A DNA stretch of 64,000 bases, from NCBI RefSeq assembly GCF_004010195.1, contig NC_057723.1:31211654-31275653 (forward strand), in the 5' to 3' direction. The stretch comes from Chiloscyllium plagiosum. Its lineage: Eukaryota. Within the stretch, counting starts at the first letter, position 1, and the number at the start of each line of letters is the position of its first letter. The notes beneath the pieces were generated by a model, which saw only the letters and a list, made by a program, of their open reading frames with translations, was not told the origin of the DNA and ran no database searches. The translations under genes were made by a program, and so were the position numbers. Below, piece by piece: positions 1 through 64,000 of the stretch.

Positions 1-290
1 GCTCCTTCATTAGGAAGCTAGTGGGGCAGGATCATAGGACACAGAATTTACAGTAAAGGATCAAAGCGTCATACAACTGATGTGCTGTATTGAATAAACC
101 TAGATTGCTGTTGAGTTTTAATCACTTAGAATGTGTTGCAGGTTTCAATTGATTAATATGTAAATCCCAGAACTTCTTTCAAGTCACATTCCCGAAACAA
201 CTTAAGGTTTTATAAAAATAAGGTGACATATCTGCACAGATGATGCATCAAAGGTGTGAGGTTAGAGTCTGTCTGTATCCTAACCTTGAG
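1..290 (-). mobile_element. Penelope-like element (family B) terminal fragment
   Basis: Reverse complement matches 2370-2595 (GAAAGAAGTTCTGGGATTTACATAT...AGGAGC); the hammerhead region is cut by the window start. Confidence 0.65.
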
Positions 291-537
291 TCAGAGTCAG
301 AGTCACAGAGATGTCACGAAAACGGACCCTTTGGTTCAACTCATCCATGCCAACCAGATATCCTAACCTAATTTAGTTCCGTTTGCCAGCACTTGGCCCA
401 TATCCCTCTAAACCCTTGCTGTTCATATACCCATTCAGATGCCTTTTAAATGTTGCAATTGTACCAGCCTCCACCACATCCTCTGGCAGTTCATTCCATA
501 CATGCACCACCCTCTGCATGAAAAAGTTGCCCCTTAG

Positions 538-1869
538 ACAATAGACAATTGGTGCAGGAATAGGCCATTCTGCCCTTCGAGCCTGCACCACCATTCATTA
601 TGATCATGGCTGATCATCCTCAATCAGTATTCTGTTCCTGCCTGATCTCCATAACCCTTGATTCCACTATCCTTGAGAGCTCTGTCCAACTCTTTCTTAA
701 ATGAATCCAGAGACTGGGCCTCCACTTCCTTTTGGGGCAGAGCATTCCACACACCCACTACTCTCTGGGTGAAGAAGTTTCTCCTCATCTCTGTCCTAAA
801 TGGCCTACCCCTTATTTTTAAGCTGTGTCCTCTGGTTTGGCACTCACCCATCAGCGGAAACATGTTTCCTGCCTCCAGGGTGTCCAATCCTTTAATAATC
901 TTACACNNNNNNNNNNNNNNNNNNNNNNNNNNNNNNNNNNNNNNNNNNNNNNNNNNNNNNNNNNNNNNNNNNNNNNNNNNNNNNNNNNNNNNNNNNNNNN
1001 NNNNNNNNNNNNNNNNNNNNNNNNNNNNNNNNNNNNNNNNNNNNNNNNNNNNNNNNNNNNNNNNNNNNNNNNNNNNNNNNNNNNNNNNNNNNNNNNNNNN
1101 NNNNNNNNNNNNNNNNNNNNNNNNNNNNNNNNNNNNNNNNNNNNNNNNNNNNNNNNNNNNNNNNNNNNNNNNNNNNNNNNNNNNNNNNNNNNNNNNNNNN
1201 NNNNNNNNNNNNNNNNNNNNNNNNNNNNNNNNNNNNNNNNNNNNNNNNNNNNNNNNNNNNNNNNNNNNNNNNNNNNNNNNNNNNNNNNNNNNNNNNNNNN
1301 NNNNNNNNNNNNNNNNNNNNNNNNNNNNNNNNNNNNNNNNNNNNNNNNNNNNNNNNNNNNNNNNNNNNNNNNNNNNNNNNNNNNNNNNNNNNNNNNNNNN
1401 NNNNNNNNNNNNNNNNNNNNNNNNNNNNNNNNNNNNNNNNNNNNNNNNNNNNNNNNNNNNNNNNNNNNNNNNNNNNNNNNNNNNNNNNNNNNNNNNNNNN
1501 NNNNNNNNNNNNNNNNNNNNNNNNNNNNNNNNNNNNNNNNNNNNNNNNNNNNNNNNNNNNNNNNNNNNNNNNNNNNNNNNNNNNTAATTTCATCCTTTAT
1601 AATTGACTCCAGCATCTTTCCCACCACTGAGGTCAGACTAACTGGTCTATAATTTCCTGCTTTCTCTCTTGCTCCTTTCTTAAAAAGTGGTACAACATGA
1701 GCCACCCTCCAATCCGCAGGAACTGATCCTGAATCTATCGAACTCTGGAAAATAATTACCAACGCATCCACGATTTCTAGAGGTACCTTCTTTAGTACCC
1801 TGGGATGTAGACCATCAGGCTCCGGGAACGTATCAGCCTTCAGACCTAACAGTCTCTCCAACGCCAATT
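538..1869 (-). mobile_element. CR1 LINE of a different subfamily, nested in the first and spanning the gap
   Basis: RT-upstream motif PDGLHPRVLK...NYRPVSLTSVVGKMLE (1585-1867); C-terminus TRGHSLKIRG...FFTQRVV (624-887); TAGACAA tail repeat; CCTTAG on both sides. Confidence 0.9.
907..1584. other. Assembly gap (678 N)
   Basis: Run of N. Confidence 1.
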
Positions 1870-2004
1870 CCTTAGCTCCTTTTTATATCTTTCCCCTCTC
1901 ATCCTAACCTATGTCTTCTAGTTCTGGACTCCTCCACTTCAGGGAAAAGACTTTGTCTTCTATTTCCAAAGTAAAAATTTATAAAATGTCACATGGAATG
2001 TAGA

Positions 2005-2200
2005 CAAAAGTGAGTACTGCAGATGCTGGAGATTAGAGTCAAGAATGTGGTGCTGGAAAAGTATAGCAGGTCAGGCAGCATCTGAGGAGCAGGAAAATTG
2101 ATGTGTTGGGCAAAAGCCCTTCATCAGGAAAAAGAAATGTGCACTGATTAACTTCCTGATGAAGGGCTTTTGCCCGAAATGTTGATTTTCCTGCTCCTGT
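2005..2200. mobile_element. PLE-derived inverted-repeat element (family A), older copy
   Basis: Inverted arms GGGCAAAAGCCCTTCATCAGG / CCTGATGAAGGGCTTTTGCCCGAAATGTT; same left extension (CTGCAGATGCTGGAGAT) as the 12632 and 23138 copies. Confidence 0.8.
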
Positions 2201-2695
2201 TATGTGTGCTTGATAGAGTCTGCGCATGAGTGTGACAGAGTACATGTCTATAAGAGGGTGTGCACGTGAATATGCAACTGTGTATGTGTGTGTATGAGAG
2301 AGAGTCTGTGTGAGTGTGATCGTGTGTAAGAGTGTGTGTATGCATGTGCGTGTGAGTGCGTAGTGTAATCTCAGGATTAAAAAAAAGGTGACATTTTAGC
2401 TCAGGATTGTGACTTGAAAGAAGTTCTGGGATTTACATATAATTTGAAACCTGCATCCCGATTCTAAGTAATTAAAGACTTAACAGCAATTTAAGTTTGT
2501 TCAATACATTGCATCAGTTGTATGACACTTTGATCTTTTACTTTAAATTCTGTGTCCTATGATCATGCCCCACTCACTACATGATGAAGGAGCAGTGGTT
2601 TGAAAGCTAGTGCTTCCAAATAAACTTGTTGGACTATAACCTGTTGTTGTTTTAACTTTGTCCACCCCAGTCCAACATGGGCACCTCCACATCAT
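2200..2695 (+). mobile_element. PLE family B 3' region with a GT-rich microsatellite
   Basis: Degenerate (GT)n at 2227-2362; ATGATGAAGGAGCAGTGGTTTGAAAGCTAGTG at 2581; shares its 3' sequence with the 15503 element. Confidence 0.7.
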
Positions 2696-2984
2696 GTTTC
2701 AATACAGTCACCTTTCATTCTTGTAAACCTGAATGAGTACAGGCCCAATTTACTCATCCTCTCCTCAGCCTTGAGAATTTTCTCTGGACTGCCTATAATG
2801 CCAGTATTAGAACTGTTTCCAGAATTACAGTTATTGTCTAAATATTGCCTTATATACTGTTAGCAGCATCTCTCTATTTTTATACTCCATCCGCATTGAA
2901 TAGATAGGCTACATTCCATTCACCTTCCCTGTTACATGCTGAACTTGTATGTTAGCTTTTTAAGATTTATGCACAAGAACCCTT

Positions 2985-4280
2985 TATAGAGGCAAAAATT
3001 GATTAGGGATAGTCTGCATGCTTTGAGCAAGGAAAATCACGCCTCACAAAATTGATTGAGTTTTTTTGAGAAAGTTACCATAAAGATTGATGAGGGTGGA
3101 GCAGTAGACATTATTTATTAGGACTTTAGTAAAGCCTTCGAAAAGGTTCTGCATACTGGACAAATTAGTAAAATTAGGTAACTTGGGATTTAGGATGAGC
3201 TTGCCAATTGGATACATAATTGGTTTAATGGCAGGAGACAGAGAGTGGTGGTTGAGGGTTGCTTTTTGGACTGGAGGCCTGTCACCAGCAGTGTTTCACA
3301 TGGATTGGTTCTAGGTTCTCTATTGTTTTGTCACCTTTATAAATGATTTGGGTGAGATTATAGAAGGTTAGTAAATTTGTGGACGACACTAAAGTTGGTG
3401 GCATATTAGACAAGCAAAAAGGTTCTCTAAGATTGCAAAGGGATCTTGATCAAATAGGTCAACAGGCTGAAAATGGCAGAAGGAGTTCAATCTGGATAAA
3501 TGTGTGGTATTGTATTTTGGTACAACAAACAAGGATAGGGCTTATACATTAAATGGTAGCACCTTGGGTAGTGTTGTACAACAGAGGAATCTAGGGTTCA
3601 GGTACATAATTCTTTCAAGTTTGTGTCACATACAAACAGGATGGTTAAAAAGGCATTTGGCACGCTTGCCTTTATTGTTCAGTCCATTGAATATAGGAGT
3701 TGGTAAGTCACGTTGAGTTTGTACAGGACATTCATGAGGCCTCTTCTGGAAAACTGTGTCCAGTTCTGGTCAACCAGTTATAGGAAGGATATTATTAAGC
3801 TGGAGAGGGTTCAGAAGAGACTTACCAGAATGTATGAAAAGTTTGAGTTATAAAGAATGACAGGATAGGCTGGGACTTCTTTGACCGGGGCATAGGAGGT
3901 TGAGAGGTGACCTTATAGAAGTTTATAAAATAATGAGGGGTACGGAGAGAATTAATGGTAATTGTCTTTTCCTTCAGATGGGCGATTCCAAGACTGAGTG
4001 GTACATTTTTTAAGTGAGAGGAGAGAGATTTAAAAAAAATATATGATGGTCAATTTTTTTATACAGAAGGTGGTTCATTGTGGAATGAACTTCTTGAGGA
4101 AGTGGTGGATGTGGGTACAATTACAACATTTAAAAGACATTTGAATAAGTACACAAATAGGAAAGATTTGGAGGGATATGGACCAGGAGCAGGCAGGTGA
4201 GACTAGCTTCATTTGAGATTATGTTTGGCATGGACTGGTTGAATTGAAGGGTTTGCTTCAATGCTGTTTGACTCTGTGAC
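2985..4280 (+). mobile_element. CR1 LINE, 5'-truncated RT to 3' end, decayed
   Basis: DFSKAF, FVDDTK and KLERVQ motifs with frameshifts; GACTCTGTGA tail. Confidence 0.9.
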
Positions 4281-4359
4281 CTCGAAACCAGATTGTAGTC
4301 ATCAGGGGGCTTTTATTGTTATTGTTGCTCCAAGAGAAAATGCACACAGAATCAATGAA

Positions 4360-4450
4360 ACCATTCTGAGAAAGGGTCACTCGACCTGAAATGTTAACTC
4401 TGATTTCTCTCCACTGCCGAACTTTTCCAGCAATCTCTGCTTTTGTTATC
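4360..4450 (+). mobile_element. PLE family C terminal fragment with a degenerate hammerhead
   Basis: CTGAGAAAGGGTCACTCGACCTGAAATGTTAACTCTG...TTTTCCAGCAAT. Confidence 0.6.
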
Positions 4451-5870
4451 AATTAAACCTATCTCCTTTATATAAAGTTCAAAGCTGAGGAGCTTTCATT
4501 ATGACATCCATAATCCAAATAAAGTGTTCAAAGTAAAGGATATAACTGGCTTGGTATTTGGAGGCCATGAGAGTTGGCTTAAACTTATTTGATGCTTTTT
4601 TCTCATCCTCTGTAATTTCAACCAAAGAACAGTAGAGACTGGGAAGTTTATCCATGTGGATTAAAGGAGATTTAGCTCCTGCTTCACTTAAAATAAACAG
4701 CAGTAAGTGAGGTAGAATTTCTGTGAGGTTACTGAGCATTTCCATTAGCTTTCAGCAAAAGATTGGCAGAAATTCTGGATGAATGGCAAGAACATTGCAA
4801 TGAGTGAAGTATCAACTTATTCCAGTGGTGCAGAATAATAATATTGTATGTTGCATCACTGAGTGTTACAGTGAACTTTTGGCAGTTTGTTACGGTCCCA
4901 AACACTGCTTGGACTCATTTCCAGTGCACATGGTAAAATAGACTTAGATACAGCATGGAGAAACTGGAGGGCAAATGTCACTAACTGAGCTCTGGTGGAT
5001 TTTAATACCTCTGGTTCAAGAGAAACATCTTTCCCCCTCCCATACCTGTCCCATCCACCACCATCCACTTCAGGCATCATATATAAGAAATGAAGAGAAT
5101 TATCAAGAAGGGGAAGACTAAAAAGATGCAACCCAAAAATTGGGAAGAAAAAGAAATGTCTATCTACATCTGTTGTATTGAGGAACAGGGAATGGAAGGT
5201 GGAGAAAGAGAACATCTGTGAGGTAGAATCACTGGCTTCAGAAAGCTCAACACAGTAATGAATATAACAGCAAAAGATGTTACAATTTGAATAGAACAGA
5301 GTGCTTTCTCCCAATGTTACATATCGAATAGTTCACATCAGTCTGATTGTTATTCATGACAAAATTTCTACACTTGCTTTGTGCAATCACAGATAAGAAA
5401 TGAAGCAGCTTTATTGAAGTGTAGGCTTGCCATCTGTCATATATACTAGGCATCAAAATGATTACATTGCAATTAGCTTTGCTATGATGCAGATTTTGAG
5501 CTTAGAATCCCCCTACTGGGTGGTTTGGTATTAACAGAGTTAATAGAAAAGTCACTGCTCGTCATGTGTTGGCTAGATAAATCAACAGATGACAATTATA
5601 CATACATCAAGATTTCAGGAGTAATGCACTGGAATGCCAAATTACTGCTTGAATCAATTAGAGAATGTTTTAATCACATGCTGAATATAGTCATATCTTT
5701 TTGCTGTTTGCTTTCAAAGTAATTTTATTTTTAATTTAGTAGACATAAATCTTTATAATATGGTATACAAGATTTTTAACTCCTTTGAATTAGCTTAAGA
5801 GCCTTTGATTTATGTAATACACTCTGTCCGAATGCTGTAAAATTTCAGAAGTAACTTCACTTTATATGGT

Positions 5871-6169
5871 GGGCGGCACAGTGGCACAGTGGTTAGCACT
5901 GCTGCCTCACAGCGCCAGAGACCCGGATTCATTTCCCGCCTCAGGCCACTGTGTGGAGTTTGCACGTTGTCTGCGTGGGTTTCCTCCAGGTGCTCCGGTT
6001 TCCTTCCACAGTCCAAAGATGTGCAGGTCAGGTGAATTGGCCATGCTAAATTGCCTGTAGTGTTAGGTAAGGGTTAAATGTAGGGGTATGGGTGGGTTGT
6101 GCTTCGGCGGGGCGGTGTGGACTTGTTGGGCCGAAGGGCCTGTTTCCACACTGTAAGTAATCTAAAAAA
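5871..6169 (+). mobile_element. HE1-type tRNA-derived SINE, full length
   Basis: GGGCGGCACAGTGGCACAGTGGTTAGCACTGCTGCCTCACAG tRNA-like head; CR1-like 3' end (CCGAAGGGCCTGTTTCC); TSD ATATGGT at 5864-5870 and 6170-6176. Confidence 0.9.
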
Positions 6170-6724
6170 ATATGGTTCTGCAATCCTTTTGAACATGTGC
6201 CTATTCACTTCCACAAAAACAAACTGCAAAGAATATTTATCCAATCTATTTTGATTAATATTTGCTGTGAAGTTAACTTTATAGTTTCCTCTCCTCTCAG
6301 CCACTGACTGCCAAAACTTCCTTGAACATTTTTTTGGTTATTGCCAAGTTTGGTTGTTCTTTTTGTTTCCTTTAGCTGAACAGTTTTGGATTAATAAGGA
6401 TGATTTTTTTTCTACAATTTTCTTCACCTACTAAGTGAACTGAATGGTTACAAGTTCTGTGGAAATTAGTCTGAATATTTTTGTTTCTCTTGTGATATTT
6501 TTAAGGTCAGCCACAATCTTAATAAGTGTTACTAAAGCTTTTGATTGCTAAAAGCTTCAGAGATTTCATGGCTCCATGAATCATCTCTTTTAATGGTTTC
6601 ACCTTATTGTACTGAATGCTTAATATTCCAGCAATGATGTTATTAGGGTATATTATTGAAAAATGCTAATCTTTATCATTTATGAACTATTTTAAACAAA
6701 TTGAGATATTTAAAACATGCAACA

Positions 6725-7250
6725 AAAAAAACCAAAGAACTGTGGATACTGCGAAATCATAAATAAAAACTGAAAATGCTGGAAATTGAATAGGAAAAGT
6801 TTGGAGGGATATGGGCCAGGAGCAGGAAGGTGGGACTAGTTTAGTTTGGAATTATGTTCAGTATGGACTAGTTGGACCGAAGGGTCTGTTTCCATGCTCT
6901 ATGATTCTATGACCGTGTAACCCTATAACTCATCAGGTCTGACAGCATGTTTGGAGGCAAACAGAGTTAATTTTTGGGGTCCAATGACCTTTCTTCAGAT
7001 CTGTAGAAGAACCATTTCGAAAATGGGTCACTGGACTCGAAACATTAACAGGAATTGCTGGAAAAATTCAGTAAGTCTGGCAGCATCTGTGAAGAGAAAG
7101 CAGAGTTAATGTTTGGAGTCCAATGACCTTTTTTCAACTCTGTAGAAGAACCATTTGTAGAAGGGTCACTGGACTCAAAACATTAACTCTGCTTTCTCTC
7201 CACAGATGCTACCAGACTTACTGAGTTTTTTCCAGCAATTTCTGTTTCTG
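6725..7250. mobile_element. PLE family C duplicated palindrome, with a CR1 3' end inserted at 6787-6912
   Basis: Two inverted units built on GGGTCACTGGACTC-like hairpins, and the AACTCTGCTTTCTCTCCACAGATGCT arm. Confidence 0.7.
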
Positions 7251-8859
7251 TGGAATGAAAATGTTCATTTTACTTGGCTTGTCATTACTTTTATCTCTCT
7301 TTTTTTCTACTTGAAAGTGGGTTTGGATTAATTTAAAGAGAAATAATTTCTTTCACAATTTCACAGTCACTGTATTTATTCCTTAAGGCATTGCATGCTC
7401 TTACTTGTGAATCCAATACTTCTTAGGAGCGTTACATCCGTGACTAGTCTCCATCTGCTGGATATATGGAGTTATGTATGCTTTAACACTACATCCTCCT
7501 TTTCTTTCAGAAGGTAAATGCTCAGCAGCTTCAAAACTCAGTTGCTAAATCGCCTGACTTGTGAAATATTTACTAGATAATAAATAACCAATGCTGTGAA
7601 TACTGAAGTTAATTTTTTTGCTAGCATGATCTTGGCACAATGCTTCTTCTGCTCTGAGAGCAGGAAGTCACACAGCCCATAATTTTATATTATGAGTTCG
7701 ACATATGCTTCCCCCATGGTGGGTGTGGCTCCATGCCAAGAGTGTGGAAGTGGAAAATTTCCTCTTAAATTTCTAAAACAAATCATAACTACAAATAATA
7801 ATACTAAAACCACATTCTCTGTCACACACATTAAGAACCTTACTGTCAACCCCACTACTGTGTTCCATATGTAAGATATTTAATGACTATACATAGACAA
7901 ATTAGCCTTTAACTTTCCTAAATGCCTCCTCAAGATCTACCTCTTTGCTCATCCTTTTTAGGAACATTCTTAGTAATTCTCATTTCCCAGTTGCCCGACA
8001 CGTCATTACTTTCGGCAAAGTCTTTTGGCATATTTACAACATTAAAACTGCTACATAAAGGCAAACTGTTGTTGTCCAGTGAAGAAAAAGTAATCTGGAT
8101 TCCTGGTCATGAGTCTCTATTTAGTCAGAAGATTGAACACAACACATCACATTTTGTTTAATAAAACGGTGTTAATTGACACCACATGATAAGCTCTCCC
8201 CATTAGGAAATAAAGGAATTTGAGGGAGGAGTGAATCATCTAGGTTCAATACCAGTTCTAGTTCTCAGCTGGACGCTCGTCAGTAAATTCTATGTAACGA
8301 ATCAGATATGCAGACTTACACTTGTGTTTAGCCTGAGCTCTTACAAGATGTAACAAGAATTCCATACTACAAAGACTTTGTGTGGGCATTGTTATCAGTA
8401 ATTAAGTATAAGAAGGCTCGGTGGAAGTGAATCTATCCAAAGCATTTTAGATGGTGCCAGTGGACGTCAACTCAACTTCTACCATTTGTTTTGATGAAAT
8501 TCTGTTGTTAAAAAATGCTAAGAGAAGAGAAATTACAGGAAGGTAGCTGGAAAGTTTTCCTTTCTGGAATTTTTAAAAAGCAGGTTTTTTAAAAAATAGT
8601 TATCACAGAAACATATTAATATGTAATCAGAAAGGCATATCACCACCTCAATCAATTTAAATCTTGCTTCTGCTTCAAGTTTCAAGAACAGAGTACAAAT
8701 TAATCATATATTCAGAGGCCAAGTATTTCTTACCAATTATACTGCCAGGATTCACTCTTGTTGAAATTTGATCTTAAAATCTCTTTTTAAAGTTAAAGTT
8801 CTGAGACAGACTTTACATTATTATATTGCCAGCAGGGAGTGAATGTGAAGAGCTTCCAT

Positions 8860-9150
8860 TCCTTGGGTGGGGGAGTCCAAAACTAGAGGGCATAGATTTA
8901 AAGTGAGAGGGGAAAGATTTAATAAGGACCTGAGGGGCAATTTTTTCACAGAGAGGTTGTTACATGGAACGAGCTGCCAATGGACATGGTAGAGACAGGT
9001 ACAATTATAAATTTAAAAGATATTTGGACAGGTCTATGAACAGGAAGGTTTAAAGGGATCTGGGCTAAATGCAGGCAAATGGGACTAATTCAACTTGGGA
9101 AGTCTGGTCAAGTTAGACCGAAAGGTCTGCTTCTGTGCTGTACAACTCAA
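8860..9150 (+). mobile_element. CR1 3' end fragment
   Basis: ACTAGAGGGCATAG...GACCTGAGGGGCAATTTTTTCACAGAG and the CR1 3' UTR. Confidence 0.85.
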
Positions 9151-10599
9151 CAGAGGATAGATGTCCTGAGGTCATGCTTTGAAGAGTTCAGTGTGTGTTT
9201 TTCTAAAATGTAAAACTCAGAACAGTACAATGTTTATATTTTCAGGAAATGTGTGAATGCATAAAATATGACCAGTGTATTAGATTCCACTGTTTTATAA
9301 TGATACATCTATTGTTTCTTTGTTAAAGCTAGTCCACAACACCTCTTCTAGTTTACGCAAATACAAGTTGCAATACTGTAATTCAATGTTTATAGTCCAC
9401 TTAATTATTCCTTTGTTTGCCCCATGATGTGATGGTGAATACCTTTTCCAATTGCCATAGTACTTTCCAGATAATTATTAATGAACAGAGTTCTAAATAG
9501 AAATCAGAACTTAGTTCACTTACATGAATCTAGTTGCATTATGTTGGATTAGCTACCAAACTGATGTATAGTTTGAATGGCAACATATTTAAAATTTTGC
9601 TTTGCACAAAATTGAATTATAGAATCAAAGAGTATCTGCTTCCAAAGGTGCCAAATTCTGAAATATAATTTCATGTTTTACATCAAAGCAAGTAATTGCA
9701 TTTTCTCTTTGGATAATGCCTTGGGTCTCATTGCATTGCACCACCTACTCTGCACTCATATCTAAATAAACAGCATGAATACAGAGGACAGAACCTGAGC
9801 AACAATTGATTCCCATGCTTTAATATTTGGATGTCATGACACTGTATAACCTCACTTTAGTGTATTTGGATTACTTTTACAACTTAGATCTGAAGATGCC
9901 ACAGTAAGAGAGAAGAGAATGGTGCAGGCTGGCTGGCTAATGTCACAGATCACAGAGCTGCTGTCATTTGAGTGTGAATTTGATACACTTCTTTATTGGA
10001 ATGTGCAGTTAGTCCAGAACTGACAGGCTTCAAAAAATCCAAGAATTTCATCTTTCAGTCTTAGTTAGAGATATCCATGCTCTCAAGAGTGAGCTGCTTC
10101 CTAAACTACGACTGTGATAATGGAACAGTACTGAAAATTACTTAATGGGACACTACATTGTGAAATTCATGACCATTCAGAATTCATGACCATTGAGTAT
10201 ATTCTATTTGAGATCATATGTAGGGAAATCTCACAGCTGCAAATGCTATTTTATTCTGATTTTCGAAATGCTTTCTTGGCTCTTCTTTATCAATTTGCAA
10301 TCTTGGTTTTTAGATTTACTTTAAATCAGTAGTAAATCTTCCCATTTGTCTCGTTAGAAAACTCATGTCTTCTGGTAAAATGTCACAGGATCAGCAATAA
10401 CAAATCTTCACTTGACCAGATTGTGATTCAAATTGAAGTAATGGCAATCACCATTCACCTCACTGATAGCTGCCCAAAAATATTTTGCAGACTTAAGAGC
10501 AGATTTGGCCAGTGATAATTCCTTACAAGTGATAAGGAGGAAAAATACAACATGTTTTTCAACATATCAGATGGAAAAATCCTCACTAAGATACACATA

Positions 10600-10755
10600 G
10601 TTACAATACTTAAAAGACATTTGGTCAGGTACATGGATAGGAAAGGTTCAAAGGGATATGGACCAAATTCAAGCAAATGGGACTAGTTCAGTTTAGAAAC
10701 CTAGTTAGCATGGATGAGTTAGGCCAATGGGCCTGTTAACTCTATGACTCTATAT
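10600..10755 (+). mobile_element. CR1 3' end fragment
   Basis: TTAAAAGACATTTGG...ACTCTATGACTCTAT tail. Confidence 0.8.
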
Positions 10756-10914
10756 GCCATAAAAGTTGGTTGCAGAATGCCATATGTTTAGAACCATTAG
10801 CACATCTGTATTTCCAAAATGTGATGCATAAACACTTTTTTTTTGCTGACCGCACCAATGCCATATTAGTGAGGGCATCACTGTGTTGCAGGCAGAAAGT
10901 ACTGGAATTAAGGA

Positions 10915-12070
10915 CAGAAATTGCTGTTCAGAACTACTGAAGGCTAGACTTGAAGCATAAACTTTGCATCTGTTAACAAATGCTGCCAGGTCTGTTGACT
11001 TTCTCCAGCAATTTCTGTTTTTGTTTCAGATCTACAGCATGCACAGTTCTTTGTTTTAATTTAGTGTTTAATTCACTGCCAGATCTCTTCCAAATATGCC
11101 CACTTTGAAAATGTTCTGCTCCTATCTCTGGCTGGATTTCCATTCTAACCTTTCTTCTTGTTAACTTTTGTTTTCTCTGCTAGTATTTGACAAAGTCATT
11201 GCCAAAACATACTTCCACAGCCACATCTCATTCTTCAGTAACTGCATCTGGCTCAGACTCACCCGATGTGGATTCCAACTGAAGTTTCACCCTTCATGTT
11301 TCGGATTCACCCAGGATTATAGGTACCTCTGTGATGTACAATGCTTCTCAGACAGCTGTTCACACATACCCTGAGATCTATACTCAGTGCCAAATGCCAT
11401 AATTTACACACTCTTGACCTATCTCCCTCCATTAGCACTGCTTCACACTATCACAGAGATGCCCAGCCCCTCTCAGTTCCATTTCATTATCTGGTTCATT
11501 CAACATTCTAACAAGAAACTTTTTCTCTGCCTTTCAGGCATTAAGGAACAAAAGTTGCAACAACGTAGAGGTACACACACCCTCTGGAACCTCACTCCCC
11601 TCCCTTTCCCAATGACTTTATTCTTTCTTCTAACTCCACTTCTTTTTGGGTATTTACTATCCCTGCTGACCTTCTGCTCTCTAATGTTGAATGTTCTGCA
11701 CTCATCAAAGATCTTAATTGTATCACTCTGTGTCCTCACCTCAATAAATTTCAGGCAAATCATGATGTTGAATTCTTCTCCCATTGCCACCACCTCTGTG
11801 TCCATTTCTTTGGACGGGAGTCCTCTCCCTATCTGACAGACCCCTTCACCTGTCTCCAACACTACCCCTCAACCTGGACCCCTCCCATGGGCTTCTACTC
11901 GCACTTTTCATAGATAGACATCAGTCATCTTACTTTCTCCACTCCCATCACCCATTCAAACATTTTCTCCTCTGAACTGACTGCAATTCATGACTTGGTC
12001 ATCACACCTGCTGGTGCGGTTGCTGTCTGGCATACTGACCTCTACGTTGTGGAAGCCAAATGCTAATTCG
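10915..12070 (+). mobile_element. Penelope-like element (family C): terminal repeat plus decayed ORF N-terminus
   Basis: KTYFHSHISFFSNC, SNVECSALIKDLNCITLCPHLNKF (cf. PLE LSxxExSVLSKGLSFxP) and ITPAGAVAVWHTDLY (cf. IKPADKGGAVVVW). Confidence 0.75.
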
Positions 12071-12631
12071 CAGGCTAAGGAAAAAAAAAGAGTAGCTGAA
12101 ATTCCAGGTAATTGGTGATCAAAACTGCAGAGACATAAGCTATAAAGGGGGCATATGTAAAATTCACACTTAGTGCTTCTGTAAGTGTTGGAGAGACAAA
12201 GGTAACACACCACCAATCTGAAATAACTAATCGTCCTTGACCAAGGCAAAGGCTATTGCGGAGTTTGCTCTATGTAGCCCATCTTCTTTCCTCTCTCTAA
12301 GTAAAGGAATTAGATGATTCCAATTTAATGTGATGCAGGAAATTGTCTCACAAGTCATTGGAGATCCTTGGAACACTGAAAGGGAACTTTCACATTTGCC
12401 TGGTGGAAAAAGATAAATGGATTAATGACCAAGATAATTCTGCAATCAATTATCCAGTTTAAGATAACAAGTTCATTGCATGGGAAAATTTAACAATCCT
12501 GTGTACTACTTACTGGGAAGCAGAATCACACCACTGAGATCATAAATGTTGGCAAGAAAATTCAGGCATCATGGTTTAGGTTTAGGCAAATGCTTTCTCA
12601 ACATTTCACTCATGTTCAAATGAGTACTTTG

Positions 12632-12848
12632 AGGAGAAAGTGACGACTGCAGATGCTGGAGATCAGAGCTGAAAATGTGTTGCTGGAAAAGCGCAGCAGG
12701 TCAGGCAGCATCCAAGGAAGAGGAGAATCGACGTTTCGGGCATAAGCCCTTCTTCAGGAATGAAGAAGGGCTTATGCCCGAAACGTCGATTCTCCTGTTC
12801 CTTGGATGCTGCCTGACCTGCTGCGCTTTTCCAGCAGCACATTTTCAG
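12632..12848 (-). mobile_element. PLE-derived palindromic element (family A), young
   Basis: Near-perfect inverted arms of ~85 bp; ~35-nt unpaired extension on the left; 15-bp TSD CAAATGAGTACTTTG (12617-12631, 12849-12863). Confidence 0.9.
12730..12757 (-). ncRNA. Minimal hammerhead ribozyme core
   Basis: Minus strand reads CUGAAGA-A-GGGC UUAU GCCC-GAAACGUC. Confidence 0.7.
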
Positions 12849-15172
12849 CAAATGAGTACTTTGCCCATCTTAGACATTATATTTGATAACATCTGCAAGA
12901 ATGTGAGTAAATTTCTCTTCAAGAAAGATGGGATAGAATTTTTAAAAAACTCGTAAATGCTCCTTGAAGGCTGCTGACATTATGTTTTTCAGGTCAACCA
13001 TAATTCCTCAGTAAGTACAAGCCATCTCATTATAAATTAGGATGATAATTTCCATTCGGATTTCTGATATTTGTCATTAATGTATGTTTCCAGCTACGTC
13101 TGTAACAGTCTATCACACTCACCGCTGTTCTACATGGTAATGGAGTTGTTCTAAATTAATTCAGATATTTAGGAACTTATAAGGTCCCAGCTGTCATCAT
13201 TTGGCAGTACAATAAGCAATTATGGGGAAATGAGACACGGTCATCATGTAAATGTACTTTTGGTCAAATATCGGAGTTATTGAGGGAAGAATCAAAATAA
13301 ATATATATTTTCAGTATAAATGAAATCATTTTCAAAATGATTGATGATGCTTTCAGATTGCTTGTTTGTATTTAAATTAATATGAAAAAGTTTGCATTTA
13401 TGATGAAAATATTAAGCCTTTAATTTCTCTGACTTTTCTCAGCATTTTTCTAAGCTTGTTGAGCCACATCTCTTTGCTAAGGCCTGAATTGGAAATGAGT
13501 CATGATGTAAACAAGCTCAAGAAAAATGGGGAGAAACATAAAGAAAAATGAAAGGCTATTTTTTTCTGAATGAGAAAAAGAGCATCATTTGGCCTGTTTT
13601 CAAGTCTGTCAGCCATGAGTTGACTATTTGGAGGAAGGGACCTAGTGAGACTCTGATTCACCCTACCCTAATTCAAAATCCCACTGCTCGTTTGGTCAAA
13701 ATTCCTTAATACAAATGCATGTTTAAAAAAACCATTTCATGGGCTAGAGCATCATGCAAATGTTCCACCAAAAATATTTTTATTTAAGTCTATAGAAGCA
13801 ACATTAGACTGACATTTCCATGAATGTTTACTCTGTCATGCGGAGTAAAAGTTTAGCTATATCTTTACTCTAAGAATAACTACTGTAAGGACCATAGTGA
13901 TATCTGATTCCTAGTCTGCAAGATTCCAGAAGCTGTTCTCTCTTATGACCCTATGTATAAAGTTGCGTTTAATAAAGAACGTTAATTTATACTCACCTCA
14001 ATGTAGACCTGGTCTTACCACATGTTCGCAGATGGTGCTCAGATGCATGGAATGGCAAGGAGCCGCTGAAGTGAAAGTCAACGATAGTATAGTGTCATGA
14101 GTGAAGAACAAGGCCATCCCAGCAATCCAATCCTAGAAATGGAGGAGAAACAGAAGGGAAAGTCAGGAGTGAGAGGAATAAATGAACAATGGACTTCAAT
14201 GGCCCACCATGGCAACAAATGAAAAACCATGCAAAAACCAAAAACAAATGTGTGGGAAAACTCACAGCAGGGAACACAGGAAGCAACAAAGAACTTATTT
14301 GGCCACAATGAGAAAAATATTACTGTGAACTGAAGATCTTTATGGAGATGGGAAAGGAAAGAGTATTTGGAGAGTCTGCATGTAGGAAGCATGTGAGGAA
14401 ACAAGGTGCATTCACTGTCATTTAGGGATTCCACAGGGAGGAGATATCCCCAGGCCAGCATCTTAAAGAATAATGAGTGCCAAGACAGAGCTGCAGCACA
14501 AAAAGGAATGCAGCCTACAAATTCTGCAAATATCCAGGCATTAGACAACACTATGGAGTAACACAATGATAACTTTGGCCTCCAGCTATTCACTGATCAG
14601 AATTTCACAGTAGGGCTAATATAAGCATTCAAATAAAAAAGATGGGTATTGATGCAGGTGGGTAAGTTGGTCTCTATGAGACTAAGAGAGACTGATGCAA
14701 TCCTTGAACTCAACTCACTCTGATCATGGAGGTGGGGGGACTAAGAGGGAATAACTAATAATATTGAGCTAGGGAAAGACCAATGTATTTTGGAATTTGG
14801 AACCAGCAGATGGACCTAGTCTTGATACGAATAGATACGATCATGCTGTCAGTGAATGGGTGTCTGCTACCAATAACATTGGATATTATATAAACAATAT
14901 TGATCTTGGAGACAGTACTGGCTATGTAGCCAGTATTATCGGCACACGGCACACCAGAAATGTGCATTATGGCACTAGACCATAGTGCTATATGCTGGTA
15001 CTGCCCTGACAGATTTGCTTTGTCTTCCCAGGGTTTAATAAACAAAACATAGACATAAAAGGCTGCATGGGGTGGGGAAAGTACTATTTGTGTAGCTGGA
15101 TGAGGGTGCATATGGCAACAGCATTCTCCAACAATCTGAAAGATATTTTATGAAGAATATAAATGAAATAGA

Positions 15173-15473
15173 CAATAGACAATAGATGCAGGAGTAGCCA
15201 TTCTGCCCTTCGAGCCTGCACCACCATTCAATATGATCATGGCTGATCATCCTTAATCAGTATCCTGTTCCTGCCTTATCTCCATAACCCTTGATTCCAC
15301 TATTCTTGAGAGCTCTATCCAACTCTTTCTTAAATGAATCCAGAGACTGGGCCTCCACTGCCCTCTGGGGCAGAGCATTCCACACAGTCACCACTCTCTG
15401 GGTGAAGATGTTTCTCCTCATCACTGTCCTAAATGGTCTCCCCCGTATTTTTAAGCTGTGTCCTCTGGTTCGG
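15173..15473 (-). mobile_element. CR1 3' end, same subfamily as 538-1869
   Basis: ORF 15257..15517 TRGHSLKIRGRPF...NIFTQRVVTVWNALP; TAGACAA tail repeat. Confidence 0.9.
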
Positions 15474-15502
15474 CAAATGCACAAACAATGCCAAAAAAAT
15501 AT

Positions 15503-15697
15503 AAAGTTAACAATCACACAACATCAGGTTATAGTCCAACAGGTTTATTTGAAAGCACTAGCTTTTGGAGCACTGCTCACCTGATGAAGGAGCAGTGCTC
15601 CAAAAGCTAGTGCTTCCAAATAAACCTGTTGGATTATAACCTGGCGTTGTGTGATTTTTAACTTTTTACATCCAAGTCCAACATTGGCATCTCCAAA
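15503..15697 (+). mobile_element. PLE-derived palindromic element (family B) with a hammerhead motif
   Basis: Arms 15503-15578 and 15590-15665; CAC-CTGATGA-AGGAGCAGTGCTCC-AAAAGCTA-GTG; ~30-nt unpaired 3' tail. Confidence 0.8.
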
Positions 15698-15999
15698 CCA
15701 GAAAATATACAATTACCAAAAGAAATACTCCCCCCAACCAAATGCTACTTATGGGTTGCCTTTTCTGCATTTGTTCAAGTCCAACATCTTTGCAAATTAT
15801 TACTGTGGACCCAAGCTTGTTCCTTGCACACCCCTTCTTTAGTCATGCCCCTGGAGCAGTGGTAACCAAAGCAAGTTGCAAATGGTGAGGAAAGAGGAAG
15901 GAATAATTAACAGCTGTGAATACTACAGAGTAATAAAGCAAATGGCACTAAGAAATGAAATATTGGTGAAGGATGCTGATCAAAGTATCAAGGTACATA

Positions 16000-17800
16000 G
16001 GTGAGTGCATAGTTGAAAGCCATTATTGTCTGTATTGAGCTCATATTTAACACCTTAATTGGAGAAAGTGGAGGTTTTGGCTCTGGGGAGTGGTCCATTT
16101 TAGTGAAGTGGGCACATCGCCTGCCATAGATGGATCTGTTTCTTCATATCTTGTAGCTTCATCCAGCAGCAGCCAAGGTCCTTGTAAATATTAAGTTCAT
16201 CTTTGAAATATGAACAGTCTTCCATTGCCACTCTATTATCTGCAGTGTGGCTGTTACACCAGTTGGGGAAAAAATATAGATTCCCACTTTGGAAGCCTGG
16301 AAATTATAGTCTAAATTTATATTGAGCACTTGCATACAGATTAAATGCTTTGGAGTCAGAGAACTGATAAGAAAATACTATCCTTAGCCAGCCTCTATGA
16401 TATAATAGGTACTTACAATTCATTAGTTGGTGCAGTGTGAACGAGAATAACTGTCATCTCAGCAATGAGAGTATAGAGGCTCTCTGCTTAAGCACTAGAC
16501 TCTGCCTGTGCCAGTTAATGCAGCCAAAGGTTCATTGGCACTGCATTGGTCTGACCAATGCTTTGGCTGATGGGACCCATGGTCTGTAGATAACAGAATA
16601 CAAAAAAGAAGGTTCTGGACCCAGTTGCTGCACTCTAAAGCAAGAAATAAAAGGAACAAAAACTGTCCACTCAGTGGACAGCACTGCTGCCTCATAGAGC
16701 TTGAGACCTGGGTTCAATTCCCACCTCGGGCAACTGACTGTGTGGAATTTGCACATTCTCCCCGTGTCTGCGTGGGTTTCCTCTGGGTGCTCCGGTTTCC
16801 TCCCACAGTCCAACGATGTGCAGGTTAGGTGAATTGGCCATGATAAATTGCCCATAGTGTCCAGGGACATGTAGGCTAGGTGGATTAGCCATGGGAAATG
16901 CAGTGTTAAAGGGGTAAGGGAAGGATCTGGGTGGGCTATACTTCAGAAAGTCGATGTGGTGAATGGTCTGCTTTCACACTTTTGTGCCTCTATGATCTGG
17001 TGATCAAGTAGCTTTTACTGTGTGCAGCTCAGGAGGTGCTCCTGAGGCAAGTGAGGTCCTGCAGCTGGTCCTTTCAGTCCTGGAGGTGATGGACCAGGCC
17101 TGTGCCTGTGCAATTCACAGTTCAGGGCCATCACCATCAGCATGAGGACTTCCTCCTCTACTTCAATCTGTCCATCAAGTTCTGCAGCTGCTGCTTCTAG
17201 ATGCTCTCTGTTCGGCCTTCAGTAAACAAAAAAAAGTTAAAACTTTCATTTTTAAAACCATGGTGAGGTGTGCAGTTCTGCACACCACGTGTCATTTGCA
17301 CTGATTTGTCTTTGAACTTCTGCAATACCATATCTCAAATTGTAACATCTTCAAACAATTGAATGAATGGCTTGAACAACTCTGGTTGCACACATGGCCT
17401 CCAATGTGCTCTTCACTGACATGGTTGTGCTCAGGTTGTAGCCATCATCAGCTCTTTCTGACTCCACACAGCTATCTTAGTTGGGATAGCAACCTGTCCT
17501 CAGTCCTTTCTGTCCTTGTTGCTTTGCAGGATGCTACAGATGGGAAGCAGAAAAGCTATAATGATCAATGGTGTTGCTATTGATACACACTGCTATTTTG
17601 AAAGATCTGGCTTATCTGCAAGCAATATGATTTGTGCTTTGTAGATCATCAGGGATCCACATGTATCCCATGAGGTCACAGTTCTCTGACTTGGGAACAC
17701 TCACCTGAATTCCACTGAACCATTCGCCATGCTACAATTGTGAAGCTCCAACTTGAATTTGTTAGTTGTTTCGAATGGACACATACCTGGAAATCCCAGC
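16000..17800 (-). mobile_element. Heavily decayed PIF/Harbinger relic
   Basis: Minus-strand GFPG-like (~17790) and VVC..HL-like (~17280) traces; weak. Confidence 0.35.
16672..16995 (+). mobile_element. HE1-type SINE
   Basis: GCACTGCTGCCTCA...GGGTTCAATTCC...GGTGCTCCGGTTTCCTCCCACAGTCCAA. Confidence 0.85.
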
Positions 17801-18496
17801 CTTCAACTGCGATCGTTCTATGCGAAAGTGGTGAAATAACCAGAATTACATCACTGTAACCAACTAGCTATTCCAATTAAAAGAATGTACATACCAATGT
17901 AAATACTACCTTTCCTACAATATATTACTTATGCTTGGATTTCAATACAGCTTCTGCCGAGGTCAAGAAAAAATAACTCAGTTTCATACAATCAGACATT
18001 TAAAACCTTGCCAATCATTCAGCATTACAGGTTGCTATTGACCAAACAGAATCTTAATGGGAAAGGCACTGTCTCAACAACTAGATGAAATTTACTGCAT
18101 GCTAGTAATAGGTACAAATTACACTAACTAGTCAGACATAATGATAAAGACTGTCAGGAGCCAGAGATGATATGTTTGGCTCCATGGTGACGTTGGGCTA
18201 GACTATGTCTTCTCTCCCCAGAGAGGATGTGACTTCAGCAGATTGTGTGAAGCTTAGTACTACTTCAGTATTAACTGTTTCAGAACCATTATCTTCCTCA
18301 AGAAGTACTGGGTGGATAAATGGTTAGGGCACCAGATATGTCAGTGGATAGTGTGCCAAGTTGGTCAGGAGTTAAAATATCACGTCAGGTAGCAGCAGGG
18401 TAAGGGATTAGGGTTGCAGATGGGTGATGGGGTATGGTGATAGAAGGGTGTGGAAGGGATTAGAATGCCATGTTGGTGAAAAGGTAGAGTGATAGC

Positions 18497-18541
18497 TGGC
18501 TGACGGCATGTCATGGCTGACGGCATGTCATGACTGACGGG
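18497..18541. repeat. 17-bp tandem repeat, about 2.5 copies
   Basis: GGCTGACGGCATGTCAT repeated. Confidence 0.85.
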
Positions 18542-20572
18542 TGGGTGAAAGATGATTGCCATTCTGTGGAAGCTCTTGGCCCAGATCTGTCAATTTGTTG
18601 AGCAGTTTTCCATATGATAGGTTGTCAATACCTCAATGCAAAGCTTTACATTCTTGTTTCGCTATATGTCTTGGCATGTTATCAAATATTCTACTAACTT
18701 GTTAATTTAATCTGAGATAATAAAGTGGAAATCTTGGGTTGTGGTGAAAACAAATTGCATCATCTAAAACAATTTTCTAAATCAGTTATTTCGTTTTCTA
18801 AATCCAAGATGAATTTTGTCAATTAGCTCTAATCTCTGTGAAGGTTATGTCTTATTTTGCTTGGTATTTTGTTCAGGTTTTTGACTCGGGATATTAATGT
18901 CAGACTAATTAGTTTAATTATTAAAGGTGATGTTATTTCTTTTTGCAAGCTTTTGAATTGAACCTTCAAAGATAGAAAATCTGTAAAAAGGATTCTAAAA
19001 CTCAGATCTAATCTTGTTTACTTTGCATCACAATTACCTGAGGAGAGTGATATCTGTGTAAAAGTAGGTTATTTAACATGCACTGTAATGCAAGTGTAAA
19101 AGATGCAAATTATAAAGTCACAAGAGAAGCAAGGATTAAACTGTTTTTTTCTCTCTGAGTAATACTTTTGTAGAATGGCTCCCATGACAACATCTAATTC
19201 TAGTAGAACCACAGAAATTTCAGGCTCAGGCCAGAATCGAAAATTGGAGAGATTATTTAGATTGATATGTATAAGTGTTCCCTGGGAGACGACTCCAATG
19301 CTTCAAAGAGGGGTGAGGATGAATTACCATTTTTGAAGGATTTGCAGTCAAAAATGACTGTTTAGAAATGTTGCTTAATGAGACTATACTCAAGCTGAAT
19401 TTTCTCTTTGGTGAATAAGTCACTGTAATAGGTAGCAAGATAAATTGTGAATGGAATCAACTACATAGGCTACATACAATCTTATTGAGATTTTCAAGCA
19501 ACTTTATGTTCTTAATGATAATTGTGTTATTCCTTTCACTATTTTAATAATGGAGATTCAGTGATGTTAATGTATTGAATATCGAGGTGTGGGATGGGCA
19601 GGTACTATCTTGTTGGAGATAGAAATTGCCTGGCACCTACGTAATATGAATGCTATTTGTCACTTAGGAGCCCATGCCTGGATATCTTTCAGCTCTTTCT
19701 GCATATGGACATGCTTCAGTGTCTGAAGAATGACAAATGTTGCTGAGTATGCTACAATCTACAATGAACATCCTGATTTATGACCATGTGGCAGAGAGAG
19801 AGAAGGCCCCTGAAGAAACCCCTGAAGATGCCTGAAAGTTTCCCTTTTTGATACCAAAAAAAATTGCAGAAATTCGCTGAACACAGCCTACATTAAATAA
19901 AACAGACATTATGAAAAAAAAATACTCCAGAAGTGCCATTTAGACCATAAGCAATTTGTTCATTTTTCTATGACTTCCCTGTTGCCACACTTGATTCTTC
20001 AGCTGGTTTCAGAAACACTTTTGAAACTTTTCATCCTACAAAAACAGGACTTGGTATGTCAATTCATCTACACCATCACAAATATGTGGTAAATGGGCTA
20101 AATAAGGCCTTAAGAATTACTTTGCCCATTGTGGGGCATTTGTAACACTCAATCGCTCTTCAAAATCCAGAACAAGTAACTTTGGTTTATTAAGATAAAT
20201 TCTTTCAGCCCAGATCCTTTCCACACAAATCAGTCAATGTATCAAGACTGAATGTTTCTAATTGATGCTCCAATTAAATTCCAAATTACTCCCTGTGAAT
20301 TATTTTTTGTTTTGACTCATGTATTAGTATTTTGCCTGAACTTCATGGTCATGAAAACTTTTGCTTCTGATTCTCTCTCAATATTGTTCTGTAACCCCGC
20401 TTTAGTTGTAGAATCTATTCAAACTGTTCCCCAATGACTTTTCTGGGGATGAAGTTGGCATTCAGAAAATTCTGTCAGTGAAACTTACTAACACAGAGAA
20501 TGATTAAAGTAAATATAGTATTTACTTCAACAGACATATAAGGGAGAAGAGAACAGTAACCAGAATCGATTT

Positions 20573-21316
20573 TGTGAAGACAGTGTGGCTTTGAGAGATA
20601 TATTTTGACCTGGTTTCTTTTCAGAGAGAATACACTGCCAACTTTAGGGGCATTTAAATGGTCATTAGATAAGCATATGGACGAGAATGCAATAGTTTAG
20701 GTTAGGTGGGCTTCAAATTGGTTCCACAGGTCGGTGCAACATCGGGTCTGTACTGCACAGTAATGTTCTATGTTCTATAGATTGAATGAGAGGTAATGTA
20801 AACAGCTTATGCAGTCTTTTTTTTAAGTTGGAACAATAGAAGCAGCCTAGATGGGTGTGACCAGGTCTCCCAGACCATCATTTCTAGATCGTTTTTAGCT
20901 TTTACATTCAGCAGAAGTAGAAGCTATTTTTCCCTCTCGAGTACAGCTAGAAGCTGGGCTGTCTCTTGTTACTGTGGGAATTGCATGCAAAAAAAATCTG
21001 ATTTCTGAATTTGCCTTTTTGTCAATGGGTGTACTTGTGGGATGTTACTATATTTGAACAATTAATTAGTAATAGTTACTGTATCCATTATTCTGTTAAG
21101 TTTTCCAATAAAGTTAAGTTATTCTAAGTTCTTCCTTCATTTGTGCTATTTTAACTGTAGTGTTTGAATAAGTTGTTTTGCTCAATGCTGAGTAGTTTGA
21201 CAAGTCGAATTACATCTGGAACACAGCACTTTACATTTGCCTTTAAAATAAGAAAAAACTAGCATCTAGGCTACCTTCTTAAAATATTTTGAGAGGGTCT
21301 GGTCTAGTCCATAACA
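20573..21316. mobile_element. Solo LTR (Gypsy-like), with a CR1 tail inserted at ~20640-20778
   Basis: TGTGA...TAACA termini and 4-bp TSD ATTT (20569-20572, 21317-21320). Confidence 0.7.
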
Positions 21317-22530
21317 ATTTAGATGAGGAAAAATGGAAGGAGGTTTGATTGTTGAACCATTTAGACTAATTTTCATGCTGAATGTCCTAAGCAATCATGT
21401 CAGCAATTTTCTGTATATTCCTCAGGAAAGCTTGCACAATTTTGTCAGTTGTGTGAAATCTGTTTTATCTGGTAAGGGCCATGGTTAGTCAAAGGGTTAG
21501 ACGGTGCTCATCATTTTTGGTTCTATTTGAAGAATGTTTGAAAAATCCAATGTATAGATAAAAACATAAAGCAACCAGGAGGCAGCAACATAGAGTTCAA
21601 CAATGGGTTTCAGGTAAATTAATGGACAGTATTCAACATAGAAGCTCCTTTTTTTTATACTAATCAAGCTGTATATTATGGACACCACAACCACCTTTCC
21701 CCCTTGCTGAAAAGTCAGGGAATGCTGATGGTTGCAAGACTTTAACTCCTCTCTTGGGAACAAGTCAGAATTGGGTGGCCATCGACTCTGCTGTTGGAGG
21801 AGCAGCAGCTGGGAGCAGTGTTCTTGGTTGGAACTACTCACAGTTCCACTAAGCTGAAGAGACCAAATAAATCTGAGTCTGAGATCTTGGTGTTGGTGAG
21901 GGAGGGACAAAGATGTTCATGCGTTTGGTTCAGGGGGCTGAGTTAAAGTGAGTATGACCTGGGGGGAGGCGGAGGGAGCATCTCTGATCAACCTGGAGAT
22001 CTATCCCTATCCCATCACTCTTTCCCAATACCAACGCATGAAGTCAAATATACTGAGCTTCCTACATGATGCGAACATTCCATCATTATGGATAAACCAC
22101 CAGCAAAGGTATGATTGGCCACCAATGGAACAGTATATACCCAAGGGTGGCTTGAACTCCTGATGCCTTCCCAGCCGCTTCCCTCAGAGAGGCGGAGTAC
22201 TCCAAACTGGGAGTGTAAAAGATTCTGTGGCGTGGAATTTTAAGACCACTTCAGCCTTCAAATCTGCCGAGCCACTTTGCTCCTTGAGATGTTTGAGTCA
22301 CTGTGGTAATATATGCATTTTTATATTTAATATGTTTCACATGTGGTAACCTGAAGTAATGGATATTGTGGTGGATGCTCTAATTTCTTTTCACATTACC
22401 TGGCCAAGCATCTCTCATACTCTTACTGCCTGTTATTGGAATATATTAGAAGGGTTTAACAAGTTGCTGTTCAATCAGCAGGCTACCTCCCTTGGCCATT
22501 ATGTGCTGGAGTGAGACTTGAACCTGGAGT

Positions 22531-23137
22531 TAGACCATAAAATATAGGAGTAGAATTAGGCCATCCAGTCCACTGAGTCTGCTCCATAATTCGATCATCG
22601 CTGATGTGTTTTTACATCCCATTATGCTTCTAAACCCCATTGTTCTATCTTCTCACCATAACCTTTGATCCCCTTACTAATCAATAGCCCACTTTTCTCT
22701 CTTAAAGACACTCAATCACTTGGTAACCACAATGATTATGAGGCAATGAATTCCGTAGATTCACCACCCTCAGAATGAAGAAATTCCTCCTCATCTCAGT
22801 TCTAAAAGGTCGTCCCGTCACTCTGAGGCTGTGCCCTCAGTCCTACTTTCTTTCACTAGTGGAAACATGTGCTTTATGTTCACTCAATCCAGGCCTCTCA
22901 GTATTCTGTAAGTTTCAATCAAATACCCACTCATCCTTCTAAACTCCATCCAATACAGAGCCAGAGCCCTTAACCGCTCCTCATATGACAAGTCCTTCAT
23001 CCCTGGGATTACTCTTGTAAATCTCTTCTAACACCCCTCCTCGGCCAGACCATCTTTCCTTAGATATAGGGCCCAAAACTATTCACCATATTTCAGAAGT
23101 GTTCTAATCAGAGCCTTAAAGAGTCTCAGCAGTATAT
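22531..23137 (-). mobile_element. CR1 3' fragment inserted into a tRNA-SINE remnant
   Basis: Reverse complement gives GHSLRV and RRNFFI motifs; SINE B-box (TTGAACC) at ~22520, continuing at ~23370. Confidence 0.8.
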
Positions 23138-23353
23138 CTTCGAGGAGAAAGTGAGGTCTGCAGATGCTGGAGATCAAAGTTGAAACTTTATTGCTGGAAC
23201 AGCACAGCAGGTCAGGCAGCATCCAGGGAACAGGAGATTCGACGTTTCGGGCACAGGCCCTTCCTGAAGAAGGGCCTGTGCCCGAAACGTCGAATCTCCT
23301 GTTCCCTGGATGCTGCCTGACCTGCTGTGCTGTTCCAGCAATAAAGTTTCAAC
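23138..23353 (-). mobile_element. PLE-derived palindromic element (family A), young
   Basis: Perfect inverted arms of ~85 bp; 14-bp TSD TCTCAGCAGTATAT (23124-23137, 23354-23367). Confidence 0.9.
23261..23294 (+). ncRNA. Minimal hammerhead ribozyme
   Basis: UUC-CUGAAGA-A-GGGC CUGU GCCC-GAAACGUC-GAA; helix I UUC/GAA. Confidence 0.72.
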
Positions 23354-23689
23354 TCTCAGCAGTATATTTCTACTGGCAGAGATGCTCCCCACTGTGCTAC
23401 AGAATCTCTTAGTTCAGACTGTACTAACTTAAATCTTCTCAAATATTTGTGACGTCCATCATACAACATACTTTACCTCCCTAAATTCAGGAGCAATATA
23501 ACTAAACATTGCTGTCTATGTTAACTGTAAAAGGTAAAATTTTACAAAAAAGCTATATCACACCACACCTCGATAATTCACTTTGCCCCTTAAATCACTT
23601 ATGGCCATTGCATTTGTTCACCATAATGTAAATAGCATTTCTCAACTAGTTTACAACTTTCTATCCCTGTGGCAATGTGTATTTATTTT

Positions 23690-24200
23690 GTGCCTTTGAA
23701 GTAATCAACTATCTCAAACTGCTTCACAGGAGTGTTACCAATTAAAGTGGAACATTGAACCACAAAAGGATATATAAGGGCAGCGAACCAAAAGCCTAGT
23801 CAAAAAGTTTTATGCAGCACCATAGGGAGGACAAAGAGCTAAAGAGATGGAAGTGGTGAAGGATGGGATTCAAGGACTTAAGACTTCGTTGAAGCCATCA
23901 CAAGCAAAGTGATTAGAATCAAAGACACTCAAGTGTCTCAAATGCAGATCTGTAATTCTGGTTTCCTGTTCCCATGTCCCATGCTCTAGAATAACAACAA
24001 AATGTCTCTGTGTGTTTACCTGGCAGACTCCTTTCAGTTGCTCCTTAAAATCAACCTCTTTAATTAAGCCTGTGGCCATTTTACCTAATATGCCATTTTT
24101 GTGTCTCTGTGCCATGCTTTGTTTTATAATGCTCCTGTGAAGTGCCTTGGGTCATTTCAATATTTTAAAATACTACATGAATAAACGTTGTCTTTGTTGT
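23690..24200. mobile_element. Two L2-like 3' ends in opposite orientation
   Basis: GCTCCTGTGAAGTGCCTTGGG at ~24130 and its reverse complement GCTTCACAGGAG at ~23720. Confidence 0.55.
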
Positions 24201-24939
24201 AAAAAGTTGCACAAGTCTATGACAGACTGTCTGGAGGAGCATATGTTTCTGACACAGCTACTCAGAAAAATTACAGGAACCTGATTCAGGGTCTGTATAG
24301 CCAATGAACTGGGTAAAGATGCATGTAAGCAATGTTTCTCATTATTTCTATTCTCCAGGTCCAACTGCAGCTCCTTAAAGTTACCAGGTTCCCTGTTGCT
24401 GCTATTCCAGACCTTCCATTGTTCTTTTTCTAACCACACACTAGAATTCCCATGTTCCAAGAATATTCAACATCTCATATTTTGGCTTCACCTTGAGCTT
24501 CAATGAAAGCAAAACACTTCAGATGTTGGAAATTGGAAAACAAAAACAAAGTGCTGGAGAAACTCAGAAGGTCTGGCAGCGTCCGTGGAGCAAGAAATAA
24601 AGTTCATATTTCAAACCCTCTTCAGAAATCCAAAGTTAAATTCAGGGGCCCAAACTGTACACAGTGCTCTGGGTGTGGTCTCTCCAAAACTCTACAGTTA
24701 TAACAAGACTTCTTGATTTTTAAACTTGAACTCTTAGCGATAGAGCCAAAATTCAATTTGCCTTCTGAATTGCTTACTGCATTTGCATTCTTAGTTTTTG
24801 CTTCATTCACAAGTTCCAGATTTGTGTCCAAACAATATTCAGGTTTGGGGGTGACAAGGAATATTTGCCGCACACAAATACCAGGTGATATACTAGCGGT
24901 TATCATTCGCCAGAAACTCCACTGGACTCACCATAGAAA

Positions 24940-25540
24940 CACAGTGTTTCAAAGAGCTGATCAGAAGCTAGGAATTCTGCAATAAATAACTCATCACCTG
25001 ACTCCCCAAATCCTGTCCACCATCTACAAGCCACATTTCAGGGGTGTAATGGAATGCTCCTCACTTGCCTGAATGAGTATAGCTCCAATAACACTCAAGA
25101 AGCTGACACCATCCAGGACAAAGCAGCCCATTTGATAGGCACCACATTCACAAATATTCTGTCCATCCACGATCGACTAGCAGTGCGTAGCATTCAGAAG
25201 ATGCACTTCAGAAATTCTCCAAGGCTCATTAGACAGCACTTTCCAAATCCTTGGCCACTTCCATTGAGAAGGATAAGGACAGCAGATATATGGGGACATC
25301 ACCATTTTCAAGTTCTCCTCCAAGCAACATACCATGGAAATATAATGTTGTGCCTTAGAGTTAATGGACCAAAATCCAGAAAATCCCTCTCTAATGGTAT
25401 TTATATATATTCACTGCACATAGACTGCAGTAATTCAAGAAGGCAGCTCATCACCATCTTCTCAAGAGTGACTAGGGATGGGAAATAAATATTAGTCTAG
25501 ACAGGGATGGCCATATTACCTGAATGAAACAGAAAAACAG
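24940..25540 (+). mobile_element. CR1/L2-clade LINE 3' end of a distinct old family
   Basis: ORF 25054..25488 DTIQDKAAHLIG...SIHDR; A-rich end. Confidence 0.6.
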
Positions 25541-25607
25541 GAACATCCAGATCCTGTGTTGCACTCCCGGCATTTGAATATTAATTTGCCTTTAAATTGT
25601 TCATTCC

Positions 25608-26602
25608 ATTGAGTTTTTTGAAGAAGTAATAAAGAGAATTGATGAGGGCGGAGAAGTAGATGTGATCTATATGGACTTGTGTAAGGCATTCAATAAGGTT
25701 CTCCATGGGAGACTGATAGCAAGGTTAGATCTCATGGAATACAGGGAGAACTAGCCATTTGGATACAGAACTGGCTCAAACGTAGAAGACAGAAGGTGGT
25801 GGTGGAGGGTTGTTTTTCATTCAGGAGGCCTGTGACCAGTAGAGTGCAACAAGGATTGGTACTAGGTCTTCTACTTTTTGTCATTTATATAAATGATTTT
25901 GATGCGAACATAAGAGGTACAGTTAGTAGGTTTGCAGATGACACCAAAATTGGAGGTGTAGTGGACAGCGAAGAGAGTTACCTCAGATTACAACCGAGTA
26001 TAGGAGTTGTGAGGTCATGTTGTGGCTGTACAGGACATTGGTTAGGCCACTGTTGGGATATTGCATGCAATTCTGGTCTCCTTCCTATCGGAAGGATGTT
26101 GTGAAACTTGAAAGGGTTCAGAAAAGATTTACAAGGATGTTGCCAGGGTTGGAGGATTTGAGCTTTAGAGAGAGGCTGGACAGGCTGGGGCTGTTTTCTC
26201 TGGAGCGTCGGAGGTTGAGGGATAACCTTATAGAGGTTTACAAAATTATGAGGGGCATGGATATGGTAAATGGGCAAAGTCTTTTCCCTGGGGTGGGGGA
26301 GTCCAGAACTAGAGGGCATAGGTTTAGGGTGAGAGGGGAAAGATATAAAAGAGACCTAAGGGGCAACCTTTTCACACAGAGGGTGGTACAGGTATGAAAT
26401 GAGCCACCAGAGGTAGTGGTGGAGGCTAGTACAATTGCAATGTTTAAGAGGCATTTGGATGGGTATATGAATAGGAAGGGTTTGGAGGGAATATGGGCCG
26501 GGTGCTGACAGGTGCGACTAGATTGGGTTGGGATATCTGGTCGGCATGGATGGTTTGGACCGAAGGGTCTGTTTCCATGCTGTACATCTCTATGACTCTA
26601 TG
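25608..26602 (+). mobile_element. CR1 RT-to-3' end with an internal deletion at ~25993
   Basis: FADDTKIGG; LYRTLVRPLLGYCMQFWSP; CTCTATGACTCTATGA tail. Confidence 0.92.
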
Positions 26603-29194
26603 ACACATGACCTCAGACTTTCTTACATTAAACTCCATCAATCAAGGTTTTGTCTATTCACACAACCTTGCAGATTCCTTAGTCCTCATCACAACATGCC
26701 CACCCGTCTATTTTTGTATCATCAAATCAGATGGTAAATAACTGAGATCCTAGGACTGATCCAGCAGTTATGTCTTTCCAACCTGAAAAAGACTCATCAG
26801 CATTCACTCTAATTGTCTTTTCGCCTGTGCAGGCTTCCGAGGTTCATCAGTGGCAGTAACTTCTGGAACTGGACCTTAATGACTCGATTGGTGTGTTGAC
26901 ACTTATTACCATGCGTGTAACCTTGGTGTGCTTCGAATGCATGCTGCCAGGCAACTTAAAGAGAACATTGACCCAACTCTTCTGTGTGTTAACAAACTCT
27001 CACTCCATGCCAATACATTAACCCTAATGTCATGAGCTGCTATCTTGCTCACTAACTATTTATGTGGCACCTTATCAAATGCATTCTGGAAATTCAAATA
27101 TATTACATCAATGGTTCTCTTGTATTCACACCGCTTGATATATCCTCAAAAAATTCTAGCAAATTTGCCACTCCTGATTTCCCTTTATGTTAAACTTGTT
27201 TAAATACCCTGCTATTTCTTCTTTGATAAGGGACTCCTGTATTTTCCCAATGTTGGATATTAAGCTAACCAGCTTAATGTTTCCTGCTTTGTGCCTCCCT
27301 CCTTTCTAGAATAGAACTAACATATTAGCAATTTTCCAATCTGCTGATATTCTCGCAGAATCCAGTGAGATCTGGAATATTTCACCCAAAGCCTTTATAA
27401 TCTCTGCAGCAATTTATTTTAAAATTCTTGTAAGGCCATCTGGACCCGATAACTTGTTTGCCTTTAGTCCTATTAAGTTGTCAAATACTTTGTGCCTTAT
27501 ATAGGGATTGTTACAAAACCATTCCTCCCAATAGTACCCTGCCTATCTGTTACCTTTGGGATATTTATAGTATCCAATGAAGTCTGATGCAAAATACTGT
27601 CTTAAGTCATGTGCAATCTTTCTGTTTCACCCTTATCGATTCCCAAGTAGCATCCTTTGAGGCCCCACCCTTACTTTAGATACTCTCTCTTTCATACAAC
27701 CACAGAAGCTCTTGTTGATTTTTTTTTATTCCTTGCAAGTTTATTATTGAAGTCAATTTCTCCCTCTTTATTAAAGTTTTATGTTAACCAATGCTAGTTC
27801 CTAAAAAGTATTTTCTTCATACCTCTTATTGCCCTTATTGATTTTGAAGATATTGGCTTGAGACCTGAATTGTTCTTCCTTAAACTGACTTTGAAATTCT
27901 ATCATGTTGCGATGACTAACCCATAGAGAATCTTGAACTATGAGATCCCTTATTAATCCTATCCCATTACATATTATTTAATCTAAAAGAGCCTGCTTCT
28001 GGATAGATGCCCCAATGTACTGCTCTAAGAAACAATCCCTGATGGACTGCACAAATTTATGTTCCATGTTACCCTTGCCCATTGGATTTGTCCAGGCCTG
28101 TTGCAGATTAAAATCACCCATGACGATTGAAGCGCCCTTTTACATGCCTTCATTATTTTCAAATATGTACATTGTTCTTCATTGGGGTAATTTTTCAGAA
28201 CATATAGTGACTCCAGTCTTTGATATTTTTTCCTTGCTATTCCTTATTTCCACACAAATTGAATCAACATCACTATATTTTGCAACCATATTACTATTCA
28301 CCACCACATTGATACCTCCCTTTATTAAAAAAAAACTACCTTTCATACTTGTCCTTTTTGCCTATTCTTCCACAACCATGTATATCCTTGAATAATTGTT
28401 TCCAAGTCTTGGTTACTTTGCAGACATATCTCTGTAATAGATATAAAGTCATATTTATTTATTCTTATTTGTTCCTTCAACTCCCTATCTTGATACAAAT
28501 GCTGTGTGCATTTAGATAAATAGCCTTAAACTTTGACTTATTATCATAATTACTTACTCTGGCTCTAATTCCTGTGTACATTTTCTTTCCCTTCCAAACA
28601 AATGTTAGTTATCCTTTGTCTCTTTACTACCCTCCATTTCTGCTCTCTTACTTTTAATTTTTTAAAACTTTAACCTTAAACAAAACACATAACACTTATC
28701 AAAGCCCATTAAATTTAAATCTAAGGAAGTTGACTATTAACCACAAAGTCATAGCATGTCAAATGACACTACAGCCAGACACAGCACAAAATAAATTAAC
28801 CAACAATAAACTTTAGGTGTCATTATGCATTCCATGATTCTTCAGTATTGATTCATTTCACAAGAACCACATCTCGCAATGACAAGTTTAAAAAAAAACT
28901 TTAGTTGGATCCAGGCTCGTAATTATTGAAGTTGGCTACAACTTATGCATGAAGGAAATCAAATATTAAGGAAACATGTCAAAAATAACTGTTTTCTAAA
29001 GTCTGTTTATATTTATCTTTCATTAATTTTAACTCCTCTTGTTCTATTGACCTCTCCAACTTTAATAGTCCCAACTTATTGTAAATATGTTACTTAATAA
29101 TTTCTACTTTAGTGTCACACTTTAACTTCAATCTTTCTTTGAAGTTAGTCCTGCTAGCTTTAAGGATCCTCCTTGTTGTTTGCCTCTTCATTAC

Positions 29195-29395
29195 ATAGAA
29201 TCCCTACACTGCATAAAGATGCCATTCAGCCCATCAAGTCTACACTGACCCATTGAAGAGCATCCCACCTAGATCCTATACCTGCAGTTACCATGGCTAA
29301 TCCACCTAAACTGCATATCCACAGACACTATGGGCAATTTGACACACCCAATCCACCTAGCCTGCACGTCTTTGGATCTAATCACTGAGCCATTA
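29195..29395 (-). mobile_element. HE1-type SINE, partial
   Basis: TAGAATCCCTAC...GGGCAATTT...CCTGCACGTCTTTGG. Confidence 0.7.
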
Positions 29396-30758
29396 TGTTA
29401 CATATCGCTTCTTCTGAAATGCAATGACCACGATTGCACATTGTTTTCCAAAGGATAGCTAACTAGATTTAATTTGTTGTAAAATCTCAGTATAATTTAT
29501 GTGGATCGACTTTTTGCCATTCTGCCAACCTATACACAAATTCAATGTTTTAATTTTGTTCCACAATATCTCAACATTGAAAATACCAAGATTACTTTTA
29601 CTTTCAAACTGTGTTTGCAATCTTACCGTGTTTCTTATTTCTATTAATTGAATTCTACAGTCTTACAATGTGCAATAGTTTTCATCAATAATTTTAATTT
29701 TAATTTGCCATTTTTTTCCAATTTTGTTACAGTTAGAAATTGCTTTAACATGTTTTATACTTTTTACACAGCCACTGAACTATCCGTTTTCAAATTACCT
29801 GTGAATTAAACAAGCCTACATTTGGTTTCTCCACTGAATTCAATTAAGTAGGTAAGAAACAATAAGGAGTCAAAAATTTAGTAAGACCCATGATTAGGTG
29901 TAGCGATTATGAAACACAAATACTCTGTATCTAGTCCAGTCGACACAGGCAGCACATAAACTCCCTTTATTTTTTAATTGAATTTGAGTGTTGAGTGAAC
30001 CAAAGGGGTTTTTTGAAGACCAACAATGGCAATTCTTTGGCATTGGTCTTTCACTGGCCTGGTTGGATTTGAACATGTATCCTCCACAGCATTATCTTGG
30101 ACCTCAGAGCTACTAATCCAGTAAATTACTGCTTCATTGTCTCCTTCCACTTCATGCTGTGGGCTCTCTAACATGATTGTAGGGTCCAGTCCAGCAGGCC
30201 CTGACTGGCTGCCCATTCCACAGTGGGACCAACGATGTGCACTGCTCATACTGAAACCATTAGCATTGGCTGCAGCTATTCGGGTAAAGCTGTATATGAG
30301 CCTGCAATTTAGGCACTGGTAGAATGAAATGCAAGTAGCTCAGTTTTAGTTGCATTATTGTGGTCTTGGATAAATTTAACATGACTATTTTGGGGGGGGT
30401 TGTTATTTCATGATTTTGAAACAAAAGGATGGAGTGCTAGTCCTTACCAAATGGATTGAAAAGTAGTAAATTATGGAGCAGTGGTGGTTTGGGACTGAGA
30501 TTTCGGTAGAATCAAAATCTGAGTATCCATTCATTGACAACTTGTCCAATGAATTATTGTCCAGGATGATTCCTATCCCTTTCCTTCTTGTCTTCTGCCT
30601 CCTCTTTTTCCTTCTTTACTGGCAGCTGTCTCCAAAGGTCCAATGGCAAAGCTTGTGTCTTCTCTGACCACCAGTAACTTGGTGACATCCTCTACAATTT
30701 AATGGGGGGCTCCTCCAAGCAGTTCAGCCAGTTGTAGGATCATTGTTTCAGTACATTG

Positions 30759-30928
30759 TACAGAAAGTGAGGTCTGCAGATGCTGGAGATCAGAGCTGAA
30801 AATGTGTTGCTGGAAAAGCGCAGCAGGTCAGGCAGCATCCAGGGAACAGGAGAATCGACGTTTCGGGCATAAGCCCTTCTTCAGGATGCTGCCTGACCTG
30901 CTGCGCTTTTCCAGCAACACATTTTCAG
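30759..30928 (-). mobile_element. PLE-derived family A element with one arm partly deleted
   Basis: 12-bp TSD TTCAGTACATTG (30747-30758, 30929-30940). Confidence 0.88.
30854..30887 (-). ncRNA. Minimal hammerhead ribozyme
   Basis: Minus strand AUC-CUGAAGA-A-GGGCUUAUGCCC-GAAACGUC-GAU. Confidence 0.72.
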
Positions 30929-32849
30929 TTCAGTACATTGCAGTCTGCTTCATGATGCTCCTGGTAACAGCGTTTCTCTAATTGTAGATGTACTGACCTC
31001 ATCTTGTTGGGTAGCATAAAGGGATTCATAATTTAGGTGGAGATTAGCCAACCCTTATAACAAAGGAACCTGCCTCTGGTTTGTTATTGTGACAAAAAGA
31101 TGGCAGTTTGCCTGACAGAGGATGAGTGCATAATGGCTGCTGCTCGAAAAGCAGGTGTGATACCCTGTGCACACCAATGCACCTTTGTGGAGTCATAGAC
31201 CTTGTTTTGTGGTAGAACTCCCTGTTAGTATATAGCACACAATACCATATGCCTCAAGCTGATAGTGTCCTGCTGCACTGAGATCCCTGCTAGTCCAGTA
31301 AATCCATATGCATGCTGTTCCTTCATGGCTAAATAGAAGACAATGTATCTCCCTCCCCTGGATGCTGTTACCTCCCTGATGCAGTGATACCATCCTTACC
31401 CTGCTTTATTGCTCCAGGTCTGATTGGAGGAGGTTGTACATTTCATTTAGCACCTTCTTGCTGAAATGCTGGAACCTCTGACACTGCTCATGTTTGGGTT
31501 CAAGACCAGAAACTGCACCCTGAAGGTCCTTAACGTGGGGAGATCTACTCCTCCTTTATCTGCCTACAGCTTCCACTCTCTGATCCTAACCTCTACCTTT
31601 CCATCTTGTTGTAGCTCAGGAGGAACTTCAATTATAGTTTCCATGACTGAAAGCAGGCTTTCTCTAAATACGCCTTCTGATCCTCTGACCTCCTTGTCAA
31701 AATCCCACTCTTCAATCACTGTCAACATGGTATCTCTACGTACACTGCGGCAGTGAAAGTCAATAGACACCTCACTTGGGAGTTGAATTGAGATCCCTTC
31801 AAGTAATACTTGTCAGGACCAAAGACTAGAGAGCTCCTACATGGAGCTAAATAGTTCAGTGGAATTTATTAAAAGTTGACATAGCAAAGATCAATGGCAT
31901 TATGGAACTAAATTTTGCAGTCAAGTCACCAACTAATGAGTTCTATTAGAATATTGAATTAAGATTAAAATTGAATTTATTGTTTCACTGGAAATTGAAC
32001 ACAAAGCATTGAGCCCATGTTATTTTGTTGATATGGTAGTCTTTCATCTGACAATTTCTCAAGGATGGAGAAATGTGGATACAAATTTCTGTGACAATTT
32101 GGAGGAGTAGGGATGGAAGTGAGTAAATGCAATGTAAATATAAATATATGGTTTGGTGATGGATTATAATCAGGGCAATGAAGTACAGTTCAGCATCAAC
32201 AAAAAACATCTGGACAATGTACAGTGTGTTCAACCTGAACAGCAACTGGGAGTTAAGTTTCAGATTCAGGATTTCAGTCAAAAGCCAAACAACGTGGCTT
32301 TCATCTTGACAATTAGGCTGAAGGTAATTCCAGGTGGCTGGAATTCTACTGCATGGACAGAGCAACAGAACAGTATTGGAAGATCTATGGAATTAAAGTG
32401 GTTGACATCCTTCCATTTATGAGAGATGATCAGAATGCAGTCTCAGAATCTTGGTGAGGTCAGATGAAATCTTCAACTACATTTTTTTAACAAATTGAAC
32501 AAGCTGATTTTGGAAAGGCAAAGTCTTCCACAAGTAGCCCACATGAAATTATCCCTTGCCAATGATGCAGAATGACCTCTGCTGCCATTTTGCTTGCCGG
32601 GCTGGAGTCTTCCCTAGTGTTTCAGAAACCACGTGTTGGGGTGTTGTCAAACTTCTGTCCATAGCTGACTGAATAGTCTGCGCAGTATTTGGAGAAACAA
32701 CTCATGGAGTATCACACTTTGCATTCAATCTGAGACACTGAATCTAGCTGAAAGAAAGGAGCTGCCAAATCTGGGCTGGAAATTGTTCCAGGACAAGCCA
32801 GAAGGTACTTTCTCAAAAGATCACCAGTCACCACTGAACTGAAAAGTTT

Positions 32850-33100
32850 TTAACTATTCCTAAGCTGGACCCTCAAGGCAATGTTTTCACTTTGGCCCAA
32901 AGCTTGCACCTGGTGGATGGACACCAGGGCAAGACTACATGTTACCTATCGCATCTTTAGTAAGGTGTGGGAGGGGCAACATTCCACTAAGATCCCCTGC
33001 AGGTTAATCTAGGTTTATAGATTGCCTACTTACTGTGAGTCATCCTGAGGAGACATGACATGGACCTTAATGATGCATAGGGTGGTGTGTTGATAGTACA
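32850..33100 (-). mobile_element. Harbinger transposase C-terminal relic
   Basis: Minus-strand LLKMR (cf. GLLKMRFRCL of HARBI1-type nucleases) at ~32950-32963. Confidence 0.35.
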
Positions 33101-33719
33101 GATTTACACAATGGGATCACTCTTTGCAGTAAGCTATCCAGCGGATGGATTATGTGACTGCATTTCAAGCATAGCATCACACTGTAGTAAACCACTGAGA
33201 CACGGGAGTTGAGGTGGTAGAGACTTAAAGTGGAATGTCATCATGACCCCATTCTTGCGCATATGCTTTCTGAAAAGTAGTATGTAAATCAGAAAGGGAA
33301 GGTATGCAAGGATGAAATGTTGGGGAACATTGAGGATAATCAAGAAAGGTCATGTGAAGATAAATATGGAGACAACTAGGAATAGAATTCTGTCGGAGTG
33401 AAACACAGAAAATTGAGCAAAGTGTAAGGATTGTGTCTTTTAGTTTTGTATTTTTAATTGTGGGAATATAATTGTTTTAAAAACCAAGGATTGCTAAATG
33501 GCTTGCAAACAAATCATCTGATATCCTTACTGTGCACACTGTTTGAATAGCTGTTGGCTACAGCTGTGTTTGTAGATGAATTGAAGCCATCCAAGTTGTA
33601 CAAAGGTGGGGTTTTGGTTAACAACCAAAAGCTGATTGGTTATGAAGAAGTGACCAGTTAGCAATGACAATGGCATTCTGCCTGCCAACAACGATGTGAT
33701 TGGTTCTCAAATCTGTGGC

Positions 33720-33860
33720 CGACGTCCTTCTAAAGAAAGTTCATTGAACATAAACTTAACTTTGCTTTATTCCACAGTTGCTGGCAGACCTGCTGAGTTC
33801 TTCCAACAATTTCTGTTTGAGTTTCTGGTTTCCGGCATTTGCAGTTCTTTGGCTTTTTTT
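33720..33860 (+). mobile_element. PLE family C terminal fragment
   Basis: TTAACTTTGCTTTATTCCACAGTTGCTGGCAGACCTGCTGAG...GGCATTTGCAGTTCTTT. Confidence 0.6.
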
Positions 33861-34912
33861 AAAGTGCATCTGGCAAGCCAATGGAAGCACTTGGAGAAAA
33901 ACACCTGAGATGCGGCAGTCTGACAAGAATTATAAGACATATCTCGACAGATCATATGAACAATGACTACTGAACTGCTTTCATAACGTTCTCTCCATCC
34001 ATAACATTCATATTTTATTTTTTCCCTGTCTCTGTCCATTTGTCTATGTGCTTGTAGAGTTTCTGAGGGGATTACAGTTTTAATTTGTAGAGCTATGTGC
34101 TGATGATTCACTGTTTACTTGTAGCTAGAATCTAATTCCTTGTAAAAAATATTTTTTTTTGTTAATTACAGAAATCTGGTCTGTGCTTTCTGTGAGCCTG
34201 TGCTTACAAAGCAGATAAACTGGAGAACAGTGGGACTTGATTTCCACAGTGCTACCCTAGTGTGTTGTGACAAATGAGTAAGGGCGAAGGGACCAACATT
34301 ATAAGGTTTAAAAATAGTTGAAGAGAAGGAAGGATAATACATTACTTTCACAGTCAAGGAGTATGTCATTTAATATTATAACCAGGACAGCCTTGGTGCT
34401 GTGCACAAAATGGGAATCGCACTGATTCACTTGAACAGAGGGTGTGTTACAACAGAGTTGGGTGGCAAAATGAGAAGGGAAGGAAGAGCTTATCAATTAC
34501 AAGAAAATGACATAATATCAAATGCTTCATGTTTTCCACAGTCAACATTGCCAAATAAATGGTTTGGGAAGCTTAAAAGGTATTAAGTACAAACCAAACT
34601 TAATCTAACAGAACTTTGGTCTGAAAATTCAATATTTCTTCCTTTGTTCTGTTGCTATGTTGATGCAGTGAAAATGTTGACACAATATTTGTAGAACATA
34701 CTTTGCTTGCTGATGCTATGATAGCCCTTGCACATCTCAGTTAACCTTTGGCCTGACTTAAAAGCTTAGTCTGGAAGAGCTTTGGATGTGCCTAGCTTCC
34801 TTTAGAAAAATAAATTTTTACCTTGAGGCAAGGAAAGAGGAAAAGCACACGTAAGACTGTGGTCTTTTTACACACCACACAGCTCAATTATCTGTTAGCA
34901 TTGTTTTCTTAG

Positions 34913-34969
34913 GTCATTCATTGCACTGGAAGCCCGGCCAGCCTGAGGTGACAGATGCACAACACGAAG
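34913..34969 (+). CDS. Candidate 57-nt internal exon (phase 1-1) of an unidentified host gene
   Basis: TTGTTTTCTTAG|...GAAG|GTATGT; one open frame (x)HSLHWKPGQPEVTDAQHE; GC-rich relative to non-repetitive flanks. Confidence 0.45.
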
Positions 34970-35556
34970 GTATGTACCTGCCTTATAAATCATTTAGAGT
35001 GATTACAAGGGTTTACAGTTAATCTACTTTTGTTTGCTAAATTGTAGCTGATTGTGAAGTGTCATTGTGAATTACATCAAGGGCATAAATTACACTGTTG
35101 ATGGATTCTTTTACAATTTGTTGCATTATTGAGTAGAAAATGCAATGGGGATAGATTTAAGTAGGGGCAAGACCACAGATTTTTTTTTGCTGGGGTTGAA
35201 ATTGGAAAGAGTTTAACAAAATCATGGGGATGTGAGTGGGGAAGGATATCTGGAGATGATACTAGTTACAATTGATGGCGTGGTGGGGAGGAATTCGGCC
35301 ATATAGACATTAATCCGTCATACAGATATTACCTTACTGAATCTGAAGAAAACACACTGTACCTTTTAATACACAAACAATGCTGTAAGTGCAATGATCT
35401 CACGGACCCTGCCCTTTCTAACTTTATTTTCCTTATTGATTTCCTGAGAACAAGCAAAATCTGTCTCCACAGGTTATAGTTAAAAATAGTATCAAACTGA
35501 AAGCTTGTGAAAGTCTTTACTGTCTGACCATCTGCTAAGGTTGGACTAGTTCCCTA

Positions 35557-35784
35557 GAGGTTGTTCTGCGATAGTGCGTGTTTCATCAGCGTGAATTGGC
35601 TATAACACAACTGGTGAATTGTAGACGTTGTTTGTATAACACAAACTTTCTACTGAACGGGTATAGTGATTGTCTGTTAGCCATCTTCTACAGCGCAATT
35701 TTCTATCTCAGTTTCCATAGCACAATTTTCTATAGAGCAAGGTTGCAGAGGAACATTACTGTTGCGTTATAGCAGAATGACCTG
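35557..35784. mobile_element. Tc1/mariner-type MITE
   Basis: TA flanks; TIRs GAGGTTGTTCTGCGATAGTGC / GCGTTATAGCAGAATGACCTG. Confidence 0.75.
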
Positions 35785-36075
35785 TACAGACGCGCTGTTG
35801 AAGCTAGAAGTGAGCAGATTGGAGGTGAATTGCTGTTGAGTTTTAGATAACATAAATGTTACTTCACTTCAAACCTCAACACCACCCTCCTAATCTTGAA
35901 GGTCAGAAATTCTCTGAATTTTGTTTCAGCACTCTGTTTTGGATCTGTGGTGAAGACATCACTATCCTGAAAGGTTAACAACAACATTAGTAAGATATTA
36001 AACAAAATGTTCAGAAGGATTTTTTAAAATTAGATGATACAGAGGTATCCTTTACAAATGAGATTTTTCAGATCA

Positions 36076-36198
36076 GCCAGGATAATTAAATTAAATCCAG
36101 ATGCCACAGTATATTTGCAGGAGACTACTCCAGGATAATTAAAACAAATCCAGATGCTGGAGTATATTTTGCAGATGAGCATTCTAGGATAATTAAAG
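36076..36198. repeat. Degenerate tandem repeat, ~54-bp unit
   Basis: AGGATAATTAAA x3; AAATCCAGATGC x2. Confidence 0.75.
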
Positions 36199-36897
36199 AA
36201 GTCGTAGAGCTTGTTCAAACAGGCAGATGGGTTGTAAAAATAGAGGTAATATCATTGCCTTAATTAAGTTAAAAAACTACCAATTTTCTCTTTGAAAACA
36301 TTCATTAAGAACAAGCTGATGCCTCATATTTCGAAAGAAAATAATAGTTTAGTGTCTTCTCAATTATTCATTTTGAAATTCTGTTTGATTTTATTAAATA
36401 GTCTCATCTCTTTAACTTTTGAATTATAAATTTTTCCAACGCCTTAACACTAAAGAATTCAAACAGTCTGGCTCAACAGGTGTGGGGAAAGTGCAAGGAG
36501 AGATGATAGATGAGGATAGCAGCTGGAGAGAGGGAAGCTAACAAAGGGGTGTGTGAGGACCAACTCCAGCACATTGTGTTTCTAGCATTTGCAAAATAAT
36601 TTTACTTCAAAAACAAAACTGATACAAGGTCAGAAATTATACTCAAGAATTGTTTTTCTTCTGTTATCCAGTTTACTCTTGCTGTCATCAAGATAGTAAG
36701 GAGGGGAAATATTATCAGGTGAGCAGTGTTACTTTTTGCTGAATCTTCTCAATTTGACTCTTCAACCTTTTAATATAATTTTATATGTGCCATGTTTTGG
36801 AACCAACAGTCCAACCAAATAGGTACCAGATGATTTGCTGTCCATTTTATTGTGTGTAAAAACAATGAGAGAGCATTGCATGTATTCTGTGTTGCAG

Positions 36898-36956
36898 ATT
36901 TATTCAAAGTGATGCCACCATGCTGCCATACTCCGAATGATCGAATCTTCACCATG
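36898..36956 (+). CDS. Candidate 59-nt exon
   Basis: TTCTGTGTTGCAG|...ACCATG|GTAAAG; the only open frame is phase 1 and continues the 57-nt exon: DLFKVMPPCCHTPNDRIFTM. Confidence 0.35.
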
Positions 36957-37249
36957 GTAAAGGATTTTCATTATATTTATTGGCCGTTGGTCTAGTTTGA
37001 AAGACATAATGTTACTTATGTCATGTTATGTTATACCTGTGATGCTGATAGCAACCATGACTCCTTCCCTTGGCAGTAATCTATACTGCAACCTTTGCAT
37101 GAAAGGGAGATTGGACAGTTAGCTCTTTGCAGAATAAGGATATTCTTTTCACTCATTACTGATGATGTTGCTTTGAATGAGTATTGATCCAGACATGAAG
37201 AATGCCTTGATGAAGCCACCAGGATCTTGCACCATCCGATCATTGAAAT

Positions 37250-37545
37250 CATAGAATCCCTACAGTGTGGAAGCATCAAGTTCACATCAACCCTCTGAAG
37301 AGCATCCCACCCAGACCCACCCCATCCCCGTTTCCCTACATTTCCCATGGCTAATCCATCTAGCCTGCACATCCCTAGACACTATGGGGCAATTTAGCAT
37401 GCTAATCCACCTAGCCTGCACATAATTTGACTGTGGGAGAAAATCGCAGGCATGTGCAAACTCCACCTAGACAGTTGCCTGAGTGTAGAATCAAACGAGG
37501 ATCTCTGGCACTGTGAAGCAGCAGTGCTAAACACTGTGCTACCAC
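37250..37545 (-). mobile_element. HE1-type SINE
   Basis: ...CTGTGAAGCAGCAGTGCTAAACACTGTGC is the reverse complement of the SINE head. Confidence 0.82.
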
Positions 37546-38094
37546 GTTACCTCTAAATATCAAACTAAATATTTTGGTAGATCAGATAGTTGTTGCAGGT
37601 GGTGCCCTGCTACTTGCAGTCTGTTGCCTTTTTCCATAGTTTCCCCAAAGAGTCAGTAGCATGGAGCAGCTGGAAAATGATACAGTAGGACAATCATTAG
37701 CTGAGCCAGAAGACACAGTTGATGTTACATGGCTTAAAACTGGGAGGACTGGTTGCTTAATATTCAAAACATAGTGTTCATAAAAAGACAGGAAAAGATA
37801 AAAGGGAAGTACAATGTCAGTACTAAATGGAAAGACATTAGTGGTGAATACGGATTTAATGTCACTGGAAAAGAAATCCAGGGGTTTCAACTATTGCTCT
37901 GAGGATGTGTTTCAAATGTTACTGTTGAAGCTGATGAAATTTCTATAGGTATTGAAAGCTTGCCTCAGTCACAGGGACTATAAAACTATAATTGGTTTTC
38001 AAAAAAAAAAACCATCTGGCTCATTGAAGTCCTTTCTTGAAGGAAATCTGCTGGCCTATAAGTGACTCCAGATCTACAGCAACATGGTTGACTC

Positions 38095-39030
38095 TTAAAC
38101 AATCAAAAACAGAAAGTGCTGATAGCAACTGGGAGAGGAAAACAGAGTTAGAAAAACAACTCCTACCATGTTCTTTACATAGCTCCACATCCTCAGATCC
38201 TGGTCTGTGTGGGTTGCTCTCAGCACAGCCAACCCACTTTCAACTATTCACAGTTCCCATGATGGCCTATTCAGCTTTACTTCTTTCCCAGCTTATTCTC
38301 AGCAATCCCTTTGTCTGCTTCCTTTTTTTCTCTTGCTCTGTCTGGGAACCGTTTCCATCTATCCATCTCACTCCTTCTCCCCACCACCCCCATCATTACC
38401 AAAGTACCTCTACACTGGGAGATGAAAAGCAGACTGGGTGACAGTTTTGCTGAATTACTATGCTCTATCCATAAAAATGACCTTGAACTTCCAGTTGCCT
38501 ACCACTATGTTGCCATGCCAACACTTCTGTCTCAGGCTGCTGTTACACTCCAGTAAAGCTCAATTCAAGCTAAAGGAACAACACCTCATCTTCTGCCTAG
38601 GTACAGCCTTCAGGACTCAATATTTGCTCAGATTGGGAAAAAAGTTTAACAACTTCAGAACATTAACACCCGCTTCTATGTTTGTTACTCTCCTCCCACA
38701 CCCTTAACTCCTGTATGTATGGGTTGCTCCCACCACAGCCAACCCAATTTCAACTATTTTCACTTCTCATTAACACCCTAGTCAGTATTTATCTCTCTGA
38801 CATTTTAGTATCAGCTATCTCTTTGCCAATCCCGTTTTTCTCTCTCTGTCCTTAAGGCACTCTCTCCATGTACTCCATTCACAGCTCCTACCCTATCATG
38901 AGCATAAATATCATGTTTTTCCCAAAATAACCCTATTTTTCTCTCTCTACACATGCTACCAGACCTATTGGGTTTCACCAACCTTTTCAGTTTTTTGCTT
39001 CTGTTTTCTAGCACAAGCAGTTATTTAGTT
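38095..39030 (+). mobile_element. PLE family C 3' part with a decayed GIY-YIG endonuclease
   Basis: LYTG/EMKSRLGDSFAELLCSIHKNDLELPVAYH and KAQFKLKEQHLIFCLGT; the 3' UTR segment is duplicated (38200-38390 vs 38715-38890). Confidence 0.78.
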
Positions 39031-39039
39031 TTAGTACTA

Positions 39040-39745
39040 TTCCACTTCATATCTATTGTCCTATCCCTTCATTTAAATTACAAACTTATTTTATCTAGGT
39101 CAGCTTATTTATGCTTAAAATAGTAGTCTCGAATCCACTGAATTATGATTGTTGCTATCAAGGGCATCTACATTATAAGGTCATTAATTAGTCCTAATTT
39201 ATTGTACAATACTAGGTCTAGTATAGCCTATTTTCTGGTTGCCTCCAAAATGTGCTATTCCAAGAAACTAATCCCACAAAATGTTATGAACTCCTTTGCC
39301 AATGTGCCTTTTCCAGTTTATATGTAATTTAAAATTCCCTATGATTAGCTCTGCACCTTTCTCAACAATTCCCATTATATATTATTTTATATTCTATCCT
39401 ACCATGTGACTGTTATTAAGAATCATGTACACAATTCCCATAAGCGATATCCTACTTTTATAATTGGGTATTTCGATCAAATTGCTTCTACATCCTGGTT
39501 TCTTGAACTTAGGATATACTTCTCTCTGGTGTTAATAGTATAATTAATTAATGGAGCCACCGAGTTTCCTATCCTTCCTAAATAACATGTGGTCTTCAAT
39601 ATATAGATTCCAATCGATGTCAACCTGCAGCCCTGGCCCTGTAATGGCTTTCAGATAGTGCAAATAGAAATAAGGTAATGCAGTTAGTTCATCTGCTTTG
39701 TTTTGAATACTAAATGCATTCAGGTTTAGAGCCTTTAGTTTTAAA
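39040..39745 (-). mobile_element. Old CR1 endonuclease region
   Basis: LNLNAFSIQNKADEL...LFRKDR (ORF 39544..39834). Confidence 0.7.
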
Positions 39746-39965
39746 ACAAAAAACTGCAGGTGCTGGAAATCTGTAAAAACAGGAGTTGCTGGAGAAATTC
39801 TGCGGGTCTGGTAGCATCTGTGGAAGGAAAGCAATGTTACCCTTGTCCAGAACCAGAACCAGAACTGAAAACATGTTACTAGACCTGAAACATTAACTCT
39901 GCTTTCTCTCCACTGATGCTGCCAGGCCTGCTGCGTTTCTCCAACTATTTCTGTTTTTGTTTGAG
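39745..39965. mobile_element. PLE family C inverted-repeat element, decayed
   Basis: Arms TGCTGGAGAAATTC..GCATCTGTGG / CCACTGATGCTGCC..TTTCTCCAAC; GACCTGAAACATTAAC. Confidence 0.7.
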
Positions 39966-40106
39966 CCTTAGTTTTGTTGTTTTGTTATTTTTTAAATTTC
40001 TATTTTTACCTGTTGATTTAAATTTAGATGTAGATTCTTCTTGTCATGTTCTACTTATTATTTCCCACAATAATAATTTTCTGTCTCGACTCTTTTATTT
40101 ACCATA

Positions 40107-40330
40107 TAGAGTCATAGAGTCATAGAGATATACAGCATGGAAACAGACCCTTTGGTCCAACCCGTCCATGCCGTCCAGATATCCCAACCCAATCTAGTCC
40201 CACCTGCCAGCACCCGGCCCATATCCCTTCAAACCCTTCCTATTCATATTTCCATCCAAATGCCTCTTAAATGTTGCAATTGTACCAGCCTCCACCACTT
40301 CCTCTGGCAGCTCATTCCGTACACGCACCT
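40107..40330 (-). mobile_element. CR1 3' end
   Basis: AGAGTCATAGAGTCATAGAG tail; same UTR as 26450-26600. Confidence 0.9.
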
Positions 40331-40974
40331 CTTCCCAGAAATGATCCCTTATCCCATTGTTTACTTTAAAATCCTCCCTACTTTCCTGGTTATGATGTTC
40401 ACTAGAAAACTGGCACCTGGATGCTCCAGGTACAGACTAGCCCAACAGTAGATACTCACTTTCCTCAGTGTTGTTGCCAAAGCCCCATGAACTGGAACCA
40501 AAATCCACTGACTAGCCTTGGTGCTCAAAATTATGTAAAACGTTGTAAAGCGTTTAGATAACACAACTTGGGGAAACAGTATGTATGTTTGCATCAGTCA
40601 GTAGATCAGTACTTAAACTGCAGAAATTTCAAATCAGCGCCAAATAAATGCAAAAGTTTAAAGAATTTGTTTTTGAGAAGGTGATTATAACCTTGCCTGC
40701 CCATTTGAAAATAGATTAAGTAGCAGCTGCAATTTTAATGCTTTCCTATTCCCTGGAAATTCATCCTTGTTATCCTGACACTATTTTTTTACTCAGGCTG
40801 TCTTTCCTACCTACAGCAGGTGGGGCCTTTTCACATATAGACTGGGAGGTCCAAGGATATCATTATTCCTTCTTTAAAATTTCAATTCTGGGTCCGAATA
40901 TATGTGTAATTTTCCCAGCAGAATGAAGAGAATTAAAATATGCTACAAACATAAAGAGACACAAACAGCTGAGT

Positions 40975-41270
40975 TATCCTCACAGCGTCAGGGACCTGGG
41001 TTCAATTCTATCCTCAGGTGACTGTCTGTGTGGAGTTGTACATTCTCCCTATGTCTGTGTGGGTTTCCACTGGGTTCTCCAAAGGTTAGGTGGATCAGCC
41101 GTGCTAAATTGCCCATACTCTCCAGGGATGTGCAGGTTAGTGGATTAGCCATAGGAAATGCAGGGTTACAGGGATTGGGAGGGGGGTAAGTCTGGGTGGG
41201 ATGCTCTTTGATGGGTCAGTTTGCTCTCGCTGGGCCAAATGGCCTGCATCCACACTGTAGGGATTCTAGG
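40975..41270 (+). mobile_element. HE1-type SINE
   Basis: CCTCACAGCGTCAGGGACCTGGGTTCAATTC...CACACTGTAGGGATTCTA. Confidence 0.82.
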
Positions 41271-44200
41271 ATTTGCTTTTCTTTGTGGGGTCATGAGATG
41301 CAGGAGTTCTCCAAGTTACACATGAAACATTGTAGCCTCAACTGCTGTTGGTTTTCCTAATGCCCCTTGTGAGATTCTCTGGAAGCCCATTGTCTCAACC
41401 TACCAACATGCCAACATGCATTAACTGCAATCCAGTTTTCCAAACTGGTATCTTCTATGCAACAACATAAAGGTTTGCAGGGTGCTAGTAATGTCTGGGA
41501 GTTAAAATACCCCAGACTGTTTTATGATGGACTGAGTAATTTCCAATTTGTTTTGTCACCAATTTAAAACCCATGCACAGTTAAAATCAGGGCCAATTTT
41601 AGCTTGCTATGAAAATTACATGTGTGCTTATTGTGTTGTAATATATATTTTTCAGCCATATAAATAAATAGACATGGGCGATTTAAATATTAGAAGATCC
41701 TTAGAAAATGTTATACCTGGGAGTACTTGGTCGGAATTGTAGACATTTTTTAACATGTAAGTAATTCATATTATTTCTAACCTGGGTCCACTTAGCACTG
41801 ACTAAGAGAAGTAGAAAAATACAGCACGTTCAGCAATTATACAACTTAATAAACTCTAAAATAAAAGGTACTGTTGACTGATTTGAACAATTTGAACAGA
41901 AATGCACAAGAGTCTGCTAATCAGATTCTGTGGTTTTCCTTTGAAGCTAACTGGCAGAGATTTAAATTCTCTTTTTCTGTGTTCAAATATCATAATTAGA
42001 AAATACTGCATTATTCTTTATTCACTACTGCCCTTTCCAAGTCTTTCTGTTTTCAATGTGGTGGCTAATATCCCAGTCTTTTTAAACCAATTTGAGTGAT
42101 TCTTACATTCAAGGATTAAGAGACAGATGGTAAGAATGTGAATGGACACTTTCAGACTCGACTTCCTTGATGAAGTGCAAAGGAAAGCACTCAATTAAAT
42201 ATTTTCTTATGAACAGTAACCAATAACACCACCTCTTTCATTTTGGCATTTTAAAAAATCTTCCAGATCCTGCTAAGATTTCTCCTGGCAGCAAATGTCT
42301 TTTAGGATTTCCCATTAATTTCTTTGGTGTTTCTCCATGTCCTTTTTATTTGCATTCACTGGAGTGAAAACACACCACGAGGAGTGAAATTAAGAAGTAG
42401 TTTAAGGAGCACAAATTCTCCCAAAATAATTGAAGTTGCTGGTTCTCATTTATCCATTCATGCCACTTCAAAAGTTGCAATTCATGACAGTTTTGATCAA
42501 AGTCTAGGTAACACATAAAACGTATATGGCTTGCCTGTAATGAGAAGAAAAAACAAAAATGGGAAAACACAGCAAGCAGGCAGTATCTGTGGAGAGAAGA
42601 AGGGTGTGGTGGCATGAGTCTCACTTGTTGGCTGGATAGCCAGTGACAGTCCCACTTTGAAAGAAGGCCCACTGTGAGGATGATGTCAGTTTACCTCTGG
42701 AATTGAGGCACCAAGGGCTGAAGTCCCATTCATTTAAATGTTTTAGCTCAACGATTTTTGATCAGAACATCAGATCATGTCCAGTCTATTTGCTTTTAAA
42801 ATTGCTACAGCTGATCAATGGGACCCCAGAGAAGACTTCTACTCAATTACCCATCCACTTTTTCTCCTAAATGGACTTACTGCCTAACAATAGTTAGGCA
42901 ATATTAGTGAAAGGAATATATTCGAACAAGATATCCGGGAATTTTCTCTAATGGCAAATCCAAATTGTAGTAGTATGTTTTTAATACACATGCTGACCAT
43001 TCTGTGACTTTCTTTGAATTTTAGGAAAGCCTAATATTGAAATTTATTTCCTTGAATCATTTATTCTTTGAAACCATGAACTTCCTCCTAAACTGAAATA
43101 CTATTTAGCATTTGGCACAAATCTTAATTAATATAACAAAAGGGTTTGTAAGAGCTTATTTCTTAGAAAGCCAAGTGAATATTATGTTATCTCACCAAAT
43201 AATAAATTAATAAGAAGCAATAAAACCGTCTTTTTATTTAATTGGCAGGTCTTACCAGTAGTGTTCATTTTAATTCACTAACTTATATTCAAAAACGTAT
43301 AAGAATTTATGGAACTGGTCTTGTTACAAGCATTCATGCCATGTTCATATAGAATCATTAAATAGTAGGGTACGAAAGCAGGCAGTTCAACCCATCATAG
43401 CTTTGGGTTTTTCAAACAGAAATCCTTTTATCCCATCCTGCCTCTCATTTCCCATAAATATGTAATTCCCTTTCCTTCAGTTATTTATTTAATTCTATTT
43501 TTAAAGTTTCTAATCAATGTACTTCAGCACCCTGTTAGGCAGTCTAATCCATATCATAAAAATGCACTTTACTCATGTTGAATTATTTTACCTTAAATCT
43601 CTGCCTCTAGTTAGGGAACCTTCAGACTGTGAAAAAGTCATTTAGAACAATGATCTGGATACACTGGTTTCCAAGGAGGCTTGTGACTTCAGTTAAGTTC
43701 CTGGCAGAACTCTATTGTGTTGATAGATGGGATGTTTATACTGCTGAATTTGAAGCAGAAAGCTATTAGTTTAGCTGTTGAATTTAGTTTGAAAGAATCA
43801 GGATTTCAATTCAGAAATTCGGAAAGCATTTTTTTCCAGCAGGTGAATCAAGCTTTGAGCAACTCGTCACCCCATATGATGTGTTTTATTTTGTAGACTG
43901 TCCAAGCCAAAAGAGTTTTAATAGAAATTTTCAATTATTAAAACTGAAGAATGTTTATGTCATTAGGAAAATGTATCCGAGTAGACCAGAAAAAGAATCA
44001 AAAAGCTGCCTCCTGCATTTCAAGTAAAATAAATTGAGAGGAATCAATTAAATTAAAACTTCAGGAGTTGAGTGTCAGTAAAATATCTCTGCAATTGAGT
44101 ATCTGTAAAAAGATAATTTTAGGAAATAGGTTAAAAGTTTGTTTTATTGTTCATGTTATAAGATTTTTCTAACTGCAGTATATAACTTTGAATTTCACGG

Positions 44201-44307
44201 AAAACTAGCTATATCAGTTTTGGGGAGATTCATGGAGGATTTCTCTTCATTAGCTCTAATGAGTTTTTGCATGCAGTTTTATGGTGGTCACCTCATTACA
44301 CAGTATG

Positions 44308-44410
44308 GAGAAAGTGAGGAATGAAGAAGGGCTTATGCCCGAAACGTCAATTCTCCTGCTCCTTAGATGCTGCCTGACCTGCTGCGCTTTTCCAGCAACA
44401 CATTTTTCAG
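44308..44410. mobile_element. PLE family A deletion derivative
   Basis: 16-bp TSD CTCATTACACAGTATG (44292-44307, 44411-44426). Confidence 0.85.
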
Positions 44411-44599
44411 CTCATTACACAGTATGCACTGTGACTGTCTGGTGGCCCATTGACACTGTCATGTTCTCACCAATGGTACAAGTACTCGACACTACCAGGA
44501 CATTCCAGATTCCCTTTTCCAGTGCTGTGTTTAAATCCAAGCTATCATCAACTCAAGTACTGTCAGTTAGGAAATGTCCTTCACAATTTCAGTGTTTAG

Positions 44600-45470
44600 A
44601 AGTCTTTTCCCAGAAATGGCAAATAAAGGCAGGTTAATACCACCGTATGCTGACAGAGACCTGGAGATCCTGATGGATGGTGTGATGAAGAAGAAGGACA
44701 TGCTCTTTTTGCTGCAGACAGCTAGAGGATACCATAGCACCAGACCCCACCAGCCTGGACCCAAGTGTTCACCCAGGTCAATGAAGTATCTACAGCCTGG
44801 AGTTTAAGATGTTCTACCTTGTGGAGTATAAGCGCCACCATCTCCTCTCTGCAACCACACATTCCCTCCAACTCTGCAACTGCACCCATCTCTCACCAAG
44901 GTTCATGGGCCACCACTCTCTTTATTGCCTCCAGCATCTTCCCTCTCTCAATCATACTCATCCCAGACCCTCCATACCAGTAACCCTGCATGCCCACTGC
45001 ATTGCCCATTTAATCACCCAGGTCACCTCACCATCTGTCCTCCACCTGCATGTGCACTAACAACTGTACCAGCTGTTTGCATTTCATATAATCTCTCCTT
45101 TTCTATCATTCCTAGGATAAACATCCTGCAATTCAGACTGCGAGAGCCACGAGAGATGGTGAAGCGTGTATGTCCTATGAAGAGATAACACTTGCCCTAG
45201 CAGAAGAGTAACATGTTTGCTCACGAGGGGATGCCAAGACCTTCAATTAAGACTCATTGTGAAGTGTTACGGTACTCTCCCATTGGTAGCACTTAACATG
45301 TCCAAAAATCCAACCATATTTCACAACGCATCCACTGTCTTGTGTCCTGTAAGCAAAACAGCTCAATGAAGAGAGAAGTCCTTCCAAACCTCATCTCCTT
45401 CTCCACCTCTGAGGAAAATACCACAGATCCTTCCGAGGATGCACTGGCCAGGCTGTGTCCTATACCTGGA
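44600..45470 (+). mobile_element. Harbinger Myb/SANT-like ORF relic
   Basis: MANKGRLIPPYADRDLEILMDGVMKKKDMLF resembles the N-terminus of Harbinger Myb-like proteins. Confidence 0.6.
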
Positions 45471-45479
45471 GCAGCCTTC

Positions 45480-46200
45480 TGTCAGCTAAAACACAGACAG
45501 ACTGCTAACTTGGCCAAACAACAAGCGATGCTGGTTACATTAGCCGAGTAAAACTTGGAAATCACAAAACCTACGCACCAGATACAATGCAAGCATGGTA
45601 GCCAGGTGCTAATGACATTAGCATAATATAAAAAGCACAATTATCTTGGTCACACATGCCCCAACAACTTATCTATGAAACAAAGGACAGCCCAGACACA
45701 AAGGCACTGAGTCCTATTGCACAGAGGAACTAACAGTAGATGGCATCTAAATGTTTGGCTCTTGTTTCAAACTGTTACGTATATTTCCCTGACTGCCCAT
45801 AACTATAGAATGTTCCAAAAGGCCATCCGAAAATAGCATGGCAAGAGGGAGACCAGTTGACCATCCAGAGGGACAAGAAGAAAGCAGCTTTGTAGAGCCA
45901 GAGACAGAGCCACAGAGAGCATGCAACTGTAAATCTACAAGAGAGTTGGGAACTATTGCAACCTTAAGCAACCAAATAAGATTAGGGACAGTATGTTTAG
46001 TATTAACATTTATTGTAATTTTGTTCCTAATAAAGTGGGACTGTTTTGATTTGGTACTAGCTTGTGTTCTTCTTGATTTGACTGCTTTGGTATTGTGGGA
46101 CACGTGGGAAAATTCATTTATAACATTCTGGTCAGAGTTGTCTGACCTGTTTAAGAAGGAACCAATGACAACGTATCCTCCCCCAGCTCAGATGGTGACA
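45480..46200 (+). mobile_element. Solo LTR, 721 bp
   Basis: TGTCA...TGACA termini; 4-bp TSD CTTC (45476-45479, 46201-46204); AATAAA at ~46029. Confidence 0.75.
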
Positions 46201-46849
46201 CTTCGGTAGGTACATTCTTTCAGCATTTCACTGCCATGTCTTTGCAGCTTGTCAAGGAAGAAATGCCCAGGTCATTGACACTCAGATGATTGCTAGAGTC
46301 CAGGCATCTGCTCAACTCCAGAGCAGGAGAGGTCCCCATTGTGTCAGCCATTAATAGCTTCATTTAAAACCACGAGCAGACAAAGGAGAAGCAGGCAAGT
46401 TTTTTGGAGGCAATGAGCAAACTGACTTGAAGTTTGGAGGACTGCAACCAATACTATCTGTACCTTGTGCCTCTGGTATGCAAGTGTATGGTTGTCTCTG
46501 TGGACAGGTAGACAGCTGCCATGGACATAAAGGTTCAGCATACCCAGTATCTGCCTGCTATATGCACAGCCCTGCACACTAATTATCTAATCACTTGTGT
46601 TCAGCAATGGCACTGACAGGAGGATGAGGGACACTGACATTATTCCAGATGCCCCTTGCTTATAAGGAGATGAGATGGTATCAGTAAGCACCACCACATG
46701 CAGGCCAGCAGAAGCTGCACAGCCACTGGAGGTTGATGCTGGTCTTGGGCTTCCAGACCATCCGTTCATGTCACACCTTCGGTGCAGTAGCCACAGAGAT
46801 GATCATAGCTTCTGTGCCTGAATCCACAAGGGACTGTGCCAATGAGTCT

Positions 46850-47600
46850 ATGTTGGCAATATCAGAAACAAAGCAGCTCCTCAGTCATGTGATCATTCAG
46901 CAGTCATAGCAAACACAAATAACATTTGAACATGATCACTCAAACACCCCAATTAGGAGATCAGTGGTATGCCTCTACACAAACATTGTACTTTGTTGTC
47001 CTGAATGAGGCATTTTTTTCTGCAAACCCTTTTATACATATGCAGTGGGAGATTCTATGTGTGACAACAATAATGAGAACCCCTCTCCTGATCCCCAACA
47101 CACACAGTACTCAAGAAAGTCATTATTGCATATGGCGTGATCATTTTACAGTCCAAGGTATGAAGTGAGCCACTCTTGCACCTTATCTTGGTTATGGAAC
47201 ATGGAAGATGATTACAAATTTGGCAATGGGAGTGAATCTTTCCAGTCCACATCCCATTAATAGGATTGATTTGTAACATTGTAATAAGATTGCTTGTGAC
47301 CAGGATTTTTAGACAAAAGAGTAGGTCAGTGTTCAAGGTTCACAAACAGTATTTTATGCTAACAGATGTCTTCTACTTGTACTGTCTGGGTGTCTGTTTG
47401 ATGCTATTGCCCTTTGAAGAGCATCACAGAAAGGTGGATCCTCCTTCCTCAGAGAAAATACAACAACACCAATTCTGGGTGTGATGGTGGTCATTTGCAA
47501 TCTCATTGCATATTTGTGATTTGGACAAGGACATCGATAGTGCTTTGAGAAGTGAGGTACAGATTCAGCCTTGCAATCCACGTAACCCCACAAATCTTCA
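46850..47600 (-). mobile_element. Harbinger DDE transposase relic, convergent with the Myb-like ORF
   Basis: In order: STID (cf. AIDG), TGKIHSHCQICNH..SGSLH (cf. RKGFHSINVQxVCD..PGSxHD), VGDQ (cf. LGDxGY). Confidence 0.6.
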
Positions 47601-47689
47601 TGTCCTTTCTTTCTTATCCTCTCGTTGTCTTTGAACTTCCATACTTTCCCAACTATACTGTTTGTTTAACGGAAATAAATTTAAATGAA

Positions 47690-50300
47690 ATAACTGAAGA
47701 ATCATCCAGTGAAGCTTTGTGGGTGGAGCTAAGAAATAAGAAGGGGATGGTGATGTTACTGGGGTTGTACTTATAGGCTCCCAAATTGTCAACGGAAATT
47801 AGAGGAACAAATATGCAGGGAGTTTGGGGAGACTCTCAGGAGCAATTGGATTGTCATAGTTGGGGATTTTAATTTTCCTAACATAGACTGGGACTGCCAA
47901 TTTGTGAAGGGCTTTGGTGGGGTAGAATTTGTTAAGAACGTTCAGGAAAGTTACCTCAAGCAATAGATAGAGGGAAGGGGAAAAACTCGACCTACTCTTG
48001 GGAAACAAGGTAGGACAGTTGACGGAGGTGACACTGAGGGTGCACTTTAGGACCAGTGACCATAGTTCTAGACATTTTTAAATAGTTGTGGAGAGGGACA
48101 AACCTGGTCCACACCTTCAAGTTCTAAATTGGGGCAACATAAATTTTGATAGAATTAGACAGGAGCTTGCAGGGTTTCATTGGAGTGGTTTGTTTGCAGG
48201 CAAAGGGACCTCTGGCAAGTGGGTGGCTTTTAAAAGTGAGATAGCTGGAGTTCAAGGTCCATGTGTTCCTGCGAGGGTGAAAGGCAAGGTTTACAGGAAT
48301 AGAGAACCCTGGATGACAAGATATTGAGGCTTTGATCAGCAAAAATAAAGGAGTCTTAGCTCAGGTATAAGCAGCTGGGATCAAGGGAATCCCTGGAGGT
48401 ATACAAGCAATACAGGAGTTTACTGAAGAAGAAAATCAGCAGGGCAAAAAGGGAGCATGAGATAGCCATGGCTGAGAAGATTAGGATGAATCCAAAGAGG
48501 TTCTTTAAGTATATTAAAGGAAAAAGAATAACTAGAGAGAGAATAGGCCCCTCGAGGACCAAAGAGGACATGTGTTTGTAGAACTGTAAGGAGATGGCTG
48601 AGGTCCTCAATGAATATTTCTCCTTGATGTTTATCATGGAAAAAAAACTTGAAGACTTGGGAACTTAGGGAAGTTAGTGGTGATATCTTGGGGACAGTCC
48701 ATATCACAGTAGAGGAGGTGTTGGATATACTAGAATGTATGAAGATGGACAAATCTTCTCAACCTGAACAAATATATCCAAGAACGCCGCAAGTGGTTAG
48801 AGAAAATATTGCAGGGGTCCTGACTGATATTTTTGCATCATCCTTAGCCACAGATGAGGCCCCAGAAGTCTGGAGGGTAGAGAATGTTGTGCCCTTATTC
48901 AAGAAGGGCTGCAAAGAAAAACTTGGGAAATATAGACCAGTCAGCCTAACATCTGTGGTGGGTAAGTTACTTGAGATGATTCTGTGGGATAAGATATGCA
49001 TGCATTTGGAAAGACAGGGGTTTATTAGGAATAATCAGCATGGCTTTGTGTGTGGAAGATCATACCTCACTAATTGGTTAAAGTTCTTTGATTAAGTCAT
49101 CAAGAAGCTTGACGATGGCAGGCCGGTAGACGTAGTCTATATGGATTTCAGTAAGGCCTTTGATAAGGTTCTACATGGTAGGATACTTTGGCAAGTTAGA
49201 TCACATGGAATCCAAGGGGACTGGCAAATTCGATATACAATTGACTTGATGGTAGGAAGCAGAGGGTAATAGTGAAGGATGTTTGTTGGACTGGAGGCCT
49301 CTGACTAGTGGAGTGCCTCAGGGGTCAGTGCTGGGTCCACTGCTATTTGTCATCTATATCAATGATTTGGATGAGGATGCACAAGGCATGATTAGTAGGT
49401 TTGCAGATGACACTAAAATAGACGGTATCGTGGACAGAGAGGAAGGTTATCAGAAATTGCAGTAGGACATTGATCAGCTGGGGTAGAGGGCTGAGAAATG
49501 ATAAATGGAATTTAATATAGATAAATTTGAGGTCTTGCACTTTGGAAAGTCAAATCAAGGTAGGAGTTTCACTGTGAATAGTACAGCCTTAAGAAAGGTA
49601 GGGGAACAGATGGACCTTGGAGTTGAGGTTCTCTGAAAGTGGGCTCACAAGTAAACAGGGCAGTCAAGAAGGCTTTTGGCACACAGGCCTTCATCAGTCA
49701 AGGCATTGAGTATAGAAGCTGGGAAGTTATGTTGCAGTTGTACAGGACATTGGTGAGGCTGCACTTGAAGTATTGTATTCAGTTTTGGTCACCTTGCTGT
49801 AGGAAGGAGCTTATTGAACTGGAAAGAGTGCAGAATAAATTTATAAGGATGTTGTCAGGATTCAATTGTCTGAGTTACAGGGAAAGGTTGGACAAGCTTT
49901 AGAGTTTACGAGATTGAAGGCGGATCTTATACAAATGTATGAGATCATGAGAGGCATGGATATGGTGAATGCATTCAGTCTTTTTCCTAAGATTTGAGGA
50001 ATCAAAGACTAGAGGGCATCAGTTCAAGACTGGAGGAGAAAGAATAAAAGGGAACCTGAGGGGCAACTGTTTTACAAAGAGTGTTGTATACATGTGGAAT
50101 GATCTGCCAGCAGAAGTGGTGAGGCAGGTGTATTAGCATCATTTAAGAGGCATTTGGACAAATATATGGGTAGGAAGGCTTTAGAAGGATGTAGGCCAAG
50201 TGCAGGGAAATGGGGTTCATGTTTCTGGACATTTTGGTCGGCATGGACCAGTTTGGACTGAAGGGCCTGTCTCCATGCTGTAGGACTCCATGACTCTATG
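47690..50300 (+). mobile_element. CR1 LINE, 2.6 kb (endonuclease C-terminal half, RT, 3' end), decayed
   Basis: WVELRNKKG; VGDFNFPNIDW; YRPVSLTSVVGKLLE; [14 protein letters not shown]; FADDTK; GACTCCATGACTCTAT tail. Confidence 0.95.
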
Positions 50301-53300
50301 TCTTTATGTCTGTAACTGCTAATTTCCTCATTTTATTCCCTAAATCCCAAGCAGACAGCTTTGTCACGCTAACATAGTAATGCAGTGTTGCTTCACCAAA
50401 ACCAGGATCCTGGTGACCCCTTAACTTTTGGTGAACAGAACCCTTGGAATGACCATGGCTCGGAGTCCTGACTGATATGTTACGACTGATCAGTGACCAA
50501 ACCATCTGACTGATCTCCATGAATCTCTCCAACTGACTTACCCCTAATCCCTGGATTTATTCAACTGAACCTGCAGGACTGACCCTGATCCCACTGCCTG
50601 GACTGTAGAGAGACCCTGACCCTGGTAGTCACAAGAAATTGATTGTGTCCAAGGTCCCTGGTCTGATCGAATGATGGTCTGGACATCGAATGATGTCTTT
50701 TATGAACTCTGCCTGTACCCACTGATGGAACTACTGGAGCACTGTATTCTAAGTGGGGGTCAGAGATGTGACTTGATAATGTGGAGAGGCTGGGTTGTGA
50801 ATATCCTGCTTGGGAGTGTTGCTCATGGAACGTAACCTGAGATATTGCGGACTGCTGTTGAAGATGGAAGACCGAAGAAGCAAGTGGTGAGCTGGAGCTG
50901 TCAGGAACCCACTCTGACTGGTAGGTGGGGAATTGTTGCTGTTTAATATCTCTCTGCCATGTGGGAGAACAGGAAGCTGCTTATAAATTAGGCAAGGTGT
51001 GGTACTAATGATTGTTAATGCATGAAAATAGATCTCTCGCTATTCTCATCTCGTCTTTTATACTTTGGTTGGAAGATCAGACCATTTTTATTTGGCATTG
51101 AGAATCTCATTTTCCAATATCACTATATTTTCCAAACCAACTTTCCACTTCCCAAGTCCTTCAGGAGCCTGGAAAATTCAGCCCTTTAGTTTTCCTTTGT
51201 GTAATATTTCTGTGTTTTGTCATTAAAGAACATCTGCAGTCTTGAGCAGATATAGTCCGGTGACCCACCACTGCAGTAGCCAACTGCAAAGATTATATCA
51301 AATTTCTGTCAATCCAGGTTTTATTCTAGAATCTAAGTTGTCCAGTATTAACATGGAATTGTAACAGTACTGTATGTTAAACCTTTGTGATTTATCTGCA
51401 TTAAATTCCTCTTAATCTTCTGTGGTCAAAGGAAAGATGTTCTATGAAACATAATAATTCATACCTTATTGAAAAACAATTCATGGACAGTATAGTTAGT
51501 AGAATTCTTTGGTAGTCACACACATTTAATTTTAACTTCTAGTGTGTTTGCAGTGACAAGCCAGTCTTGCAATGAAATTTATTGCCCACTTGTGAAAGAA
51601 TAAAATTTGGATGCTTTTTTTTTGTGGCCAGGAATCAGTTAGTTCCTACTGCTTAATTTTCCCTCATTCTTCACAGGATATCAATGGGAAGCATGGTCAT
51701 AATCCATGACCAAAACCTGTTCACCGGTGCAGATTCGAAGGTGGGCAGTTTTGCAGGGATCCTTACTATGAGGAAAGGAATGAGTTGAGGGCAAGAAATC
51801 ATGAACTTTATTTGTAGATCTGGGAAGAATAAATATTAAAACTTGCCTTATTGAGCCTCATGTGGCCTAAATTCATTTCATTCCAGGGTTGGTATGGCAG
51901 CAAACCCTGCTGACATTCTCTCAATCCATCTAGTAAATATTTCAGTCAGGTCTGAATTACATTAAAAGAAACAGACCAGGTAATAATAGCTATTCCCTGG
52001 TCCTGTTTCTACCAGTATGGTTATGTTAAAATTGGTGCCACTTTATCAGTGGCTGGTGATTATTTTGATCTCTGTATGGCAAGTTCTTGATCACATCTGT
52101 GCTGCTTTAGTGTGGAGTTAACCAGACTCAAAGTTTAGCCATAGAAAAAGGGAAAACCATAATCGTTCACAACATGAAGAGACTTAAGAAAAGAAAGTAA
52201 AAATATCTTGAAGCTGGAATTGCAACAAAAAGGTAAATGCAATTATGAGAAACATTTTCCAAAGTACAATACATTTCACATTTTAAAAACAATTCTACAC
52301 ATATTGGTCACAAAATTGTTGACTATTTTGGTTTCGTCTCAATTGTGTGATAACGAACATGCCCATCTTCTGCTTTTTTACTGTTTCCATTATACCTGAA
52401 GTTTTTTTCTGGAAATCAAAGGGTTTAGATAAAAGCTCAACCTGTGAAAGGGAAACCTTTTTGTATAAGTTATAGATTGAGTTAAATAAAAGATTTTAAA
52501 ATACTTTACAGCTTTGTTTTCTGAAGTATTATCTATGCAGGGAAATGTTTCTAATTGTAAACTTCTCTATTGGATAAATATGCAAGCATCTTGTGGTTGG
52601 CATACTATATTTACAGGGCTATGGGAAAGAACAAAGAATTGGATCTCTCGAAAAACTGGTACAGACACAATGAGGTGAATCTTACAATTTTTGGGTAAAC
52701 AGCATTTCACTGAGTTTAACAAAGATTATCTCTCCACTACGATATCTCACCATATCTTACCAAACACACTTCCTCAACTACCTATTCGCCCAACTGTGCC
52801 CCTAATACCCAATTCTACTCCCAATCTGCCATCCACCAGTTCCCAGAACAGTTCACAACATAACAACTCACTGATATTCCTCTCATGCTATCTTTAAAAG
52901 GCTACTGAAACCCTGGACAAGTGTTGGCAATTTGCTGTTGCCCCTTTGCAACTCAGAAGTAAGACACAGTCACCACAAACCATGCTGCTCACAGTATATA
53001 GCAGGCATGGCTGACATTCCCTTGCACATAGAACACCATCCTCTCACGATAGTGTCACTGTTTAGCCATCAGGTCACACAGTTTACCTCAGACACATCCT
53101 GTCTAACCTCTCTAAATCATCACTACTCTCTTCCCAGTGTTCAATGTAGACTCACAGCCTGTACTTGTCCACTCGGAAAACAGGCAATCAGTCAGAGAAT
53201 TCCAAAGGTGAGCTTTTGTTTACTGACAGAAAATAAAATTGTCAACAAAACAAGTAAAGGCTGCAGGTCGCTCCGACAATGCAAATCAAGGACTGGCATG

Positions 53301-53449
53301 GTAGCCAACAACTATTCTACATTCCATGGTGGTCTCTGTCCTCAGCTCTCATCTACTGGAACCAGATATCAGTCAGGTATATCTGCCTTGTGGTAGTGAC
53401 ATGGCTGAGCTGTGTTACAGAGATTCCTCCTACCACTGTCCTTGTCCTC

Positions 53450-54330
53450 CTTGTAAGAATGCTTTTGTTATCCCAGCATCTACCACATTGCCTAGTTTCC
53501 TGCTCCAGTTTGCACAGCATAGCACACCAGGTCACAGAGTGATGAGGCACACTCTGTCCAAGCTACACTGGAGACAACCTCTCTCTCATCCAGACTGACC
53601 CAAACAGAAGAACCACATCCCCATCAGCCCTATCTTCTGCTCCTCCATGGCCCTGGTCACAGGACAGGTAAACATTGAATCTGTGCTCAGTATCAGTTTT
53701 AGTATTGTTAAATGGAGTCATCAGCCATGGTCACAGTGGGTAGCCATGATTTCCCATTAGCTAGTCTTTAAAGGCAGCTGAAATCTCAAATATACCAGGT
53801 ACACGAGGATGCTCCAGGATGAAGCAGTCATGGCAGCTGCCAGCGCAGTGGGCATACACCTTCAGGAAGCAGTAACGGTGATCACAAATCAACTGTGCCT
53901 TAATCAAACAGAAGCTCTTCTTCTATAGAATTCCACAGTGGTGTAATATGGTCCTCTCCAGTGCCATGTGTGTATAGTCGATGGTATCCTGCATCTGGGA
54001 GAAGCCAACTATGTTTCTGAATTGAGCTTCAGCACTAACCAGTCATTGGAACTGGTGTGATCATGCTCAATTGACATATGTCACTGTCCTTGTGCATTTT
54101 TGGGCACATTCCTGAGAGATCCCACACAGGTTTCTTGTTGCTTCCTGGAAAGAGTCAATCATATAGTCATGCAACTGTCACCTTCACAACCATTGGGAGA
54201 GGATGGCCTCTCACACCTGCAGCCATCAATTCCCATAATTTAATCATTGTATCCTGGGACACAAGGAGCCTGCATTGACTATGACCCGTACATCCCCAGG
54301 AATGGAGCCAGGAATGAGGCATGATGGAAT
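53450..54330 (-). mobile_element. Harbinger (HARBI1-type) transposase relic
   Basis: GHPLPMVVKVTVA; GFSQMQDTIDYTHMAL (cf. GFPQVQGAIDCTHV); VYAHCAGSCHDCFIL (cf. ARYPGSCHDAFIL); C-terminal CC..N-like motif. Confidence 0.75.
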
Positions 54331-55303
54331 GGAGTTGGGGAGGAAAGCAGGTGAGAATAGTCAGTGGTGGCATATCCTGCAGATGAGGGCTATGCATACT
54401 TCATCACACAGTGAGACATGCTGTACCCAGACAATGAGGGTCATGTTTATATCATTCATTCAGATTCAGCCTCAGCGTATGTACCAAGATGTGAAGGTAC
54501 CACACTAGATGAGTACTCAAGATGTTACATCAAAATGGGAGTCCTTGCTTCCTCCAACCCCTTCCCATTCCAGACTTATAACATCCATAAAGCTTATCAT
54601 TTCAGTCAGTGGAGTCCATTGTAATACTTAGAAGACAAATGATGAAGCGATTGTCTTCACCTCTCACTGGACCTTTGCACAAGTTATGGGCCCCTTCTCC
54701 TTAAGTCATTGCCTCAAACTTCTGCATCATTGAGCTGTCAATGTTCAATTTGCAAGCAACAGTTGCATGTTGCAAATTGTTTTTCACCAGCATTTGAAAG
54801 TGAAGCATGTTCCCTGTAAATGCTTTGCAACTGGACAATGAAATGATTTCAAATTAAATGTTGCTGCAGCTTGTAAGTGCATTTTACATGTATTTGTCCC
54901 TTCAATGTGCAGCAGATGTGGATCTCGCACTTCCATCCATCAGATTAACACTGACTCTGCCCATCCTGGGTGTTGTCCCAGCCTTTTTTTCAGTTGCAGT
55001 TAAATTTTAGTGAACAGCAAGTGACAGAAAGGGAACACAACTTGTGCTGGATATCATCAGCACCAGACTCCACCTGGTCACTTGGTACCAATTCTCCACC
55101 CAAAAGCCTTTCTCCACCTTTTTAAGATGATGTTCATAAAGTGGGAGGAAGCTCAGTTCAAGGACGACTGAGGAAGAATATTCTGAAAAACTGAAAGATC
55201 CATACAGAAACAGAACTTACAAAATATAAAACTAATAATAACGTGAATGTACAGGAAGAATAGTGATACAGTGGCTGATATATTTCAATATTGTCAATAT
55301 TTG

Positions 55304-55789
55304 TTGTGATTTTGTTCGCCGAGCTGAGAATTTGTGTTGCAGACGTTTCATCCCCTGTCTAGGTGACATCCTCGGTGCTTGGGAGTCTCCTGTGAAGCGC
55401 TTCTGTGATGTTTCCTCCAGCATTTATAGTGATTTGTGCCTGCCGCTTCCGGTTGTCAGTTCCAGCTGTCCGCTGCAGTGGCCGGTATATTGAAACAGCC
55501 AGGGAATTCCTAGAGGCATGGCACTCATCCACAGATTCAATCAATAAGCACATCGATCTAGACCCAATATACCGGGCAATGCAGCGGACAGCTGGAACTG
55601 ACAACCGGAAGCGGCAGATACAAATCACTATAAATGCCGGAGGAAACATCACAGAAGTGCTTCACAGGAGGCTCCCATGCACTGAGGATGTCACCTAGAC
55701 AGGGGATGAAATGTCTGCAACACAAATTCCCAGCTCGGCGAACAGAACCACAACAACGAGCACCCGAGCTACAAATCTTCTCCCAAATC
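55304..55789 (+). mobile_element. 5'-truncated Penelope-like insertion (family D) with inverted terminal repeat
   Basis: Arms 55301-55490 and 55568-55755; spacer encodes AREFLEAWHSSTDSINKHIDLDPIY (PLE endonuclease C-terminus); ~34-nt tail; 13-bp TSD TTGTCAATATTTG (55291-55303, 55790-55802). Confidence 0.9.
55679..55718 (+). ncRNA. Hammerhead ribozyme motif with a longer helix II
   Basis: GCA-CUGAGGA-UGUCACCUAGACAGGGGAU-GAAAUGUC-UGC; the mirror copy at 55342-55375 (-) retains GAAACGUC. Confidence 0.65.
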
Positions 55790-56667
55790 TTGTCAATATT
55801 TGGGATGAAATAAACTCCATAAGCTTCTTCACAGTTGAATATGGAAAAGTTTTGTAGTTCTGTTTTCTCTTTAGATTGATAGAGGATCAGTGGATGGCAT
55901 CAATTGTGGAATGAGTGACACGGGCTGCAATATTGACAAAGCAGGTTTGAAAACCTAGAAGAGGTTATGATTGCATGCAATTGAGTTTTAACTTAATAAT
56001 CATTTTCTCTTACAGGAACGCTGCTAGAATCAGTCTGATTGTCAGGCTTAGCCTCTTGTTGGGTCAGAAACATTCAGGAGGAGCAGGAACAGATAAGGAA
56101 CCAACTGCTTTCTGAATGAGAGCAAGACAACTGGACAGAAGGAAGAAACCGGATGTCCATTCAGAGGTTTCTGGGAATGGGTGCCCAATTCTTGATACCA
56201 GAGATTCTTTGGAAGGGAGAGTTTCTTATGATGGGGATGGGATTGATGGTCTAATAGTAGAGGAGGAGGTAGGTTGGAGGAAGGGCACTTATCATTAAAG
56301 CTGCTTTTGTCTCCCTTGAGCTGCTAGTTCTCTCAAGACCTGACACACTATCAACTAGAGTTAAAGCTGCAAAACAGGTTCAATACAAGGCTTTCAGCAT
56401 CATTGCAATGCTTCAATAGCCAATTCACCTCCTGGGATCAGTTTGGTTGCCCATTTCCTGTCCGACCTTCATCAAACCAAAATGTTAGTGCATATAGACA
56501 GGTTGGGGTCAGGTTTGAGGATTTTAAAATGTTTACATCTCACCCAAATCCAAACCAGGCATTTTTGTGATAACTATTAATAACACAATATTGCTTAAGA
56601 TTACAAGGATAGATTTGACATTGGTAAAGCAGGTCCAAGTTCTTTATATGTGCTTATATTTGTGTCT

Positions 56668-56782
56668 ATGGAGGCAACCTGCATCTATTCCTGATGAAGG
56701 GCTTTTGCCCGAAACGTCGATTTTCCTGCTTCTCGGATGCTGCCTGACCTGCTGTGCTTTTCCAGCACCACTCTAATCTAGA
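56668..56782 (+). mobile_element. PLE family A single-arm insertion
   Basis: 15-bp TSD CTTATATTTGTGTCT (56653-56667, 56783-56797). Confidence 0.85.
56691..56718 (+). ncRNA. Minimal hammerhead ribozyme core
   Basis: CUGAUGA-A-GGGC UUUU GCCC-GAAACGUC. Confidence 0.72.
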
Positions 56783-57589
56783 CTTATATTTGTGTCTGTC
56801 AACTTATAGATCCAGCAAGAAGAATTTATTTCAGAGAAAGAACATAGGTGGTAGATCTGGTGGAAACACAATTGGTAAAAGCAGAGCAATGGTGTTTATA
56901 AATAGTTTATTGAGGCCTCAAGGTTTGAAGAACCAAGATAGAGAACGTGCTGAATGACCAGGTCGGCTTTCAGTTCTCGAAACTACAATCTGTAGGAGAG
57001 ATATTTAGTGAGATTGCTGTCAGAAACAAATTTTAATAAGGTGATTGCACTCAGTAAAACAACTGCACTTCACATTAATCCTTTCAGTTCACTTTTCTTT
57101 GGATTGGCCACCCCTCCTGAGGAATTGCCCATTCCTGACAGAGGAATTCATCTCTCTCAGACATTCAAGATCTTCAAGTTATCAAACAAGCACCTCTCAT
57201 GGAAGCACTGAAGATAAACATTAGTTGCAAGTGAACGTTGTTAGTCTTCTTTTGTCCCCATCTTTTTCACTTTAAACTATCACTTGAAGTTGCCACCTAA
57301 CATTTTCAAAGCTGCAGTTGCTTTGAATCTTTAATTGGTCAGAGGGGTGGAAATGTTTTGAATATTGTGTGTGAAACATAAATTGGCTACATCAGAGAAT
57401 ACATTCCAGTCATTTGGAAAAACAGCAATATCCTGAAAGGCATACCATTGCAACAGTGACACTTTCAATTGTACACATATGTACATGCATTAAATTTTCA
57501 GGGGATAAGAAACTTGCTGCTCATCCTAATCAGGTTTGTTTCTGTGCAAGACCTGAAGACCTCAAGGAAGGCTTGCATTGAAAGACAAT

Positions 57590-59730
57590 TAGAGTCATAG
57601 AGTCATAGAGATGTCCAGCACAGAAACAGAAACCTTCGGTCCAACTTGTCCATGCCAACCAGATATCCCAACTTAATCTAGTCCCATTTGCCAGCACTTG
57701 GCCCCTATCCCTCTAAACCCTTCCTATTTATATACCCATCCAGATGCCTTTTAAATGTTCCAATTGTACCAGTCTCCACCACTTCCTCTGGCAGCTCATT
57801 CCATACACGCACCACCATCTGTGTGAAAATGTTGTGCCACAAGGATCGGTGCTGGGTCCATTACTTTTCATCATTTATTTAAATGATTTGGATGTGAGCT
57901 TAAAAGGTATAGTTAGTAAGTCTGCAGATGACACCAAAAATGGAGGTGCAGTGGGCAGCGAAGAAGGTAACCTCGGATTGCAACGGGATCTTGATCGCAT
58001 GAGCCAATGGGCTGAAGAGTGGCAGATGGATTTTAATTCAGATAAAGGTGAAGTGCTGCATTTTGGGAAAGCAATCTCAGCAGAAATTATACACTTAATG
58101 GTAAGGTCCCAGGGAGTGTTGCTAAACAAAGAGACCTTGGAGTGCAGGTTCATAGCTCCTTGAAGGTAGAGTCGCAGGTAAATAGGATAATGAAGAAGGT
58201 GTTTGGTATGCTTTCCTTTATTGGTCACAGTATTGAGTACAGGAGTTGGGAGGTCATGCTGCGACTGTACAGGACATTGGTTGGGCCACTGTTGGAATAT
58301 TGCGTACAATTCTGGTCTCCTTTTTGGAAGGATGATGTGAAACTTGAAAGGGTTTAGAAAAGATTTATGAGGATATTGCCAGGGTTGGAGGATTTGAGCT
58401 ATAGGGAGAGGTTGAATCAGTTAGGGCTGTTTTTCTTGGAGCGTCGGAGGTTGAGGGGTGATCGTATAAAGGTTTATAAAATCATGAGTGGCATGGATAG
58501 GGTAAATAGACAAGGTCTTTTCCCTGGGGTTGAGAGTCCAGAACTAGAGGGCATAGGTTTAGGGTGAGAGGGAAAGATATAAAAGAAACCTACAGGGCAA
58601 CGTTTTCACACAGAGGGTGGTACGTGTATGGAAGGAGCTGCCAGAGGAAGTGGTGGAGGCTGGTACAATTGCAAAATTTAAAAGGCATCTGGATGGGTAT
58701 ATGAATAGTAAGGGTTTAGAGGGATATGGGCCGGGTGCTGGCAGGTGGGACCAGATTGGGTTGGGATATCTGGTCGACATGGATGAGTTGGACCGAAGGG
58801 TCTGTTTCTGTGCTGTACATCTCTATGACTCAATGAATTTGGTCCCTTTTATATCTTTCCCCTCTCACCCTAAACCTATGCCCTCTAGTTCTGGACTCTT
58901 GCACCCCAGGGAAAAGACCTTTCTATTTATCCTATCCATGACCCTCATGCTTTTTTAAACCTCTATAAGTTCACCCCTCAGCCTCTGATGCTCCAAGGAA
59001 AAAAGCCTCAGACTATTCAGCCCCTCTCTGTAGCTCAAATCCTCCAACCCTGGTAACATCCTTGTAATTCTTTTCTGAACCCTTTCAAGTTTTATAACAT
59101 CCTTCTGATAGGAAGGAGTCCAGAATTGCATGCAGTATTCCAAAAGTGGCCTAACCAATGTCCTGGACAGCTGGAACATGACCTCTCAACTCCTGTACTC
59201 AATACTCTGACCAATAAAGGAAAGCATACCAAACACCTTCTTCACTATCCTATCTACCTGCGACTCCACTTTCAAGGAGCTATGAACCCGCACTCCAAGG
59301 TCTCTTTGTTCAGCAACACTCCCCAGGACCCTACCATTAAATGTGTAGGTCCTGCTCTGATTTGCTTTTCCAAAATGCAGCACCTTGCATTTAACTGAAT
59401 TAAACTCCATATGACATTCCTCAGCCCATTGGCCCATCTGATCAAGATCCCTGTAATCTGAGGTAACCTTCTTTTCTGTCCACTACATCTCCAGTTTTGG
59501 TGTCATCTGCAAACTTACTAACTATATCTCCTATGTTCACATCCAAATCATTTATATTAATGACGAAAAGTAGTGATCCTTGTGGCACTCCACTAGTCAG
59601 AGGCCTTCGGTCTCAAAAACAACCCTCCCCCACCACCCTCTGTCTTCTCGCTTTGAGCCAGTTCTGTATCCAAATGACTCATTCTTCCTGTATTCCATGA
59701 GATCTAATCTTGTTAACCATTCTCCCATGG
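57590..59730 (-). mobile_element. CR1 (57590-57833 and 58838-59730), split by an antisense CR1
   Basis: Tail AGAGTCATAGAGTCATAG at 57590; resumes GGTCCCTTTTATATC at ~58841; LVRPLLEYCMQFW. Confidence 0.9.
57834..58837 (+). mobile_element. CR1 RT-to-3' end
   Basis: [18 protein letters not shown]; LYRTLVGPLLEYCVQFWSP; CTCTATGACTC tail. Confidence 0.92.
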
Positions 59731-60146
59731 TTGAACTTTGGAGAATGGTTTCAATTTCCCAACAACTTTTGCTAAGCATGTGTCTCTGACCCAAAGTTTA
59801 TTTGTTTCGTTTTCTATAGGTGAGCAAAATCAGTGTTCATTTTATTAATCTGATTTTCATGATCATAGGCAAATGTAAAAACCCTTTTCAGGGCCAGTTG
59901 TCCTGTGGAAATTGATTGGACAAGCTTTCCAGAGAGAAGAGTTTTGTGTCAATGATATCATTGACAAGAGCTGATGATGGAGTTTGATATTTGCTTCTGA
60001 GGACAAAGTTGCTTCTGAGGACAAATTTGCTCCTTTCTCATCAGTAATGGGTGGATGATAAGGATGAAAAGCATTTAATTTTACAAAAATAAATTTGTTT
60101 CAATTCAAGACTGCAGTCATTTTAAAAGTGAAAGGAAAACAGTTAA

Positions 60147-60400
60147 ATTAGATTACTTACAGTGTGGAAACAGGCCCTTTGGCCCAACAAGTCCACACCG
60201 ACCCTCCAAAGAGCAACCCACCCAGACCCATTCCCCTACACCTAACACTACGGGCAATTTAGCATGGCCAATTCACCTAACCTACACATTTTTGGGCTAT
60301 GGGAGGAAACCGGAGCACCCGGAGGAAACCCACACAGACAGTTGCCTCAGGCGGGAATTGAACCCAGGTCTCTGGCGCCAAGAGGCAACAGTGCTAATCA
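60147..60400 (-). mobile_element. HE1-type SINE
   Basis: Reverse complement closely matches 5871-6165. Confidence 0.88.
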
Positions 60401-61179
60401 ATTTACAATGTTTTACTTAGAGAGGAGTACACACATTAGAGTGCATCATTTACACAATCATGCACTGACTGGAATGCATCATGTATGGAGTAACATTTAG
60501 TCTGGTACATATGTACGTAGGCCAACATGGGAGTTCTTTGGCCTGGAAACAGCCTCGAGGTACTCCAAGTGAAACAACCCTTTGCTTTTGTCACATGCCT
60601 TCAGGTTGTTATGATGCAATGTTCCCCAATTTGTTCTGGTTCCAGAGGAGATAACCCAAACTTGAAGCTCCTGGGTCAGGAGGGATGAACTGACTCTTCT
60701 TCTTTATTCACCCAACCCTTCAGTTGGTCATAACAAGGTTAATTTAAAACTGGATGCCTTCCCATTGGATACCGTTCTCCCAGACAGAAATTGACTTACG
60801 GGCAGAATTTTATAAGGATCTGAATGACATGGACTCTAGCAAAATGTGTGGCAGCATCTGATGACAAGTGCAGCGAGGCTCATCTCAATGCTGAAATCAT
60901 CTCATTCCATCTTTTATGCTTTTCACAAGTGGCAGAGTGCGATTCTTGTCAGCCAGCGGCAAGATGATAATTAGCAAGGATTATGGCTTCTGATGGCTTG
61001 TCAACTCACCTCATTAATATTCAGACCAAACTTACCAAAGAAGCTTGATGTCAAGAAATCCTGACCAGGAAATCAGAGTGGTTACCTGACAGATTTCAGC
61101 TAATTGCTTGTTTTGAATGACCTCCATGTTGGAAATCAGACACCAGCATCTCAAGGTACTGATCTCATGCCATTTAGTG

Positions 61180-61930
61180 CAGACACAGAGCCTGTTTCAT
61201 CCACGGTTCCTGGTTGGGGAGCACTCGGATTGACTTCTTTGGTCATGAAGTCCATGACAGTGGTGGAGGACTCATCCAGGTTTTCTGCTGAGTACTTGAA
61301 TACATTCCAGTCCATTGATTTCAAACAGTCCTCGAGACAGTCTTTCATAGCCTTGGACAGGCATTGTACTTCTTTTTGTAAAGGGTCTTCCTGTTTCAGC
61401 TTCTGTTTGCAAGCTGGGAAGAGGAACATAGCGTTGTGATTTGGTTTTCTGAAGTGTGGGTGGGGGATGGAGTGGTGGGGGTCTTTGATGGTTGTGTAGC
61501 AGTGGTCCATGATGTTCAATCCTTTGGTGGGGCAGGAGATGTGTTGGTGGCACTTTGGCAGCATCCATTTGAGGTTGGCTTGGTTGAAGTCGCAGGCCTC
61601 AAAAAATAGGGCCTTGGGGAATTTCGTCTCTAGAATGTTTGTGGCGTTGTAAATTTTGTCTAGGGCACTCTTCAAATCTGCATGGAGTGGTATGTAGACT
61701 GCTGTCAAGATGGCGGAGGTGAACTCTCAGGCCAGATAGTAAGGAAGGCATTTTACTGTAAGGTATTCTAGGTCCAGGAAGCAATGGCTTGGCTTGCCAG
61801 GGTTGGTACACCTGAGCGACAGGAGGTGTTGAACAGGAAACATACCCTGCTGCCGTTCGCTTACCTGAGGACACCGTGTGGTGCATAAGATATACGGAGA
61901 AGGCCTTCTGATGTGCCAAATACACTGCAT
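61180..61930 (-). mobile_element. Rex1/Babar-type LINE endonuclease fragment
   Basis: TAVYIPLHAD..DFNQANLK..HQHISCPTKG.NIMDHCYTTIKD. Confidence 0.75.
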
Positions 61931-63204
61931 CCAATGGCTTCCCTTTATCTATTCACCTAGTTATGTCTTCAAAAAATTATATTGTGTTTAGCAGATATGA
62001 TTTCCCTTTCATAAATCCATGTTGATCTTGTCCAATTTAATCATTGTCTTCTAAGTGTCCAGTTATGAAATGCTTTATAACTACTTTGAGTATTTTTCTT
62101 ATCAGTGATGACAGGCCAACAAGTCCGTGCCCTGGTTATTTTCTCTCCATCCTTAGCGATACATTTCCTAACTCCCAGTTAGCAAGAACCATTCCAAAAT
62201 CTATAAAATATTTGAAGGTGACCACCACCTAAAATTATCTTTCATAAAACAAGAACTGCAGATGCTGAGAATTTGAAACAATATTCTGACACAAGTTATC
62301 ATCGTTAGGAAAAGAGAAGATTTGGGGTAGAAGATAAAGAATAGCCAAAATGAGGTGACACTTCCTTGTAGGCTTTTTTATATTTGTGAACAACGTCAAT
62401 TGCTGTACTCAGATTTCATTCAAGGCCAGTATCCAGTGCAAAACCCAAATTCAGCCCCAACAAATTTGCATGTATGACTTTTTTTCCAAAATTAAAATAA
62501 TCTTAATTTGTAAAAATATTTGTAACCTATTATTGAGATTAATGAATTGCTGCCAATGAAAAGATTAGTCTTACAGTGGTTCAAAAGCCATTAAATCCCT
62601 TATAAGAATCGAGATAGTAATTGTTCCTATAAATGGATTTTATAAGTTGGCAGCAGCAGAATGTGGCTTAAAGAGGAGTTGAAATTTATGTCTGGTTTCC
62701 ACAGTGTAAATATTTGTGCAGTTATTGGTGCTCAGTCTATGCTCAATTGGCTTGTATTCATGCTCTGTGCTTTTAGCATTGTACAATCTATGCGGTGATT
62801 ACTACTAAGAATTCAGCTTGAAGTTCTTCTAATTAAATTTTTAAAAGTATCTTTGCTGTAGTATGTTCACAAGAACAACAACCCTTTCCCATGATGTAAT
62901 CACTTTTCAAATTTGTCCAAAATTTAAAAGGTGAGCAATAAAATGGTTCAGCAGTTATCCAAATAAGTTCGTGAGCATTCTATTTAAGAAGCTCTTTAGG
63001 TGGTTAGTTTTACTTTTAAAATAGAAAAGCTAGCAACACCCTTTTTTATCATTAGACTAAAGTTTCCATGATAGGTGCCAGTGGCCTGAACTGACTGCAC
63101 AATGCAGGTGTTTTTTTTATTGTTATTACTGCAGCACTGCCAGTTTAATCCAGAGGCTCTCAAAGGGAGAATCAAGTCCGTACCAAAGAGAACTACACCT
63201 GTGT

Positions 63205-63420
63205 CACAGGCCTGTATCATAGGATATTTAAGAGGCAGGTCATGGAGGCCTGTACCACAGGGCTTTATGAATCAGCTCTCTATCATAGAGGTTTAAGAAC
63301 CATCCTGCTAAGGACCCTCCTGCTGGGCTTTATGAATCAAGCATGTATCATAGAGGTTTAAGAACTAGGCCTGTATCATAAAAATGAGAGTTTTATGAAC
63401 CAGACCTCTATCATAGGAGA
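63205..63420. repeat. Degenerate minisatellite, ~27-bp period
   Basis: Recurrent (AGGCCTG)TATCATAG(AGG)TTTAAGAAC and TTTATGAA. Confidence 0.65.
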
Positions 63421-63744
63421 TTAACAGTACTGCCAACTCTCTGAATGTAAAAATCATGTGACAGTGATTCTAAAAAAAATCTTAAGTTTGTGGAGTGCGA
63501 TTGTGAACTCTGCTGCTTTTTCATAAACCGCAGCTCCTTTGTATTTTTAATTATTTTTTTCTTTGAAATCCCTCAATTGCAGATGGGCAATAAACTGGAT
63601 TGGCATTCAGTTCTTGTAAGAATGTGTTTTTCTTTACTATTCGTTAAGTTTAAATGTACAGAAAACAGTTTTTTCACATTACATAACCTTGGTGCTTTCT
63701 TATAAATAATCTACATTTCTAGATTGAATAATGCTTCATGAGTT

Positions 63745-64000
63745 AGAGTCATAGAGTCATAGAGATGTACAGCATGGAATCAGAATCTTCGGTCCAACCC
63801 GTCCATGCCGACCAGATATTCCAACCCAATCTAGTGCCACCTGCCAGCATCTGGCCCATATCCCTCCAAACCCTTCCTATTCATATACACATCCAAATGC
63901 CTTTTAAATGTTGCAATTGTACCAGCCTCCACCACTTCCTCTAGCAGCTCATTCCATACATGTACCACCATCTGCGTGAAAACGTTGCCCCTGAGGTCCT
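63745..64000 (-). mobile_element. CR1 3' end, continuing beyond the window
   Basis: AGAGTCATAGAGTCATAGAG tail and the CR1 UTR. Confidence 0.92.

Follow-up and report, generated by a model that had tools for sequence, protein, structure and literature searches.

Short, mostly head-to-head hammerhead elements in a shark-like genome: probable truncated insertions of a Penelope-like terminal module

Minimal hammerhead ribozymes (min-HHRs) of metazoan Penelope-like retroelements (PLEs) are, as described in PMC4209133 (Cervera and De la Pena 2014), mostly solo or arranged as opposite-strand pairs in truncated PLEs, with thousands per genome. For insertions of endonuclease-bearing (EN+) PLEs, an inverted 5′-truncated terminal repeat (pLTR), a tail of 30-40 bp and a target-site duplication (TSD) have been described (Craig et al. 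2021, PMC8557442; Arkhipova et al. 2013, PMC3846280). A PLE of the anole starts reverse transcription (RT) at two internal sites, and both target strands are nicked (Frangieh et al. 2024, PMC11167929). Additionally, animal non-LTR retrozymes were reported in one chondrichthyan genome (bioRxiv 10.64898/2026.07.22.740005).

The window, i.e. the whole 64-kb stretch of DNA analysed here, contains six short copies of an element termed family A, whose places in the preliminary description were borne out by repeat comparison. To locate the hammerhead motif, both strands were searched with the pattern CTGANGAAGGGCNNNNGCCCGAAACGTC, with ≤3 mismatches allowed. The search revealed nine matches in comparison to an expectation of 0 (100 shuffles); four of these are exact and five are broken. 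The features are:

2006..2198, no strand assigned: copy 1 (older), inverted long arm 2006-2131, spacer of ~20 nt, truncated sense arm 2152-2198
2100-2127, minus strand: decayed motif of copy 1, 3 mismatches
2156-2183, plus strand: decayed motif of copy 1, 2 mismatches
12617..12863, no strand assigned: copy 2, inverted long arm with tail and sense short arm
12617-12631 and 12849-12863: TSD of copy 2, exact, 15 bp
12730-12757, minus strand: intact core of copy 2, exact match
12760-12787, plus strand: partner motif of copy 2, C3 lost at the junction
23124..23367, no strand assigned: copy 3 (CUGU subfamily), inverted arm without CUGA
23124-23137 and 23354-23367: TSD of copy 3, exact, 14 bp
23264-23291, plus strand: intact core of copy 3, exact match
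30747..30942, no strand assigned: copy 4, full inverted arm 30762-30886, sense arm of 45 nt
30747-30758 and 30929-30940: TSD of copy 4, exact over 12 bp, extendable to 14 bp at the cost of one mismatch
30762..30795, minus strand: ~33-nt tail of copy 4; tails occur on long arms only, short arms being without
30857-30884, minus strand: intact core of copy 4, exact match, predicted cut between 30857 and 30856
44292..44426, no strand assigned: copy 5, inverted tail end of 13 nt, then sense arm
44292-44307 and 44411-44426: TSD of copy 5, exact, 16 bp
44321-44348: core of copy 5, without C3
56653..56797, no strand assigned: copy 6 (UUUU subfamily), one sense arm, 23 nt preceding the core
56653-56667 and 56783-56797: TSD of copy 6, exact, 15 bp
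56691-56718, plus strand: intact core of copy 6, exact match

The copies lie 7.6-13.5 kb apart, and five of the six contain an inverted part. Their earlier classification as palindromic elements holds for two near-full palindromes but not as a uniform trait, the others being short-armed (n=1), separated by a spacer (n=1) or essentially single-armed (n=2). Within a copy the arms are nearly identical (87/89 in copy 2, 85/85 in copy 3, and 45/45 in a further arm alignment) and have their subfamily variants in common; between copies 2 and 3, in comparison, arm identity is 77/87. Measured from C3, the first base of the core, long arms end at +121 to +124 and short arms at +88 to +91. These two fixed 3′ ends are ~33 nt apart, which corresponds to the tail, present at one end only. 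On the other side, the starts of 8 of the 11 arms fall in the interval from −6 to +5 relative to C3. None of the 11 lies at the cleavage site, across which the depth shows no sharp fall (ratios 0.91, 0.79 and 0.79). Despite this clustering, neither a fixed 5′ boundary nor a fixed centre is common to all copies: junction centres are not alike from copy to copy, and many different back-joints occur in copies elsewhere. The centre of copy 5 exhibits the same junction letters as that of copy 2, which could mean that a palindromic source was copied.

Exact TSDs of 12-16 bp flank five of the six copies, in accordance with the five clean duplications initially claimed; none was found at copy 1. Among random flank pairs, a match of at least 12 bp occurred in 5 of 3000 draws. 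For copy 4 an empty site could be observed: one 4359-bp contig of a relative (organism B), ~3.6% divergent in the flanks, spans 30450-30759 and 30942-31248 contiguously. Since the insertion is missing from this relative, copy 4 must be young. In sample X5, which bears the same organism label, nothing bridging the site was found. Contig records matching the element amounted to 48,576 and 42,711, compared to single-copy flanks; summed contig depth was not taken as copy number. The empty site and the near-identical arms support the recent activity that had been proposed, and the contig records support the proposed very high copy number.

All four exact motifs combine a type-I core (CUGANGA / GAAA) with GUC as the NUH triplet, and helix III is replaced by the palindrome ACGU (15.1-16.1), as had been recognised before. 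The unpaired base between 9 and 10.1, the G10.1-C11.1 pair and helix II are all present. Loop II occurs as UUAU, CUGU and UUUU on an invariant stem, which confirms the reported variable loop on a constant stem and core. Helix I, which the preliminary description does not mention, comprises only 3 pairs; three of its first four positions pair in all four intact copies, with a predicted probability ≤0.022, and a common variant at 30854 converts U.U into U-A. The preliminary description had tied its reading to cleavage or excess conservation of the core, and such conservation was found: among the major genome-wide variants listed, 0 of 23 constrained positions were hit in comparison to 4 of 5 free positions. 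Minor core variants, for instance from CpG decay, may exist among 35 further variant rows. Since the major variants miss the core and fall on free positions, we conclude that the hammerhead is under selection in the source elements. Rfam hammerhead models are expected to miss minimal motifs that have no helix III. In the Rfam search of the window (E up to 1), none of the 15 matches belonged to a hammerhead family; matches of miRNA type scored under the gathering threshold and arise from the palindromes.

Similar to the PLE min-HHRs as characterised in PMC4209133, the motif has a type-I core, an extra base between 9 and 10.1, G10.1-C11.1, a palindromic 15.2-16.2 and a putative short helix I, and its copies are likewise mostly solo or opposite-strand pairs; 4 of the 4 extra features listed there are shared. 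In contrast to the 7-8 bp given for Schistosoma in that source, helix II measures 4 bp, and helix I has just the 3 pairs. The density of family A looks higher than the 4,000-9,000 per genome stated there for coelacanth and Xenopus; the text passages and supplement files searched contain no mention of cartilaginous fishes. The head-to-head arms, one-ended tail, microhomology junctions and empty site with one TSD copy resemble EN+ PLE insertions as presented in PMC8557442 and PMC3846280, with the exception that family A units are 100-220 bp long without ORF and that their TSDs exceed the 8-10 bp of the rotifer examples. The PLE-type minimal hammerhead originally suggested is supported. With Poseidon PAc of the green anole (PMC11167929), family A would share two RT starts downstream of the hammerhead, nicking and extension of both strands and an uncleaved template, and in both no RNA-seq ends are listed at the cut site; in PAc, by contrast, the ORF begins inside the hammerhead, and family A probably belongs to Neptune. 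The non-coding nature, type-I hammerhead and relation to PLE pLTRs are common to family A and the animal retrozymes as outlined in bioRxiv 10.64898/2026.07.22.740005, which consist of tandem units joined head to tail, every unit carrying its own hammerhead, whereas family A copies are dispersed and head-to-head or single. A head-to-tail tandem organisation is not found in family A, the arms of which are inverted. Animal non-LTR retrozymes are reportedly also the subject of work by Cervera and De la Pena from 2020. Literature searches for family A in sharks gave no description of it.

The link to a coding PLE is provided by a sister family in the same window:

10925..12060, plus strand: sister family B (not family A), decayed hammerhead end and tail, leading into a decayed PLE ORF

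Families A and B align downstream of the core. The ORF remnant of family B matches PLE proteins of metagenome loci carrying the motif (E 2e-9) and shows 78% identity to a horn shark protein. In the 64-kb window, none of the family A copies was seen attached to an ORF for RT/endonuclease; the sister family and the insertion anatomy indirectly tie family A to an autonomous PLE, and the relation to family B suggests that the parent element probably belongs to Neptune. A search of metagenome and viral contigs for the exact family A motif gave 0 matches, and a relaxed pattern gave 122 loci that have only the 28-nt motif in common with family A. At the metagenome loci, helices I and II covary (81% paired vs 55% shuffled, 0/500). 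PLE-type ORFs were found at three of the seven metagenome loci with long ORFs scanned (RT and GIY-YIG in L004 and L034, GIY-YIG in L023). A protein search with the open frame across copy 2 for a gene model joining a PLE ORF yielded 0 of 10 candidates, which is a weak test, and Pfam recognised none of the three short frames of the element at 55291-55802.

From the observed anatomy with its two fixed 3′ ends, the TSDs and the empty site, together with the variant pattern and the predicted folds, we consider it likely that the family A copies are dead, strongly 5′-truncated insertions of a PLE terminal module, in which the hammerhead is selected in the source elements and a passenger in the stumps. 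This module (pLTR) would consist of the minimal hammerhead, ~60 nt and the optional 33-nt tail, and its source would be a young, very abundant endonuclease-bearing PLE of a shark-like genome. For the enzyme steps, the clade and any cleavage we infer the following course. The GIY-YIG endonuclease of the element would nick both target strands 12-16 bp apart, and reverse transcription would begin at two fixed internal sites of uncleaved RNA, one per nick. Both cDNAs would usually stop at the 5′ edge of the hammerhead, where their ends may be joined via 3-4 nt of microhomology, resulting in a head-to-head unit with a TSD. To cut after GUC, the source hammerhead would need either to dimerise through the ACGU palindrome or to be assisted by the protein of the element. 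Predicted stability downstream of the cut site is nothing unusual (z −0.31, 0.19, 0.41), and a conserved stem-loop for the RT start is therefore not claimed.

To search for family A transcripts, 2% of a raw RNA run from a poly(A), fragmented library was investigated. The analysis revealed 2,033 of 12,955,460 records, with a strand excess of ~1.4-2.7 to 1. No pile-up of begins or ends is listed among these reads. For this run, no circular-RNA joint was present among the best 15 of 79, a poly(A) library being unsuited for this purpose. The locus flanks were without reads, and no RNA data set was listed for the locus.

The preliminary description had regarded family A as a distinct palindromic non-autonomous family. 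This is not supported, because the junctions are not the same in every copy and part of the copies reach further upstream, those elsewhere running into a common upstream sequence. A related proposal is possible, though clearly less probable than truncated PLE insertions: a dedicated, SINE-like non-autonomous mini-PLE, whose ~130-nt RNA would come from its own master loci, start just before the hammerhead and be moved in trans by a PLE protein, with palindromes made at insertion. The clustering of 8 of the 11 arm starts at most 6 nt from C3 is not what random 5′ truncation would produce, and a defined short RNA may therefore exist; six copies per 64 kb without attached ORF fit such an element. 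Rotifer pLTR sequences alone are described as sufficient for trans-mobilisation (PMC3846280), and the intron end in D. virilis, given as the 5′ end of helix I in PMC4209133, could define an RNA end of this kind. In the RNA reads, however, loose ends upstream of the core converge on a common consensus (356 reads, agreement 0.57), the first 14 letters of which were found again in a second run, while the 64-kb window does not contain it. Together with the 23 nt upstream of the core in copy 6, this indicates that at least part of family A derives from longer RNA; the lack of a listed pile-up of RNA begins or ends also speaks against the short RNA.

In its strong form, the preliminary reading amounts to a reservoir of functional, retrozyme-like ribozymes across the genome that may give rise to circular RNA and cut host transcripts, and we regard this as improbable. 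Four of nine motif copies are intact in sequence, family RNA does occur, and the anole PLE hammerhead cleaves with the help of protein (PMC11167929). Copies 4 and 6 are predicted to form helix II (probabilities 0.94-0.99 and 0.84-0.98) with helix I at 0.0 and ≤0.022, respectively, and are ~5-6 kcal/mol away from the monomer hammerhead fold. The other two intact cores, in copies 2 and 3, are held inside hairpins of 85-90 bp, with a helix II probability of 0.0, penalties of 52 and 48 kcal/mol and the complementary arm transcribed ahead of the core. With five of nine motifs broken in addition, most family A copies are, according to the fold predictions, unable to form a working ribozyme. Same-strand tandem pairs were not found among these widely spaced copies, and the ACGU dimer duplex contributes merely ~−3 kcal/mol. 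Single min-HHRs are reported as inactive in vitro (PMC4209133), as are 8 of 9 Xenopus dimers in bioRxiv 2026.07.22.740005. The missing pile-up, a weak test in this library, and the silent locus flanks point in the same direction.

A palindromic master, i.e. a MITE-like or fold-back DNA transposon copied whole with an incidental hammerhead likeness, is suggested by two copies resembling hairpin elements and by the centre letters of copies 2 and 5, but is largely refuted and very improbable given ends asymmetric by a fixed 33 nt, variable arm lengths and centres, TSDs of 12-16 bp, variants that avoid the core and a motif that covaries across unrelated PLE-linked loci.

Read as truncated PLE insertions, the family A copies represent a clean shark example of an already described element class, with their main use in repeat annotation, and do not demonstrate a large pool of active ribozymes. 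The two fixed 3′ ends, the uncleaved template and the arms of one subfamily are in agreement, in a distant vertebrate, with the PLE mechanism established in vitro in 2024. The clustering of arm starts at the 5′ edge of the hammerhead, not at the cut site, bears on the role of PLE hammerheads. Tentatively, what actually moves could be a ~130-nt RNA with its 5′ end at this edge: a mini-PLE similar to SINEs, in which twin priming takes place at two fixed internal sites and which has reached ~10^5 copies in sharks. Its 5′ end would then be a transcription start, an end generated by splicing or the point where RT stops because the motif is folded or bound by protein, and retention of the motif would be due to a structural or RNP function beside, or in place of, cleavage. 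In that case, genome data alone would suffice to follow the second-strand step of Penelope transposition through the very large number of junctions.

All six copies of family A, the short ribozyme-bearing repeats of the window, lie at the places assigned to them in the preliminary description. A 28-letter descriptor of the hammerhead motif returned nine motif copies in the window at up to three mismatches, where none is expected by chance. Four of the nine are exact and correspond to the four intact cores claimed earlier:

12730-12757, minus strand, exact hammerhead motif (28-letter descriptor), copy 2
23264-23291, plus strand, exact hammerhead motif (28-letter descriptor), copy 3
30857-30884, minus strand, exact hammerhead motif (28-letter descriptor), copy 4
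56691-56718, plus strand, exact hammerhead motif (28-letter descriptor), copy 6

The remaining five motifs are broken, two by decay (both in the old copy at 2005), two by loss of C3, the first core base, at the junction (12760 and 44321, both plus strand) and one by truncation within the core (23241, minus strand). Hammerhead families were absent from the 15 matches of an Rfam scan of the window. Target-site duplications (TSDs), likewise claimed for five copies, were found as exact repeats in five of six, with lengths of 15, 14, 12, 16 and 15 bp for copies 2-6; random flank pairs reached at least 12 bp in 5 of 3000 draws. Near the TSD 3' end, AGTAC or AGTAT occurs in four of five target sites (12617, 23124, 30747, 44292), few sites that possibly indicate an endonuclease preference.

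The motif has the features that Cervera and De la Pena (PMC4209133) list for minimal hammerhead ribozymes (min-HHRs) of Penelope-like elements (PLEs), namely an additional base separating 9 from 10.1, the pair G10.1-C11.1, a short helix I and a palindrome at 15.2-16.2. Excess conservation of the core, a point raised earlier, was observed: among the variants listed (40 of 75, the other 35 possibly including rarer changes in the core, for instance by CpG decay), those within the motif affected four of five free positions, N7 plus three bases of loop II, and spared all 23 core and stem positions (Fisher p 0.0002), the contrast with the downstream region (12 of 91 varied) being weaker (p 0.057). 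A common further variant changes U.U to U-A in helix I. The core-sparing pattern reflects selection on the source elements and is uninformative on selection on the copies. With a relaxed pattern 122 metagenome loci were retrieved (working set 121). For 75 distinct metagenome classes, helix I pairing of the unspecified flanks was 0.85, 0.75 and 0.63 compared to 0.41, 0.41 and 0.38 after shuffling. In 65 aligned motifs (62 from metagenome loci, three from the window) 81% of cells were paired compared to 55% when shuffled (0 of 500 shuffles), with the two outer helix II pairs preset by the search pattern.

The building unit of family A consists of about 5 nt, the motif, about 60 nt and an optional extension. 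Arms are joined head to head, mostly via 3-4 nt microhomology. The arm ends lie 121-124 nt past C3 in the inverted (left) orientation and 88-91 nt past it in the sense (right) orientation, so that they differ by a fixed length of about 33 nt. Junction centres vary from copy to copy, with the exception of copy 5, whose centre has the letters of copy 2. Arms within one copy have identical subfamily variants, with identities of 85/85 (copy 3), 45/45 (copy 4), 87/89 (copy 2) and 40/46 (old copy), and short arms, which lack the tail, agree between copies in 77/87, 84/88 and 72/80 positions. According to alignment and centres, the starts of eight of 11 arms range from 6 nt ahead of C3 to 5 nt past it and so cluster at the front edge of the hammerhead. 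One arm begins 23 nt ahead of C3 and two begin well downstream; no start coincides with the cleavage site.

A 5'-truncated copy in inverted orientation and a one-ended tail of 30-40 bp are standard PLE traits (PMC8557442; PMC3846280). For an anole PLE, both strands were nicked and extended in vitro, reverse transcription starts at two internal sites spaced by the tail length, the template RNA is uncleaved and the hammerhead cleaves only in the presence of protein (PMC11167929). Family A agrees with this element in its two fixed 3' ends, one per strand, and in arms of one subfamily, and probably inserted by anole-like nicking of both strands and subsequent reverse transcription from two internal sites. 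Depth across the cut site drops only modestly (7.83/8.63, 7.76/9.79 and 825/1044 in three runs), so integrated templates mostly retained the core. The self-priming model of PMC3846280 might likewise lead to these palindromes.

Family B, an older hammerhead-bearing sister family, connects these repeats indirectly to a PLE reading frame:

6927-7251, family B copy
24510-24613, family B copy
33752-33851, family B copy
39745-39965, family B copy
4359-4416, family B copy
42549-42598, family B copy
10925-12060, plus strand, decayed family B hammerhead end and tail leading into a decayed PLE ORF (sequence comparison)

In the window, family B can be aligned to family A in the tail and in the stretch that follows the core; its hammerhead is decayed and has a different stem II. 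Several copies are head-to-head, and 6927-7251 has a three-part arrangement. The ORF remnant behind the 10925 copy is a 5' part that stops before the reverse transcriptase (RT) core. It matches the proteins of metagenome loci L004 and L034 (E 2e-9 and 1e-4) and a horn shark protein (48-residue query, 83% covered at 78% identity), the match by which the genome is taken to be shark-like. Located 560 bp upstream of copy 2, the remnant is older and separate. The clade is probably Neptune, judging by the cysteine linker in the matching proteins. Domain scans of the long ORFs of seven metagenome motif loci (L024 and L023 share one contig) gave RT and GIY-YIG in L004 and L034 and GIY-YIG in L023, most scores lying under the Pfam cut-off; the ORFs of L059, L030 and L012 were unrelated to the PLE type. 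L034:260-3406 is a frame of 1049 codons that looks intact and matches RT and GIY-YIG, and its first ATG lies within the hammerhead core, like in the anole element. No family A end attached to an ORF was found in the window or by a protein search. In 356 RNA reads, other copies run past the upstream side of the core into common sequence (agreement 0.57), the first 14 letters of which recur in a second run, so part of family A stems from a longer RNA. Of the ribozyme-bearing non-autonomous family described initially, the PLE-type hammerhead is supported, but a separate status is not.

The genome-wide ribozyme reservoir suggested earlier is doubtful, as hairpin burial, weak helix I and the lack of tandems indicate that the genomic copies are probably not working ribozymes. 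Predicted folds bury the cores of copies 2 and 3 in an 85-90 bp hairpin whose opposite arm precedes the core in the transcript; helix II has a probability of 0.0, and imposing the hammerhead fold would take 52 and 48 kcal/mol. For copies 4 and 6 helix II is predicted to form, with helix I at 0.022 or less. The predicted energy of the ACGU duplex is about -3 kcal/mol. No same-strand tandem of motif copies occurs in the window. In the accessible literature, single min-HHRs had no activity in vitro (PMC4209133), min-HHRs likely work as dimers at very low rates (review PMC6765202, citing Lunse et al.), and eight of nine Xenopus dimers failed to cleave (bioRxiv 2026.07.22.740005). A raw RNA run contained 2,033 family matches in 12,955,460 records, and 96% of the matches extended into other loci. 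Begin or end pile-ups were not listed, a weak test with a poly(A) single-cell library and 2% of the run, and the same 2% gave no reads on the flanks of the copy 4 locus.

Four public runs were aligned to this locus (30450-31250). In organism B a single 4359-bp contig spans 30450-30759 and 30942-31248 without gap, the flanks showing 22 differences to the window in 617 bases (3.6%). Since copy 4 is missing at this empty site, its insertion is younger than the divergence of the two lineages. The data of a second sample of organism A did not bridge the site. Contig records on the element amounted to 48,576 in organism B and 42,711 in organism A with flanks at single-copy depth; record totals do not equal copy number, but they show that the family is very abundant in both organisms. 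The empty site and these records bear out the recent activity and very high copy number claimed.

Two further hammerhead-bearing families were found:

15503-15665, palindromic family C, core at 15581 (plus strand)
2579-2659, palindromic family C
55291-55802, family D, inverted arms of about 190 bp, 13-bp TSD

In the family C core one base has decayed, and the palindrome AGCU instead of ACGU results in a CUA triplet. The hammerhead of family D (55682, plus strand) is decayed with a longer stem II; its centre translation, we presume, resembles the PLE endonuclease C-terminus, and Pfam gave no match on its frames. Numerous fragments of a LINE-like repeat, which we take to be CR1-like, occur at 25600-26600, 49000-50300, 57600-59600, 63700-64000 and elsewhere, including an inverted pair at 57800-59600. 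Positions 907-1584 are a 678-N assembly gap whose flanking repeat recurs at 15197-15475.

The kind of element, a PLE end module with a min-HHR, is already described in print. No description of family A in sharks was found in the literature; Repbase, Dfam or paper supplements and figures may hold one. Tandem retrozymes are mentioned for one chondrichthyan in the accessible text of bioRxiv 2026.07.22.740005. Head-to-head hammerhead pairs were also seen in unrelated metagenome contigs (L038:1642-1722, L045:3476-3564, L093 and L111), and the palindromic layout therefore occurs far beyond this genome as well.

Follow-up and report, generated by a model that had tools for sequence, protein, structure and literature searches.

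The window, meaning the whole stretch of 64,000 nucleotides analysed here, contains broken end-pieces of Penelope-like elements (PLEs), each with a small self-cleaving RNA motif. Very probably, these copies are the dead, 5'-truncated pseudo-LTR ends of several endonuclease-bearing PLEs in a bamboo-shark-like genome, and the motif is a known minimal hammerhead. The shark families, designated A to D, represent further members of a published kind of minimal-hammerhead PLE and are preserved mostly as decayed copies (Table 1).

Table 1. Insertions, arms and other features assigned to families A to D in the window
Family	Position	Strand	Feature	Details
A	2007..2198	.	Older inverted insertion	Right core intact, palindrome decayed to AUGU; left core broken
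A	12632..12849	.	Head-to-head insertion, 36-nt tail, 15-nt duplication	Minus-strand core intact, C3 at 12757
A	23138..23354	.	Head-to-head insertion, 40-nt tail, 14-nt target-site duplication	Arms 86 nt, 100% complementary
A	23264-23291	+	Intact hammerhead core of the 23138..23354 insertion	
A	30759..30929	-	Insertion, 34-nt tail, 12-nt duplication	Intact core, C3 at 30884
A	44308..44410	+	Insertion without most of left arm, 16-nt duplication	C3 absent, ACGU retained
A	56668..56782	+	Solo arm, tail absent, 15-nt duplication	Intact core, C3 at 56691
B	1..195	-	Third copy, ends at window edge	Upstream sequence and first core half, G5 -> A
B	2401..2692	+	Second copy, native sequence upstream	GAAA and AGCU retained; C3 and helix II decayed
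B	15500..15701	.	Head-to-head insertion, 33-nt tail, 8-nt exact duplication	AGCU in both arms
C	4363..4447	+	Solo arm	Core damaged, helix III AUGU
C	6927..7250	.	Tandemly duplicated inverted insertion with four arms	No intact core
C	10905..11050	+	Arm	Heavily decayed
C	24517..24625	-	Arm and tail	Helix II partly deleted
C	33730..33845	+	Arm and tail	Decayed
C	39743..39967	.	Inverted insertion with tail of about 32-34 nt	Decayed ribozyme in right arm
D	55301..55789	.	Head-to-head insertion, 33-nt tail, 13-nt duplication	Arms 192 nt, 93% complementary
D	55495..55698	+	Final 67 codons of PLE RT + GIY-YIG ORF	Stop codon within helix II

Anatomy and origin of the insertions

The pieces are often arranged head-to-head and truncated at the 5' end, with a tail on one end only. 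An earlier note on this DNA had described tails of 30-35 nt in A, B and D. One-sided tails are indeed present (36, 40 and 34 nt in A, 33 nt in B and in D), but they are not confined to these families: the view of C as tailless was abandoned after a tail of about 32-34 nt was seen at 39743-39776. Across all four families, tails span 32-40 nt. Exact target-site duplications of 12-16 nt flank 6 of the 9 insertions tested, a length of 12 nt being reached by 0/2000 control pairs. For B and C, exact duplication extends over just 6-8 nt and is near chance, as 4.75% of controls reach 8.

Family D carries the protein evidence. Across 67 aa, its ORF shows 87% identity with a Chiloscyllium protein that contains RT and GIY-YIG-like parts, the Pfam RT and GIY-YIG scores in D's relatives being under curated cut-offs. 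A zinc-finger-like linker between RT and endonuclease is absent, as read by eye, in the D relative P0003, which fits the Penelope/Poseidon definition, and the start of the D ORF at stem II is likewise as in that clade. The ATG at 55688 coincides with A9 of the core and begins a reading frame of at least 34 codons across arm and tail, with the cut site 28 nt downstream. This ORF, together with the truncated head-to-head pieces, the tails and the target-site duplications, bears out the PLE origin that the earlier note had proposed.

For families A, B and C, a tblastn search with two Poseidon-type relatives gave no protein link and matched D only. Word searches of candidate remnants returned no database protein match, pairwise BLASTP comparisons were not significant, and five phmmer matches were rejected as Ig, ankyrin or repeat proteins. 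No long ORF starts at the core in these three families, and Pfam, applied to 11 ORFs of the window, yielded a single weak RT match at 48628-49092. A, B and C may belong to the Neptune clade, whose marker is a CX2-5CxxC linker in the ORF.

The window holds three unrelated lineages rather than the four independent ones initially supposed, since A shares homology with C in both arm and tail (alike in 4/4 comparisons versus 0/500 shuffles). The flanks of B and D, each represented by one insertion inside 15503-55789, proved unrelated to the other families by sequence comparison, as had been claimed. D is assigned to the Penelope/Poseidon type, B stands separate, and A is the sister family of C.

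Hammerhead core and its decay

A strict minimal-hammerhead descriptor that leaves palindrome and helix I unspecified picks out 6 motifs in the window against a mean of 0.03 and a maximum of 1 in 100 dinucleotide shuffles. None of the 15 Rfam matches with E up to 1 is to a hammerhead family, the hairpin-type matches being sub-threshold only, as would be expected if the motifs were chance matches in palindromic repeats. The likelihood of this is negligible: apart from the shuffle result, hammerhead position and spacing are equal across unrelated families, and the motifs fit the published consensus, including an unpaired base after A9 and the G10.1-C11.1 pair (PMC4209133). The shuffle test and that alignment refute it.

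The core, taken as CUGANGA ... GAAA N N U H with helix II, can be read directly in A and D arms, in B by combining copies, and in C through a loose-end consensus and the G12 variant seen in DNA sequencing runs. It is complete in 6 of 24 ribozyme-bearing arms (5 A, 1 D), complete with a palindromic helix III in 4 (all A) and broken in the remaining 18, the intact arms being the least diverged; the 24 leave aside four arms lacking ribozyme sequence (30884-30931, 39777-39839, 38942 and 42564), as in the A insertion at 30759..30929, whose second arm is short. All letters given earlier for helix II, the triplet and helix III in A, B and D were found. The 4-nt palindrome attributed to these families holds for A (7/9 arms) and B (3/3 readable) but in D for only 1/2 arms, and in C for 0/9. 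The right arm of D has an intact core (55682-55715) with AUGU and the left arm has ACGU with U4 -> C, so that core and palindrome occur together in 0/2 arms; the 10.1-11.1 pair is G-U in both, probably through a CpG transition. Helix I CAC/GUG, previously given for B, is a junction artefact, the first C coming from the inverted arm. It was rejected as native since two other B copies, outside 15503-55789, read TAC and TTC at this site.

Decay at CpG bears on whether the ribozyme is a mere passenger, already lost from some lineages, with a C source already ACAU and a B source without G12. Besides having ACGU in 0/9 arms, C shows CA at 15.2/16.2 in 5/9, and each of the four arms in the insertion at 7 kb carries A at 16.2. 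G12 -> A occurs in both arms of the B copy at 15.5 kb (AAAA, not GAAA), one published coelacanth row likewise reads C A (PMC4209133), and ribozyme mutants of PAc, a Poseidon element of Anolis carolinensis, insert normally in vitro (PMC11167929). Every such change in the shark copies is, however, a CpG transition; TG and TA also occur in C, and the second B copy retains G12. In three DNA sequencing runs, variation in family C at 15.2/16.2 is confined to C/T and A/G, and so is that of a control CpG at 11.1/G12, where the essential G12 has the same CA excess. The majority letter at 16.2 is A, G making up 23-26% of summed depth versus 31-39% at the control CpG, but the reference carries A at this position and biases the read count. 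Read depth climbs from 0.54 to 1.06 to 1.54 million at 7177, 7182 and 7187, and copies unlike the reference are therefore clipped. Overall, we regard the passenger reading as improbable; C probably had an ACGU centre that has since eroded at its CpG.

It is equally unlikely that a very abundant C sub-lineage kept multiplying after its source had lost the palindrome (ACAU). If true, this would amount to evidence from a genome that PLE retrotransposition in vivo can do without the dimer ribozyme, sister family A, which retained ACGU, serving as a natural control. A family C pattern scan of metagenome contigs gave 0 matches. In one RNA run, 415 reads over the C arm, about 2% of a poly(A) single-cell run set against a decayed reference, showed no pile-up of ends and say nothing on cleavage.

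Covariation, dimer pairing and selection

A MAFFT alignment of 13 arms placed B and D out of register, and pairs were taken from core-anchored slices. In these, the base after A9 and G10.1-C11.1 are present, and in helices I and II both partners of a pair change from family to family. The earlier note had taken covariation to indicate selection on a dimer-dependent ribozyme. Helices I and II do covary, which in these sequences supports the fold, not a dimer over a monomer. The dimer-specific change amounts to one swap: ACGU/AGCU is the sole compensatory change at pair 15.2-16.2 in the window. All hammerheads have A15.1-U16.1, and the most common helix III state is ACGU. The swap had already been published by Cervera and de la Peña (2014, PMC4209133). 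By our hand count, 40/41 loopless motifs published there are palindromic, with four letter types and AGCU in 5; the centres listed in its Fig. S3 include CG, GC, UA and AU.

Under a nearest-neighbour model without tertiary contacts, the best dimer fold is 9-20 kcal/mol more stable than the double-hammerhead fold in 6/6 copies, and two separate monomers are also more stable than it in 6/6. This unfavoured naked fold agrees with a reading that we find plausible, if somewhat short of probable, in which the hammerhead is selected yet cleaves mainly because the element's protein folds the RNA, dimer pairing being secondary or restricted to the RNP. PAc, whose layout D shares, shows no hammerhead cleavage without protein (PMC11167929), and published dimer cleavage is low (PMC4209133). 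On the other hand, palindromes in four letter types need base pairing between two copies. Protein dependence is compatible with the explanation preferred here, and the two are non-exclusive.

Helix I forms at most 1 bp between families in 11/12 ordered cross-family pairs, A x B giving 1 bp. An ACGU x AGCU heterodimer was rejected as a clean test of the palindrome, as the mismatched helix I confounds it.

The ribozymes of the inverted insertions are computed to be sequestered in hairpins, with helix II at probability 0 in 5/5 folds of two-armed inversions. Together with the 18/24 arms without a full core, this places selection elsewhere than on the window copies. That the inversions themselves are working dimeric ribozymes selected in the host is hardly credible, even with four intact A arms bearing the palindrome and one insertion whose arms match perfectly: with the two arms on opposite strands, any one transcript contains a single sense ribozyme, and strand layout, folds and core counts largely refute the idea.

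In our preferred explanation, each source element would carry a type-I minimal hammerhead whose loopless helix III pairs only with a second RNA copy. The two copies would come from a tandem pair of pseudo-LTRs or from separate transcripts, and the element's own protein probably assists the pairing. Purifying selection on source elements would have preserved the fold while helices I and II diverged, with ACGU -> AGCU presumably occurring once among them. Inserted copies were probably made from uncleaved RNA, because the whole core upstream of the cut site is retained. Insertions would end at either of two reverse-transcription start points, the arm end or the tail end, and would then have decayed, notably at CpG.

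Relation to known hammerhead-bearing PLEs

Because the covariation is one already published swap and the copies are fossils, the window leaves the ribozyme's role in transposition where it stood: the literature reports weak dimer cleavage, protein-assisted cleavage and insertion in vitro for which cleavage is dispensable. PLE hammerheads with a palindromic short stem III are reviewed as cleaving as dimers (PMC6765202), and PMC4209133 reads the loopless palindrome as pairing in trans, reporting no monomer cleavage and low dimer cleavage. Cleavage by PAc, the sole PLE assayed with its own protein, needs that protein (PMC11167929). The shark families nevertheless offer a handy high-copy resource, sisters A and C plus B with AGCU, for genome-wide tests of palindrome retention in young subfamilies.

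No shark appears in the main text of PMC4209133 or among the Fig. S3 rows examined. The hammerheads of the window share with the minimal hammerheads described there the type-I core, one base between A9 and helix II, G10.1-C11.1, a short helix I, a loopless palindromic 15.1-16.1, several covarying families per genome, and solo and opposite-strand copies. Helix I of the Clonorchis(2) row in Fig. S3, GCA/UGC, is the same as in D. The insertions also resemble those of other PLEs (Arkhipova et al. 2013, PMC3846280; Craig et al. 2021, PMC8557442) in 5' truncation, head-to-head inverted pLTRs, a 30-40 bp tail at one end and target-site duplication, the duplications being 12-16 nt here versus 8-10 bp in rotifer PLEs and the units, unlike theirs, only 100-490 nt. 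PAc is known from assays with protein, whereas D is a dead inversion of 490 nt known here from sequence; the two are alike in an ORF start at stem II, a cut site 26 (PAc) versus 28 nt (D) downstream, a tail that corresponds to the stretch between two RT start sites, and insertions from uncleaved RNA (PMC11167929).

Hammerhead motifs and their lineages

The hammerheads that the earlier note read in the window were borne out in outline. In this repeat-rich DNA of ~39% G+C, a descriptor requiring core, helix II and GAAA-N-N-U-H, and leaving palindrome and helix I free, found 6 motifs, against a mean of 0.03 (maximum 1) in 100 dinucleotide shuffles; an Rfam search of the window returned no hammerhead family. 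Self-comparison and inspection gave 24 ribozyme-bearing arms, copies of the end-piece (pLTR) of Penelope-like elements (PLEs): 9 of family A, 4 of B, 9 of C and 2 of D, a count that leaves out four more arms without the ribozyme region. The whole core is kept in six (5 A, 1 D), and core and palindrome together in four, every one of family A. The palindromic helix III claimed for A, B and D holds for A (ACGU, 7 of 9 arms) and for B (AGCU, all three readable arms), and for only one of the two D arms (ACGU). These hammerheads are real, and are shark additions to an already described type.

Four lineages had been proposed. Three unrelated ones remain, since A and C are homologous over the arm and the tail, the short stretch beyond one arm (scores 51-63, 0 of 500 shuffles, 4 of 4 comparisons), and B (36-380 of 500 shuffles) and D are unrelated to the other families; one borderline D comparison (6/500) gave 458/500 with a second A copy instead. 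The one-sided tails described for A, B and D are present (A 36, 40 and 34 nt; B and D 33 nt each), and C has one too. Exact flanking duplications of 12-16 nt occur at 6 of 9 insertions tested (five A, and D), and those at B and two C insertions measure 6-8 nt only; among 2000 control pairs, none reached 12 nt and 4.75% reached 8. Inverted pLTRs, tails and target-site duplications of PLEs are already described in the available parts of PMC3846280 and PMC8557442.

Coordinates of features in the window
Position	Feature	Remark
907-1584	Assembly gap	678 N, inside a LINE fragment
4363; 12757-12760; 15579; 23264	Starts of short A, B and C copies	A few bases from the hammerhead 5' edge, away from the cut site
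6927-7250	Tandem duplication of family C palindrome	Period ~138 nt, centre spacer included
7138-7300	Family C arm	Reference for word depths
11700-11910 (+)	By eye, likeness to N-terminal part of PLE ORF	No match in word search or Pfam
38185-38342	Repeats 38696-38850	74%
38400-39040 (+)	Frame-broken stretch, then CT-rich region, then an arm and a tail of family C; perhaps a C copy of greater length	By eye, likeness to end of GIY-YIG domain, no database support
39743-39776	Family C tail	~32-34 nt
44308-44321	A insertion with just the outer ~13 tail bases, then right arm; looks like hairpin-arm loss	Flanked by 16-nt duplications
25697-26604; 48628-50301; 57591-58836; 58327-59105	Many RT-encoding LINE fragments, which we take to be CR1-like	Include a 249-nt inverted pair at 82%
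48628-49092	Weak RVT_1 match	

Covariation and the helix III palindrome

Covariation between families had been taken to indicate selection on a dimer-dependent ribozyme. Read from one arm per family and anchored on the core, pairs 10.2-10.4 of helix II and 2.1-2.2 of helix I differ on both sides between families; this part stands and supports the hammerhead fold, without telling a monomer from a dimer. At the dimer-specific pair 15.2-16.2 there is a single change, in B, which by itself argues weakly for dimer dependence; to our knowledge, A15.1-U16.1 is constant across all hammerheads.

It is through the literature alone that the dimer covariation claim becomes strong. As far as its available text goes, the 2014 survey of metazoan minimal hammerheads (PMC4209133) lists family-consensus covariation and palindromic 15.2-16.2 among the features that its search brought out; in its experiments, cleavage was absent for monomers and low for dimers. 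By hand count, 41 of 56 rows of its Fig. S3 are loopless (CG 29, GC 5, UA 5, AU 1, CA 1); the CG and GC rows mean that ACGU and AGCU have been published since 2014. Neither its main text nor the rows counted include sharks; a limited literature search did not establish a cartilaginous-fish report, and prior publication is possible.

The cross-family ACGU x AGCU assay was rejected as a clean palindrome test. Helix I forms between copies too, so that an A x B heterodimer, with 1 bp of helix I in common in each direction, would be confounded; helix I reaches at most 1 bp in 11 of 12 ordered cross-family pairs. CAC as the B helix I strand also had to be abandoned, because in the 15.5 kb copy its first C is the final base of the inverted arm, and the two native-upstream copies read TAC and TTC. 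G12 is absent from both arms at 15.5 kb and kept in the copy at 2.6 kb.

None of the nine family C arms has ACGU (CA five times; TG, TA, AA and a deletion once each; the two most decayed read by eye). Three DNA runs, of 21,240-29,658 contigs apiece, and an RNA run of 415 reads were aligned to the reference C arm. Loose ends show an intact first core half, with a helix I strand GUU that fits the downstream AAC. The runs gave summed word depths, which are distinct from copy counts: the only alternative letter listed is T at 15.2 (17%) and G at 16.2 (23-26%), and the control CpG 11.1/G12, the C-G required for a working core, shows T at 18-21% and G at 31-39%. 15.2/16.2 and the control site thus both resemble CpG decay, and the source state was likely ACGU. 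Against this stands the majority letter at 16.2, A, which exceeds the control site; the letter in the reference is itself A, and a steep rise in depth over 7177-7187 argues that copies unlike the reference were clipped. That a sub-lineage with a true ACAU multiplied without the palindrome is unlikely in our judgment, and ACGU remains the likelier source state.

Cleavage model and fate of the copies

In the source element, a loopless helix III would need a second RNA copy to pair with; following the published double-hammerhead model, each copy would supply its partner's cut site and helix I 3' strand. Folding computations do not favour the naked double-hammerhead fold, which in all 6 copies examined sits 9-20 kcal/mol higher than the best dimer fold. 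This accords with the protein-assisted cleavage reported for PAc, the Poseidon PLE of Anolis carolinensis; in the available text of PMC11167929, insertion persisted when the ribozyme was mutated, and RNA reads with an end at the cut site were absent. Window copies retain the part of the core that precedes the cut site, which argues that the templates were uncleaved RNA. Outside the helix I 5' strand (before 7159-7161), sequence is heterogeneous in three DNA runs (agreement 0.42-0.46), and a template RNA beginning near the hammerhead 5' edge is suggested.

Selection on the window copies themselves is not upheld: 18 of 24 arms lack the whole core, and predicted helix II probability is 0 in 5 of 5 two-armed cases. 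It is at least 0.94 in two A copies that lack a complete second arm, and 0 in a mutated solo B copy as well. Head-to-head insertions, with two inverted arms, place two ribozymes on opposite strands; together with the zero helix II probability, this argues that selection acted on source elements. The window copies are fossils in decay.

Source elements and comparison with PAc

Protein, word and Pfam searches of window and database sequences yielded no ORF link for A, B or C, whose PLE status follows from architecture and motif. The D ORF remnant matched Chiloscyllium punctatum and Hemiscyllium ocellatum proteins in 7 of 13 candidates (72-90% identity), as fits DNA from a bamboo-shark-like genome. 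It comprises the last 67 codons of an ORF and shows 87% identity to a 463-aa protein. That protein has an RT, with a Pfam E of 3e-6 that stays below cut-off, and its end is GIY-YIG-like, at E 0.03 among relatives. Read by eye, it lacks a cysteine linker between these domains, in accord with Penelope/Poseidon by the definition given in the available part of PMC8557442. The D ORF tail is also carried by P0002 and P0008, two host isoforms annotated in Chiloscyllium (5'-nucleotidase domain protein 1 and MAP3K7), as read-through or annotation into D insertions.

The D stop codon lies within helix II, and from an ATG at A9 a reading frame runs on for at least 34 codons. The D ORFs therefore overlap the hammerhead, whose letters are also protein-coding, a second constraint on them. 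In PAc, according to the accessible part of PMC11167929, the ORF starts at stem II and the cut lies 26 nt downstream; in D the start is at A9 and the cut site 28 nt further.
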